From: an uncultured Chthoniobacterales bacterium
Lineage (GTDB): Bacteria; Verrucomicrobiota; Verrucomicrobiia; Chthoniobacterales; UBA10450
Length of the DNA: 49,608 nucleotides
Assembly (NCBI GenBank): GCA_955652255.1
Contig: CATPAW010000137.1
Span: 1 to 49,608, forward strand
Reading direction: 5' to 3'
This document shows positions 1-49,608 of this stretch, one piece after another. A model generated the notes under the pieces. That model was not told where the DNA came from. It did no database searches and saw nothing but the letters and a program-made list of their open reading frames with translations. The stretch's first letter is position 1; each line of letters begins with the position of its first letter. Made by a program: the position numbers and the translations under genes.

Positions 1-402
1 GAAGCGCAGCCTTATCTCAAAAAATTCTGGCGCGACAACATCCGCACGTTCGGGTTTGTGCGTGATCCGGAGAATTATCTCAGCCAAAGCACGGTGCACG
101 TTTTTCCTTCGCAATGGGAGGGCAGCGCCAAAGTCACGTATGAAGCTGCGGCCTGCGGTTTGCCCCAAATCACGACTCGCCAGGCCGGAGATGTCGTGCG
201 CGATCAAGTGGAAGGAATTATTGTCCGGCCTGGAAACGTGGATGCCATCGCGGCCGCACTTGAATATTTTTATCGACATCCGGAAATGGTTGAGCAAATG
301 GGTGGCGCAGCTCGGCAGCGCGTGGTTGAAAATTTTACCTGGGACCATTTCCGCATGCGATTGCTCGATGCTTACGAAGTCGCGATGCGAATGGCGCGAT
401 AA
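1..402 (+). CDS. glycosyltransferase family 1, C-terminal part (5' end outside window)
   Basis: Frame 1 is open from base 1 to TAA 400-402. The translation ...VHVFPSQWEGSAKVTYEAAACGLPQITT... has the GT1 C-terminal E-x7-E type signature. The stop overlaps the next start (TAATG). Confidence 0.7.
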   Translation, partial: EAQPYLKKFWRDNIRTFGFVRDPENYLSQSTVHVFPSQWEGSAKVTYEAAACGLPQITTRQAGDVVRDQVEGIIVRPGNVDAIAAALEYFYRHPEMVEQMGGAARQRVVENFTWDHFRMRLLDAYEVAMRMAR

Positions 403-1577
403 TGTTGCGAGGCGGCCTATGGCCGCTGACTGGGAATCAGAAAAGAATGCGACGCTCACCGAGCGCCGGTAGAGTCGCTCAGTTCGTGAACATTCTACTA
501 CTCCAGTTGAAACGGATCGGCGATTTGATTTTGACGACGCCTGCTATCGGAGCGCTGCGTAAAAATTTCCCTGGGGCGAGGATCACGGTGGTCGTTTCGC
601 GCGAATGCGCGGAGTTACTTCCCGCCATCTCGAGCGCCGACCGGACACTCGTCGCCAATCGCAACCTGAAGGACGTGGCCGTTTTTCTGACCGTCGCGCG
701 AGAAAAATTCGATTATTGCGTTGACTTCACGCAAAATGATCGCTCGGCGCTTCTTGCTTTTCTCTCTGGAGCTCGGAAGCGCGTCGCTGCTCACAGGGTA
801 AAGGATAACTCAGGCAATCGGGCCCGCGTTTACAACGAGTTTACAAAACTTCGCCTCAAGGAAGTGCACACGCTGGACTATAATCTGGCTTTGCTCGAGC
901 CGCTCGGGATTAGCAACGCTTCCCGCGTCCTTCAACTGGAGGTGCCGCGTCCCGCGCACGAGAAAGCGAGGCAACTCCTGAAAGCAGCAAAGATCGACAG
1001 TCCATTCATCATCTTCCATCCGGGTTCGGCGCGCCCCGAAAAGTTTTGGGACACGCGGCGCTGGGCCGAGGTGATCAGCCACGCCCGCTCCAATTGGCGG
1101 ATTAACTGCGTGCTCACCGGCGGCGGGTCGGCACTCGAGCAGAAGCATATCTGTGAAATCAAAGCCAAATTGCGGCAGCCTGTTGATTCGCTTTCTCCCG
1201 AAAGCTCACCCGGTCGGGTCACCCATCCATCTCGCTCGACTCTCGTCGGCTCGATTGTTGATCTTTCTCGTAAAACCGATTTGCTTACTCTAACCGCGCT
1301 TATCGCGCAGGCGCGGCTTCTGGTGACAGTTGACTCGGCCGCGATGCATCTCGCGGCGGCGAAACAAACGCCGCAGGTAGTCCTTTTCGGGCCCACCAAC
1401 CCGTTTCACTGGCGGCCACGCGAAAGCCCGGCTTTGATCCTGCAGGGAGAATCGACCAGGCCGATGACCGAGTTCTCGCCCAAGCAGACGCGCGTCGCGA
1501 TGAAGGAAATCTCGACGGAAGCGGTGATTAATGCTATGGACTTGCTGCTGTCGGCTCCGGCGGCGCAAACCTCATGA
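402..1577 (+). CDS. glycosyltransferase family 9 (LPS heptosyltransferase-like)
   Basis: GT9 hallmarks are present: ILLLQLKRIGDLILTTPAIGALRKNFPGARITVV, FIIFHPGSARPEKFW, LLVTVDSAAMHLAAA. The ATG at 402 overlaps the upstream stop. Alternative starts are ATG 447 and GTG 486. Confidence 0.75.
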   Translation: MLRGGLWPLTGNQKRMRRSPSAGRVAQFVNILLLQLKRIGDLILTTPAIGALRKNFPGARITVVVSRECAELLPAISSADRTLVANRNLKDVAVFLTVAREKFDYCVDFTQNDRSALLAFLSGARKRVAAHRVKDNSGNRARVYNEFTKLRLKEVHTLDYNLALLEPLGISNASRVLQLEVPRPAHEKARQLLKAAKIDSPFIIFHPGSARPEKFWDTRRWAEVISHARSNWRINCVLTGGGSALEQKHICEIKAKLRQPVDSLSPESSPGRVTHPSRSTLVGSIVDLSRKTDLLTLTALIAQARLLVTVDSAAMHLAAAKQTPQVVLFGPTNPFHWRPRESPALILQGESTRPMTEFSPKQTRVAMKEISTEAVINAMDLLLSAPAAQTS

Positions 1578-3451
1578 GCAACGGAGAAGCCGCAAAAGAA
1601 AAGCTCTCGTTTTTGCAGACGCTTCGGGAAGCCTCGGGCCCGTATCGCCGGCTCTATAGTTACGTTAAGCCGTACAAAGGGCGTTTTATACTTGGCCTGT
1701 CGCTTGGTTTTGCGTTCGGCTTCGTCAATTCGCTTATTCCCCTAACCGTGCTCCAGGTATCGAATTTCATTTTCCACGGGGCCGCGCCCAATCCAAGCAC
1801 TATCCTGACCCATCACGAGATGTTGAGCATCGGCCCGAAGATCAACTCGATCCTTTGGATTTGTCTCGCCATTCCGCTGATCATGACCGCGCGCAGTCTT
1901 TGCTCCTACGGAAATGCTTACTACATGAACTGGGTAAGCAATAGAGTGGTAACCGACATCCGAAACCAGCTCTTCAGCAAAATCGTCCGTCACTCCATGG
2001 AGTTCTTTAACAAAATGCGGTCCGGGTTTCTTATGTCGCGCATTACCAATGATACCCGAGGCATGCAAATGGCGCTGACGACGGTGAGCAGCGACATTTT
2101 CAAACAGCCGGTTACGATCGTGGGCGGAATTATTGTCCTCCTGATGATGGATTGGAAGTTTACCGTTGTGACACTGGTGCTTTTTCCGATTTGTCTGGTG
2201 CCGATCCGTGTTTATGGACGGCGCGCGCGCAAGGCCGTGCAACACGAACAGGAAGACATGGGTGAAATGGTCGTGACCATGCAGGAGACCTTCGCAGGCA
2301 TTCGGGTGGTCAAATCGTTCACCCGGGAAGAGCATCAGGAGGAAAGATTCCGCCACAGCAATCAGCTTCAATTCTCCAACATGATGCGAATGATCATATC
2401 GATGGAGGCGGTCGGGCCGCTGGTCGAAACCATCGCGGCGATGGGTGTCGGCCTGGCGCTGCTCTACGTTTATGCCGTAAATCTGAGCGCCGGACGATTT
2501 TTTGGACTGATCTCGGGGATTTTTATCCTATACGAGCCGATTAAAACGCTCAGCAAAATCCACATCGTCATGCAGAGATCGATCTCCGCGACTACGGAAG
2601 TTTTCAGGATTTTGGATTTGGAGCCGGCGGTAAAGGACAGGCCCGACGCGATTGCCTTGCGTTCGACCGAAGGGCAGATCGATTTCGAGAGGGTTATTTT
2701 CCGCTACGCCCCCGGCTCGCCTGCTGCGGTCCAAGACCTTAATTTTAGGATCGAGCCGGGCAAGAGTTACGCGCTGGTCGGTGCCAGTGGCGCCGGAAAA
2801 TCAACTGTTCTCTCGTTGCTTCTGCGCTTGTACGATCCCACCTCCGGCACGGTACGGATTGATGGCCGCGATTTGCGTACGCTCACGCAAATATCTTTGC
2901 GGGGACAGATTGGTCTTGTCACCCAGGACACATTTTTGTTTCACGACACAATCTTTAATAACATCCAGTTTGGACGTCTTGGTGCTACTCCGGAAGAAGT
3001 TTACGCCGCCGCGCGCACCGCCTTCGCTCATGACTTTATTCTCGCCCAGCCGAAGGGCTACGAAACAGTAATCGGTGACAAGGGTTGTCTGCTTTCCGGC
3101 GGACAACAGCAACGGTTGGCCATCGCTCGCGCGCTGTTGAAGAATGCACCGATTTTGTTGCTGGATGAGGCGACATCGTCGCTCGACTCCGAATCGGAAA
3201 AGCAAATTCAACAGGCACTGGAGCGGCTTTCCGCCGGGCGCACCGTGATCGCAATCGCGCATCGACTCTCCACTATCTTATCGGCCGACCAAATTGTGGT
3301 AATGGACGAGGGGCACATCAAGGAAATTGGAACGCATCGCGAGCTGCTCGAGAAATCGGGCTATTATCGGCGGCTTTATGACATGCAGTTCCATCGCCAC
3401 GAAGAAGAAAAATCTGCAGAACCAGGCGTGCTAGTTGACGCGCCGGTTTAG
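1574..3451 (+). CDS. ABC exporter, fused permease/ATPase, MsbA-like lipid A flippase family
   Basis: A six-TM N-terminal half is followed by Walker A GASGAGKST, signature LSGGQQQRLAIARA and Walker B ILLLDEATS. There is an ATGA overlap with the GT9 gene. The LPS gene context suggests MsbA. Confidence 0.8.
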   Translation: MSNGEAAKEKLSFLQTLREASGPYRRLYSYVKPYKGRFILGLSLGFAFGFVNSLIPLTVLQVSNFIFHGAAPNPSTILTHHEMLSIGPKINSILWICLAIPLIMTARSLCSYGNAYYMNWVSNRVVTDIRNQLFSKIVRHSMEFFNKMRSGFLMSRITNDTRGMQMALTTVSSDIFKQPVTIVGGIIVLLMMDWKFTVVTLVLFPICLVPIRVYGRRARKAVQHEQEDMGEMVVTMQETFAGIRVVKSFTREEHQEERFRHSNQLQFSNMMRMIISMEAVGPLVETIAAMGVGLALLYVYAVNLSAGRFFGLISGIFILYEPIKTLSKIHIVMQRSISATTEVFRILDLEPAVKDRPDAIALRSTEGQIDFERVIFRYAPGSPAAVQDLNFRIEPGKSYALVGASGAGKSTVLSLLLRLYDPTSGTVRIDGRDLRTLTQISLRGQIGLVTQDTFLFHDTIFNNIQFGRLGATPEEVYAAARTAFAHDFILAQPKGYETVIGDKGCLLSGGQQQRLAIARALLKNAPILLLDEATSSLDSESEKQIQQALERLSAGRTVIAIAHRLSTILSADQIVVMDEGHIKEIGTHRELLEKSGYYRRLYDMQFHRHEEEKSAEPGVLVDAPV

Positions 3452-3542
3452 CAGCGCACCGCACTCCAGCGTTTCGCAACCACCGTCCGCGCCGTCAAGC
3501 TGACGCTTTCCATTTTACCTTCTCCAAATTAACCTCCCCAAA

Positions 3543-4268
3543 ATGCCGTTTAATATCGATCTGCATTCGCATTCGTTCTTTTCCGGCGACGGCGTTTCAA
3601 GTCCGGAGGATTTAATCGCTGCCGCTCGCGCCAAAGGGCTGCACGGTCTCGCCATCACCGATCACAACACGTCTGAGGCCGTCACTTATCTGCTCGAAAA
3701 AGGATTGATGCGCCTCGACGGCTTGCCCGTCGACAACTTCCTTGTCCTGCCCGGCGTCGAAATAACAACCGCCGACGGCCATCTGCTTTGCATCGGCGCA
3801 ACACTCCCCTATTTAAAGGGAAAACCGGCGCGCAAAGTTTGTGAGATGATCCACGAACGCGGCGGTCTCGCCATTCCACCGCATCCATATGATTTGTTTC
3901 GAGCGGGAATTCGCTTTTCGACCTTAGAGAAGTTGCCGATCGACGCGATCGAAGTTTTCAACGCGGCCACGACTTTGCGTCGCTACAATCGCTATGCATT
4001 TAAATATGCGCAGATTCGCGGCTTGCCCATGACCGCGGCGAGCGACGCGCACCACGCCGCCGCAGTCGGCACCGCTTATACCATTCTCAACACAAACGAC
4101 TTTTCCGTGAAGGGAATCCTCGCCCAGATCGTTAAAAGCAACGAGCTCAACCAAAAATACCTCACCCCGAGCGATAGCGTCCGCAAAACTTGGAACAACT
4201 GGCTGCGGCTACGGCGACGAAAAAAAAGTCCCGAGTTAGCAGCTAAAGACAGCAACAACGATCGCTAA
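3543..4268 (+). CDS. PHP-domain metal-dependent phosphoesterase
   Basis: N-terminus IDLHSHSFFSGDG, plus ITDHNT, GVEITT, PHPYD and ASDAHH, the typical PHP His/Asp motifs. Confidence 0.75.
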   Translation: MPFNIDLHSHSFFSGDGVSSPEDLIAAARAKGLHGLAITDHNTSEAVTYLLEKGLMRLDGLPVDNFLVLPGVEITTADGHLLCIGATLPYLKGKPARKVCEMIHERGGLAIPPHPYDLFRAGIRFSTLEKLPIDAIEVFNAATTLRRYNRYAFKYAQIRGLPMTAASDAHHAAAVGTAYTILNTNDFSVKGILAQIVKSNELNQKYLTPSDSVRKTWNNWLRLRRRKKSPELAAKDSNNDR

Positions 4269-4305
4269 CCTTTTACCTTCTAATTTCTACTTCCTACTTC
4301 TTGCA

Positions 4306-4593
4306 ATGTCCGCCTACGTCATTGTTGAAATCGAGATCGTCGATCCTGTTGGCTACGAGGAGTACAAAAAACTCGCTGGTGCAACGGTTGAGAAATACGG
4401 CGGCAAGTACATCGTGCGCGGCGGCGTGGTGGAAACGCTCGAAAGCGATTGGAACCCGAAACGCATCGTCATTTTGGAGTTTGAATCGATGCAACGGGCC
4501 AAAGAGTGGCTGAATTGCGAGGAATACCGCGAACCGCGGAAAATGCGTCAGTGCACGGCTAAGACGAAAATGATCCTCGTCGAAGGCGTTTGA
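4306..4593 (+). CDS. DUF1330 domain protein
   Basis: 95-aa protein MSAYVIVEIEIVDPVGYEEYKK...IVILEFESMQRAKEWLNCEEY. This is the typical DUF1330 (dimeric alpha-beta barrel) pattern. Confidence 0.7.
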   Translation: MSAYVIVEIEIVDPVGYEEYKKLAGATVEKYGGKYIVRGGVVETLESDWNPKRIVILEFESMQRAKEWLNCEEYREPRKMRQCTAKTKMILVEGV

Positions 4594-4595
4594 TT

Positions 4596-4672
4596 CGGTA
4601 GGGCGACGCTCCGCGGAGCCGTCAAACCCATCGATGTTAATTAAGTCGGCTCGACAGAGTCTCGCCCTACCG
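4596..4672. repeat. palindromic intergenic element, family B copy 1 (CGGTAGGGCGA ... TCGCCCTACCG)
   Basis: Perfect 11-bp terminal inverted repeat at 4596-4606 / 4662-4672, with an inner palindrome CTCCGCGGAG. It lies between convergent genes. The right arm contains the TAG stop (4667-4669) of the minus-strand gene. A second copy is at 43764-43822. Confidence 0.8.
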
Positions 4673-6841
4673 CGTAGAAAGCAATTCCGCGAGTTGTTTC
4701 GGATCCGTTACCGGCGCTTTGCACGTGAAATTTTCGCAGACGTAGGCGGCTGGTTTTCCGTCGATGATCGACATCGCCCGGATCGCTTCGTTGTTTTCGC
4801 CAAGATACTTTTGGCCTTCAGCTCCATCGGCCACGAGCAGAATTTTATTCGGCAGAAAATGTCGCTGTACCTCCGTGAGCAGCGTTTTCGCCGCGGGATC
4901 ATCGAGCTTTCCTGCAATCACGATCTGGCGCGACTTGCCTAACGAATAATCGAGCGCGACCAGCATTTGCGGCATTGCGCTCGCGAAATGTGAAAGTGCC
5001 GGCGCGAATGCGTCGATTGTTTTCCTACCTCGATCTTCCAGCTGTTTGTCGTCGCGAAACTGCGCGAGGCGCAAAAGGTTGATCGCGGCAATTGAGCTCG
5101 CCGCCGGTTCCGCGCTGTCGTTGTCATCTTTCATCCGCAGCGGCACGCTCGATTCTTTTTCACTCGTACTGAAATAGCCGCCGTTCTGCTCATCGAAGAA
5201 CAAGCGGTCCTGTGTCGCCTGCAATTCAACGGCAACCTTCAGCCATTTGACATCAAAGGACGCCTCGTAAAGATCGATAAGTCCTTGGATGACAAAGGCG
5301 TAATCGTCAGCGAAGCCTTCGATCTCGCTCCGGCCCTCGCGATAATTTCGATACAAAACTTTGCGCGACTCATCATAAAGATGTTCGCGAATAAATTTAG
5401 CTGCGTTAGTGGCGAGCTCGAGATAGCGTGGCTCATCTAAAGCTTGCGCCGCGCGTGCGAACGCCGAAATCATGAGGCCGTTCCAGGCCGAAATGATTTT
5501 GTCATCGAGATGCGGGCGCGGCCGTTTGGCGCGAATCGACAATAATTTTTCGCGGCTGCGCGCAAGCGATTGCCGAATTTCCTCTTCGCTTTTCTTAAAA
5601 TGCTTCGCCGTCTCGGCAATCGGGTGTCGCTCGATCAAAATATTCCTTTCTCGAAATTCGTCCTGTGGATCGCTTCCTTCCGGCGCGTTGCCATGCGGTT
5701 GAACGCCGTAATGAAAATCAAAAATCTCCGCGGCATCGCCAAGTGCGCCATCGATCTCCTTTTTCGTCCAGATGTAGAATGCGCCTTCGCCGTGCTCAGG
5801 TTTGCCGTGCTCGAAAAGGCTGTCCGCGTCCTCCGCGGAAAAGAATCCCCCGTTCTTCGACGTCATGTCGCGCCCGACGTAGTCGAGACTATCGCGCACG
5901 ACCGATTCATATTGTCGATCTTGTGTGATTTGAAACGCGTCCAGATATGCGACGGTAAGTTGCGCTTGATCGTAGAGCATTTTCTCGAAGTGCGGTACGT
6001 GCCAGTGCCGATCGACCGAGTAGCGATGAAAACCGCCGCCGAGATGATCGTGTATGCCTCCAGCCGCCATGTTCCGCAGCGTGACTAAATCCATTTCGAG
6101 CGCATGCTTGCCGGTTCCACTCTTCGGATCGCGCGCGTAAAACCGCGAAAGAAAATTTAACGCGACAGGCCGCGGAAACTTTGGCGCGCTGCCGAAGCCG
6201 CCTTCTTTCTCATCGAACGTGCGAGCAAACTGCTCGTGGGCTTTGTCAAAAACCTGATTGTCGATCTTGGCGGACGCTGCGGATTGTGCGGCCTGCGATT
6301 CGCGCAATGCCGAGATGATTTTCGAGCTTTGATCGACAATCTTTTCGTGGTCCTGCTTCCAAGCCACGGCAATGCGTTCTAGAACTTTTTTGAAACCGGG
6401 CTGGCCGTAGCGGTCCGCCGGCGGAAAATAAGTTCCGCCGACAAATGGTTTTAAATCCGGCGTTAACCAGACGCTCATCGGCCACCCGCCGCTACCGGTC
6501 GTCGCCTGCACGAACGTCATGTAAACGCGATCCACATCCGGCCGTTCCTCGCGATCGACTTTGATGTTCACAAACTCGCGATTCATGATTGCAGACGTCT
6601 CTTCATTCTCGAACGACTCATGCGCCATGACATGACACCAATGACAGGTCGAGTATCCCACTGAGAGAAAGATCGGTTTGTTTTCGCGGCGCGCTTTGAC
6701 GAAAGCTTCTTCGCCCCACGAATACCAATCGACTGGATTATGCGCGTGCTGCAAAAGGTAGGGCGACTTCTCGCTCGCCAGTCTGTTTGTGTGCTCCGTG
6801 TGTGCCGGTGAAACTTCGGCAGCCGGTTGAATTGGACTCAC
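4667..6841 (-). CDS. thioredoxin-domain protein, DUF255 / YyaL family (N-terminal Trx-like plus six-hairpin glycosidase-like domain)
   Basis: [29 protein letters not shown]...[20 protein letters not shown] is the diagnostic DUF255 N-terminus. Length is 724 aa with a GTG start. Confidence 0.85.
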
Positions 6842-6869
6842 TCATTATTCTAGCGCCGATCGCCGTTCT

Positions 6870-6978
6870 TGTCATTCCGAGCGAAAGCCTGCCCTGAGCG
6901 TCAGTCGATGGGTCGAAGAATCTCCTACCGTTTTTCTGATCGACAAAGAGAGATGTCTCGACTCCGCTCGACCTGACA
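6870..6978. repeat. palindromic intergenic element, family A copy 1 (TGTCATTCCGAGCG ... CGCTCGACCTGACA)
   Basis: The ends are inverted repeats of each other. About 50 nt of the left part matches the reverse complement of 46368-46417 at roughly 85% identity. It sits in a divergent intergenic region. Confidence 0.7.
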
Positions 6979-6983
6979 AAAGG

Positions 6984-7721
6984 ATGGATTCCGCACATCT
7001 CATTTTCCTCTTTCTCGCAATCGGCGTGATAGCGTTTCTCTACTCATCGGTGGGGCATGCCGGGGCATCGGGCTACATCGCTGTGATGACTTTGTGGGGT
7101 GTCGCTGCCATGACGATCAGACCTACCGCTTTGGTACTGAACATCCTTGTCGCTTCGATCGGCGCGTTTCAATTTTGGCGCGCCGGCCATTTTGCTTGGA
7201 AATTATTCTGGCCGTTTGCCGTGTTGTCCATCCCGGCGGCGTATCTCGGCGGTTATCTGCAACCGTCGGCTTCGGTTTTGAGAATCCTGATTGGCCTGGT
7301 GCTGCTTTTTTCGGCGGTGCGCCTGATTTTTCGGCGCAGCGACCCGCCGCACGTCATGTCGCCTTCCAATCCGACAGCGATTGGCGTTGGAGCGGCAATC
7401 GGATTCCTGTCCGGCCTCACTGGAACGGGCGGAGGAATATTTCTCACTCCCCTTGTGCTGTTTTGCCATTGGGCGCACATTCGCCAGGCGGCCGCAGTCT
7501 CGGCGTTGTTTATTTTGGTAAACTCAATTTCGGGGCTGACGGGCTACTTTACCGCGAACCAATCTATTCCGTGGCTTGGAATTCTCCTCGCACCCGCGGC
7601 GGCGATTGGCGGCGTTCTGGGTTCAAATCTTGGCAGCCGCCATTTTCCCATCCGCACCATCTCGATCTTGTTGGCGACAGTACTGGTCATCGCCGGACTG
7701 AAACTAATTTTTACTAGATGA
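6984..7721 (+). CDS. TSUP family (TauE/SafE) anion exporter membrane protein
   Basis: Eight predicted TM segments and a GLTGTGGGIFLTPLVLF motif. An AAAAGGA sequence precedes the ATG. Confidence 0.75.
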   Translation: MDSAHLIFLFLAIGVIAFLYSSVGHAGASGYIAVMTLWGVAAMTIRPTALVLNILVASIGAFQFWRAGHFAWKLFWPFAVLSIPAAYLGGYLQPSASVLRILIGLVLLFSAVRLIFRRSDPPHVMSPSNPTAIGVGAAIGFLSGLTGTGGGIFLTPLVLFCHWAHIRQAAAVSALFILVNSISGLTGYFTANQSIPWLGILLAPAAAIGGVLGSNLGSRHFPIRTISILLATVLVIAGLKLIFTR

Positions 7722-7754
7722 GTGCGCGTTCGTGGCGGAACATGCGTTTTTCCT

Positions 7755-8231
7755 TTATGATGGAACCAATTCCAAACGCGGCGCCGTATCGGGCGACCAT
7801 GGATTTAGTTTGAAATCCGAGCGCGTGATTTCCTTGCGCGCATTTCGCAGAAGATCGAGAAACGCGGCGACATCGAGCGCGTGATGAACCGGCAAATATG
7901 GCGCGACGTTCTTTTCCGCGAGCAAGAAGAGTCGCACCGCGGGCTTCAATCGACGGCTGTGTTTCGCATGTGTCGGATTCTCGAAATTTTTCCGGAGATG
8001 CACAAATGCGCCCGCCGCCTGGATGAGACCTTTGAAAAAATCGTCGTCATCCGTATCGGTGTTTAACCAGAGCTGCTCGAGCACGTCGTGCGCTTCGTAG
8101 TAGCGCTGCTCGTTCCAGCACTGAAAATAGGTGCGATAATAAGGATGACTCGCGATGTCGATCTTTGTCGGATCGACATCTTCCCCCACCAGTTCTGTGA
8201 CCAGCCGCGAAATCCGCTCGCCTTTGCTCAT
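7755..8231 (-). CDS. DUF309 domain protein
   Basis: YFQCWNEQRYYEAHDVLEQLWL is the DUF309 core. The start is uncertain: the ORF is open to 8426, and candidate ATGs lie at 8231 (MSKGE) and 8312 (MARPL). Confidence 0.55.
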   Translation of the reverse strand: MSKGERISRLVTELVGEDVDPTKIDIASHPYYRTYFQCWNEQRYYEAHDVLEQLWLNTDTDDDDFFKGLIQAAGAFVHLRKNFENPTHAKHSRRLKPAVRLFLLAEKNVAPYLPVHHALDVAAFLDLLRNARKEITRSDFKLNPWSPDTAPRLELVPS

Positions 8232-8329
8232 GAAGAGCCTAACTTGATCGCGGCTCAGACAATGGGCAAACCAGCATGCATTAGCTTTTCGGAGGACGAG
8301 CGGGCGCGCCATCGCTCTCGCGTTAAAGA

Positions 8330-9622
8330 ATGACGGTTGCGGTCTTCGCCATTCTGCTAGTCGTCGTCTCGATTTTGATTTTCTGTTCCGCCCTTTTTTC
8401 CGGATTGGAAACGGCACTCTTCTCACTCAAGCCGCACCAGTTGCGCCGGCTGGAAGAACATCATCCTGCCCTCACGAAATTCGTTCAGCGCTTTCGGGAA
8501 AATCCGCGCCGCGTTTTGAACGTGCTGCTCCTCGGCGACGGCCTCGTAAAAGTGCCGCTGGTGGTGCTTTGTCTTTTTCTTTTATGGGAAGGCCCGTTCG
8601 CGGCGAGGATTCCGCAGTGGCTGGCCGCGATCGTGATCTTCACGATTGTCGTCCTGCTTTGCGATTTAATTCCAAAACTGCTGGCCCTGTCCGCTCCTTA
8701 TCGACTTTCGGCCATCGGCGCTTTTACGTTGAAGCTGTCAATGCCGCTGCTCGATCGCGTCGGTCATGCGCTCGAGAACACGAGCACGGCGATTGTCGAT
8801 CTTTTCACTCCGTTGCATCTGCGCACCCGTGCACGATTGAGCGACGCGGAGTTCGAGACGCTGGTTGAAATTGGCGAAGAAGAAGGTGCTCTGCATGAAG
8901 CGGAAGCCGAGATGATCCAGGAGATCATTAAACTCGGCGACAAAACGGCGAAGGATTGCATGACGCCGCGCGTCGATACTTTCACACTGCCGGACGATTT
9001 GACGAACGAGGAAGCGATCGCGCGCCTGAAAGAGAAACGTCATCGCCGCGTGCCGGTCTACGTGGACACACCCGATCAAGTTCTCGGGATCATCGATGTG
9101 AAAATGTTCCTGCTCGATCCGTCGGAGCATTACACCGAGCGATTAATCCTGCCATCATTTGTGCCGGAGACTATGCGGGCGCTTGATCTGCTCAAGCTCT
9201 TCCTCACTCACGCCCAGGGGCTCGCCATCGTTGTCGACGAATTTGGCGGGACCGAAGGCATCATCACCATGTCCGACATCGTCGAGGAAATCCTCAGCGA
9301 CGCTGTCCCGCGCGGAGATGTCGATCTTTACATCGAGCGGATTGAGGATGGAAAATTTCTCGTCAGCGGAAACGCGCGCCTCGACGATTTGAGCGAGCAT
9401 CTCGGATTCGAAATTGAGGCGGAAGGAATCGACACCATTGGCGGCTTCGTCTTCAACCAGCTCGGTTATTTGCCGCTGTCGGGCACGCAACTCGAAATTC
9501 CACGCCTGGCCATTACCGTGCGGCGCGCCGGACGCAAACGAATCGAGGAGATCTTGCTGGAAAAAACAACCGTGGTCGGCGAGGCCGATGAACCATCGGG
9601 CAACAGCAGCGTTGCGGCATGA
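8330..9622 (+). CDS. CNNM/CorB-type transporter (DUF21 + CBS pair + CorC_HlyC domain), 'hemolysin family protein'
   Basis: N-terminal four-TM DUF21 (FSGLETALFSL), a CBS pair (AKDCMTPRVD...RRVPVY) and a C-terminal CorC_HlyC segment (GFVFNQLGYLPLSG...L). Confidence 0.85.
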   Translation: MTVAVFAILLVVVSILIFCSALFSGLETALFSLKPHQLRRLEEHHPALTKFVQRFRENPRRVLNVLLLGDGLVKVPLVVLCLFLLWEGPFAARIPQWLAAIVIFTIVVLLCDLIPKLLALSAPYRLSAIGAFTLKLSMPLLDRVGHALENTSTAIVDLFTPLHLRTRARLSDAEFETLVEIGEEEGALHEAEAEMIQEIIKLGDKTAKDCMTPRVDTFTLPDDLTNEEAIARLKEKRHRRVPVYVDTPDQVLGIIDVKMFLLDPSEHYTERLILPSFVPETMRALDLLKLFLTHAQGLAIVVDEFGGTEGIITMSDIVEEILSDAVPRGDVDLYIERIEDGKFLVSGNARLDDLSEHLGFEIEAEGIDTIGGFVFNQLGYLPLSGTQLEIPRLAITVRRAGRKRIEEILLEKTTVVGEADEPSGNSSVAA

Positions 9623-10578
9623 CGATTTCGTTTATCATAATTTGTTGCTGGATCGTTTCGTTCTTCTTTAACGGAATTGAAAGCGGTTTGCTCTCGATCG
9701 ATCCCGTGCGGCTCCGCCAAAACGTCAAGCGCCGTGTGCCAGCAGCGGTGCGACTGGATCGATTGCTGAAGCATCCGGAACGGTTGCTCGTCACGGTTCT
9801 GATTTTCACGAACGCAGCCGATATTTCGGGACTGCTGCTCTTGACTCGCCGATTGGTGCGCTCATTCCACTTCGCCGGATTTTTCGTCGCGTTGCTGATC
9901 GCATTGCCGATCTATCTGTTCGCGCTCGCTGTCCTGCCGAAATCGCTCTTTCGGCGATTTCCGTTCCGCGCTTTGGCTCGGCTGGCCTGGATTCTGGAAC
10001 TCGTTTCCGCTCTGCTTTGGCCCTTGCTCGAACTCGGCGCACGTTTGGGCCGGGTTCTCCTGCCGCAGCGCGCGGAAAAAGGTCGACTTTTTGCCGCCCG
10101 CGAGGAGCTAAAACAAATCACCACGCAGAGCGAACGCGAAGGGTCTCTCACCGCTACCGAGCGCGCCATGATTCACAACGTGTTCGATTTCCGAAGCGTG
10201 AAAGTACGCGATGTAATGGTGCCTTTGCCGAAAGTGGTCGTCGTAAAACCAGATACTTCCATCGATGGAGCGGTCGCGCTCGGCGTTTCTTCCGGTCTCG
10301 ATCGTCTGCCCGTCATTACGGAACAAGGCCAGCCGAGCGGATTGATCAACGTGCTCGATATTCTGCTCGAGAAAAACGGCGCGAAAACACTGAGCCATTA
10401 CATGCGCCGCATCGTCACGGCGAATGAAGAGGAGCCTGCTTATAAAATCGTGCGACGATTGCGCGCCGCGCGACTTGGTTTGGCGGCTGTGTTGGACCGG
10501 GAACGGCATCTGCGCGGCATAGTCACGATCGAAGACCTGATTCGGCGTCTAGTCTCGTCTACGGAAGCACGAGCATAA
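9619..10578 (+). CDS. CNNM-domain protein (DUF21 + CBS pair, no CorC_HlyC domain)
   Basis: FFNGIESGLLSI DUF21 N-terminus, then CBS (VKVRDVMVPLPKV...LDRLPV). The protein ends after the CBS pair. ATGA overlap with the upstream paralog. Confidence 0.8.
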   Translation: MTISFIIICCWIVSFFFNGIESGLLSIDPVRLRQNVKRRVPAAVRLDRLLKHPERLLVTVLIFTNAADISGLLLLTRRLVRSFHFAGFFVALLIALPIYLFALAVLPKSLFRRFPFRALARLAWILELVSALLWPLLELGARLGRVLLPQRAEKGRLFAAREELKQITTQSEREGSLTATERAMIHNVFDFRSVKVRDVMVPLPKVVVVKPDTSIDGAVALGVSSGLDRLPVITEQGQPSGLINVLDILLEKNGAKTLSHYMRRIVTANEEEPAYKIVRRLRAARLGLAAVLDRERHLRGIVTIEDLIRRLVSSTEARA

Positions 10579-10607
10579 TTATCGATCTTGCCAAGATTGA
10601 CAGTCTA

Positions 10608-12410
10608 TTACGCGTCGCTACCCGGAACTTTCACCTGACCGCCCAGGATGCGCGCCGTGTTCACCAGCGCCAGATGCGTGAACGCCTGTGGGAAATTGCC
10701 TAACTGACGTTTCGCGATTGGATCGTATTCTTCGGAAAGCAATCCGACATCGTTTTGTAAGGCGAGCAAGCGCTCGAACAATTTCTTCGCGTCATCGGTG
10801 CGTCCGATGAAGTGCAAACAATTCGCGAGCCAGAACGAGCATGGCAAAAATGTTCCTTCCCGACCGGGCAATCCGTCCACGCGTTCCTCTTCCGTTCGAT
10901 AGCGAAGGACCAAACCGTCTTGCATCAGCTCCCGTTCAATCGCTTCGATTGTGCCGCGCATGCGCTCGTCACTCGGCGGAAGAAAGCCCACCCGAGCCAT
11001 CATGAGCAAACTCGCATCGAGCGCGTCGGAGCCGTAGAACTGCGTAAACGCCTTCTTCTCAGCGTTGTAGCCGCGCTCGCAAACTTCTCGATGAATCTGA
11101 TCGCGGATTTTTTTCCAGCGCTCGATATTTTCGCCCGCCGCGCATTCACACAACTCCGCCAGCTTCACCGCGCGATCGAACGCGACCCATGTCATCATCT
11201 TGGAGTGAGTAAAATGTTTGCGGCCGCCGCGGACTTCCCAAATTCCTTCATCCGGTTGATTCCAATTCGATTCGAGAAAGCGCATGAGCTCGACTTGCAG
11301 GCGCCAGTCGGGCTCATTGGTCTCCAAACCGGCGATATGCGATTCGTACATCGCCAAAAAAACTTCGCCAAAGACATCGAGCTGGAATTGATTCGAGGCC
11401 GCGTTGCCGATTCGCACCGGCCTCGAATTTTCGTAACCGGCGAGCCACGGCAACTCGAATTCGTGCAGCCGCCGTTCGCCGCGCACTCCATACATGATCT
11501 GCATCTGCGAAGCGCTGCCGGCGATGGCCCGCAGGAGCCATTCTCGCCACGAGTTTGCTTCATCCCGATAACCGACATGCATCAGAGTGATCAGCGTGAA
11601 GGTCGCGTCTCGAAGCCAGCAGTAGCGATAATCCCAATTCCGCACGCCGCCGATTTCCTCCGGAAGCGAAGTCGTTAACGCAGCGACCAGGCCGCCAGTC
11701 GGCGCGTAAGTCAGGCCCTTCAGCGTGATGAGCGAACGCATAATCACGTCTTTCCAGGGGCCCGAATAATGAAAACGCCCGGCCCAGCCGTTCCAGAATT
11801 TTTCCGTGTCGCGCAAGGCGTGCTCCGGATGAATCGCGCGCGGCGGCGCGCGGTGCGACGCGAACCACGTCAGAACAAACGGTACGCGTTGGTCTTTTTT
11901 TACGGTGAACTCTGCAACCGTCTTTAAATCCTCACCCCGTGTCTCAATCGGTGTCCGCAAAATGAGACCGTCCGGTCCTGCGATCGCCTCGAGCCCGTCG
12001 TGTGCCTTTCGCACCCAGGGAATGATCGACCCGTACTCAAAGCGGATGATCAGCTCCATTTTCATGAGCACTTCGCCGCGCAATCCTTCAACGATGCGGA
12101 TGATGTCCGGGTTCTCGCCCCGCGGCGGCATGAAATCGGTCAGGCGAACTGCGCCCGCTTTCGTTTCAATTTCCGTTTCGAGAATGAGTGTGTCGCCGCG
12201 ATACCGGCGTTTCACATTCTCGATCTTGTCCGCCGGAAAAAAAAGCCAGTGGCCATTCTCCTTCTTGCCGAGCAATGAGGCGAAACAGGCCGGCGAATCA
12301 AAACGGGGAAAACACAACCAATCGACGCAGCCTTCGCGGCTCACTAACGCACCAGTCTGCGTGTCACTCAAGAACGCATAGTCCTCGATTTTTGTGCGCG
12401 GTTTACTCAT
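10608..12410 (-). CDS. glycoside hydrolase family 15 (glucoamylase/trehalase-like)
   Basis: IEDYAFLSDTQTGALVSREGCVDWLCFPRFDSPACFASLLG and WDYRYCWLRDATF are classic GH15 motifs. Length is 600 aa. Confidence 0.85.
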   Translation of the reverse strand: MSKPRTKIEDYAFLSDTQTGALVSREGCVDWLCFPRFDSPACFASLLGKKENGHWLFFPADKIENVKRRYRGDTLILETEIETKAGAVRLTDFMPPRGENPDIIRIVEGLRGEVLMKMELIIRFEYGSIIPWVRKAHDGLEAIAGPDGLILRTPIETRGEDLKTVAEFTVKKDQRVPFVLTWFASHRAPPRAIHPEHALRDTEKFWNGWAGRFHYSGPWKDVIMRSLITLKGLTYAPTGGLVAALTTSLPEEIGGVRNWDYRYCWLRDATFTLITLMHVGYRDEANSWREWLLRAIAGSASQMQIMYGVRGERRLHEFELPWLAGYENSRPVRIGNAASNQFQLDVFGEVFLAMYESHIAGLETNEPDWRLQVELMRFLESNWNQPDEGIWEVRGGRKHFTHSKMMTWVAFDRAVKLAELCECAAGENIERWKKIRDQIHREVCERGYNAEKKAFTQFYGSDALDASLLMMARVGFLPPSDERMRGTIEAIERELMQDGLVLRYRTEEERVDGLPGREGTFLPCSFWLANCLHFIGRTDDAKKLFERLLALQNDVGLLSEEYDPIAKRQLGNFPQAFTHLALVNTARILGGQVKVPGSDA

Positions 12411-12434
12411 GCGACGTGATACAGCCGTTCCGAC

Positions 12435-12929
12435 CTACGATTCCGCGAGCTTTGCGATCCCGTCGCTGGTCATCCGAAAGATTCGCCACTCTTCCATCGG
12501 AACGGCGCCGATTTTTTTATAAAATTGAATCGCCGGTTCGTTCCAATCGAGCACCGCCCACTCCATTCGGCCACAGCCGCGGTCGAGGGCGATTTTCGCC
12601 AGGTGAATGAGCAAAGCGCGGCCGTAACCTTTTCCGCGCGCTTCCGGTTTCACAAAAAGATCTTCGAGATAAAGACCGGCGCGACCGAGCCATGTCGAGA
12701 AGTTGTGAAAGAAAACCGCGAAACCAATCGGCATTTTATCCTCGAAAGCGAGCAGCACTTCCGCCACCGGTTCTTCGCCGAATAAAACATCGATAAGTTG
12801 TGTTTCGGTGGCGGTGACTTGATTTGGCGCACGTTCGTAAGTCGCCAGGTCACGAATCAATTGAAGGATGATCGGAACATCGACAATCGTGGCCAGCCGG
12901 ATCGTGAAATTCTTCGTTTCGGTTCTCAT
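12435..12929 (-). CDS. GNAT family N-acetyltransferase (diamine/spermidine acetyltransferase-like)
   Basis: LYLEDLFVKPEARGKGYGRALL (acetyl-CoA binding motif A) and WNEPAIQFYKKIGA. The start overlaps the stop of the upstream gene. Confidence 0.8.
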   Translation of the reverse strand: MRTETKNFTIRLATIVDVPIILQLIRDLATYERAPNQVTATETQLIDVLFGEEPVAEVLLAFEDKMPIGFAVFFHNFSTWLGRAGLYLEDLFVKPEARGKGYGRALLIHLAKIALDRGCGRMEWAVLDWNEPAIQFYKKIGAVPMEEWRIFRMTSDGIAKLAES

Positions 12930-14710
12930 TCCCTGGCCAAATTCAATTTGTAGATCCTGAATTCAGGAGTTGCCTCGAGCAGCGTTGCGTTCCGCGCGAC
13001 ATGTTCGGCGAATTCGTGGTAGTAATCCAGCCACCAAAATGTGCTCGAGATGAAAACGAGATACATCGCGCCGCGCCCGCGCAGCTGCTCAAGATCGACA
13101 ATCAATTGTTTGCTGTCGCCTGGATTGCCGTCGTAAATGCCGTTCTTCTCGAGGAAATGCCAGCCTTTGCGTTCCGCGTAATAAAAATTTGTGGGATCAC
13201 CGTTATCGGCCGCGACAATTAAGGAATTTTCCGCGGTTGTCCGTCGCAATTCCAAACCGAGATCGCGCAACTGGACAGCCGACGGCTGATAAAAAGGTCG
13301 GATGTAGTGAAACGCAAGAATGCCAAAGGAACCGGCGAGTAAGATCGACAACGTGATCCTGACGTCGCGCGCAGAAATTTTTGATGCCAGCGATGCGCAA
13401 GCGGTGCCTGCCAACGCGGCAGAGATCGGTACGAGTGGAAGTTGATACCATTGATGGCGATTGCCGTAGCCGACGACAACGATGAAGACAATCATCGCGG
13501 CGAGCCAGAAATGAAAAAGGCCCGCCCGCGTTGATTGACTCGCCACTCGGCTCATCAACCCTCTCGGGCTGTCCCGTCCATGTCGTTCGTCTCCCGGCGG
13601 CTCGGTTGTCGATCTTGTCATGAACGCGCCGGCGGTCGCGAGCGCGAAAAGCACCGGAGTTAAGCTCGAAGTTGTTATCTGTTTTGCGATCTTCCAGTAC
13701 CAGCTCGCGCTCATGATCCGAATTCCGCCCGCGCCAAAAAAATGGTGCGGATAAAATTTCTCTGCGACCTCGTGAGCATGCCAATACCAAATCGCGGGCG
13801 GCGCGAGCGTAATTAGAGCGAAGAGCCAGAGCTCCCACCGCGTAACGAGGCGAACCATCAAATCCTGTAGCGCCGGTCTGCGACCGCCGTTCGAGCGACG
13901 CGAAAAAGTGGGACGGTCATAGACTACAGTAACAGCGAGGTACAGCAGAGGCGCGCCGATGACCGTGGTAGGAAGTTTGATCAAGAGCGCCAGCGAAATA
14001 AAACCGGCAGATGCAATCAGCCATCGTCGGGCGATGCTTTCATAGGTTGCGCGATACCGCTTCGATTCTCCTGCAGGCGACCATGCTATACGTGAATCAC
14101 ATATAGCATGGCAGTAACGCAGGAAAAAATAAAGGCCGATGATGGCGAGACTGAGCGACGGAACGTCGGGCATAAACTCGCGGCTGGTGAAGAGATTAAG
14201 CGGCGCGAAGCTGTAAAAGAACAGCGCCCAGCTTGCCGCGGTCTCAGCAAAGCGGCGTCCGTATCCTGTCGATGGGCCAGGGGCTGGAAGCCCATCCCAC
14301 GTGTCCCGCACGAGCAAAAAGAAAAACGGCAGAGACGCCGCGAATAAAATCACCCCTTGAATCCGTCCAATCCATTCGTGGACGCCGAAAAATTTGTAAC
14401 AGATCGCGACGAGGAACGGTAAAATCGGAAACTCCGTTCCGACAAAGCCAGGCCGATCGCCAGCCCAGTCGATTTGTGGATGAGCGAAATGAGAACCGTT
14501 TTGAAAATAATTGCGGGCGATGGCCGCGACATCGCTTTGCCGCCAACTCCAATTGTCGATGTACGGCTGGTCGATCAAAATCAGTCGCGCGGCAACGGCC
14601 AGGATCGACATGAAAATTGCCAGTTGAGTCGGGCGCGCCACGGATCGCGTCTTGACAAACTGCTCCGCCAAAGTCAATCGAGTACAGGGATTTGAATCGA
14701 TTAGCACCAC
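12926..14710 (-). CDS. ArnT/PMT-like (GT39/GT83-type) membrane glycosyltransferase
   Basis: A polytopic membrane protein. The N-terminus ...ARLILIDQPYIDNWSWRQSDVAAIARNYF is typical of dolichyl-phosphate-mannose/undecaprenyl-phosphate sugar transferases. GTG start is uncertain. Confidence 0.6.
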   Translation of the reverse strand: MVLIDSNPCTRLTLAEQFVKTRSVARPTQLAIFMSILAVAARLILIDQPYIDNWSWRQSDVAAIARNYFQNGSHFAHPQIDWAGDRPGFVGTEFPILPFLVAICYKFFGVHEWIGRIQGVILFAASLPFFFLLVRDTWDGLPAPGPSTGYGRRFAETAASWALFFYSFAPLNLFTSREFMPDVPSLSLAIIGLYFFLRYCHAICDSRIAWSPAGESKRYRATYESIARRWLIASAGFISLALLIKLPTTVIGAPLLYLAVTVVYDRPTFSRRSNGGRRPALQDLMVRLVTRWELWLFALITLAPPAIWYWHAHEVAEKFYPHHFFGAGGIRIMSASWYWKIAKQITTSSLTPVLFALATAGAFMTRSTTEPPGDERHGRDSPRGLMSRVASQSTRAGLFHFWLAAMIVFIVVVGYGNRHQWYQLPLVPISAALAGTACASLASKISARDVRITLSILLAGSFGILAFHYIRPFYQPSAVQLRDLGLELRRTTAENSLIVAADNGDPTNFYYAERKGWHFLEKNGIYDGNPGDSKQLIVDLEQLRGRGAMYLVFISSTFWWLDYYHEFAEHVARNATLLEATPEFRIYKLNLARE

Positions 14711-14718
14711 GCGTTCTT

Positions 14719-15291
14719 ATGAAGAAATCGACGCCGGATCATCCATCGACCTGCCGGATCGCCCTGCGTTTCGCAATTGTCCTGCTCGGCTTGCTGGCCG
14801 TGTTGACTGCGGAATCGCGCGCGCAAAATGAGCCGATGCTAATCCAAGATGTGGTCGATGCTGCGAAGTTGCTGCCCATTTTCCCCGATCCACCATCCGG
14901 ATGGACTGCGGACAAACCGGAGGGAGAAACCAGCGACGTTAGCGGATCCAAAATCACGACTGCGCATCGCGACTACAAGAAAGGCGGAGGGGACAACGTG
15001 CCTATAGCTTCGATTAGCATCATCGATTCCGTGGCCAATCCAGATACCATCGCACTGACGATCGAATCTTGGAAAACAAACAGCGAAACGAGCGAGGGAT
15101 ACACCAAGTCCGTGACGATTGATGGAAATCCTGGCTCCGAATCGTATGAAAAAGAGCGGAAGCACGCAGCACTTCGGCTCCTGATTGCAAACCGTTATCT
15201 TCTGGCAATCGAGCTGCAAAATCAGGACCCGAAGGAATTACAGGACTGGCTCAAACGTCTCGACCTGAAAAAACTGGCAGCGATCAAATAG
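14719..15291 (+). CDS. hypothetical secreted protein
   Basis: ATG 14719 gives MKKSTPDHP..ALRFAIVLLGLLAVLTAESRAQ, a signal peptide. I recognised no family. The track ORF starts at TTG 14692. Confidence 0.5.
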   Translation: MKKSTPDHPSTCRIALRFAIVLLGLLAVLTAESRAQNEPMLIQDVVDAAKLLPIFPDPPSGWTADKPEGETSDVSGSKITTAHRDYKKGGGDNVPIASISIIDSVANPDTIALTIESWKTNSETSEGYTKSVTIDGNPGSESYEKERKHAALRLLIANRYLLAIELQNQDPKELQDWLKRLDLKKLAAIK

Positions 15292-15384
15292 CGCTCTTGC
15301 GCTGCGGACCGGAAAGAGGGCGTGAATAGTGATCGGTGATACGTGAATCGTCCCAGGGACTAGGCTTCAGATTCCATTCACCAT

Positions 15385-16101
15385 TCACTGGCGTTTAACC
15401 GCCTCGCCCGCCATCGGCACGAAGCGCACTGGCAACACGGCGCGCTTCTCGAGTCGGCCGTTTTTCTTTTCGAGAAGATAAAGCTCCTGTTCGCCCGTTC
15501 CGCCAACCGGAATGATCATTCGTCCGCCTTCTTTCATTTGGTCGACAAGCGGCTGTGGAACGTGGTCTGGCGCGCACGTGACGATGACCGCATCGAATGG
15601 CGCGCGATCCGGCCAACCTTTATAACCGTCGCCCGCTTTCACGTGTACGTTTTTGTAACCGAGACGCTTGAGCGTCGCTTCCGCGTTTTTCGCCAGTGGC
15701 TCGATGATTTCGATCGTGTAAACGTCCGCGACCAGCTCCGCTAAAATCGCCGCCTGATAACCTGAGCCAGTGCCAATTTCCAGAACGCGATCGTCACGTT
15801 TCAATTGCAACTGCTCCGTCATGAACGCGACGACGAATGGTTGCGAAATGGTTTGGCCATAGCCGATCGGCAAGGGTTGATCGGTATAGCCGGCAGCCCG
15901 CGTCTCCTGCGGCACAAATTCCTCGCGCGGCACTTTCGCCATCGCGGCCAGCACGCGCTCTTCGTGGATACCGCGCGGCATCAGCTGCTCCTGCACCATG
16001 CGCTGGCGCTCGCTCGCAAGATCGACAACCGGCGCCGACTTCTGACCGCAGCCGCTGGCTGCGAGCACAGCGAGAATCAAAAATTGCCAAACTCGTCGCA
16101 T
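15385..16101 (-). CDS. pcm: protein-L-isoaspartate O-methyltransferase, with N-terminal signal/lipoprotein-like peptide
   Basis: [33 protein letters not shown] and [24 protein letters not shown] are the PCMT signature blocks. N-terminus [10 protein letters not shown]. Confidence 0.85.
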
Positions 16102-16138
16102 GTCGAAAAGTAGCCCGTATGCGGCCGGAGCAAAAGAG

Positions 16139-16190
16139 GTAGGGACAGCGCGCTGCGCTGTCCGCGAACGCCGCAGCGCGGCGTCCCTAC
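16139..16190. repeat. palindromic intergenic element, family C (GTAGGGAC ... GTCCCTAC)
   Basis: 8-bp terminal inverted repeat at 16139-16146 / 16183-16190. It encloses two inner hairpins (GGACAGCGC-GCT-GCGCTGTCC and GCCGC-AGC-GCGGC). It lies in the divergent pcm/thrS intergenic region. Confidence 0.75.
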
Positions 16191-16252
16191 TATCAGATCG
16201 ACAAATTCTTCGTGTCCTTCGTGTGCTTCGTGTTTAATTTCACCGGCCTTTC

Positions 16253-18289
16253 ATGAACGAGGATCGCAAGACCTTAGAACAACGCGCGACGCTGACCGAC
16301 ATCGAACGTCTTCGTCACTCCGCATCGCATGTGCTGGCGACGGCAATTTTGAAAATCTGGCCGGGAGCGCAGTTCGCTGCCGGCCCGCCGGTCGAGAACG
16401 GTTTTTATTACGATGTCGATCTTCCACACCGCATTTCGCCGGCCGATTTCGAGAAAATCGAGGCGGAGATGAAGAAGGAGATCAAGGCGAACCATCCGTT
16501 CGAGCGCATGGAAGTTCCGCGCGGCGAAGCGCTCGAGATGGGAAAGAAAGGTCGGCTCGCCGCATTGAGCGATCGCGATCAGCCGAGCAAATACAAGATC
16601 GACATCATCGAAAACATCCCGCCAAACGAAAAGATCTCGCTCTATCGCAACGGCGAATTTGTCGATCTTTGCGCCGGCCCGCACGTCATGCGCACGGGAA
16701 ACATCGGCGCGTTCAAGCTCACCAATATCGCGAGCGCTTACTACAAAGGCGACGAAAGGAATCCGCAGCTCCAGCGCGTTTACGGCACGGCGTTCAAAAC
16801 GAAAAAGGAACTCGACGATTATTTCGCCATGCTCGAGGAAGCGAAGAAACGCGACCATCGCAAGCTCGGCAAAGAACTCGAGCTATTCACGTTCGACGAC
16901 GACGTCGGTCCGGGTCTTCCGATGTTTTTGCCGCGTGGCGCGGTCATCGCCGATGAACTGGAGAAACTCGCAAAAGAAACGGAGTTCGCAGCGGGTTATC
17001 AACGCGTCCGCACTCCGCACATCGCACGCGAAAGCCTATACAAAAAGAGCGGCCATCTCCCCTACTACGCCGAATCGATGTTTCCGCCGATGCGATTGTC
17101 TGAAGGCAGTGAAGATGTGACCGAGCGAGCGAGCAATCGAGCTGCTGCAGAAGAAGCGATAAAGCGGCTGCGCGAGTTCATGAAGACTCAGATGAAGGAT
17201 ATTACCGACCCAGAGGGCCGTCTCGCCGATGCCGACAAATTCCAAGCTCGCATAGAGGAGCTACAGCAATCGGTGGATTGGATCGAGCTGCGTGAATCGG
17301 CGCAAGCTGATGAACGCGGGGAGAATTACTACCTTAAGGCGATGAATTGTCCGCATCATCACAAGTTATTTGCGGCGATGCCGCGCAGTTATCGCGATCT
17401 GCCCTTGCGGCTCGCAGAGTACGGCACCTGTTATCGCTACGAGCAGAGCGGCGAGCTGTTCGGACTCATGCGGGTGCGCTCGATGCAAATGAACGATGCA
17501 CACATTTATTGCACGCCCGAGCAATTTGAAGCGGAGTTCAACGCCGTGAACGAAATGTATCTGAAATATTTCACGCTCTTCGGGATCGAGAAATACCTGA
17601 TGCGTTTCTCTACGCACGACCCATTGAAGCTTGGCCAAAAGTTTGTCGATGAACCGGAGCTTTGGAAACAAACCGAAGTGATGACAAGACGTGTGCTGAA
17701 AAATTCCGCGATCGATTATGTCGAAGTGCCAAACGAAGCGGCGTTTTACGGACCGAAGATCGATGTGCAAGCGTGGAGCGCAATCGGCCGCGAGTTTTCC
17801 ATCGCGACCAATCAGGTCGATTTCGCACAGCCGCGCCGGTTCAATCTCGTTTACAAAGATCGCGACAACACCGAGAAAATTCCTCTCTGCATCCACCGCG
17901 CGCCGCTCGGAACGCACGAACGTTTCATCGGATTCTTAATTGAGCATTACGCCGGCAACTTCCCACTCTGGCTCTCGCCCGAACAGGTGCGCATCCTTAC
18001 CATCGGCGATCCCGCAGGCGCGGGACTGATCGATTACGCGCGCAAGATCGACAACGAGCTGCGCGCGCATCAAGTCCGTTCCGATGTCGATCTTTCCACC
18101 GACAAGATCAACGGCAAAATCCAGCGCGCCGAGCAAATGAAAGTCCACACCATGTTCGTAATCGGTAAGCGCGACATGGAAGCTGACGCCATCAGCGTCC
18201 GCGTACACGGCCAAGGAAATCTCGGCGCCAAGCAGCGCAGCGAAGTCATTGCGGACATTCTCCAGTCCATAAAAGAGCGACGAACTTGA
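16253..18289 (+). CDS. thrS: threonine--tRNA ligase (no TGS domain; carries an internal insertion)
   Basis: Editing-domain motifs RHSASHVLA and DLCAGPH, class II core KAMNCPHHH / FGLMRVRSMQMNDAHIY, and FYGPKID...IHRAPLGTHERFIG. Confidence 0.9.
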   Translation: MNEDRKTLEQRATLTDIERLRHSASHVLATAILKIWPGAQFAAGPPVENGFYYDVDLPHRISPADFEKIEAEMKKEIKANHPFERMEVPRGEALEMGKKGRLAALSDRDQPSKYKIDIIENIPPNEKISLYRNGEFVDLCAGPHVMRTGNIGAFKLTNIASAYYKGDERNPQLQRVYGTAFKTKKELDDYFAMLEEAKKRDHRKLGKELELFTFDDDVGPGLPMFLPRGAVIADELEKLAKETEFAAGYQRVRTPHIARESLYKKSGHLPYYAESMFPPMRLSEGSEDVTERASNRAAAEEAIKRLREFMKTQMKDITDPEGRLADADKFQARIEELQQSVDWIELRESAQADERGENYYLKAMNCPHHHKLFAAMPRSYRDLPLRLAEYGTCYRYEQSGELFGLMRVRSMQMNDAHIYCTPEQFEAEFNAVNEMYLKYFTLFGIEKYLMRFSTHDPLKLGQKFVDEPELWKQTEVMTRRVLKNSAIDYVEVPNEAAFYGPKIDVQAWSAIGREFSIATNQVDFAQPRRFNLVYKDRDNTEKIPLCIHRAPLGTHERFIGFLIEHYAGNFPLWLSPEQVRILTIGDPAGAGLIDYARKIDNELRAHQVRSDVDLSTDKINGKIQRAEQMKVHTMFVIGKRDMEADAISVRVHGQGNLGAKQRSEVIADILQSIKERRT

Positions 18290-18321
18290 TTGCGTGCGCT
18301 TTCTCCGGCCAGAACAGTGAA

Positions 18322-20148
18322 ATGGATTTAGCCGGCGTTCTGAAAAAGAATTTCGGCTACGACGAGTTTCGGCCGTTACAGGAGGAGATCGTCAAAGATG
18401 CGCTCGCGGGTCGCGATGTGTTTGCGTTGATGCCGACTGGCGGCGGGAAGTCGCTTTGCTTTCAACTGCCGGCTTTGTTGCGCGATGGTCTGACGATTGT
18501 GGTTTCGCCGTTGATTTCGTTGATGAAGGATCAGGTCGATGCGCTGCAAACCAGCGGAATCGCAGCGACGTTGTTGAATTCGACGTTAGATCGAAATGAA
18601 GCGGTCGAGCGGTTGCGCGGCTTGAATCGGGGTGAGTATCGATTGCTTTACGTCGCGCCGGAGCGTTTGATGCTCGATACATTTTTGGAGCGCGCGTTGA
18701 ACTGGAACATCGCGCAGATCGCGATCGACGAAGCGCATTGCATCAGCGAGTGGGGCCACGATTTTCGTCCGGAATATCGAGAGCTGAAAAAGTTGCGCAC
18801 ATATTTCCCAGATGTGCCGATCATGGCATTGACCGCGACTGCAACCGAGCGCGTGCGCAAAGATATTGTCGATCAATTGCATCTCCATGATGCGCGCTGC
18901 TACGTCGCGAGTTTCAATCGCCCGAACCTAACGTATCACGTCGTTCCGAAATCATCGCCTTATGAACAAGTGCTCACGTTGGTGCGAGCTCGCCCCAACG
19001 AAAGCGGCATCGTTTATTGCGCGAGCAGGAAGACGGCGGACAGGCTCGCGGCAAAATTGAGCGGGGATGGAATCAAGGCGAAGCCGTATCACGCCGGGCT
19101 CGAAGCGGTGGAGCGCACGAAGCACCAGGAGATGTTTCTGCGCGACGATGTGCGCGTGATCACTGCGACGATCGCGTTCGGCATGGGGATCAACAAACCG
19201 AATGTGCGCTTCGTGGTGCATCAGGATCTGCCGAAAAATATCGAGAGTTACTATCAGGAAACCGGGCGCGCGGGACGAGACGGATTGCCAAGCGATTGCC
19301 TGTTGCTTTTCAGCGCAAGCGACGTGGTGAAGCAGCGGCGTTTCATCGAGGAGAAAAGCGAACATGAGCAGCGGATCGCGCACGAGCAATTACGAACAAT
19401 GATTGCCTACGCGGAGACGCGCGAATGCCGGCGCGCGACGCTGCTGAAGTATTTCGGCGAAGACTTCGTGACGCCATCATGCGAAGGCTGCGATAATTGC
19501 CTGAATCCGCGCGAGACTTTCGACGGCACGCTGCACGCGCAGAAATTTTTATCGTGTGTTTATCGCATCCATTCCAAACACGGATTCGGGTTCGGCTTGA
19601 ATCACATTGTCGATGTCCTGGCGGGGGCCGAGACGGAAGGAATTCGACAGCGCAGTCATGATCAGCTTTCGACCTACGGCATTGGTCAGGACCTGAAACG
19701 TAGTGCCTGGCAGGCGATCGGGCGCGAATTATTGCGGCTCGGATTGGTCGCCGCCGCGCCGGGGAAATTTGCAACACTGCAACTCACCGATACCGGCCTG
19801 GCCGCGTTGCGCGAAAGGAAGCAAATCACGTTGACTAAACCATTCGAGGTCGAAGAAAAGAAGCGACCGAAACATCGCGCGGGCGAAATCGAATGTGACG
19901 AGGCGCTTTTCGAGCAGCTGCGCATTCTGCGCCGCAAGCTGGCCGACGAACGCAACGTGCCGGCCTACATCATTTTCTCCGATGTTGCGCTGCGCGAAAT
20001 GGCGTGCGCTTGTCCAACTACGGCAACAGAGTTCGGCCAGATTCCCGGCGTCGGTCAGCAAAAGCTGCGCGATTTCGCGAAGCCATTTACGGCCGCGATC
20101 ACCCAGTACCTTGCGAGCCGTTCGCCTCAAGCGTCAGAAATTCCGTGA
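18322..20148 (+). CDS. recQ: ATP-dependent DNA helicase RecQ
   Basis: FGYDEFRPLQ, MPTGGGKSLCFQLPA, DEAHCISEWGHDFRPEY, a zinc-binding CRR...C..CDNC and a C-terminal HRDC region. The first ATG is 18322; the track ORF begins at TTG 18286, overlapping the thrS stop. Confidence 0.9.
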   Translation: MDLAGVLKKNFGYDEFRPLQEEIVKDALAGRDVFALMPTGGGKSLCFQLPALLRDGLTIVVSPLISLMKDQVDALQTSGIAATLLNSTLDRNEAVERLRGLNRGEYRLLYVAPERLMLDTFLERALNWNIAQIAIDEAHCISEWGHDFRPEYRELKKLRTYFPDVPIMALTATATERVRKDIVDQLHLHDARCYVASFNRPNLTYHVVPKSSPYEQVLTLVRARPNESGIVYCASRKTADRLAAKLSGDGIKAKPYHAGLEAVERTKHQEMFLRDDVRVITATIAFGMGINKPNVRFVVHQDLPKNIESYYQETGRAGRDGLPSDCLLLFSASDVVKQRRFIEEKSEHEQRIAHEQLRTMIAYAETRECRRATLLKYFGEDFVTPSCEGCDNCLNPRETFDGTLHAQKFLSCVYRIHSKHGFGFGLNHIVDVLAGAETEGIRQRSHDQLSTYGIGQDLKRSAWQAIGRELLRLGLVAAAPGKFATLQLTDTGLAALRERKQITLTKPFEVEEKKRPKHRAGEIECDEALFEQLRILRRKLADERNVPAYIIFSDVALREMACACPTTATEFGQIPGVGQQKLRDFAKPFTAAITQYLASRSPQASEIP

Positions 20149-20193
20149 CTTCGTTGGCGAACAAGCGGTAAAAATTCAATCAAATCACTAAAG

Positions 20194-20808
20194 ATGATGA
20201 ATACGGGCAAAATTTTAGCGATCGTTGCATTGTCGATCTTGACCAGCGTTCTCGTGGTTTGGGCGCAGAATGACCCGCAAGTCGCGATTGCGAAGAAACA
20301 GGCCGCGCTCGAACGGCAACGGATCGAGCTGGAAAAAAAGAGTCTGGAGTTGCAACAAAAGGAACTCGATCTCGAAAAAGCGCGGCAGGAATTTCAGGCG
20401 CAGCAAATCGGCCGCTCACTGAGCATGAATTTATCCGGTGACGTGCTTTTCGATTATGACAAAGTTGAGCTGAAACCAGCGGCGGAGGAAGCGCTCAAGA
20501 AAGTGGCGATAGTGCTGTCACCGTTTCCTGAAAGCAAGGTGACGGTGGAAGGTTACACCGATTCAAAAGGAACGAAGGCTGTGAACATGCAGCTTTCGCG
20601 CGAGCGCGCGCAGGCGGTGAAGGACTGGCTGGTGAAAAACGGCGGCGTCGCGCCCGCGAATATTTTTACGAAAGGGTTCGGCGGAGAATATCCGATTGCG
20701 CCAAACAAAAACACCGATGGCTCGGACAATCCGCTTGGCCGCGCGTTGAACCGCCGCGTGTCGATTATCGTGGAGAAGCCAGCGGCTTCCACGCCTCCAA
20801 CGCCTTAA
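20194..20808 (+). CDS. OmpA-family protein (signal peptide + coiled coil + OmpA_C peptidoglycan-binding domain)
   Basis: VLFDYDKVELKPAAEEALKKVA...VEGYTDSKGT...NMQLSRERAQAVKDWL...NRRVSI is the OmpA_C-like signature. Confidence 0.85.
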   Translation: MMNTGKILAIVALSILTSVLVVWAQNDPQVAIAKKQAALERQRIELEKKSLELQQKELDLEKARQEFQAQQIGRSLSMNLSGDVLFDYDKVELKPAAEEALKKVAIVLSPFPESKVTVEGYTDSKGTKAVNMQLSRERAQAVKDWLVKNGGVAPANIFTKGFGGEYPIAPNKNTDGSDNPLGRALNRRVSIIVEKPAASTPPTP

Positions 20809-21080
20809 ATAGAACGCGAGAGTTGTAGGGCGGGCGCTCCGCCTGCCTAACCTTCCTAGCGCTTCTTACGCCTTTTCGTCGGCAACTTTTTGCGCTTCGT
20901 CTTCGCGAACTCACGCAATTGGTTCTCGCTCATCGAGGCCGCCATGTGATGCGCCTCTGAGCGATGACTTCGATCGTTTTCCGCGTTTCGCGGCGAGCGC
21001 CGCACCAGCCGCCATCTGTTGTTTTTCTTGATTTTGCAGGCATACCAAGATTTCGTTTCCGGAACACGAAATGGATTTGC

Positions 21081-22640
21081 TCAGACTACGTCGCCTTTTC
21101 GCCAGAGAAGATAAACCGGCGCGCCGGTCAGCACGATCAGGATTCCGATCCCAGAAGTCGCGGGAGCGAGCCAGGCAAGATCGACAATGAGCAATCCGGC
21201 GAGCAAGATCGACATGAATGGCACAATCGGATAACCCCAGGTGCTATAGGGACGTTCCGCCGCGGGCGCTTTTCGTCGCAAGATGATGAGCGCCGCAACC
21301 ATCAGGATATAAAAGATTAAATCAGCGGAAACAATGTACTCGAGTAATTGGGTGTAGACATTTCCGTAAGTCACCTCGCGTGTCGCGGTATCGGTCGTGA
21401 CGGTGCGCGGCAAAGTCAAAAACGCAGTCCAGATTCCCTGCGCGACCAATGCCGCCGCGGGGACGTGATGGCGATTGGTCGTCCCAACTCTTCTGAAAAA
21501 CAGCCGATCGCGCGCCATCGCAAAATAGACTCGGGCGCCGGAGAGAATCAGCCCGTTGTTGCAACCGAAAGTCGAGATCATGATCGCAGCCGCCATGCAC
21601 ATCGCGCCCGGATTTCCAAAAACGGCGGCCATCGCCGCCACAGCCACGCGATTTTGCGGAGCGTGTTGGATTTCGGAAAATGGCAACAGAGCAAGATAAG
21701 CAACGTTCGCCAGCAGATAAAGGATTACCACGCTTCCGCAGCCGAAGAGCAATGCGCGCACCAGATTTCGCGCGGGATCGCGCACTTCGCTTCCGATGAA
21801 CGTGACATTCGTCCAGGCCGTTTGCGCAAAAAGCGGGCCGACCATTGATTTTCCAAAAAGCAGTGCGAGCGCAAGTCCGCCCACGAATGTGAATCCGGGC
21901 TGTGCAAGTTGTGGACTCCAGCCGTTCGCCCACGAATTCCACCATGCCGACGTCCGCGCGGCGCAGTTCGCATTCCAGCCGAACGCCAAGCCGATGACGA
22001 CCACCCCGGCGAGCGCCGCTGTCTTGGCAAACGTAAAAGTGTTTTGCACAAGTTTGCCGATCTCGAGTCCGCGCGTGTTTGTCCACGTCAGCAGAGCGAT
22101 CAATGCGATCGCCATTAGTTGTTCGTTCGACAAACTGATCGCGTAGCCGCCTAACGAGACCGGCGCGATCAAATAATTGTCCGGCGCGACTGCCGAGACA
22201 AAAACGCCCATAAATTTTGCAAATGCGATCGCTACGGCCGCGATTGTTCCGGTTTGAATGACGAGGAATAATGTCCAGCCATACAAAAATCCGATCGACG
22301 GACCGTAAGCTTCGCGCAGGAAAACATAAACGCCGCCCGCGCGCGGCATCATTGTCGCGAGCTCGGAACAGGAAAGCGCACCAGTGATTGTGAGCAAGCC
22401 GGCAACAGCCCATGCCAGCAACAGCCAACCGGGCGCGCCGATCAATCGCGACGATTCCGCCGATGTAATAAAAATGCCCGAGCCAATCATCGAACCCATC
22501 ACGATCATAGTCGCGTCGATCGGGCCGAGAGCGCGGACCAACTTTGGGTCCTTTCGATTATCGATCTTGCCGTTCACGATCCACACGCTAGGGCGAGACT
22601 CAACTGCCAGTCCGGCTCGAACCGAGCCGGCGAATTCCAC
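21081..22640 (-). CDS. APC superfamily amino acid permease
   Basis: Twelve predicted TM segments and an N-terminal ...ALGPIDATMIVMGSMIGSGIFI motif. GTG start is uncertain, with in-frame GTGs about 18-21 codons downstream. Confidence 0.8.
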   Translation of the reverse strand: MEFAGSVRAGLAVESRPSVWIVNGKIDNRKDPKLVRALGPIDATMIVMGSMIGSGIFITSAESSRLIGAPGWLLLAWAVAGLLTITGALSCSELATMMPRAGGVYVFLREAYGPSIGFLYGWTLFLVIQTGTIAAVAIAFAKFMGVFVSAVAPDNYLIAPVSLGGYAISLSNEQLMAIALIALLTWTNTRGLEIGKLVQNTFTFAKTAALAGVVVIGLAFGWNANCAARTSAWWNSWANGWSPQLAQPGFTFVGGLALALLFGKSMVGPLFAQTAWTNVTFIGSEVRDPARNLVRALLFGCGSVVILYLLANVAYLALLPFSEIQHAPQNRVAVAAMAAVFGNPGAMCMAAAIMISTFGCNNGLILSGARVYFAMARDRLFFRRVGTTNRHHVPAAALVAQGIWTAFLTLPRTVTTDTATREVTYGNVYTQLLEYIVSADLIFYILMVAALIILRRKAPAAERPYSTWGYPIVPFMSILLAGLLIVDLAWLAPATSGIGILIVLTGAPVYLLWRKGDVV

Positions 22641-22677
22641 GGCTCCGCGGAGTGTCGCCCTGCCAAAACATGCGTTG

Positions 22678-23427
22678 TTATGATTTTGGCGGCGCGATTG
22701 TCACGCCTTCATTTTTAAGCTGCGCTCGCAACGCGCGCGCGAATTCCACCGCACCCGGCGTGTCGCCGTGCACACAAACTGTTTCGGCTTGTACGTCGAT
22801 ATCAACTCCATCGACAGATCGAACTTTGTCTTCGCGCAACATCCGCAGAACGCGCGCCGCGGCTTCCACGGGATCGTACAGCAATGCGTCCAGGCGCGTG
22901 CGCGGAACAAGCGTGCCATCCGCAAGATAATTGCGGTCCGCAAAGACTTCGCCCGCGATTTTCAGTCCGCTTGCTTCGGCCATACGCGCGAGCGCGCTGC
23001 CATCCGGCGCAAAAAGAATCAACGTTCGGTCGGTGCTCGTAATGGCGTGTGCAACCGCGCCGGCAATTCTCTCGTCGCGCGCCGCGATGTGATAGAGCGC
23101 GCCATGCGGCTTTACGTGATTCGGGCGCACACCGAGCGCTTCTGCAATCGCGCTAAAAACTCCGAGCTGATAAGTCACCGCGTCGCAAACCTCCTCGGGC
23201 GTGACCGGCAATTCTTTCCGGCCGAAGTTTTCCCGATCGAAGAGGCTCGGATGCGCACCAACGGCAACGCCGTGGTCGCGCGCCGCTTCAATTGACCTGT
23301 GAATGGTGTCGGCGTCGCCGGCATGAAACCCGCACGCGATGTTCGCGGAAGTTACGAATTCAAGCAGCTCATCGTCGTGGCCGGCGCCTTCGCCGAGGTC
23401 GGCGTTAAGATCGACAACCAACTTCAT
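22678..23427 (-). CDS. pxpA: 5-oxoprolinase subunit A (LamB/YcsF family)
   Basis: MKLVVDLNADLGEGAGHDDELLEFVTSANIACGFHAGD is the LamB/YcsF N-terminus. The gene is operonic with pxpB/pxpC. Confidence 0.85.
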   Translation of the reverse strand: MKLVVDLNADLGEGAGHDDELLEFVTSANIACGFHAGDADTIHRSIEAARDHGVAVGAHPSLFDRENFGRKELPVTPEEVCDAVTYQLGVFSAIAEALGVRPNHVKPHGALYHIAARDERIAGAVAHAITSTDRTLILFAPDGSALARMAEASGLKIAGEVFADRNYLADGTLVPRTRLDALLYDPVEAAARVLRMLREDKVRSVDGVDIDVQAETVCVHGDTPGAVEFARALRAQLKNEGVTIAPPKS

Positions 23428-24410
23428 GAGAAGTGCGGTTGCAGCCCGCGCCGGAACTGCTCGAGGTTCTGCTCGCGATTAATCAAAAGGTGGTGCGCAT
23501 CAGCAAGCGTAACTTCGCGAAAGCGAACCTCATCGCCACCGCGAAGTTGAGCCGCAATTGAAAGATCGACCGTAATCACGTGCGCGATTTTCGGATAACC
23601 GCCAATGGTTTGGCAATCTCCGAGCAAGAGGATCGGTTTCCCACTTGGCGGGATTTGGATCGTGCCGGGAGCAACCGCTTCCGAGACAAGATCGACAAGT
23701 TCATTTGCTTTCAGCTGCGGACCTTCGAAACGCACTCCCATTCGATCCGAATCAGGCGAGACAGTGAATTTGTCGCCGGTGAACCGTCGAACCGTTACAT
23801 TGTCAAAACGGTTCCACTCAGAGCCGCGGATAACGCGCAGAGTTGGTTCACGTTTGGCCGGGCTCGACCAGTCATGCGGAGGTTTCCAGCGTGCGATCCT
23901 TTCTCTCTGCAATTTGTCGATCAAGATCCTGGTGCGCTCGGAATTTTTGCCGAGCGGAAGTTCATCGCCGTGGCACAACGCACGGCCCTCCTTTCCGCCG
24001 AAATTTCCCCGCAAATCAGTTGATCGACTGCCGAGCACAACCGGCACGTCGAATCCGCCAGAAACTGCAATCCAAGCGCGGCATCCGGTTTTTGGCCGCT
24101 CGATCCCCATTTCGTCGCCTTCTCGAATAACGACTGGATGACCGACCGGCAACGATGTCGATCCGGAGCGCGCATCGAATTCGCCGCCGCTCCAGGCCAT
24201 AAGTCGTTCATCCACGAACCGCAATTGCAAGCCGCCGAAGGTGACCTCCAGTCCAGCGGCCGATTCGTTATTGCCAACAAGCAGATTGGCAACGCGCAAC
24301 GCATGCGCATCGAGCGCGCCGCCGAGCGATACACCAAATTGGCGAAATCCAGTGCGACCAAAATCCTGTACGGTCGTGGAAAATCCGGCACGAACAGCAG
24401 TCGCATTCAC
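23424..24410 (-). CDS. pxpC: 5-oxoprolinase subunit C (KipA / allophanate hydrolase subunit 2 family)
   Basis: GFSTTVQDFGRTGFRQFGVSLGGALD and GTIQIPPSGKPILLLGDCQTIGGYPKIA. GTGA overlap with pxpB. Confidence 0.85.
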   Translation of the reverse strand: MNATAVRAGFSTTVQDFGRTGFRQFGVSLGGALDAHALRVANLLVGNNESAAGLEVTFGGLQLRFVDERLMAWSGGEFDARSGSTSLPVGHPVVIREGDEMGIERPKTGCRAWIAVSGGFDVPVVLGSRSTDLRGNFGGKEGRALCHGDELPLGKNSERTRILIDKLQRERIARWKPPHDWSSPAKREPTLRVIRGSEWNRFDNVTVRRFTGDKFTVSPDSDRMGVRFEGPQLKANELVDLVSEAVAPGTIQIPPSGKPILLLGDCQTIGGYPKIAHVITVDLSIAAQLRGGDEVRFREVTLADAHHLLINREQNLEQFRRGLQPHFS

Positions 24411-25120
24411 CTTGTCGATCTTTCAAATTCGTCGCGCGAGATCGCGCAGAAGCGGACACGATCACCCGCGCGGAGAAGCGCGGGAGGATTTTTTTGGGGA
24501 TCGAACAAACGCAGCGGCGTGCGACCGATCAGATTCCAGCCGCCTGGCGACTGTACCGGATAAATTCCGGTCTGCGCTCCGCCGATCGCGACTGAGCCGC
24601 TGGGAATTTCTTTTCGAGGAGTAGAACGACGCGGCGTCGCCAGTTTAGACGGCAATCCGCCGAGAAAAGGAAAGCCCGGCGTAAATCCAATGCAATGGAC
24701 GCGATATTCCGACGCGCAGTAAAGATCGACAACTTCCTGCGCGCCAAGTCCGGCGTGCTGCGCAATTTCATCAAGATCGAGAGCAAATTCCGCGTCGTAA
24801 CAAACCGGGATTTGGATTGGAGACGTCTCCATTCGATCGGCACGCACTTCGTTTGCATTTAAAATCACTTCCCGAATCCGTTCCGCCAGCCATTCGAACA
24901 CTTCATCCGGTTTTGCGCCGGAGGCGACGACACGCACGGGATCGAAAAATACCCCAACGGTCGTATAAGCCGGCGCAAGCTCGATCACCCCGGGAAGTTG
25001 TGCATTTTCCAGAAGCCGTCGCGTAGCAAGGACAGCATTCAGCGCTTCATCGGGCGCGCCGTCGAAGTTTTTACGAACCCGAACGATGAGGGCGGAATCT
25101 CCGAGCGGCGCAATTTCCAT
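24407..25120 (-). CDS. pxpB: 5-oxoprolinase subunit B (KipI / allophanate hydrolase subunit 1 family)
   Basis: APLGDSALIV..., YRVHCIGFTPGFPFLGGLP and GSVAIGGAQTGIYPVQSPGGWNLIGRTP. Confidence 0.85.
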   Translation of the reverse strand: MEIAPLGDSALIVRVRKNFDGAPDEALNAVLATRRLLENAQLPGVIELAPAYTTVGVFFDPVRVVASGAKPDEVFEWLAERIREVILNANEVRADRMETSPIQIPVCYDAEFALDLDEIAQHAGLGAQEVVDLYCASEYRVHCIGFTPGFPFLGGLPSKLATPRRSTPRKEIPSGSVAIGGAQTGIYPVQSPGGWNLIGRTPLRLFDPQKNPPALLRAGDRVRFCAISRDEFERSTR

Positions 25121-25380
25121 TAAGATGAGGCATCTTTTGCCTTCGCATTTTGAGGCGAAACGGCTTCAGCAACGTTTTCCATGTGCTCTTTAATCTCGTG
25201 CACTTTCGGATGCACTTCGCGGATCAAATCATGTTCGGCTTCGGAAAGTCGTTCGATGCGTGTGGTCATTTCGTGCAACTCTTTCAACATCGTGTCCTGG
25301 CGGGATGAGATGCGATGCATCCACCAAAAACAGACGGACCAGCAGCCCAGACCGATCCAGGTAAGGGCGAAGACGATCAT
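25120..25380 (-). CDS. small hypothetical membrane protein (one N-terminal TM plus a charged helical tail)
   Basis: 86 aa. MIVFALTWIGLGCWSVCFWWM TM segment, then an E/H/K-rich helix. It is tightly packed between the YceI and pxpB genes (TAATG junction). Confidence 0.5.
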   Translation of the reverse strand: MIVFALTWIGLGCWSVCFWWMHRISSRQDTMLKELHEMTTRIERLSEAEHDLIREVHPKVHEIKEHMENVAEAVSPQNAKAKDASS

Positions 25381-25381
25381 A

Positions 25382-25963
25382 TCACTGTGTCCGCGTCGCT
25401 TCGATCTCGATGTTGATCGTCACATCCTGGCTGATCCCGGAGACAGCTTCCGCTCCCGGACTGAACATTAAATTGAACTCGCGGCGTTTGAGCGGCTCGG
25501 TCGTCACAACCCAACGCGTTTGTTTCGCTTCGTTCGAGATCGAGCCCACCAATTTTACATGCAGCGTGATCGGTTTCGTCACCCCGTGCATGGTAAGATC
25601 GCCGAGAATGTCGCCGCCCTGCTGCCCGATCCGTTTCACGCTGCGGCTCTTGAAATTGATTTTGGGAAATTTCTCGACATTGAAAAATTCCGGGCTGCGC
25701 AAATGATTGTCGCGTTTAGCGATTCCGGTGTCGATACTGCGGACATCGATTCTTGCCACGACGGAGGATTTGTCGGGCTGCTCGAGGTCGATCTTGCCGT
25801 CGAATTTCGTGAACCTGCCGGTCGTCGCAGCAAAGAATTGGTGAACCTCGAATCCGATCATCGAATGCGATTGATCGAATTTATAAGTCTCGTTCGCCAC
25901 CGCGGCTGAACTCAGGGCGAAGAAAACAAGAGTGATCGAGGTCAGTCGAATTAATCGTTTCAT
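25382..25963 (-). CDS. YceI family periplasmic polyisoprenoid-binding protein
   Basis: YKFDQSHSMIGFEVHQFFAATTGRF..F.G.I and LTMHGVTKPITL. ATG 25963 is preceded by AAGGAGAAACACTG; the longer track ORF would overlap recO. Confidence 0.8.
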   Translation of the reverse strand: MKRLIRLTSITLVFFALSSAAVANETYKFDQSHSMIGFEVHQFFAATTGRFTKFDGKIDLEQPDKSSVVARIDVRSIDTGIAKRDNHLRSPEFFNVEKFPKINFKSRSVKRIGQQGGDILGDLTMHGVTKPITLHVKLVGSISNEAKQTRWVVTTEPLKRREFNLMFSPGAEAVSGISQDVTINIEIEATRTQ

Positions 25964-26005
25964 CAGTGTTTCTCCTTCATTTGTTCGGATGCGTTGCCCT
26001 GCCAA

Positions 26006-26587
26006 CTATACCGACGCAAGCGTCTTCAAAAGTGGCGCACGAGACAACGGTAATCTCCCAAACAAATTCCCAAGCGCAAAAGCCGGATTGGCTTTCAGTT
26101 TTTTCCTGTCGTGCACACCGGCTATACGCGCAAGCTCACTTTCGAAATGCGAGACTGCGCGCAGATTCGGATCGTTGGCATCGAGAAAACGGAAGGCGCG
26201 GCCGAGCAAGGCAAAAAGTTCCGGTTCATGATGATCGCGCTCGGTGCAAATCTCGATCAGCTCCACAAAATAAGCCGCCGCCTGCGTGCGCAAATAATTC
26301 TTGCGGATACCGGCAAAGGTATTTCTCAACACCACTTCGGTAAGCGTATGCAGCGTCGATCTCCGGCTTGAGATAATTGAGATCTCTGCTTCAAAGAAAA
26401 GGTCGAGCTTGCCCGCGAACGGGCTTTTGGCGCGGCGCGCGCCTTTGGCCACGGTTTGAATGCAGCCCAGCGATTCCGTGCACCATGAAACGATCAGGCT
26501 GGTGTCGCTGAACTTTCGTTTGCGCAAAAGAATCGCGGCGGTGCTTTGCACGCCGCAAGTTAGCACGTCGAAGCGGTCGCCCTGCAA
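26006..26587 (-). CDS. recO: DNA repair protein RecO
   Basis: AAILLRKRKFSDTSLIVSWCTESLGCIQTVAKGARRAKSPFAGKLDLFFEAEI is the RecO N-terminal OB-fold pattern. The TTG start is uncertain (GTGs at 26566 and 26551). Confidence 0.75.
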   Translation of the reverse strand: MQGDRFDVLTCGVQSTAAILLRKRKFSDTSLIVSWCTESLGCIQTVAKGARRAKSPFAGKLDLFFEAEISIISSRRSTLHTLTEVVLRNTFAGIRKNYLRTQAAAYFVELIEICTERDHHEPELFALLGRAFRFLDANDPNLRAVSHFESELARIAGVHDRKKLKANPAFALGNLFGRLPLSRAPLLKTLASV

Positions 26588-26604
26588 TTGCGCGCGCGGG
26601 CGGC

Positions 26605-28011
26605 CTAACGATTCATGATGTGCAGAGCGCGCTTCTCCACATTAAGCGCGGCTTCTTTGACCGCTTCACTCAACGTTGGATGGGAGTGACAGGTGCGCCC
26701 GAGATCTTCGGAGCTGCCGCCGAACTCGATAACCGAAACGGCTTCGGCGATTAATTCCGAGGCCGCGTGTTGCAAAATATGCGCGCCGAGAATGCGGTCT
26801 GTCTTCGCGTCGGCGATGAACTTGGCTATTCCCTCGAGATCTTCGTTCGCCACCGCGCGACCGGTGGCGCGAAACGGAAATTTGCCGACACGATAATCGA
26901 TCCCCTTCTCTTTCGCCTGTTCTTCAGTCAGCCCGACACCCGCGAGCTCAGGATTCGTGTAAATGATTCCAGCAATCGCGTCGTAATTTATGTGACCGGC
27001 CTTTCCGGCAATGTGTTCAACGCAGGCGATGCCTTCGTCTGACGATTTGTGCGCCAGCATCGGGCCGGCGATCACGTCGCCGATGGCGTAAATGCCTTCG
27101 ACATTCGTCTTAAAATGCTTGTCGACTTTGATCCGCTTCTTTTCGTCGAGTTCGACGCCCACTTTTTCCGCGCCGAGTCCTTCGGAAAACGGACGGCGTC
27201 CGACCGAAACGAGCACTTTGTCGGCATCGAATTTCAGCTCTTCTTTTCCTTTGTTCCCGGTCGCGGTGACACGCCCATTGTCGACCTTGACCGCGCTCAC
27301 TTTGGTTTCGAGATGAAACGTGATCCCCTGCGCGGTGAGCGAGCGCTGGAGCATGTTCGATAGCTCCAGATCGAAGCCGACGGCGATGCGCGGCAAAAAT
27401 TCGAGAATCGTTACTTCCGATCCGAGCCGGGCCCAAACCGATCCGAGCTCCAGCCCAATCGCGCCCGCGCCGATCACCAAAAATTTGGGCGGCGGTTCCG
27501 TAAACGTAAGCGCTTCGGTGCTGCTAACGATCGTCTTTCCGTCAAACTTCGCGAATGGCAGCTCAACCGCCGCGCTTCCGGTAGCGATAATGATATTTTT
27601 CGTTTCGATCTCCTGCGTCTTTCCGTCCGACGATTTGATCGAAACTTTCCCCGGCGCGGTGATGGTACCAACGCCTTCGAACGTCGTGACCTTGTTCGTT
27701 TTCATGAGCGCGCGAACACCGCTGTTCATCGTTTTTACGACCTTGTCTTTGCGCTGCTGCATCTTCGCAAGATCGACACTTGCGTTCTCGATCACGATGC
27801 CGTGTTTTCCCGCTTCCTTTTTTGCGAATATGAAATGATTGCTCGAGGTGAGCAGCGCCTTGCTCGGGATGCAGCCGACGTTCAGGCAAGTGCCGCCAAG
27901 CTCCTTGTCCTTCTCAATAATGGCGGTCTCTAAACCCAGCTGTCCGGCGCGGATCGCGGCGACGTAGCCGCCCGGTCCGGAACCGATGATAACAACATCA
28001 AATTTGTCCAT
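26605..28011 (-). CDS. lpdA: dihydrolipoyl dehydrogenase (E3)
   Basis: [35 protein letters not shown] redox disulfide, a second GAGAIGLE fold and HPTLSE at the C-terminus. ATG 28011 overlaps the sucB stop (TAATG). Confidence 0.9.
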   Translation of the reverse strand: MDKFDVVIIGSGPGGYVAAIRAGQLGLETAIIEKDKELGGTCLNVGCIPSKALLTSSNHFIFAKKEAGKHGIVIENASVDLAKMQQRKDKVVKTMNSGVRALMKTNKVTTFEGVGTITAPGKVSIKSSDGKTQEIETKNIIIATGSAAVELPFAKFDGKTIVSSTEALTFTEPPPKFLVIGAGAIGLELGSVWARLGSEVTILEFLPRIAVGFDLELSNMLQRSLTAQGITFHLETKVSAVKVDNGRVTATGNKGKEELKFDADKVLVSVGRRPFSEGLGAEKVGVELDEKKRIKVDKHFKTNVEGIYAIGDVIAGPMLAHKSSDEGIACVEHIAGKAGHINYDAIAGIIYTNPELAGVGLTEEQAKEKGIDYRVGKFPFRATGRAVANEDLEGIAKFIADAKTDRILGAHILQHAASELIAEAVSVIEFGGSSEDLGRTCHSHPTLSEAVKEAALNVEKRALHIMNR

Positions 28012-29261
28012 TAGAAATCGAGCGGCAACTTTTTCGGATCCTCGATGCATTCTTTTACTTTGATGAGAAACGTGACCGCTTCTTTGCCATCGATGGCGCG
28101 GTGGTCGTAGCTGAGCGCGAGATACATCATTGGGCGCACCTCCACTTTGCCGTCGATCGCCACCGGTCGCGGCATGATTTTATGCATGCCGAGAATTCCA
28201 CTCTGTGGCGGATTCAAAATCGGCGTGCTCACAAGCGATCCGTAGACGCCGCCGTTTGAAATGGTAAACGTGCCGCCGGTCAAATCTTCGATCTTCAATT
28301 TGCCTTCGCGCGCTTTGGTTGCATAATCGGCAATGTCGCGCTCCAGATCGGCGAAACTTTTTTTGTCAGCGTCGCGCACAATTGGGACAATGAGGCCGCG
28401 CTCGGTGCCAACGGCAACGCCAATGTCGTAGAAATTGTTTTGGATAAAATCTTCGTCTTCGATCCGGCCGTTAACGACCGGCACGGCTTTGAGCGCTTCT
28501 ACACTTGCTTTGATGAAGAACGACATGAAGCCGAGCTTCACCCCGTTCTTTTTCGTGAACGCATCTTGTGATTTCGCGCGCAAATCCTGAACCGCGCTCA
28601 TGTCGCATTCGTTGAACGTGGTGAGGATCGCGGCGGTCTGCTGGGCCATGACCAACTGCGCCGCGATTTTCCGGCGCAGCGGCGACATTCTTTTGCGGGT
28701 GAAGCGGCCGTCGGGCGACTGTCGATCTTCTGTAACGGAAGCCGCTGGCTTCCCTGGGACGGTCCGGGCCGGACTAGCATCAGCAGCGTCCCCTACAGTT
28801 TTTTTTTCGGCGGCCGCGAGAACGTCGCCTTTCGTCAAGCGCCCATCCTTTCCGGTGCCGGAAATTTTTGCCGGCTCGAGATGTTCCTCTTCGACTATCC
28901 GGCGCACGGCGGGCGACAAAGTCTCAACGGTTGTCGATCTTTCTTTCGCCGGTGGAGCAGTTTTCGTTTCCGCTTTTTCCGGCGCGGGCTTTTTCTCAAG
29001 CGGCTCGGACTTCGCGGGCGCGCTCTTTGAATCGTCAATCGTCGCAACGACTTCGCCGATTTTTACTTCCTGACCTTCCGGCACCAAGGCGTCGAGCATG
29101 CCTGATTTTTCGGCGGTGATCTCGGTAGAAACTTTGTCGGTTTCGAGGGTGAAGAGCGCATCGCCGGCATTAACAAAATCGCCGGACTTTTTGTGCCAAA
29201 CGGAAACAATGCCGCTGGATATCGATTCGCCAACTGCAGGGATTTTCACCTCGATGCTCAT
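28011..29261 (-). CDS. sucB: dihydrolipoyllysine-residue succinyltransferase (E2 of 2-oxoglutarate dehydrogenase)
   Basis: Lipoyl domain LETDKV, an Ala/Pro linker, a PSBD ([11 protein letters not shown]) and a catalytic domain ending ...[14 protein letters not shown]. Confidence 0.9.
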
Positions 29262-29273
29262 GAATGAGCCTAA

Positions 29274-32024
29274 CTAAACGCTGAACGCTTCGGCGACAAG
29301 CGCAGCCTGCCTGCGTTTGTGGAGCACGAGCGCGCCAACGGCCGGACTGGCGCTGGCGGGGCGGCCCGCATAGGCGATTTCGCGGCAAAACATTTTGCGT
29401 AATCGCGGCTCGATGAAACTCCAGGCGCCCATGTTCTGTGATTCTTCCTGGCACCAGACGAGCTTCGCGGTTTTGGGATAAGGCTTGATCATCTCCCGCA
29501 GCTTCTTTTCCGCGAGCGGATAAAGCTGCTCGATCCGAATGATGGCCGCGTTGTCGATTTTTTTCTCGGCGCGATAATTCAAGAGATCGTAGTAAACTTT
29601 CCCCGAACAAAGAATCACGCGCTCTATCTTGTTAGCCGGGCCGACCTTGGGTGAGTCGAGAATTTCTTCGAACCGGCCGCTGGTAAATTCTTCCGCGCGT
29701 GACGACGCGAAATCGGCGCGCAATAAACTTTTCGGCGTCATGATGATAAGCGGCTTGATGAACTTGCGTTTCATTTGTCGCCGCAAAACGTGGAAGTACT
29801 GTGCGGACGTGGTCAGATTGCAGACCTGAATGTTGTCTTCAGCGCACGCTTGCAAAAAACGCTCGAGCCGCGCGCTGGAATGTTCCGGGCCTTGTCCTTC
29901 GTAGCCGTGGGGTAGGAGTAACACGATCCCACTCGGCCGCTGCCATTTCGATTCGGCCGAAACGATGAATTGGTCGATAATAGTTTGCGCGCCGTTCACG
30001 AAATCGCCGAACTGCGCTTCCCACAAGCAAAGCAAGCTTGGGTAATCGAGCGAGTATCCGTAATCGAACCCAAGGACGCCCGCTTCCGAAAGAGGGCTGT
30101 TGTAAATGCAGATGCGAGCCTGCTTTTCCGCCAAATGCATGAGCGGCGTGTACGGCGCGCCCGTTTTTGCGTCGTAAAGAATCGCGTGCCGGGTGCTGAA
30201 CGTGCCGCGTGCGCTGTCTTGTCCAGACAATCGCACCGGCGTTCCTTCCAGAAGCAGCGAACCGAACGCGAGCAATTCGGCGTAATGCCATTCGTAGGGG
30301 CCGCCGCTTTCAAAAACTTTGCGCCGATGCTCGAGCACGACGCGTTTGATCTTCGGCTGAACACTAAATTCTTCCGGCACACGCGTCAGCGCATCGACAA
30401 TTGTTTTCAGCGCTTTTTCGCTGATGGCGGTGGATACAGCCGCGCCGGTGTATTCGGGTTGAAAAACTGCGGTTGATTCCTTGAACTTCGCCTGCTTGCC
30501 GGCCTTCTCTTTTTCCAGTGCTTTGACGTCGTCGAGCGCCATTTCGAGTCGAAGGTCGAACTCCGTTTCCAGCGAAGCCGCGTCGTCATCAGTCAATGTG
30601 CCGGCTTCGAGCAGCTCGCGTTTGTACAACTGTGTAACCGATGGACGCTTGTCGATCTTGGCGTAAAGGTCGGGTTGGGTGAACGCGGGCTCATCGCCCT
30701 CATTGTGTCCGTAACGGCGGTAGCAATACATGTCGATGACGATGTCGCGTCCAAATTCCTGGCGAAAATCGATCGCGAGCTGACTGACGAACAGGATCGC
30801 GAGCGGGTCGTCACCGTTCACATGGAAAATGGGCGCCTCGATCATCTTCGCGATATCGGTGCAATACATCGACGAGCGCGCGTCCTCCGGAAGCGTCGTG
30901 AATCCAATCTGGTTGTTCACGACGATGTGCACGGTCCCGCCCGTTCCGTACCCGTGCAGTTGCGACATGTTCAATGTTTCGGCCACGACTCCCTGCCCCG
31001 CGAAGGCGGCATCGCCATGTATTAAGAGTGGCAACACTTTGCGGCGATGTTCGGTATCACCGCGAATGCGCTGCCGCGCGCGCGCTGTTCCTTCCACAAC
31101 CGGGTCGAGCGCCTCGAGATGACTCGGATTTGCGGAGAGGCGAATCTCCACTTCTGCACCAGATGAAAGTTTTCGAACGGTGTGATAACCGAGATGGTAT
31201 TTCACATCGCCATCGCCGGATACGAGCTCGGGAATGTAATTGTCGCTGAACTCGGTGAAGATAATGCGGAGGGATTTCTTCAAAAAATTCGCCAGCACGT
31301 TAAGGCGCCCGCGATGGGTCATGCCCATGCAGATTTCTTCGACGCCAGCGCCCGGGCATTTGTGCAAAATCGTGTCGAGAATCACCATCAACGCCTCTGC
31401 GCCTTGCAACGAGAACCGCTTTTGCCCGACGTAGCGGGAATGTAAAAAAACTTCGAACGATTCGGCTTCGAGCAATGCGCGCAGCAAAGCGATTTGCACC
31501 GCGCTCGGCGTGTCGCGCTTATCCGGCCGCGATTCGAGACGATGCCGCACCCAATTGCGAATACGCGTGTTCTGGATGTGCATGAACTCGGCGCCGATCG
31601 AGTCCGCATAAATCTTTTCCAGCCGCGCGATCATTTCGCGCAGCTTCATTTCCTCATTGTCGAGGAAGAATTTCGACGAGACCCGAAGATCGAGGTCTTT
31701 TTCGCTGAAACCTAACTCGCGCAACGTGAGCTGCGGATTTTCCGGGCGCTTGTCCGCCAACGGATTAACACGCGCGATCGTGTGCCCAAGGGTACGGTAG
31801 GCATAAACCAGACCGTCGACGCGGGTTTGCAGCGGACCTTCGCGAACCCCGGTGCGCGGCGAAGCAGCCACGGCAGCGCCGTTTCGCTGGGGCAAATTGC
31901 CGAGCTCGAATCCTTCGAAAAAGGCTGACCAACCCGAATCGACCGCCTCCGGATCCTGACGCCAGCGCCGGTAATTCTCCTCGATCAGGTCAAGATTTGC
32001 ACGAGCGGCGATTGAAGTGCGCAT
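29274..32024 (-). CDS. sucA: 2-oxoglutarate dehydrogenase E1 component
   Basis: About 915 aa with the typical blocks GMTHRGRLNVL, HGDAAFAGQGVV and LLLPHGYEGQGPEHSSARLERFLQ. The first ATG is 32024; the track ORF starts at TTG 32042. Confidence 0.9.
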   Translation of the reverse strand: MRTSIAARANLDLIEENYRRWRQDPEAVDSGWSAFFEGFELGNLPQRNGAAVAASPRTGVREGPLQTRVDGLVYAYRTLGHTIARVNPLADKRPENPQLTLRELGFSEKDLDLRVSSKFFLDNEEMKLREMIARLEKIYADSIGAEFMHIQNTRIRNWVRHRLESRPDKRDTPSAVQIALLRALLEAESFEVFLHSRYVGQKRFSLQGAEALMVILDTILHKCPGAGVEEICMGMTHRGRLNVLANFLKKSLRIIFTEFSDNYIPELVSGDGDVKYHLGYHTVRKLSSGAEVEIRLSANPSHLEALDPVVEGTARARQRIRGDTEHRRKVLPLLIHGDAAFAGQGVVAETLNMSQLHGYGTGGTVHIVVNNQIGFTTLPEDARSSMYCTDIAKMIEAPIFHVNGDDPLAILFVSQLAIDFRQEFGRDIVIDMYCYRRYGHNEGDEPAFTQPDLYAKIDKRPSVTQLYKRELLEAGTLTDDDAASLETEFDLRLEMALDDVKALEKEKAGKQAKFKESTAVFQPEYTGAAVSTAISEKALKTIVDALTRVPEEFSVQPKIKRVVLEHRRKVFESGGPYEWHYAELLAFGSLLLEGTPVRLSGQDSARGTFSTRHAILYDAKTGAPYTPLMHLAEKQARICIYNSPLSEAGVLGFDYGYSLDYPSLLCLWEAQFGDFVNGAQTIIDQFIVSAESKWQRPSGIVLLLPHGYEGQGPEHSSARLERFLQACAEDNIQVCNLTTSAQYFHVLRRQMKRKFIKPLIIMTPKSLLRADFASSRAEEFTSGRFEEILDSPKVGPANKIERVILCSGKVYYDLLNYRAEKKIDNAAIIRIEQLYPLAEKKLREMIKPYPKTAKLVWCQEESQNMGAWSFIEPRLRKMFCREIAYAGRPASASPAVGALVLHKRRQAALVAEAFSV

Positions 32025-32101
32025 TGCAAGATTAATCTGCAACCTTTAGATCGAGCGGCAAGTTGACAGTGCAAAGAGTGTTTCGTTACTTGCACGGCGA
32101 A

Positions 32102-33259
32102 ATGCAACCTAATCGCCGACTTGTTCTGATGCTCGCCGGAATCTGCGGAGCTTTCTTCGTTAGCTCGGCATCTTCATTTGCACAGGCCGATCCGGCGGCC
32201 GAGCCCGCCGTCCTGGCGCTGGCAAAAGTCTTGCCGGCAGTGGTCAACATCAACACCGAGCGCGTTGTGCGGCGGACGGTGCGCGATCCAGTCGAAGATT
32301 TTTACGCGCAATTTTTCGGCTACTATCGGGGCCAGCCGCGCGAAATCCGGCAGACGGTGCAAAGCCTCGGCTCAGGATTCATTGTCGATCCCGCGGGATA
32401 CATTGTAACCAACCAGCATGTGGTTGAGCGCGCCGCCGATTTGAAGATCCAGGTCACGACAAACGATAGCAAGACTTACAACGCGCATTACATTACGGGC
32501 GACGACAATACGGACCTGGCCTTCATCAAAATCGACGCCAAAGCCGCCTTCCCATTTATTAGCCTCGATAATATTTCGCCCAACTTGCTCGGTGAAACAG
32601 TCCTCGTGGTGGGCAATGCCGTCGGATATGGCAGCTCCATCAGCCGCGGCGTTCTGAGCGCAACCAAACGCGAGATCACCATCGACAACATCGAATATAA
32701 AAATCTCGTGCAGACGGATGCGGCGATCAATCCTGGCAACAGCGGCGGGCCAGTGATCGATATTTCCGGGCGACTGGTCGGGATCAGTTCGGCCAAAATG
32801 GCCTTCACTCCGCAAGGCATCCCGACGCAGGGACTCGGGTTCGCTATTCCGGCGGAAGTCGTGCGCGACAGCGTTGCCCAATTCAAGAAAGTCGCGGAAA
32901 AGCAACCCGAGCCGAAAAAGCAACTCGCCCCGAACGAAACAGCGACATCGTTGGCGGAGCGACTTTTCGGTATGCAATTACAGGACCTAAGCGGGGAACT
33001 GACCGATGCGCTCGGTTATGCTCGAGGCCGCGGTGTTCTCATCAGCGCAGTCGAATCAAACAGCCCCGCCGATCAAGCGGGGATTGAGCGCGGCCTTGTG
33101 ATTTATCGCGTCGGCAAACAGGATGTTAATTCCATGCGACAGGTGGAGGACCTGCTTGGCGCCGCTCGGAGCGGGACGAGCGTAGACTTTACCGTGGGCG
33201 TGGTGCGGGCCGACAGAGGAGGACAACGGGTCGAAACGGTTACTTTGGCCGCGCGTTAA
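32102..33259 (+). CDS. HtrA/DegP-like S1C serine protease with one PDZ domain
   Basis: Signal peptide; GSGFIVDPAGYIVTNQHVV (His), DLAFIKI (Asp), GNSGGPV (Ser); C-terminal PDZ (GVLISAVESNSPADQAGIERGLVI). Confidence 0.85.
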   Translation: MQPNRRLVLMLAGICGAFFVSSASSFAQADPAAEPAVLALAKVLPAVVNINTERVVRRTVRDPVEDFYAQFFGYYRGQPREIRQTVQSLGSGFIVDPAGYIVTNQHVVERAADLKIQVTTNDSKTYNAHYITGDDNTDLAFIKIDAKAAFPFISLDNISPNLLGETVLVVGNAVGYGSSISRGVLSATKREITIDNIEYKNLVQTDAAINPGNSGGPVIDISGRLVGISSAKMAFTPQGIPTQGLGFAIPAEVVRDSVAQFKKVAEKQPEPKKQLAPNETATSLAERLFGMQLQDLSGELTDALGYARGRGVLISAVESNSPADQAGIERGLVIYRVGKQDVNSMRQVEDLLGAARSGTSVDFTVGVVRADRGGQRVETVTLAAR

Positions 33260-33320
33260 GCAATGCAAAAAAAATTGGCAACGCGCTGGCAGTTCGATTG
33301 TCTGATGAAAATGATTCGCC

Positions 33321-34256
33321 ATGATTAGAGTCGAAAATCTTACCAAGCGCTACGCCGGACAGGCCGCGATTCGCGATCTCAATTTCGAGGTTGGCAAAGG
33401 TGAAATCATGGGATTTCTCGGCCCGAACGGCGCCGGAAAAACAACCACAATGCGGATTCTGGCTGGTTTCATGCCCGCCACCTCCGGTCGCGCCTCAATT
33501 GCAGGATTCGATATTTTTGAGCAATCGCTGCAAGCACGCACTCGTCTCGGTTATATGCCGGAGAATGTGCCGCTCTACGGCGACATGCGCGTGACTGAAT
33601 ATCTCGATTACCGCGCCGCACTCAAAGGCGTGCCGCATCGTCGCATTGCGGAACGCGTCGGCGATGTGAAGGAACTTTGCGGCGTGAAAGATGTTGAAAA
33701 AAAAATAATCGGCGCACTTTCCAAAGGTTATCGGCAGCGCGTTGGTTTGGCCGACGCCCTTTTACACGAGCCCGATCTTCTAATTCTCGACGAACCAACG
33801 ATCGGCCTCGATCCGAATCAAATCCGGCAGGTGCGCGAGCTGATCAAGAACCTCGGCCGGCAGCACACCATTTTGCTTTCGACGCACATACTCCCGGAAG
33901 TCGAAATGACATGCAGCCGCGTCACCATCATTCACAAGGGGCGAATCGAAGCATGCGACACGCCGGAAAACTTGCTCGGCAAACTTCGCCAAGCCGGCGG
34001 TGTCGTGCTCGAGGCAAAAGTGGGAAAAGATAATGGCGCCGAAGAGCTCAAGAAAATTTCGGCTGTGCGCGATGTTACGACGGATGTCGATGGGGAGTGG
34101 AATGTTTTTTCCTTGCGTGTCGAATCCGGCGCTGACGTGCGTGAGGAAGTTTTTCGGCTGGCAACCGCGCGGCACTGGACGGTACGCGAACTGACACAAC
34201 GCCGCGCCACGCTTGAAGACGTGTTCGTCGAGATCACGCACGCGGACGAAGTGTAG
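33321..34256 (+). CDS. ABC transporter ATP-binding protein (ABC-2/GldA-like)
   Basis: Walker A GPNGAGKTT, signature LSKGYRQRVGLA and Walker B LLILDEPT. Confidence 0.9.
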   Translation: MIRVENLTKRYAGQAAIRDLNFEVGKGEIMGFLGPNGAGKTTTMRILAGFMPATSGRASIAGFDIFEQSLQARTRLGYMPENVPLYGDMRVTEYLDYRAALKGVPHRRIAERVGDVKELCGVKDVEKKIIGALSKGYRQRVGLADALLHEPDLLILDEPTIGLDPNQIRQVRELIKNLGRQHTILLSTHILPEVEMTCSRVTIIHKGRIEACDTPENLLGKLRQAGGVVLEAKVGKDNGAEELKKISAVRDVTTDVDGEWNVFSLRVESGADVREEVFRLATARHWTVRELTQRRATLEDVFVEITHADEV

Positions 34257-34276
34257 CGATTGTCGATCTAACGAGT

Positions 34277-35032
34277 ATGAGAAAATTTTACACTCTGCTG
34301 TCGCGCGAAGTGCGCAGCTATTTTTATTCGCCCATCGCCTACATCGTTCTCGTTTTTTTCCTGCTCGTAAGCGGGGTCGATTTTTATTTTCAAATCTCGT
34401 TCATGAACCAGCGGCCAGTGCCGTACTCGGTTCAGGAGGCATTTTTTAATTCTGTGTTCTTCTGGTTTGCCTTCGTTTTGATTTTTCCGCTCATCACGAT
34501 GCGCCTGTTCGCGGAAGAATTTAAGCTCGGCACGATTGAGCCGCTCATGACCGCGCCGGTGCGGGACTGGCAGGTTGTTCTTTCAAAATTTTTCGGTGGG
34601 CTCGTTTTCTATATAATTCTCTGGGTTCCGACAGCGTTTTATTTCGCAATTTTCCAATACATCGCCGGTCGTCCAGCGGCCGGGTCGATCGGCGCCTATT
34701 GGGGTTCTTATTTAATGCTCCTGCTCGTGGGGATGTTTTATCTCTCGGTCGGATGTTTTGCTTCGGTCCTGACGAAAAACCAAATCATCGCCGCGATCAT
34801 TTCCTTTTGCGCAATCACGCTCTTATTTTTTCTCGGCCTTGTTCAATTCATTCTGCTCGATGTCAGTTCGGCGACGCGCGACTTGCTCGGTTATTTCTCC
34901 GCTCTCGAGCACATGGGCACGTTCTCGCGCGGTGTCATCGATACGCGGCCGATCGTTCTCTATCTGAGCATGACCGTGGTGATGTTGACGCTTACCCATC
35001 AGGCATTCCAATCGCGCAAATGGAGACTGTGA
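34277..35032 (+). CDS. ABC-2 family permease (GldF-like)
   Basis: Six TM segments. SYFYSPIAYIVLVFFLL... and EEFKLGTIEPLMTAPV are typical of the ABC-2 GldF/NosY-like family. Confidence 0.8.
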   Translation: MRKFYTLLSREVRSYFYSPIAYIVLVFFLLVSGVDFYFQISFMNQRPVPYSVQEAFFNSVFFWFAFVLIFPLITMRLFAEEFKLGTIEPLMTAPVRDWQVVLSKFFGGLVFYIILWVPTAFYFAIFQYIAGRPAAGSIGAYWGSYLMLLLVGMFYLSVGCFASVLTKNQIIAAIISFCAITLLFFLGLVQFILLDVSSATRDLLGYFSALEHMGTFSRGVIDTRPIVLYLSMTVVMLTLTHQAFQSRKWRL

Positions 35033-36528
35033 TCGTGGCCAACGAGAAACAACAGCCCGCGCCGAAGAAAATTCACCGCGTCCAGATCGGGGTGAACGTC
35101 CTTCTTCAAGTCGTGCTCGTTCTTTTCCTCGCCACGATGGTGAATTCGCTCGGTTTCAAGCATTACAAACGCTGGGATTTTTCGCGCGATCAAAAATATG
35201 CGCTCTCCGATAAAACGAAGCGCTTCCTCGATACGATCAAAGGTAAATTGCGCATCACCGTTTTCTTTTCGCCGAACACACCGATCACCGGGGACGTGCA
35301 GAACCTGCTGACGGAATATCAATACGCGGCCAAAGGTAAGATCGACATCGAGAACATCGATCCGGAGCGCAATCTTTCGCGCGCCAAAGAGATGTTCGAT
35401 AAATACAAAGTGGTTAGCGACGAAAGTCTGCTCGTGATCGATTACAGCGGACGCAATAAAACGGTGAAAGCCTCCGAAATGGCCGATGTCGATCAAAGCG
35501 GAATGGCTTTCGGCGAAGGTCCACGCGTGACGGCGTTCAAAGGCGAACAAACCATTACCGCCGCAATGATTGATTTGGTCGAAGGCAAGAAGAACACTCT
35601 TGGTTACGTGCTCGGACACAAGGAAGCGCCGATTTCCGGTAATACCCCGATCTCGGTGCTGAAAACATTCATCGAAAACGAAAACATCAAGTTCCAAGAG
35701 TTGAATCTCTTCGACGTCGGCGCGATTCCCCCCGATTTGAAGGCGATCGTGATCGCCGGGCCGCAGTACGATTTCTCCGATCGGGAAATGAAATTGCTGC
35801 GTGAGTTCTGGGAAAAGCAGGGACGCCTCCTGCTGCTGCTCGATCCAGCGGCCAAGACGCCGAAGATGGACGCATTTCTAAGCGAGCTTGGCCTGAAGGT
35901 GAACGATGATCGCTTGATGGTATTTTTGCGGACGGGAATCCAGGAGGTTGCGCTCACACGCGACGTGCAAGCACATTTCCTAGGCGGCAGCCCAATCACG
36001 AAACGGCTGGCGGACGTGAGCGCGTTGTTTTTTGGCGGGACCTCATCGCTCACGCTCGAGCCGGAACGAGTACGTGCAGCCAATGTTCGGCTCGAGCCGC
36101 TAGCTCAGGCGGAGAAAGGTTATTTCGCCGAGACCGATTACAACACGAGCGATCAGGCTAAACTTCAGGCCGATGCCACGCGAAATCCCGGTACTCCCCT
36201 GATGATCGCTGGGTCGATTGAAAAAGGTGGCAGTGGCGACGAGCGCGTGCAGGTCAATTCGTCGCGCATGGTGGTGGTAAGCAATTCGACTTTTATTCAA
36301 GACAACGCGCTCACGCAGGACCAACAGGCGCTCGATTTCATCTCCGGCAGCATGAACTGGCTGCTGAGTCGAGAACAGCTTATCGGCATCTCGCCCAAAA
36401 TTCCCAAGACACTCACGTTCACTCTCACCGAAAGCGCGTTGAGCCATGTTCGCTGGCTGATCCTTGTCCTAATGCCGCTCATTCCCGCGTGTATCGGCGC
36501 AGCGGTGTGGTGGCGGCGCCGCGCCTGA
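35020..36528 (+). CDS. GldG-like ABC-transport auxiliary protein
   Basis: ATG 35020 overlaps the permease gene end. There is an N-terminal TM, a large periplasmic domain (RWDFSRDQKYALSDKT...) and a C-terminal TM. The upstream part of the track ORF (34699-) is an out-of-frame shadow of the permease. Confidence 0.75.
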   Translation: METVIVANEKQQPAPKKIHRVQIGVNVLLQVVLVLFLATMVNSLGFKHYKRWDFSRDQKYALSDKTKRFLDTIKGKLRITVFFSPNTPITGDVQNLLTEYQYAAKGKIDIENIDPERNLSRAKEMFDKYKVVSDESLLVIDYSGRNKTVKASEMADVDQSGMAFGEGPRVTAFKGEQTITAAMIDLVEGKKNTLGYVLGHKEAPISGNTPISVLKTFIENENIKFQELNLFDVGAIPPDLKAIVIAGPQYDFSDREMKLLREFWEKQGRLLLLLDPAAKTPKMDAFLSELGLKVNDDRLMVFLRTGIQEVALTRDVQAHFLGGSPITKRLADVSALFFGGTSSLTLEPERVRAANVRLEPLAQAEKGYFAETDYNTSDQAKLQADATRNPGTPLMIAGSIEKGGSGDERVQVNSSRMVVVSNSTFIQDNALTQDQQALDFISGSMNWLLSREQLIGISPKIPKTLTFTLTESALSHVRWLILVLMPLIPACIGAAVWWRRRA

Positions 36529-36543
36529 TTCTTTAATCGCCTT

Positions 36544-38391
36544 ATGAAATGGAAGACAACGCTCGTTTTGCTGACGATTGCGCTCGCCCTGGCTGTCTAT
36601 ATCAAATTCTACGAAAGCAAGCGCCCGAACACCGAAGAAGCAAAGCGACAGGCCCAAAACGTCGTCAATTTCAGTCGCGAAAAGATCGACGGGATCGTAA
36701 TTCAAAACGGCGATGACAAGATCGACATGCGCCGTCGGGACAATAAATGGCGGCTGGAAACGCCGATCAAGGACCAGGCTGACAATTCATTGATCGAGAA
36801 TCTTCTCTTCGATCTCGAAAGCTGGCAGAAAGACGCGACCATTCCGGCCAAGCAAATCGAGGCCGAGAAAAACAAGTTAAATGAATACGGCCTGAGCAAG
36901 CCAAAGCTGCGCTTGAGATTGCTCGGACCCGATGCGCCGCCGGAAATCTTGTTCGGCAAAGACGCGGCGCTCGAAGGCAAAATGTATGTGCGCTTCGAAA
37001 ATTCGAAGGAAACATTTCTCACCGCGCAGTCCATCAAGAAGGAAATCGGGAAAAAGCCGGAGGAATTTCGCGACAGAAAATTGACCGACCTAATCAGCGC
37101 GCAGGTCTCGCGGGTCGTGCTGAAGACCGCCGCCGGTGAGATGGAGTTGCAGAAAAAAGGCGATCATTGGGAAATCATGAAGCCGTTGCGCGCGCGCGGC
37201 GACGATCAAAAGATCGGCGACCTGATCGCTCAGGTCACGACCGCGCACATTCAACAATTCGTGGCCGACGATCGCGGTGATCTGCATCCGTACGGCCTGG
37301 CCGAGCCGCGAGGATCGATCACGCTCTTCACTCAGGGCGACAAGCAAGGTCAGATGCTCCAGATCGGCGCCGTACCGGAAAAAGAAAAGGACCAGATCTA
37401 CGTCCGCTTCTCGTCGCGCGCTTTTGTTTACACGCTCCCGAAAAAAACCGAAGAGATTCTCAATACCAGGCCGAATGATGTGCGCGACCGGCATCTTGTT
37501 CGCATCGACACGAACATTCTCGACCGGATGGCGATCGATGCGCCGGGCAAAGGCAAGACGGTGCTGGCGCGCAAAGGAGAAAACTGGACCATCGCCAGTC
37601 GCAATAACGCGCCGGCAAATTCCAGCGAGGTGCACCGCCTGATCGACACATTACAAGGCGAACAAGTAACCAAATTTATGGAAGACGTCGCCTCCGATTT
37701 GCCGAAGTACGGGCTGGATAAGCCGCAGTTGCAGTTGACTTTCAGTTCATTTGCATCCGAGAACACGGCCGAAACCAAAGCGGGCGAGCGTCCTTTCGCG
37801 ACGATCGCGTTTGGAAAAGTGGATGGCGAAAACGTCTACGCGCGTCTCGGCGACGAGCCGTTTATTGTGACGGTACGGCGCGGATTACTCGATCAAATCT
37901 TCACCGACCCATTACAGTGGCAGGAGCTCGCCATCTTCAAATCCAAGCCGGAACAAATCCACAGTTTTAGCGTGGTGACTGATAAAGAATTGTCGCTCGT
38001 GCGCGGGGCAAACAATCAGTGGACCTGGCAAAAAGGCAGCGGTGCGATCGATCAGGTAAATGCACAGTCGCTGCTCAATACACTGTCGATGTTGCACGCG
38101 GTGCGCTGGGTGGGCGCGACCACGCCGTCACATGCATTCGAGAAGCCGCAGCTCGTTGCCACTTTCACGACTTCACCCGACGATAAAGCTTTGCACAAAT
38201 TGACAGTCGGAGGAGCAGCCGGTGACGGGATGTGGTTTGCGCGCGCGGATGAGCATGAAGGCACATTTGTCCTCAGCACTCCGGATTTGAACGCACTCAA
38301 GCTGCCGCTCGTCAGTCAATCGTCTCCGTCGCCGTCATCGATTCCATCAGTTGTAACATCACCCGGCGCCACGCCCAGTCCGAAAAGGTAG
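36544..38391 (+). CDS. DUF4340 domain protein (usual partner of GldG-like proteins)
   Basis: N-terminal TM, then repeated beta-rich modules (W.L..P....AD, typical DUF4340). It is the last gene of the ABC operon. The TAG stop lies inside the GTAGGGAC repeat arm. Confidence 0.7.
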   Translation: MKWKTTLVLLTIALALAVYIKFYESKRPNTEEAKRQAQNVVNFSREKIDGIVIQNGDDKIDMRRRDNKWRLETPIKDQADNSLIENLLFDLESWQKDATIPAKQIEAEKNKLNEYGLSKPKLRLRLLGPDAPPEILFGKDAALEGKMYVRFENSKETFLTAQSIKKEIGKKPEEFRDRKLTDLISAQVSRVVLKTAAGEMELQKKGDHWEIMKPLRARGDDQKIGDLIAQVTTAHIQQFVADDRGDLHPYGLAEPRGSITLFTQGDKQGQMLQIGAVPEKEKDQIYVRFSSRAFVYTLPKKTEEILNTRPNDVRDRHLVRIDTNILDRMAIDAPGKGKTVLARKGENWTIASRNNAPANSSEVHRLIDTLQGEQVTKFMEDVASDLPKYGLDKPQLQLTFSSFASENTAETKAGERPFATIAFGKVDGENVYARLGDEPFIVTVRRGLLDQIFTDPLQWQELAIFKSKPEQIHSFSVVTDKELSLVRGANNQWTWQKGSGAIDQVNAQSLLNTLSMLHAVRWVGATTPSHAFEKPQLVATFTTSPDDKALHKLTVGGAAGDGMWFARADEHEGTFVLSTPDLNALKLPLVSQSSPSPSSIPSVVTSPGATPSPKR

Positions 38392-38465
38392 GGACGCACC
38401 TCCGGGGCGTCCCACTATTTTCAAAAAAACCGGTTCGACGGATCGCTTCAGAGAGCCGTCCCTAC
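38388..38465. repeat. palindromic intergenic element, family C (GTAGGGAC ... GTCCCTAC) spanning a convergent gene junction
   Basis: Arms at 38388-38395 and 38458-38465. Each arm contains the TAG stop of the adjacent gene (38389-38391 on plus, 38462-38464 on minus). Confidence 0.75.
38391..38422 (+). terminator. probable intrinsic terminator after the DUF4340 gene
   Basis: GGGACGC (38391-38397) pairs with GCGTCCC (38407-38413), followed by ACTATTTTC. Confidence 0.45.
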
Positions 38466-39235
38466 TTTTCCGCCGTAAAAATTGTGACGATGCCGCCAGT
38501 GAGAGGTTCGATGAACACGGCGCAGAAGCCGTTCGCTTCGAGTAAGCGACGCATTGCATCGTCGCTCGCAAATTTCTCAATTGAATCGCCAAGATAATGG
38601 TAGGCGGTTTTTTTTCGGGTGAGAAAAGATCCGAGAAAAGGGAGACAGCGATGCAAATAGAAACGATAAACCGCGCGCAAGATCGACAATCGCGGCAACG
38701 AAAACTCGAGGATTAGCAAGTGACCGCTTGTCTGGAGAACACGCGACATTTCACGCAGCGCAGCATCCCAGTCCTCCATGTTCCGTAAACCGAACGCGAC
38801 GGTAAGGCAATCAAACGAAGCATCCGCGAACGGCAACCGCATCGCATCGGCCACGATGGTTTTGCGCAATCCTTTTCGGCGCGCAATCGCCAGCATATCT
38901 TCCGAAAAATCGATGCCGACGATTTCCGCGTCAGGCGATTTTTTCGTAATGGCGAGCGCGAGATCGCCCGTGCCGGTGGCAAGATCGACAATCTTATTTG
39001 GGCCCCAGTGCGCGACGATCTCAGCGGCGCGTTTTCGCCAATAAAAATCAAAACCGCAACTTAAGATGTGATTGGCAAGATCGTATCGCGCCGCGATCGA
39101 GCCGAACATCTGACGGACAGCGGTGGAATCATGTGGGTTTTGTTCAAGCGAACTCAACGTCCGGTGTTCGCTCACGATCCGCTCTTTCGCAAGTCGCTGG
39201 GTTTGAAATGGGGCGATTAGGTCGGTTGTGGCCAA
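38462..39235 (-). CDS. ubiE: demethylmenaquinone / ubiquinone-family C-methyltransferase (UbiE/MenG)
   Basis: VRQMFGSIAARYDLANHILSCGFDFYWRK and VDLATGTGDLA (SAM motif I). TTG start is uncertain; the true start may be about 20-25 codons downstream. Confidence 0.8.
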   Translation of the reverse strand: MATTDLIAPFQTQRLAKERIVSEHRTLSSLEQNPHDSTAVRQMFGSIAARYDLANHILSCGFDFYWRKRAAEIVAHWGPNKIVDLATGTGDLALAITKKSPDAEIVGIDFSEDMLAIARRKGLRKTIVADAMRLPFADASFDCLTVAFGLRNMEDWDAALREMSRVLQTSGHLLILEFSLPRLSILRAVYRFYLHRCLPFLGSFLTRKKTAYHYLGDSIEKFASDDAMRRLLEANGFCAVFIEPLTGGIVTIFTAEK

Positions 39236-39559
39236 CGCGCAGCGAGGGCAACTGAGACGGTGAGACTGGAGAACGGCGCGACGTGCATCAAGAGTCGACT
39301 GACGAAGAAACCGAGATGCCTGAGGTAGTCCGGCCAGTTACTGAACGCGGCGGTATCACTCCATCTTAGGAAGTGGTTAAAGCAATCCGAACCTGAGATC
39401 GCGAACAGGCGCAAGACGAACAGCTTTCATCAGTTCCACATTTAACAAGCAAGAAATCGGCCCGTAGCCATGATGAACATAGCCGTCTAGGTTTGGTCGG
39501 CGTCGACATCCAAGCTCCAATACTCAAAAAGTTGTTTGCTATCCCGTTCAACACCAGCT

Positions 39560-39901
39560 ATGAGACGGCGTATGGACTTATCTCTTAGATCTTTGGAACA
39601 AGCCGTGTCGATGCGGCGGCAAATCGATAGTCTGGAAAGACGCCTTGCTTCTCTTTTGGGCAGTACTTCAACCAGTTCAACGTCTAGCACTGGCAGACGC
39701 CGAATGTCTGCGGCGACCCGCGCCAAGTTAGCCGCGGCCGCCCGAGCACGCTGGGCCAGACAGAAAGGCAGCAAACAAGCCGGACGCAGTACTGCTCGCA
39801 GGAAAAAAGGCGGAATCACCGCTGCTGGACGGAAGAAGCTTTCGCAATTAATGAAAGCTCGATGGGCGGCCAGGAGAAAAGCTACTGGGAAGTCGAAATA
39901 G
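39560..39901 (+). CDS. small, highly basic hypothetical protein (coiled-coil N-terminus, S/T linker, two KL..(K/R)ARWA repeats)
   Basis: The first ATG in the ORF is 39560 (a second is at 39572). Sequence: [35 protein letters not shown], then [19 protein letters not shown] and [23 protein letters not shown] recognised no family. Confidence 0.5.
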
Positions 39902-39915
39902 TTGAATAGTCGAAG

Positions 39916-39997
39916 TGCTCGCGAGAGGACTCGAACCTCCACGGGTTGCCCCATACGGTCCTGAGCCGTACGCGTCTGCCGATTCCGCCACGCGAGC
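39916..39997 (-). tRNA. tRNA-Leu (anticodon CAG)
   Basis: Reverse complement folds as GCTCGCG-TG-GCGG..-TACGG-CTCAGGA-CCGTA, a long variable arm TGGGGCAACCCGT, then GGAGG-TTCGAGT-CCTCT-CGCGAGC-A. CCA is not encoded. Confidence 0.9.
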
Positions 39998-40074
39998 AAT
40001 AAGCAGCGGCTCCTAAATTGCGCACGTGCGGGAGAGCCGCAAGGCTAAACGCACGATGTCGATCTTGTGATCGA

Positions 40075-40953
40075 TCAGCCCCGGCACTTCTTGCGTACGC
40101 GAACTTCCAGTTGATGGGCCTTGCGGACCTTGCCGAGCGAACGGAGCAAGTCGGCGTAGTTCGCCGCGACAATTTCGTAATCCTTGGGCGGCTTTTCGGT
40201 AGCTTCTTCCCAGCTCTTCAATGAGGCGCGATAAAGTTCCGCCGCCTTCGGATAATCGCCGCGCGAGTGATACACGACCGCAAGGTTGCATTTTGATTGC
40301 GCGATGTCCGGATGAGTTGGGGGATGCACCTTTTCCCGAATGGCCAGGGCGCGAAGATGTATTTTTTCCGCCTCGGCGTAGCGACGCTCATTCGTGTAAA
40401 AGACGGCCAGATTATTGAGCACTGAGGCTACATCCGCGTGGGCTGGGCCGAGCTGCTTCTCATAAATCTGCAGCGCATGCAAATAATACGGTTCTGCAGC
40501 CTTTTGGCGTCCTGATTTTCGGAAAATGAGAGCAACATTGTTCAACATGGTCCCGAGGTCCGAGTAGGGCAGATCTTCCAACTGGGTGCCGGCTGCAATT
40601 GCTTTCTCGTAAAAACGGATGGCTTCTTCGGACTGGCCAAGGTTATCGCACAAAAAGGCAAGTCGACGCGCGGAGCGAAAAAGAGCACGTTGGTCGGGCG
40701 GTTTTGCTTTGTCGAGGATCGCATGCGCTTTGAGAAGATGTGCCTTTGCGGCGGCGCGATCGCCGCACTGGTCGAGAAGCTGCCCGAGCTTTTCATAACT
40801 GAGTGCGAGTGAACTCTCGTCCTCAGCAAAGGTGCGTTTAGCAAGATCGAGAACCGTTTCGGCGACGCGGATCGCTTCCGGCAGCCGATTGCCGGCACGC
40901 AGGGTGTCCAGCTTGTCGTTAAGAATCGACCAAAGCTTTTCCTCACCCTTCAT
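40075..40953 (-). CDS. tetratricopeptide repeat protein (TPR_12-like)
   Basis: Repeated A..Y...L.I.EK..G..HP.VA..LNNLA blocks. Length is 292 aa. Confidence 0.75.
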
Positions 40954-40959
40954 TGCAGG

Positions 40960-41466
40960 TCACCAACCTTCGCTCAACTGGCTGACCAGGCGTGTGGCAA
41001 GATCTTCCGAGGCAAGCGGCAGCGCTTGCCTTTCGTCGGTCGTCACGTCCGTACCGACAAAAAAACTGGTCGTTCCGATGGCTTCACTCGCCCCTGAGAT
41101 CGGCTTCCCGTCCCGTCCGACCAAACTGTATTTCACGTGCACGGCCAGAGTAAATTCAGCCGTTGCCAGCACGTTCTCGATTACCGAACGCGCAGGAGAA
41201 CGATCGATGCGCATGATTTCAGCCTTTAAGGTGGCATCCGCATTTTCGCCACCAACGATCTGGAATGTCCCGTCTTGTTGAAACTGCTTGATGACCGTGT
41301 TCGTCACCAGGACTTCGATACGAGGGACGAGAGTCCGGTTCGTGAAAGTGGGAACAGCGAGCGTGTGAACGTCGCGGAGATAATATGGTTTGACTGGCCC
41401 GATGTGATAGCCGAGGCAACCGGTTAAGCACAAAGAGCCAAGAGCTACCGCGAATATAGCTTTCAC
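40960..41466 (-). CDS. outer-membrane lipoprotein, LptE-like
   Basis: Lipobox LCLTGC followed by GYHIG....LRDVHTLAVPTFTNRTLVPRIEVLVTNTVIKQF, the LptE-family pattern. GTGA overlap with the BamD gene. Confidence 0.45.
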   Translation of the reverse strand: MKAIFAVALGSLCLTGCLGYHIGPVKPYYLRDVHTLAVPTFTNRTLVPRIEVLVTNTVIKQFQQDGTFQIVGGENADATLKAEIMRIDRSPARSVIENVLATAEFTLAVHVKYSLVGRDGKPISGASEAIGTTSFFVGTDVTTDERQALPLASEDLATRLVSQLSEGW

Positions 41467-42716
41467 GGCGCGGGTGAGGCGGTCGCTTCGGGAGAAGCCG
41501 ATGCTTTTGGAGCCGAAGATCTCTCCGGTGTTTCACCCTCTGCCGGTACGCCTGTAGGCTCGGGAGCAGTTGTGGTGTCGGGCGCAAGGGAAGCCGGCGG
41601 CGGCAGTGATAAATCCGTCTCGGGTGACGGCAACGGCATACCGCTATTCGGCGCGTTGCGCATGGTCGACTCACTTTTCGCCGTTTGCCCTTCATGTGCG
41701 CCCGCCTTTTTCTTTTCAGCCTCGGCCGCCGCAAACGCTGACTGCAGTGCTGCATCGCCCAGCTTCACACGCAATTGGTCAATCCTTTTCTTTGCCCGCT
41801 CACTTTCCGTCGAACCCGGCTCCTGACGGATGACTTCATTATAATAGATAACCGCGGCGCGATAATTTTTCTGCTTGTCATAAAACTTCGCGACCTGATA
41901 TGAGCTCGCCGTCTGCTTGCGCTCCAGCATTTGCAGATTCGACCGCGCCTGCGCGGTTTTCTCGCTGTTTGGATAGCGGAAAAGAAAATCCTGAAAGGCC
42001 GTTCTGGCATTGGTGGTGGCGGCTAAATCTTTCGTCCCGGCGCGCGCCGCCGTAAACCAGATGTAACCGATCTGATATTGTGCGTCGGCCGCGACCGGTT
42101 CTTTCGGAAACTTGGTGACCACGGCCTGGTACGCCTCGATGGCCGCTTCATTCGCACCTTGCTTCTCTCGTGCCAGTCCAATGTCAAACTGCGCCCGCGC
42201 CGTGTACTTTCCGTACGGCGCCGTCCGGACAACGGCCGCGAAAATCTCCGCCGCTCGATCCATCGACGATCCAAATGGAATGCCGAGAAGCTTCAATTTC
42301 TTGCCGGCGAGATAGATCTCACCGATCCGAAATTGCGCTTCGATTGCTTCGTCGAAGTGGGGGCTGCTCGGATATTGTTCCACCACCGAGCGAAACAACT
42401 GCGCCGCCGCGATAAGATCGTGCCGTTGTTCCAGCAACTCCGCCGCGCGAAAAACCGCTCCCGGCGCAAGCGCATCCTTGGGATGGCGTCGCACCAGGGA
42501 TTTGTAGGCCCCAATCGCTCGTTTCAGGTTCCCCTCTTTTTCCGCGGTCTGCCCGATGTGAAAAAGTTCCTCCGCATTGCCATTCATCTCTTCCTCGCCC
42601 GGCGCCACGTACTTGGCTTTTTCACCCGGCTTAAAGATCACCGAAGCGGAGCTCAGTTCGGGAAAAGTAAGACCGGCGATGACGACGAAAAAAAGCGTGC
42701 GAATTCGGAAATCCAT
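41463..42716 (-). CDS. bamD: BamD (YfiO)-like outer membrane assembly lipoprotein with a long Pro/Ala/Ser/Thr-rich C-terminal tail
   Basis: Signal peptide and a TPR-like BamD core (AQYQIGYIWF, FLFRYPNSEKTAQA, YQVAKFYDKQKNYRAAVIYY). The last ~110 aa are low complexity. Confidence 0.6.
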   Translation of the reverse strand: MDFRIRTLFFVVIAGLTFPELSSASVIFKPGEKAKYVAPGEEEMNGNAEELFHIGQTAEKEGNLKRAIGAYKSLVRRHPKDALAPGAVFRAAELLEQRHDLIAAAQLFRSVVEQYPSSPHFDEAIEAQFRIGEIYLAGKKLKLLGIPFGSSMDRAAEIFAAVVRTAPYGKYTARAQFDIGLAREKQGANEAAIEAYQAVVTKFPKEPVAADAQYQIGYIWFTAARAGTKDLAATTNARTAFQDFLFRYPNSEKTAQARSNLQMLERKQTASSYQVAKFYDKQKNYRAAVIYYNEVIRQEPGSTESERAKKRIDQLRVKLGDAALQSAFAAAEAEKKKAGAHEGQTAKSESTMRNAPNSGMPLPSPETDLSLPPPASLAPDTTTAPEPTGVPAEGETPERSSAPKASASPEATASPAP

Positions 42717-42785
42717 GGGACTGGCAGGGTAGTTAAGTTATCGGCTCCGTCAAGTTGGCCGGCCGCGCGAGCTCACCGATGACTA

Positions 42786-43745
42786 TTGTTAGATCGACAT
42801 CTTGTTACGTCGAAATCTTTTCGCGCCGCGCGATTTCGACTATCGTTTCGCTTCTTGAACCTGACCGATCAGCAGAAAATTCGCATCGGTGCGTGCGCGT
42901 GGAGTTTCGATGAGTGGCGTGGGGCCTTTTATCCACCGGATTTGCCAGAATCCCACTGGCTTGGATTTTACGCGCGCTACTTTCCCGCCGTTGAGGTCGA
43001 TTCCACGTTTTACAGCGCTCCAGCGGAAAATACCGTGCGCCGCTGGATCGAGACGACGCCCGCCGCATTTCGTTTTGCCTGCAAACTTCCCCGCGAAATC
43101 ACGCACGCCTGCCGGCTGCGAAATTGCAGCGCCGAGTTAAATTCTTTCCTTCGCGCCATCGAGCCACTCGCACCCAAGTTACAGGTCATTCTCATTCAGC
43201 TGCCGCCTTCATTTGCGCCGAAAGACGGCCGGCCCGCTCTGCGCAATTTCCTGATGCAATTACCGCGCGATTTTCGTTTCGCCATCGAGTTCCGCCACGC
43301 CGGATGGCATCGGCCGCAAATCATTCGCCTTTTGGAAAAGCATCGCATTTGCTGGGTCTGGGCCGACACCAGCGCGCTCAACGAAAGAAATCTGCCGCCT
43401 TTCGAATTCCTGCCGCGCACAACCGATTTTCTCTATCTGCGGCTTCTCGGCGATTATACGACCAAGTACGATCGCGACGGCTTATTTGTTCATCGATACG
43501 ATAAACTTCTTTGGAAACGCGAAGCCGCTCTGGAAAGCTGGTCGCTCAAAATCGAGCGCCATCTGGCCGAGGTTCGCAACGTTTGGACCTTTGTCAGTAA
43601 TCACTTCGAAGGATTCGCGCCCGAAACTGCGCAGCGTCTTGCCCAGCGCCTCGGCTTCCAATTGCTCCTGCCTTCAGAATCCGAAAAAACGTTGTCGGAG
43701 CAAAATCGATCGCAGCTCGATTTATTCACGGAGCCGAGCACTTAA
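42786..43745 (+). CDS. DUF72 domain protein
   Basis: IRIGACAWSFDEWRGAFYP...FYARYFPAVEVDSTFY and FEFRHAGW. There is no in-frame ATG before the conserved core. The start may be TTG 42786, or more likely TTG 42855 / CTG 42861. Confidence 0.7.
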   Translation: MLDRHLVTSKSFRAARFRLSFRFLNLTDQQKIRIGACAWSFDEWRGAFYPPDLPESHWLGFYARYFPAVEVDSTFYSAPAENTVRRWIETTPAAFRFACKLPREITHACRLRNCSAELNSFLRAIEPLAPKLQVILIQLPPSFAPKDGRPALRNFLMQLPRDFRFAIEFRHAGWHRPQIIRLLEKHRICWVWADTSALNERNLPPFEFLPRTTDFLYLRLLGDYTTKYDRDGLFVHRYDKLLWKREAALESWSLKIERHLAEVRNVWTFVSNHFEGFAPETAQRLAQRLGFQLLLPSESEKTLSEQNRSQLDLFTEPST

Positions 43746-43763
43746 CCGCCAATGTCGATCTTT

Positions 43764-43822
43764 CGGCAGGGCGACGGCAGAGCCGTCGAATTTGGTCGGC
43801 TCGACAGAGTTTCGCCCTACCG
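43764..43822. repeat. palindromic intergenic element, family B copy 2
   Basis: CGGCAGGGCGACGGCAGAGCCGTC...GTCGGCTCGACAGAGTTTCGCCCTACCG. The 28-nt right module differs from 4645-4672 at one position. It contains the serS TAG stop (43817-43819). Confidence 0.8.
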
Positions 43823-45088
43823 AATCTCGCTTGCGCCGAAATAAGGCAAAAGTATTTCCGGCAAGCGAATCGAGCCGTCCTCCTGTTGCCCACTCTCAAT
43901 CAACGCGGCAAACAATCTCGGCAGCGCCAAGCCCGACCCATTCAGCGTGTGGCAAAACCGGTTTTTTCCATCGCCATCTTTGTAGCGAAGATCCATCCGG
44001 CGCGCTTGGAAATCTTCGAAATTCGAACAACTCGAAACTTCGAGGTAACTATTCTGTCCCGGCGACCAGACCTCGATGTCGTAAGTCTTGGCGGAACCGA
44101 AACCCAAATCACCGGTGCACAGCTCGACGATGCGATAATGCAGACCGAGCAATTGCAAAACTCGCTCCGCGTCCGCCGCTAATGTCTCGAGCTCGTCATA
44201 AGATTTTTCTGCTGGCGTGATTTTCACCAGTTCCACTTTGTCGAATTGGTGTACGCGAATGATCCCCCTCGTTTGGTGACCGGCTGAGCCGGCCTCACGG
44301 CGAAAACAAGGTGTATAGGCGACGAATCTTTTTGGAAGATCGACAATCGCAAGAATTTCTCCGCGATAAAAATTTGTCACCGGCACCTCTGCCGTCGGTG
44401 CGAGAAAAAGCTGGTTCTCTTCGAGGCCATACATGTCGGGCTCGAATTTGGGCAATTGCGTCGTTCCGATCATGCAATCGCGCCGCACCAGAAACGGCGG
44501 GCTGACCTCGGCGTAACCATGCTCGCGCGTGTGCAGATCGAGCATAAAATTAATCAGCGACCGTTCCAGTTTCGCGCCCGCTCCGGTGAAACAGATGAAT
44601 CCGCTGCCGCTCAATTTTGCGGCGCGTTCCAGATCGAAGAGCTTCAGCTTTTCCCCAAGTGCAACATGATCGAAAACCTCGCCGCCTGTCTTCGGCTTTT
44701 CGCCCCAACTGCGCACGATCCGATTCGCGCTCGGATCTTTTCCCTCGGGCACGTTTTCATGCGGCAAATTTGGAATTTCGAGCAACAAATTTTTCTGCTC
44801 TTCGCCGAACGTTGTCGCGCGCCGGTTAAGATCGACAATCGCTTCACCGATTTTCCGCACACGCATTTCAAGCTCTTCGGTCGCTTCACCACGGCCGCGT
44901 TTCGCGCCGATCTCTTTGCTCAACCGGTTTCGCTCCGCGTTGAGTTGCTGGAGTGCAGTCTCATTTTTTCGTCGCTCCGCATCAACTCGCAAAAGATTGT
45001 CGATCTTTATTTCCTCGGCTCCGCCGCGGGTGGTCAGCCGGCTTTTCACGAAATCGGGCTTTTCGCGAACGAGACGAATATCGAGCAT
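43817..45088 (-). CDS. serS: serine--tRNA ligase
   Basis: MLDIRLVREKPDFVKSRL..., an N-terminal coiled coil and class II motifs (FRREAGSAG..TRGIIRVHQF, TLNGSGLALPR). ATG 45088; the upstream track extension lacks homology-like sequence. Confidence 0.9.
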   Translation of the reverse strand: MLDIRLVREKPDFVKSRLTTRGGAEEIKIDNLLRVDAERRKNETALQQLNAERNRLSKEIGAKRGRGEATEELEMRVRKIGEAIVDLNRRATTFGEEQKNLLLEIPNLPHENVPEGKDPSANRIVRSWGEKPKTGGEVFDHVALGEKLKLFDLERAAKLSGSGFICFTGAGAKLERSLINFMLDLHTREHGYAEVSPPFLVRRDCMIGTTQLPKFEPDMYGLEENQLFLAPTAEVPVTNFYRGEILAIVDLPKRFVAYTPCFRREAGSAGHQTRGIIRVHQFDKVELVKITPAEKSYDELETLAADAERVLQLLGLHYRIVELCTGDLGFGSAKTYDIEVWSPGQNSYLEVSSCSNFEDFQARRMDLRYKDGDGKNRFCHTLNGSGLALPRLFAALIESGQQEDGSIRLPEILLPYFGASEIR

Positions 45089-45216
45089 GGCGCGAAGTGT
45101 AGAGGCCGCCGTCCTCGGCGGCAATAAGACTGTGGTAAGCAGGTTGCGAGCGATTGACCCAATCGCCTGCAAGCGGTTCGGTGAACCACCCCTGCCTACA
45201 AACATCGTGACAATCA

Positions 45217-46293
45217 TTGGCGTGCGCCGATAATTTTCGCGTGGAAAAACTCAACCTTCTCGGCGTGGCGCTCGGCCTGGCTTGCCTCGCCGGAATTAAT
45301 CTTTACCTCACGGTTTTCGCCACCGGCCTCGCCATTCATTTCCACTGGATCACGCTCTCGCCGGCGTATCAATCGCTCGAAGTGCTGGGCGATCCGGTCA
45401 TCATCACGGTTGCGGGCGTGCTCTATTTCCTTGAGTTTCTCGCCGATAAAATCCCGTGGATCGACAGTGCTTGGGATGCGGTCCACACCGTGATTCGGCC
45501 CATCGGCGGCGCCTTACTCGCAATTCAGGTGCTCGGCCATCCGAGTCCGGCCCTCACGGTGCTCGTTGCCCTCCTCGCCGGCGGCACCAGCCTCGTCACA
45601 CACACCGCGAAAGCAGCCACCCGTCTCGCCAGCAACACGTCACCGGAACCGTTTTCGAATATCGCCCTCAGTTTTGGTGAAGATCTCGCCGTGCTCGGCG
45701 GGCTGGCGCTGGTTCATTTCAATCCCTTGCTCGCATTGTCGATCTTTGCCGCCGCGATCGCAGCGTTTCTTTATTTCGCGCCGAAGATTCTGCGCGCAAT
45801 GAAAGCGAAAATCTGGCTGGCGCTCAACAAACTGAACAGTCCCGCCAATCTGAATATGCCGGTAAAATTGCCGCTCATGTTACCCGCGCGGCTCGCATCA
45901 GTATTCAGCCGGCAAAATGTCCTCGGCGAAACAATCGCGTGGGCCGCGCCGTGCCTCAGCGGACGTGGCCGGCGCATTCCGCCGAATCTTTTCGGCGCGC
46001 TAGTCGCGACCAATGAAGAACCGCACAAGATTCTGTTCGTCGCGCGCAAAAACGGCCGACCTTTTGCTCAGACGATCGAGCTCGACGGTTCAATGGTTGC
46101 GCATCAGCCAAAATTTCTTTCGGAAAATCTCATCATTTTTCCGGCTGCCGGCAAAGGGCCGAAATACTTGTTCATCTTTCCGCGTCCTCGCGCGGCTGTT
46201 GTCGAGCAGATCGTGGAATATTTACGCGAGCGCCTGGGGCAGCGCGAACCTGCGGTCGGGGAAGCACACGTCGATCCAGCGGTGCCGGCCTAA
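45217..46293 (+). CDS. DUF4126-like membrane protein with a ~170-aa C-terminal soluble extension
   Basis: LLGVALGLACLAGINLYLTVFATGLAI..., EFLADKIPWIDSAWDAVHT and GGTSLVTHTAKAATR resemble DUF4126. The start is uncertain (TTG 45217 or GTG 45241). Confidence 0.5.
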   Translation: MACADNFRVEKLNLLGVALGLACLAGINLYLTVFATGLAIHFHWITLSPAYQSLEVLGDPVIITVAGVLYFLEFLADKIPWIDSAWDAVHTVIRPIGGALLAIQVLGHPSPALTVLVALLAGGTSLVTHTAKAATRLASNTSPEPFSNIALSFGEDLAVLGGLALVHFNPLLALSIFAAAIAAFLYFAPKILRAMKAKIWLALNKLNSPANLNMPVKLPLMLPARLASVFSRQNVLGETIAWAAPCLSGRGRRIPPNLFGALVATNEEPHKILFVARKNGRPFAQTIELDGSMVAHQPKFLSENLIIFPAAGKGPKYLFIFPRPRAAVVEQIVEYLRERLGQREPAVGEAHVDPAVPA

Positions 46294-46300
46294 CGCTCTG

Positions 46301-46417
46301 TGTCATTCCGAGCGGATGTGCCAGTCCGGCTCGGACCGAGCAATCTCTTACTGTTAAAGATAAGAGCTGTCTCGACCCATTCGACTCCGCTCAGGGCAAG
46401 GCTTTGGCTCGAATACA
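46301..46417. repeat. palindromic intergenic element, family A copy 2 (inverted relative to copy 1)
   Basis: TGTCATTCCGAGCG...central hairpin CTCTTA-N10-TAAGAG...GCTCGAATACA. The right ~50 nt is the reverse complement of 6870-6920 at roughly 85% identity. Confidence 0.7.
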
Positions 46418-46626
46418 GGAAATTGGCGGCGCAACTGTCGAATCGCCGACTCGAAACCGCCGCGACGCGCCTCTTTGGAAATGATCCGCGCCGCCCGCAA
46501 TTTCTAAGAACCGTCGCGCATCAGCAAGGTCTGCTCCAGATTTACGAAGACTTTTGCATGCAAGACAATTCCGATTGCGCGCAATGCCCGTTTCTCAAGC
46601 GCCTGTTCTCCGATTTCGGCGATTGA
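46418..46626 (+). pseudogene. probable C-terminal remnant of a DUF2851-family gene
   Basis: The tail of track ORF 46300-46626 reads ...HQQGLLQIYEDFCMQDNSDCAQCPF. This resembles, from memory, the conserved C-terminal Q.L..L...YC....C..C motif of ~420-aa DUF2851 proteins. The 5' part of the ORF is just the repeat element. Confidence 0.35.
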
Positions 46627-46704
46627 CACAACCGCCGCTACAACACCTAACCCTCCCACGAAACAACTATACGACCACGGCAAACCCGTGATAATCTTCG
46701 CGTC

Positions 46705-47346
46705 ATGCAACGGCATTCAGAGGAACGCGCCTTCACTCTCATCGAGCTGCTGGTGGTCATCGCCATTATTATTATTTTGGCCGGTCTTCTTTTTCCTGCT
46801 TTCAGCGGAGTCCAGGAGCAGGCGAGGCGAACACAGGCGAAAAACGACCTCACGCAAATCGTCACCGCCGTGAACGCGTTCTACACAGAATATGGAAAGT
46901 ATCCTCTAGTTACGGCCGACACGATCTACGGACCCGCAGGCACTCCAAATAATGCGTTATTCAATGAGTTGCGGGCAACACCCGCCCAGACTCAGAATCC
47001 GCGCCTTATAGTCTTCATTTCCCCACCCGACGTCAAGGATCCGGCGAACCCGCGATCGGGAATCGCTACCCAGGCCACGACGATTAACGGGATTTCAGTC
47101 GCGATCGGCGACTTTGTAGATCCTTGGGGAACACCGTACAATGTCGCAATTGACGGCAATTACGACAATCAAATTGCGAATCCGTACCCTGACGGCAGCG
47201 CGGGCGGCAGCGCCACAGCGACTCCAGCCTACGCGCTGAGCATCGGTGTGATCGCATGGTCATTTGGAAAAGATCAGACAATAGGAACCAAGACGCCCGC
47301 GAGTGCGTCTTTCACAAATTCCGACGACGTAATTTCGTGGCAGTGA
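46705..47346 (+). CDS. GspG-like pseudopilin (prepilin-type N-terminal cleavage/methylation domain)
   Basis: RAFTLIELLVVIAIIIILAGLLFPAF processing/methylation motif, DPWGTPY, and SFGKD....DDVISW at the C-terminus. No other T2SS/T4P genes are in the window. Confidence 0.8.
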   Translation: MQRHSEERAFTLIELLVVIAIIIILAGLLFPAFSGVQEQARRTQAKNDLTQIVTAVNAFYTEYGKYPLVTADTIYGPAGTPNNALFNELRATPAQTQNPRLIVFISPPDVKDPANPRSGIATQATTINGISVAIGDFVDPWGTPYNVAIDGNYDNQIANPYPDGSAGGSATATPAYALSIGVIAWSFGKDQTIGTKTPASASFTNSDDVISWQ

Positions 47347-47359
47347 GTGTTCGCCGCTT

Positions 47360-47394
47360 GCAAATCGCAAATCGGCAATCGAAAATCGAAAATT
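47360..47394. repeat. five tandem 7-mers (GCAAATC GCAAATC GGCAATC GAAAATC GAAAATT) directly upstream of tRNA-Gly
   Basis: Read directly from the sequence. The array ends 5 nt before the tRNA 5' end. Confidence 0.8.
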
Positions 47395-47399
47395 CGTCG

Positions 47400-47470
47400 G
47401 CGGGTGTAGTTCAATGGTAGAACGGCAGCTTCCCAAGCTGCACACGGGGGTTCGATTCCCCTCACCCGCT
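47400..47470 (+). tRNA. tRNA-Gly (anticodon CCC)
   Basis: GCGGGTG-TA-GTTC-AATGGTA-GAAC-G-GCAGC-TTCCCAA-GCTGC-ACAC-GGGGG-TTCGATT-CCCCT-CACCCGC-T. CCA is not encoded. Confidence 0.9.
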
Positions 47471-48000
47471 CATTTTCTCCATTTTCATAGGGAAAACGAG
47501 CGACCAATGAAGGTAAGACATTGCTGGTAAGACAGGAAAGTAAGACAAAAAGGGCTAGTTTTCCGCCGTTGTTCGCCCAGGTTTATCGGAGAAAGAAAGC
47601 CGCTTGCGTCAAGAATCGCCGCAGTTATGTTCATGTGAACATCCTGCGGTATTATGTCTAAACGCCGGCCAAAGTTCAGCGCAAAGGGCATTCCCATGGT
47701 GGGAACCGTCCCTTGTGCATCAAACCCAAGAACCGTGAACGCCGACGAAACCGCAGATCAAGAGCGCACCCAATGCAAGACAATCTTGAAATGCCCGACC
47801 TGTCATAGCCATCGCGCCATCTTTCTCAACACCAAACCCCCACGCGCTCGGTTCGTCGTCGCATCCAAGCAGAGTTCTGCCGTGACGAGCGCTTCATCAA
47901 GGCGCGCAGAGTGAATCCAAAGAACTTCTTTGCCGAGCTGAAACGGCGGAATGATTTTCTCGTGGATTATCTCTTTGCCTGCTAGAACAGGGCTGAAGCG

Positions 48001-49608
48001 ATGGTTGAGAAGGCGCCAGCTGAGACGGAGTTCGAGATCGGGCATGTCTTGTTCATTGATCTCGTTGGCTATTCCAAGCGATTGATCGACGAGCAAAAGG
48101 AGTTGCTCAACAAGCTCAACAGCATTGTTTGCGAAACGGAAGTGGTGCGCACCGCCGAAGCGGCTGGCAAGTTAGTCCGCATTCCAACCGGCGACGGCAT
48201 GGCACTTGTCTTTCGTACTTCGTCGGAAGCTCCGGCGCGCTGTGCACTCGAGATTAGTAAAGCGTTGCGAGAAGAGCCGGAACTGCAACTGCGCATGGGG
48301 ATCCACAGCGGACCGGTGAGCGAAGTTAGAGATGTCAACGAGCGAGCAAACATCGCGGGCGCGGGAATCAACATTGCGCAGCGAGTGATGGATTGCGGCG
48401 ACGCAGGTCACATCCTTCTTTCGCGCCACGTCGCGGAAGATCTTGAGCACTACCCGCGCTGGCAGCCCTATTTGCACGAGCTTGGGGAGTGCGAGGTGAA
48501 ACACGGTGTCCGCATTCACGCGGTGAATTTCTACACCGACGACGTGGGCAACCCGGAAGTGCCGGAGAAATTCAAAGCTGTAGGGGCAGCCACGGTGAAA
48601 GCGCCACCGAAGTCCCCTATTCCGAAATGGGCAGCCATCTTGATCGTTATAGCCATTGCTATCGGCGGTTTTCTTTTCTGGCAACGACAGAAACCGAGAC
48701 CATCCGCGTTTGCATCTTCAATTCCGGAGAAATCGATCGCGGTTCTGCCGTTCGATAACCTCAGCCATGATCAGGACAACGCTTTTTTCGCCGAGGGCGT
48801 GCAAGACGAAATTCTCACCCGCCTAGCCAAAGTAGCGGACTTGAAGGTCATCTCCCGGACATCGACCCAGCGCTTTAAGAGCGCGCCGGAAAATTTGCCC
48901 GATATCGCAAAGAAATTGGGCGTCATGAATATTTTGGAAGGCAGTGTTCAGAAGTCCAACGATCAGGTGCGCGTTAACGTGCAGTTGATCAACGCCCTGA
49001 CCGACGCGCATCTTTGGGCCGATATCTACGATCGCAAGTTGACCGACATCTTCGCAGTGGAGAGCGACATTGCGAAAACGATTGCCGAAACGTTGCAGGC
49101 GAAGCTCACTGGCTCTGAGAAACAGAGGATGGCGTCGCAGCCAACGACCGACACGACGGCATACGAGCTTTACCACAGAGGCAGATCGCTTTGGGAGCGG
49201 CGTTCCGGGGACAACATTCCGAAAGCGATCGCTTTTTACGAGCAGGCGGTCGCGCGCGATCCGAATTATGCATTAGCCTACGCTGGTCTGGCCGACGCCT
49301 ACGCGCTGCTTCCTTTTTATACGCCGACCTCCCAGCGCGCTGCATCCCCAAAAGCGAAAGAAGCGGCGCTCAAAGCTCTCCGACTCGATCCTAATCTGGC
49401 CGAAGCACACGCCGCGCTGGGTAAGGTGTTGTACTTTAACGAAATCGATCTTGCTGGATCGATTCGTGAGTACCAGCGGGCGATCGAGCTGAAGCCAAAC
49501 TACGCCACCGCACATCATTGGTTGGGCAACGACTCCCTGCTGGGCCTCGGGCGATTCGAGGAAGCCATTGCCGAGGGGAAGCGAGCTGTGGAGCTGGATC
49601 CTCTCTCC
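48001..49608 (+). CDS. class III adenylate/guanylate cyclase domain + TM + TolB-N-like + TPR protein (3' end outside window; absent from the ORF track because it has no stop)
   Basis: My own translation from ATG 48001 is open to the window end. It reads FIDLVGYSK, IPTGDGMALVF, RMGIHSGPV, NIAGAGINIAQRV (cyclase homology domain), TM WAAILIVIAIAIGGFLFW, EKSIAVLPFDNLS...FFAEGVQDEILTRLAKV, then TPRs (AIAFYEQAVARDPNYALAYAGLADAY). Confidence 0.85.
   Translation, partial: MVEKAPAETEFEIGHVLFIDLVGYSKRLIDEQKELLNKLNSIVCETEVVRTAEAAGKLVRIPTGDGMALVFRTSSEAPARCALEISKALREEPELQLRMGIHSGPVSEVRDVNERANIAGAGINIAQRVMDCGDAGHILLSRHVAEDLEHYPRWQPYLHELGECEVKHGVRIHAVNFYTDDVGNPEVPEKFKAVGAATVKAPPKSPIPKWAAILIVIAIAIGGFLFWQRQKPRPSAFASSIPEKSIAVLPFDNLSHDQDNAFFAEGVQDEILTRLAKVADLKVISRTSTQRFKSAPENLPDIAKKLGVMNILEGSVQKSNDQVRVNVQLINALTDAHLWADIYDRKLTDIFAVESDIAKTIAETLQAKLTGSEKQRMASQPTTDTTAYELYHRGRSLWERRSGDNIPKAIAFYEQAVARDPNYALAYAGLADAYALLPFYTPTSQRAASPKAKEAALKALRLDPNLAEAHAALGKVLYFNEIDLAGSIREYQRAIELKPNYATAHHWLGNDSLLGLGRFEEAIAEGKRAVELDPLS

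Follow-up and report, generated by a model that had tools for sequence, protein, structure and literature searches.

A clade-specific hyperabundant 10-mer with uptake-sequence-like features in Chthoniobacterales DNA

The window, meaning the whole 49,608-nt stretch analysed here, is a contig of the Chthoniobacterales close to Ca. Udaeobacter, an uncultured soil Verrucomicrobia lineage, which bears out the PVC/Verrucomicrobia origin guessed in an earlier sequence-only reading. Its commonest 10-mer is TGTCGATCTT. Exact search of the 49.6 kb recovered 36 perfect copies, 18 on each strand and interleaved along the window (∼1 per 1.4 kb), at every coordinate that reading had listed. They are given below with strand, host gene and peptide; conservation refers to two related MAGs, L001 and L003, with ∼74% nucleotide identity to the window.

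990–999, −: antisense in heptosyltransferase gene 402–1577(+), KID
5913–5922, +: antisense in DUF255/thioredoxin-like gene 4667–6841(−), QDRQ; conserved L001, L003
6259–6268, +: antisense in same gene 4667–6841(−), KID; conserved L001
8156–8165, +: antisense in DUF309 gene 7755–8426(−), KID; conserved L001, L003
8794–8803, +: sense in CNNM/CorC gene 8330–9622(+), VDL; window-specific
9319–9328, +: sense in same gene 8330–9622(+), VDL; window-specific
13091–13100, −: sense in gene 12926–14710(−), VDL; conserved L003
13341–13350, −: sense in gene 12926–14710(−), SIL; conserved L001, L003
13607–13616, +: antisense in gene 12926–14710(−), RST; conserved L001
16018–16027, −: sense in isoaspartate methyltransferase gene 15385–16101(−), VDL
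16414–16423, +: sense in thrS 16253–18289(+), VDL; perfect in 7 relatives, outgroups VEL/VDL with other codons
16595–16604, −: antisense in thrS, KID; genomes without the word all KLD (AAGCTCGAC)
16660–16669, +: sense in thrS, VDL; common only to L003
18044–18053, −: antisense in thrS, KID; L001 one mismatch (TGTtGATCTT), other relatives unrelated sequence
18085–18094, +: sense in thrS, VDL; common only to L001
20231–20240, +: sense in OmpA-family gene 20194–20808(+), SIL
21177–21186, −: sense in amino-acid permease gene 21081–22640(−), VDL; conserved L003
21205–21214, −: sense in same gene 21081–22640(−), SIL; conserved L003
23407–23416, −: sense in LamB/YcsF gene 22678–23427(−), VDL; conserved L003
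23688–23697, −: sense in carboxyltransferase gene 23424–24410(−), VDL; conserved L003
24413–24422, +: antisense in carboxyltransferase gene 24407–25120(−), RST
24722–24731, −: sense in carboxyltransferase gene 24407–25120(−), VDL
27769–27778, −: sense in dihydrolipoyl dehydrogenase gene 26605–28050(−), VDL
28720–28729, +: antisense in 2-oxoacid dehydrogenase E2 gene 28011–29261(−), DRQ
28932–28941, +: antisense in same gene 28011–29261(−), RST
30650–30659, +: antisense in 2-oxoglutarate dehydrogenase E1 gene 29274–32042(−), KID
35338–35347, −: antisense in ABC-auxiliary gene 34699–36528(+), KID
36718–36727, −: antisense in DUF4340 gene 36544–38391(+), KID
38679–38688, −: sense in UbiE-type methyltransferase gene 38462–39235(−), SIL
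38981–38990, −: sense in same gene 38462–39235(−), VDL
40057–40066, +: intergenic, ∼60 nt upstream of tRNA-Leu (39915–39997, −), just below TPR gene end 40075
43753–43762, +: intergenic, 8 nt past DUF72 stop, convergent with serS
44336–44345, −: sense in serS 43817–45217(−), VDL; relative L240 has TGgCGATCTT
44828–44837, −: sense in serS, VDL; L240 has TGcCGAaCTT
44998–45007, +: antisense in serS, KID; L240 has cGTtGATCTT
45737–45746, +: sense in DUF4126 gene 45217–46293(+), SIF

The window also holds 15 further copies of the 8-mer core TGTCGATC that lack the final TT. This number had been given correctly, but three of the positions were off by 10, as marked.

4766–4773, −: TGTCGATCAT, without the final TT
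6331–6338, −: TGTCGATCAA (not 6341)
6938–6945, −: TGTCGATCAG
8171–8178, −: TGTCGATCCG
14603–14610, −: TGTCGATCCT
16196–16203, −: TGTCGATCTG
18867–18874, +: TGTCGATCAA (not 18877)
23915–23922, +: TGTCGATCAA
24156–24163, +: TGTCGATCCG
32383–32390, +: TGTCGATCCC
34261–34268, +: TGTCGATCTA
35487–35494, +: TGTCGATCAA
37641–37648, −: TGTCGATCAG
42792–42799, −: TGTCGATCTA
45459–45466, −: TGTCGATCCA (not 45469)

Dinucleotide shuffles of the window predict 0.19 copies of TGTCGATCTT and Markov models of orders 0–4 predict 0.07–0.77; the maximal-order model predicts 35, a figure that is uninformative because sub-words of TGTCGATCTT occur almost only within TGTCGATCTT. When word-bearing contigs are pooled (398 kb), the observed/expected ratio is ∼84. 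The uptake sequences of Neisseriaceae are termed DUS and those of Pasteurellaceae USS. Over-representation falls with mismatches to TGTCGATCTT, from 36-fold (none) to 2.3-fold (one), 1.3-fold (two) and 1.0-fold (three or more), a graded pattern that has been described for uptake sequences (Bakkali, 2007; PMC1939737). The flank triplets (ATT 12, GAT 7, GTT 7), together with four occurrences of CGATTGTCGATCTT, gave the same counts on recount, and the flanks cannot be aligned, which rules out a longer dispersed repeat as the source of the word. A strand-skewed signal is likewise ruled out by the independence of orientation from strand and GC skew: the strand majority per locus does not exceed binomial expectation (p=0.16), and orientation relative to the local G-rich strand is 129:124. 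The absence of strand or gene-orientation bias noted before holds for the window, but the pooled 398 kb show a modest sense bias (sense:antisense 61:39).

The copies in the window are read as VDL (15), SIL/F (5), KID (9), DRQ (2) and RST (3), with two intergenic; this tally agrees with the sequence-only reading provided that the minus-strand DUF309 gene is taken as the host of the copy at 8156. Five of the six frames are thus used in the window, in both orientations, and all six in the pooled sample, which excludes a protein motif as the cause, as had been argued. Genes hold 92% of the copies in the pooled sample, where coding DNA makes up ∼90%; ∼8% are intergenic. The force that keeps TGTCGATCTT works at the level of the double-stranded DNA and not of RNA or protein. 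Its effect on synonymous spelling, suggested earlier as a check, is pronounced: 17 of the 18 VDL tripeptides in the window are spelled GTCGATCTT (0.54 expected) and 10 of 14 KID tripeptides AAGATCGAC (1.5 expected), the lone VDL exception near 1256 being GTTGATCTT, as first reported. Moreover, VDL is 2.0–2.3 times and KID 3.3–4.2 times commoner than in related genomes without TGTCGATCTT; the proteome has been reshaped to fit the word. The corresponding tripeptide inflation for USS/DUS is about a doubling (Findlay & Redfield, 2009; PMC2817400).

Sites of TGTCGATCTT are also maintained between genomes. L001 retains 7 of 14 sites perfectly and L003 retains 11 of 18 (50–61%), compared with 8–10% for background 10-mers; in equally diverged relatives without the word, 0–1 of 5–12 sites are conserved. 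Near-cognates in outgroups differ at synonymous or conservative positions (e.g., KLD to KID, VEL to VDL). The proposed comparison of core DNA with islands gave 1.01 copies per kb in conserved and 0.31 per kb in non-conserved DNA (p=0.008), and a 9-kb lineage-specific insertion of L001 contains no copies. Carriers comprise only the closest relatives and ∼40 of the 120 metagenome contigs matched by a shared 14-mer; the 120 viral contigs matched in this way include no word-rich one. TGTCGATCTT is a clade-specific word, of which we found no earlier description as hyperabundant.

A second, equally hyperabundant word, TCGTTAGGC, is present in the broader sister clade at 106 copies in 179 kb, on both strands and in every stop-free frame, and imposes the use of the rare codons TTA, AGG and CTA. 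An orthologous thrS site carries a perfect copy in 24 of the 30 wider-clade genomes compared, and a copy altered by one to three mismatches in the six TGTCGATCTT-bearing genomes, the window included. TCGTTAGGC and TGTCGATCTT have no sequence relationship and are not dialects of each other; contig L190 is dense in both. There is turnover between them: TCGTTAGGC is apparently ancestral and has decayed in the window lineage, which keeps three residual copies.

4937–4945, −: residual TCGTTAGGC
22149–22157, −: residual TCGTTAGGC
26603–26611, −: residual TCGTTAGGC

TGTCGATCTT resembles DUS and USS in density, length and frame promiscuity, as had been claimed, and further in enforced synonymous spelling, 2- to 4-fold inflation of encoded tripeptides, graded mismatch over-representation, retention of orthologous sites, lack of copies in a lineage-specific insertion and lineage specificity of the words. 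It carries all their genomic signatures except terminator association. About half of DUS/USS copies are found in terminators, frequently paired in inverted orientation (bioRxiv 10.1101/2025.10.24.684340). Copies of TGTCGATCTT show neither feature; neither intergenic copy in the window (40057, 43753) has a terminator-like stem.

With about even confidence, we propose that TGTCGATCTT is a lineage-specific genome word under uptake-sequence-like molecular drive; we infer uptake bias as the driving force, a competent host and a receptor. A putative surface receptor would prefer DNA fragments with TGTCGATCTT, and homologous recombination of such fragments would turn near-cognate sites perfect faster than mutation destroys them, so that the word would accumulate in vertically inherited DNA to its present density, irrespective of orientation, settling where the protein tolerates VDL, KID, SIL or another encoded tripeptide. 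TCGTTAGGC would be an older word that had this function across the wider Chthoniobacterales clade and was replaced by TGTCGATCTT in a sub-lineage. To our knowledge, "self" DNA-uptake signals have so far been described only in relatives of Neisseria and Haemophilus; if the uptake reading is true, a similar signal exists outside them, in uncultured Verrucomicrobia.

The main rival is that a HIP1-like repair or methylation ratchet keeps TGTCGATCTT. HIP1, a hyperabundant word without an uptake link, establishes that such words are possible without one, and the two unrelated words on L190, which count against uptake since two receptors would be needed, suit a mobile specificity factor (e.g., a methyltransferase) equally well. 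The analogy, and with it the stress formerly laid on the embedded TCGA and GATC, is weakened because TCGTTAGGC behaves identically yet has no palindromic sub-site.

The sole pilin-like gene of the window (46705–47346) encodes no cysteines and matches ComP_DUS at 21.4 bits, below the cutoff of 27.3. It is 76–82% identical in relatives with few or no TGTCGATCTT copies and therefore does not track word specificity, a point against the uptake reading. The spacing of TGTCGATCTT copies is random, not even (CV 1.05), and likewise counts against that reading.

The 10-mer TGTCGATCTT (word A) is the most frequent 10-mer in the window, where exact search found 36 copies in 49.6 kb, 18 on each strand. Dinucleotide-preserving shuffles give an expected count of 0.19, and Markov models of order 0–4 give 0.07–0.77. 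The observed/expected ratio is ∼84 in a pooled 398-kb sample, and the excess overall is 80–500-fold. Contigs in the pooled sample were chosen for carrying word A; the sample is therefore used only for frame and orientation statistics, and key ratios were recomputed on loci unselected for the word. A sequence-only reading of this DNA had counted the 36 copies by eye, and all of its coordinates are exact matches; its tallies of the flanking nucleotides were also correct on recount. The 15 additional copies of the 8-mer core TGTCGATC that it listed do exist, but three of them were placed 10 nucleotides off, and its frame tallies hold once the site at 8156 is reassigned to a minus-strand DUF309 gene. 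That reading had further named a high-order Markov expectation close to the observed count as evidence against the word. The maximal-order model does return an expectation of 35 for the 36 observed copies, but this value carries no information, since outside word A its 8- and 9-mer sub-words are almost absent, and it was discarded. Uptake sequences are characterized by one specific, non-palindromic word of 9–12 nt that occurs about once per kb and far above expectation, and word A agrees with this.

The effect of word A on coding sequence was evaluated with gene calls based on longest-ORF heuristics. The 34 genic copies are distributed over ∼20 unrelated housekeeping genes, including thrS, serS, the sucA/sucB/lpdA cluster, a permease, and methyltransferases. 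Five of the six reading frames are used in the window and all six in the pooled sample, and a protein motif is contradicted by this spread of genes and frames. Within the window, 17 of 18 Val-Asp-Leu (VDL) tripeptides are spelled GTCGATCTT, compared with 0.54 predicted from codon usage, and 10 of 14 Lys-Ile-Asp (KID) tripeptides are spelled AAGATCGAC, compared with 1.5 expected; the synonymous-spelling check suggested in the sequence-only reading thus comes out strongly for the word. The tripeptides themselves are also more frequent in word-A genomes than in related wordless genomes, VDL by 2.0–2.3-fold and KID by 3.3–4.2-fold, when only loci unselected for word A are compared. Over-representation falls with the number of mismatches, from 36-fold for perfect copies to 2.3-fold with one mismatch, 1.3-fold with two, and 1.0-fold with three or more. 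The force behind word A acts on DNA and overrides coding preferences. The use of many frames, spelling set at the DNA level, inflated tripeptides, and graded mismatched forms are all features of uptake sequences: the Pasteurellaceae USS and Neisseriaceae DUS inflate their encoded tripeptides ∼2-fold (Findlay & Redfield, PMC2817400), and over-representation of uptake sequences is graded by similarity (Bakkali, PMC1939737).

Flanking sequence carries essentially no information beyond ∼3 nt on either side of word A. A dispersed repeat of the REP or MITE type was rejected on this basis, there being no alignable unit in the flanks and 34 of the 36 copies being genic, and an assembly artefact was rejected on the density of the word in independent assemblies from several projects. 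Even spacing was likewise rejected, as the coefficient of variation of 1.05 equals that of random placement. An origin as an artefact, a mobile repeat, or a codon or peptide bias has nothing but the raw count in its favor; it is opposed by the independent assemblies, the uninformative flanks, the five to six frames, and a spelling enforced against codon usage, and its probability is negligible. In the pooled sample ∼92% of copies are genic and 7.6% intergenic. Two of the 36 copies in the window are intergenic, and no terminator-like stems were found at either; word A is not frequent in intergenic inverted pairs or terminators.

The two orientations of word A are interleaved, 18:18, along a contig of uniform GC skew. 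In the pooled sample the strand majority at each locus falls within binomial expectation (p=0.16), and copies divide 129:124 with respect to the local G-rich strand, local GC skew serving as a proxy for replication direction. By this proxy, word A resembles uptake sequences in occupying both orientations without replication-strand skew. The sequence-only reading had held that alignable flanks, confinement to a single frame or peptide, or strand skew would each count against its interpretation, and none of the three is observed. Signals oriented with replication, such as Chi, KOPS, and AIMS, are like word A short, asymmetric, over-represented, and located mostly in conserved or core DNA. Chi and KOPS are strongly co-oriented with replication and modestly over-represented, however, whereas word A shows no co-orientation in the single 49.6-kb contig, a per-locus majority no greater than chance, and an 80–500-fold excess that is far above the values for Chi and KOPS. 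Such a signal is contradicted by these results, and we consider it very unlikely.

Conservation of individual sites was assessed in two related metagenome-assembled genomes that carry word A, L001 and L003, which are syntenic with the window at ∼74–76% nucleotide identity. L001 belongs to contig CAWBIP010000002.1 (4.04 Mb) and L003 to contig JBEEGW010000007.1. Word A sites are perfectly conserved at 7 of 14 positions in L001 (p=1.6e-4) and 11 of 18 in L003 (p=9e-9), compared with 8–10% for background 10-mers; other sites are lineage-specific gains. Wordless relatives of equal divergence conserve 0–1 of 5–12 sites. Outgroups have near-cognates at the orthologous positions that differ at synonymous or conservative positions, as in the case of AAGCTCGAC (KLD), present in every wordless genome where the word-bearing ones have AAGATCGAC (KID). 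An L001-specific insertion separates thrS from recQ:

L001 12034–21172, 9-kb insertion: genes for a LysR regulator and an OsmC protein, plus a 1,491-aa ORF packed with tandem repeats of the CCAACTCCAA type

The insertion contains no copy of word A or of its 8-mer core. The comparison of core and island DNA suggested in the sequence-only reading gave 1.01 copies per kb in conserved and 0.31 in non-conserved DNA (pooled, small sample, p=0.008). Within this small sample, word A follows the pattern of uptake sequences, which accumulate in conserved or core DNA and are absent from recently acquired genes. In a separate observation, the tRNA-Gly(CCC) gene at 47400–47471 (plus strand) of the window is followed by ∼2 kb (47472–49608) without word A. 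After the same tRNA-Gly(CCC) in L240, a locus syntenic with the window, positions 10806–15457 hold small ORFs of no known function and a Peptidase_S74 gene (phage tail-fibre type) at lower GC, and the DNA after this tRNA gene may be an integration hotspot.

The contig, whose full 49,608 bp make up the window, was placed in the Chthoniobacterales, adjoining Candidatus Udaeobacter in the Verrucomicrobiota, by a thrS scan with one genome per species; the thrS tree is a single-gene neighbor-joining tree. Word A is dense only in the closest relatives of the window, with 27 copies in 22 kb of L003 and 10 copies in 22 kb of L001, and is also present on the short contigs L002, L005, L008, and L011. 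In sister Udaeobacter-like genomes, and in every Verrucomicrobia genome further away, it is at or near background. Scanning metagenomes with one 14-mer gave 120 contigs; ∼40 of these are rich in word A and share a GC content of 0.53–0.66, mostly 0.54–0.59. The same 14-mer scan of viral contigs yielded none rich in word A among 120, and viral contigs scanned with a direct pair of the word matched only through local tandem repeats. One high-GC viral contig, L085 (IMGVR_UViG_3300028590_000081, GC 0.68), has five copies of GTCGATCTTG within 3 kb (2135–5021), including a pair separated by 16 nt. They may function as operators or iteron-like sites and have no relation to word A. L240 (5784–10642) aligns with window 43817–47346 at 73–82% nucleotide identity. 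It contains only 2 perfect copies of word A in 15 kb, and near-cognates with 1–2 mismatches occupy the positions of the three serS sites of the window. In the lineage of L240, the word could be in the course of being acquired or lost.

A second word, TCGTTAGGC (word B), ranks first among words throughout one large clade of Chthoniobacterales. In many sister lineages it amounts to 106 copies in 179 kb, ∼70 times expectation, at 5–12 copies per 10 kb. Both strands carry word B, which uses each of the four frames that contain no stop, imposes the rare codons TTA, AGG, and CTA, and has the same graded mismatch profile as word A. Its occurrence at the loci analyzed is as follows:

L014, L015, L016, L024, L065, L074, L007, L017, and L022, whole loci: dense in word B
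Window 4937–4945, 22149–22157, and 26603–26611: residual copies of word B

Genomes with word B contain zero copies of word A, while word-A genomes retain a residual excess of word B, 28–38 times expectation. A single orthologous site in thrS divides the genomes into three groups. In the wider clade, 24 genomes have a perfect word B there, the Udaeobacter-like sisters among them; each of the six genomes with word A departs from it by one to three mismatches, and outgroups use other Pro codons. The simplest history is that word B is ancestral and that word A arose in a sub-lineage, where B then decayed. Both words are dense and interspersed in L190 (positions 1–10268 of metagenome contig Ga0070741_10000055, 397,985 bp), in which 10 kb holds word A 16 times and TCGTTAGG, the 8-mer core of word B, 11 times; this could be a lineage caught in the middle of the switch or one with two specificities. 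Lineages thus carry A, B, both, or neither, and the two words are unrelated rather than dialects differing by 1–3 nt. A third word was sought in more distant Verrucomicrobia, and only conserved thrS segments were found. Repeats of other kinds were observed in three distant relatives: 18 copies of GGGACAGACC at irregular spacings of ∼26–160 nt in L075 (15097–16344), a tandem array with a 126-bp period in L023 (10764–12531), and a 7-bp tandem repeat in L057 (6340–6433).

These patterns bear on two further explanations. In the first, the word is the binding site of an abundant chromosomal protein, read in either orientation and selected for function, for example as a Chi-like 'self' mark that is read in duplex DNA and stops or deflects a nuclease, or as a site for nucleoid organization or protein loading. 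Perfect sites of word A are apparently under purifying maintenance, the word is enriched in conserved DNA and absent from the 9-kb L001 insertion, and the sampled viral contigs are not rich in it, all of which a binding site would accommodate. To our knowledge, however, the chromosome-organizing sites parS, matS, NBS, and SBS are present in tens of copies per genome rather than in thousands, and they are tolerant of degeneracy. Nor would one expect a functional site to give way entirely to an unrelated word in one sub-lineage and to decay elsewhere, and random spacing speaks against selection for regular coverage. A binding site is on these grounds improbable.

The second is a HIP1-like ratchet, in which a sequence-specific modification or a nicking/mismatch-repair activity converts near-cognates into the word; lineages would gain and lose the specificity factor, and the word would be a by-product or a strand-discrimination mark unrelated to uptake. 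The cyanobacterial word HIP1 (GCGATCGC) and the alternate HIPs resemble word A in their density of ∼1 per kb, their location inside genes, and their replacement in some lineages, and HIP1 shares a CGATC core with it. Saturation near 1 per kb is predicted by Elhai's model (PMC4390886), and the replacement of one word by the other between related lineages, with coexistence possible, is like that of alternate HIPs and their cognate methyltransferases in cyanobacteria (Elhai, PMC4390886). One-off variants of word A are concentrated at the outer positions, with 23 at positions 1–3, 17 at positions 8–10, and 6 at positions 4–7, leaving the CGAT core nearly invariant, and deviations from HIP1 are likewise outer-biased. 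GATC and TCGA lie inside word A, overlapping with one adenine in common, and the patchy distribution of the word among close relatives fits a mobile specificity gene. As an observation apart from the word, GATC (422) and TCGA (533) each occur in the window at more than twice the base-composition expectation of ∼190; the excess is far over what the 51 word cores explain, and the genome is therefore generally rich in both tetramers. HIPs are palindromes tied to cognate palindrome-specific methyltransferases. Neither TGTCGATCTT nor TCGTTAGGC is symmetric, and word B lacks GATC and every other palindromic sub-site. A contiguous, asymmetric specificity of 9–10 bp is not known for any methyltransferase or Vsr-type enzyme. 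A crude regex scan for DNA methyltransferase and Vsr motifs among 366 proteins of word-bearing contigs (∼10% of one genome-equivalent) identified none, and no DNA methyltransferase gene was found in the window. In addition, no particular one-off variant is depleted, contrary to a single-step ratchet, although the counts are small. The ratchet is the main rival explanation, though rather unlikely, if less so than a binding site.

Molecular drive by biased DNA uptake is the explanation that we favor for word A, by analogy with DUS and USS and with confidence that stands at about the halfway mark. Word A displays the testable genomic signatures that define DUS and USS, except association with terminators, and with unrelated words in place of dialects among related lineages. 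DUS (GCCGTCTGAA and its dialects, Neisseriaceae, recognized by the minor pilin ComP) is likewise a 10-nt non-palindrome present ∼1 per kb in either orientation, with inflated tripeptides and graded mismatched forms; it too is concentrated in core DNA and missing from DNA of recent acquisition. Versions particular to a lineage exist for DUS as well. USS (AAGTGCGGT core, Pasteurellaceae), for which ComN is the predicted receptor, resembles the words described here in its length of 9–10 nt, its location in ORFs (∼65% in H. influenzae), its use of all usable frames, its approximate doubling of tripeptides, and the strictness of a few core positions. Word A nevertheless has no sequence resemblance to GCCGTCTGAA or AAGTGCGGT, and its host belongs to neither Neisseriaceae nor Pasteurellaceae but to a different phylum, where uptake is putative. 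It differs from DUS in the lack of a ComP-like receptor among the genes screened, in the lack of inverted pairs and terminators, and in an alternative word that is wholly unrelated rather than a 1–3-nt dialect, and from USS in the lack of AT-rich flanking segments and of terminator association. Word A is also ∼92% genic, against an ORF fraction of only ∼35% for the DUS of N. meningitidis (PMC2817400).

One candidate for a component of uptake machinery is present in the window:

Window 46705–47346, plus strand: orphan type IV pilin/pseudopilin-like gene, AFTLIEL N-terminus of the product

The predicted protein matches N_methyl and T2SSG over cutoff, while ComP_DUS reaches 21.4 bits against a cutoff of 27.3. 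It contains no cysteine, and its gene has no copy of word A. Relatives in which word A is scarce or absent have this protein at 76–82% identity, and it is very highly conserved in soil metagenomes, at 66–86% identity over more than 100 protein clusters. Because it is conserved in word-poor relatives, lacks cysteine, and is below threshold for ComP_DUS, it was rejected as the specificity receptor and is at most generic pilus machinery. Regex screens for DprA, type IV pilus ATPase, secretin, and ComEC-like proteins returned only a GspD-type secretin in L135, which carries two copies of word A, and a T2SSE ATPase in L036, a word-free relative; of three further competence-gene candidates from these screens, two are permeases and one has no Pfam match.

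Neither full-text literature searches with both words nor searches for uptake sequences described from Verrucomicrobia, Chthoniobacter, or Udaeobacter turned up anything but primers and unrelated or irrelevant papers, and a 2025 survey treated uptake sequences as confined to Neisseriaceae and Pasteurellaceae. The DUS/USS/HIP class of hyperabundant genome words is extended here to a further phylum; the sequences are new, most copies lie in coding DNA, and a switch from one word to another is documented. With confidence a little short of even, we propose that uncultured Verrucomicrobia, which form a large clade near Ca. Udaeobacter in the Chthoniobacterales and abound in soils worldwide, may undergo self-specific natural transformation directed by putative uptake sequences independent of DUS and USS, the ancestral TCGTTAGGC having been wholly replaced by the unrelated TGTCGATCTT and some genomes having both. 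If true, uptake sequences would have a third family-level origin, their first beyond Proteobacteria, and a complete switch of an uptake 'language' would be documented for the first time. Uptake sequences are known only from two proteobacterial families of host-associated bacteria, and a third independent case in free-living soil Verrucomicrobia would make self-specific uptake a more general strategy. The uptake reading would also indicate that a dominant uncultured soil lineage is naturally transformable, and inclusion of the word in donor DNA could aid genetic work on these bacteria. If uptake were not the cause, the writing of an asymmetric 9–10-mer together with a 2–4-fold reshaping of the proteome at tripeptides would represent molecular drive of a new kind. 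With TCGTTAGGC replaced by TGTCGATCTT, these lineages offer a natural experiment on the birth, competition, and decay of words; genes that co-vary with each word could point to the receptor, and the words can be used as a lineage barcode for binning of metagenome-assembled genomes and detection of foreign DNA.

Among the longest-ORF calls in the window, the 170-aa ORF at 39487–39999 (minus strand) has no Pfam match and overlaps tRNA-Leu(CAG) at 39915–39997; it is probably not a real gene.
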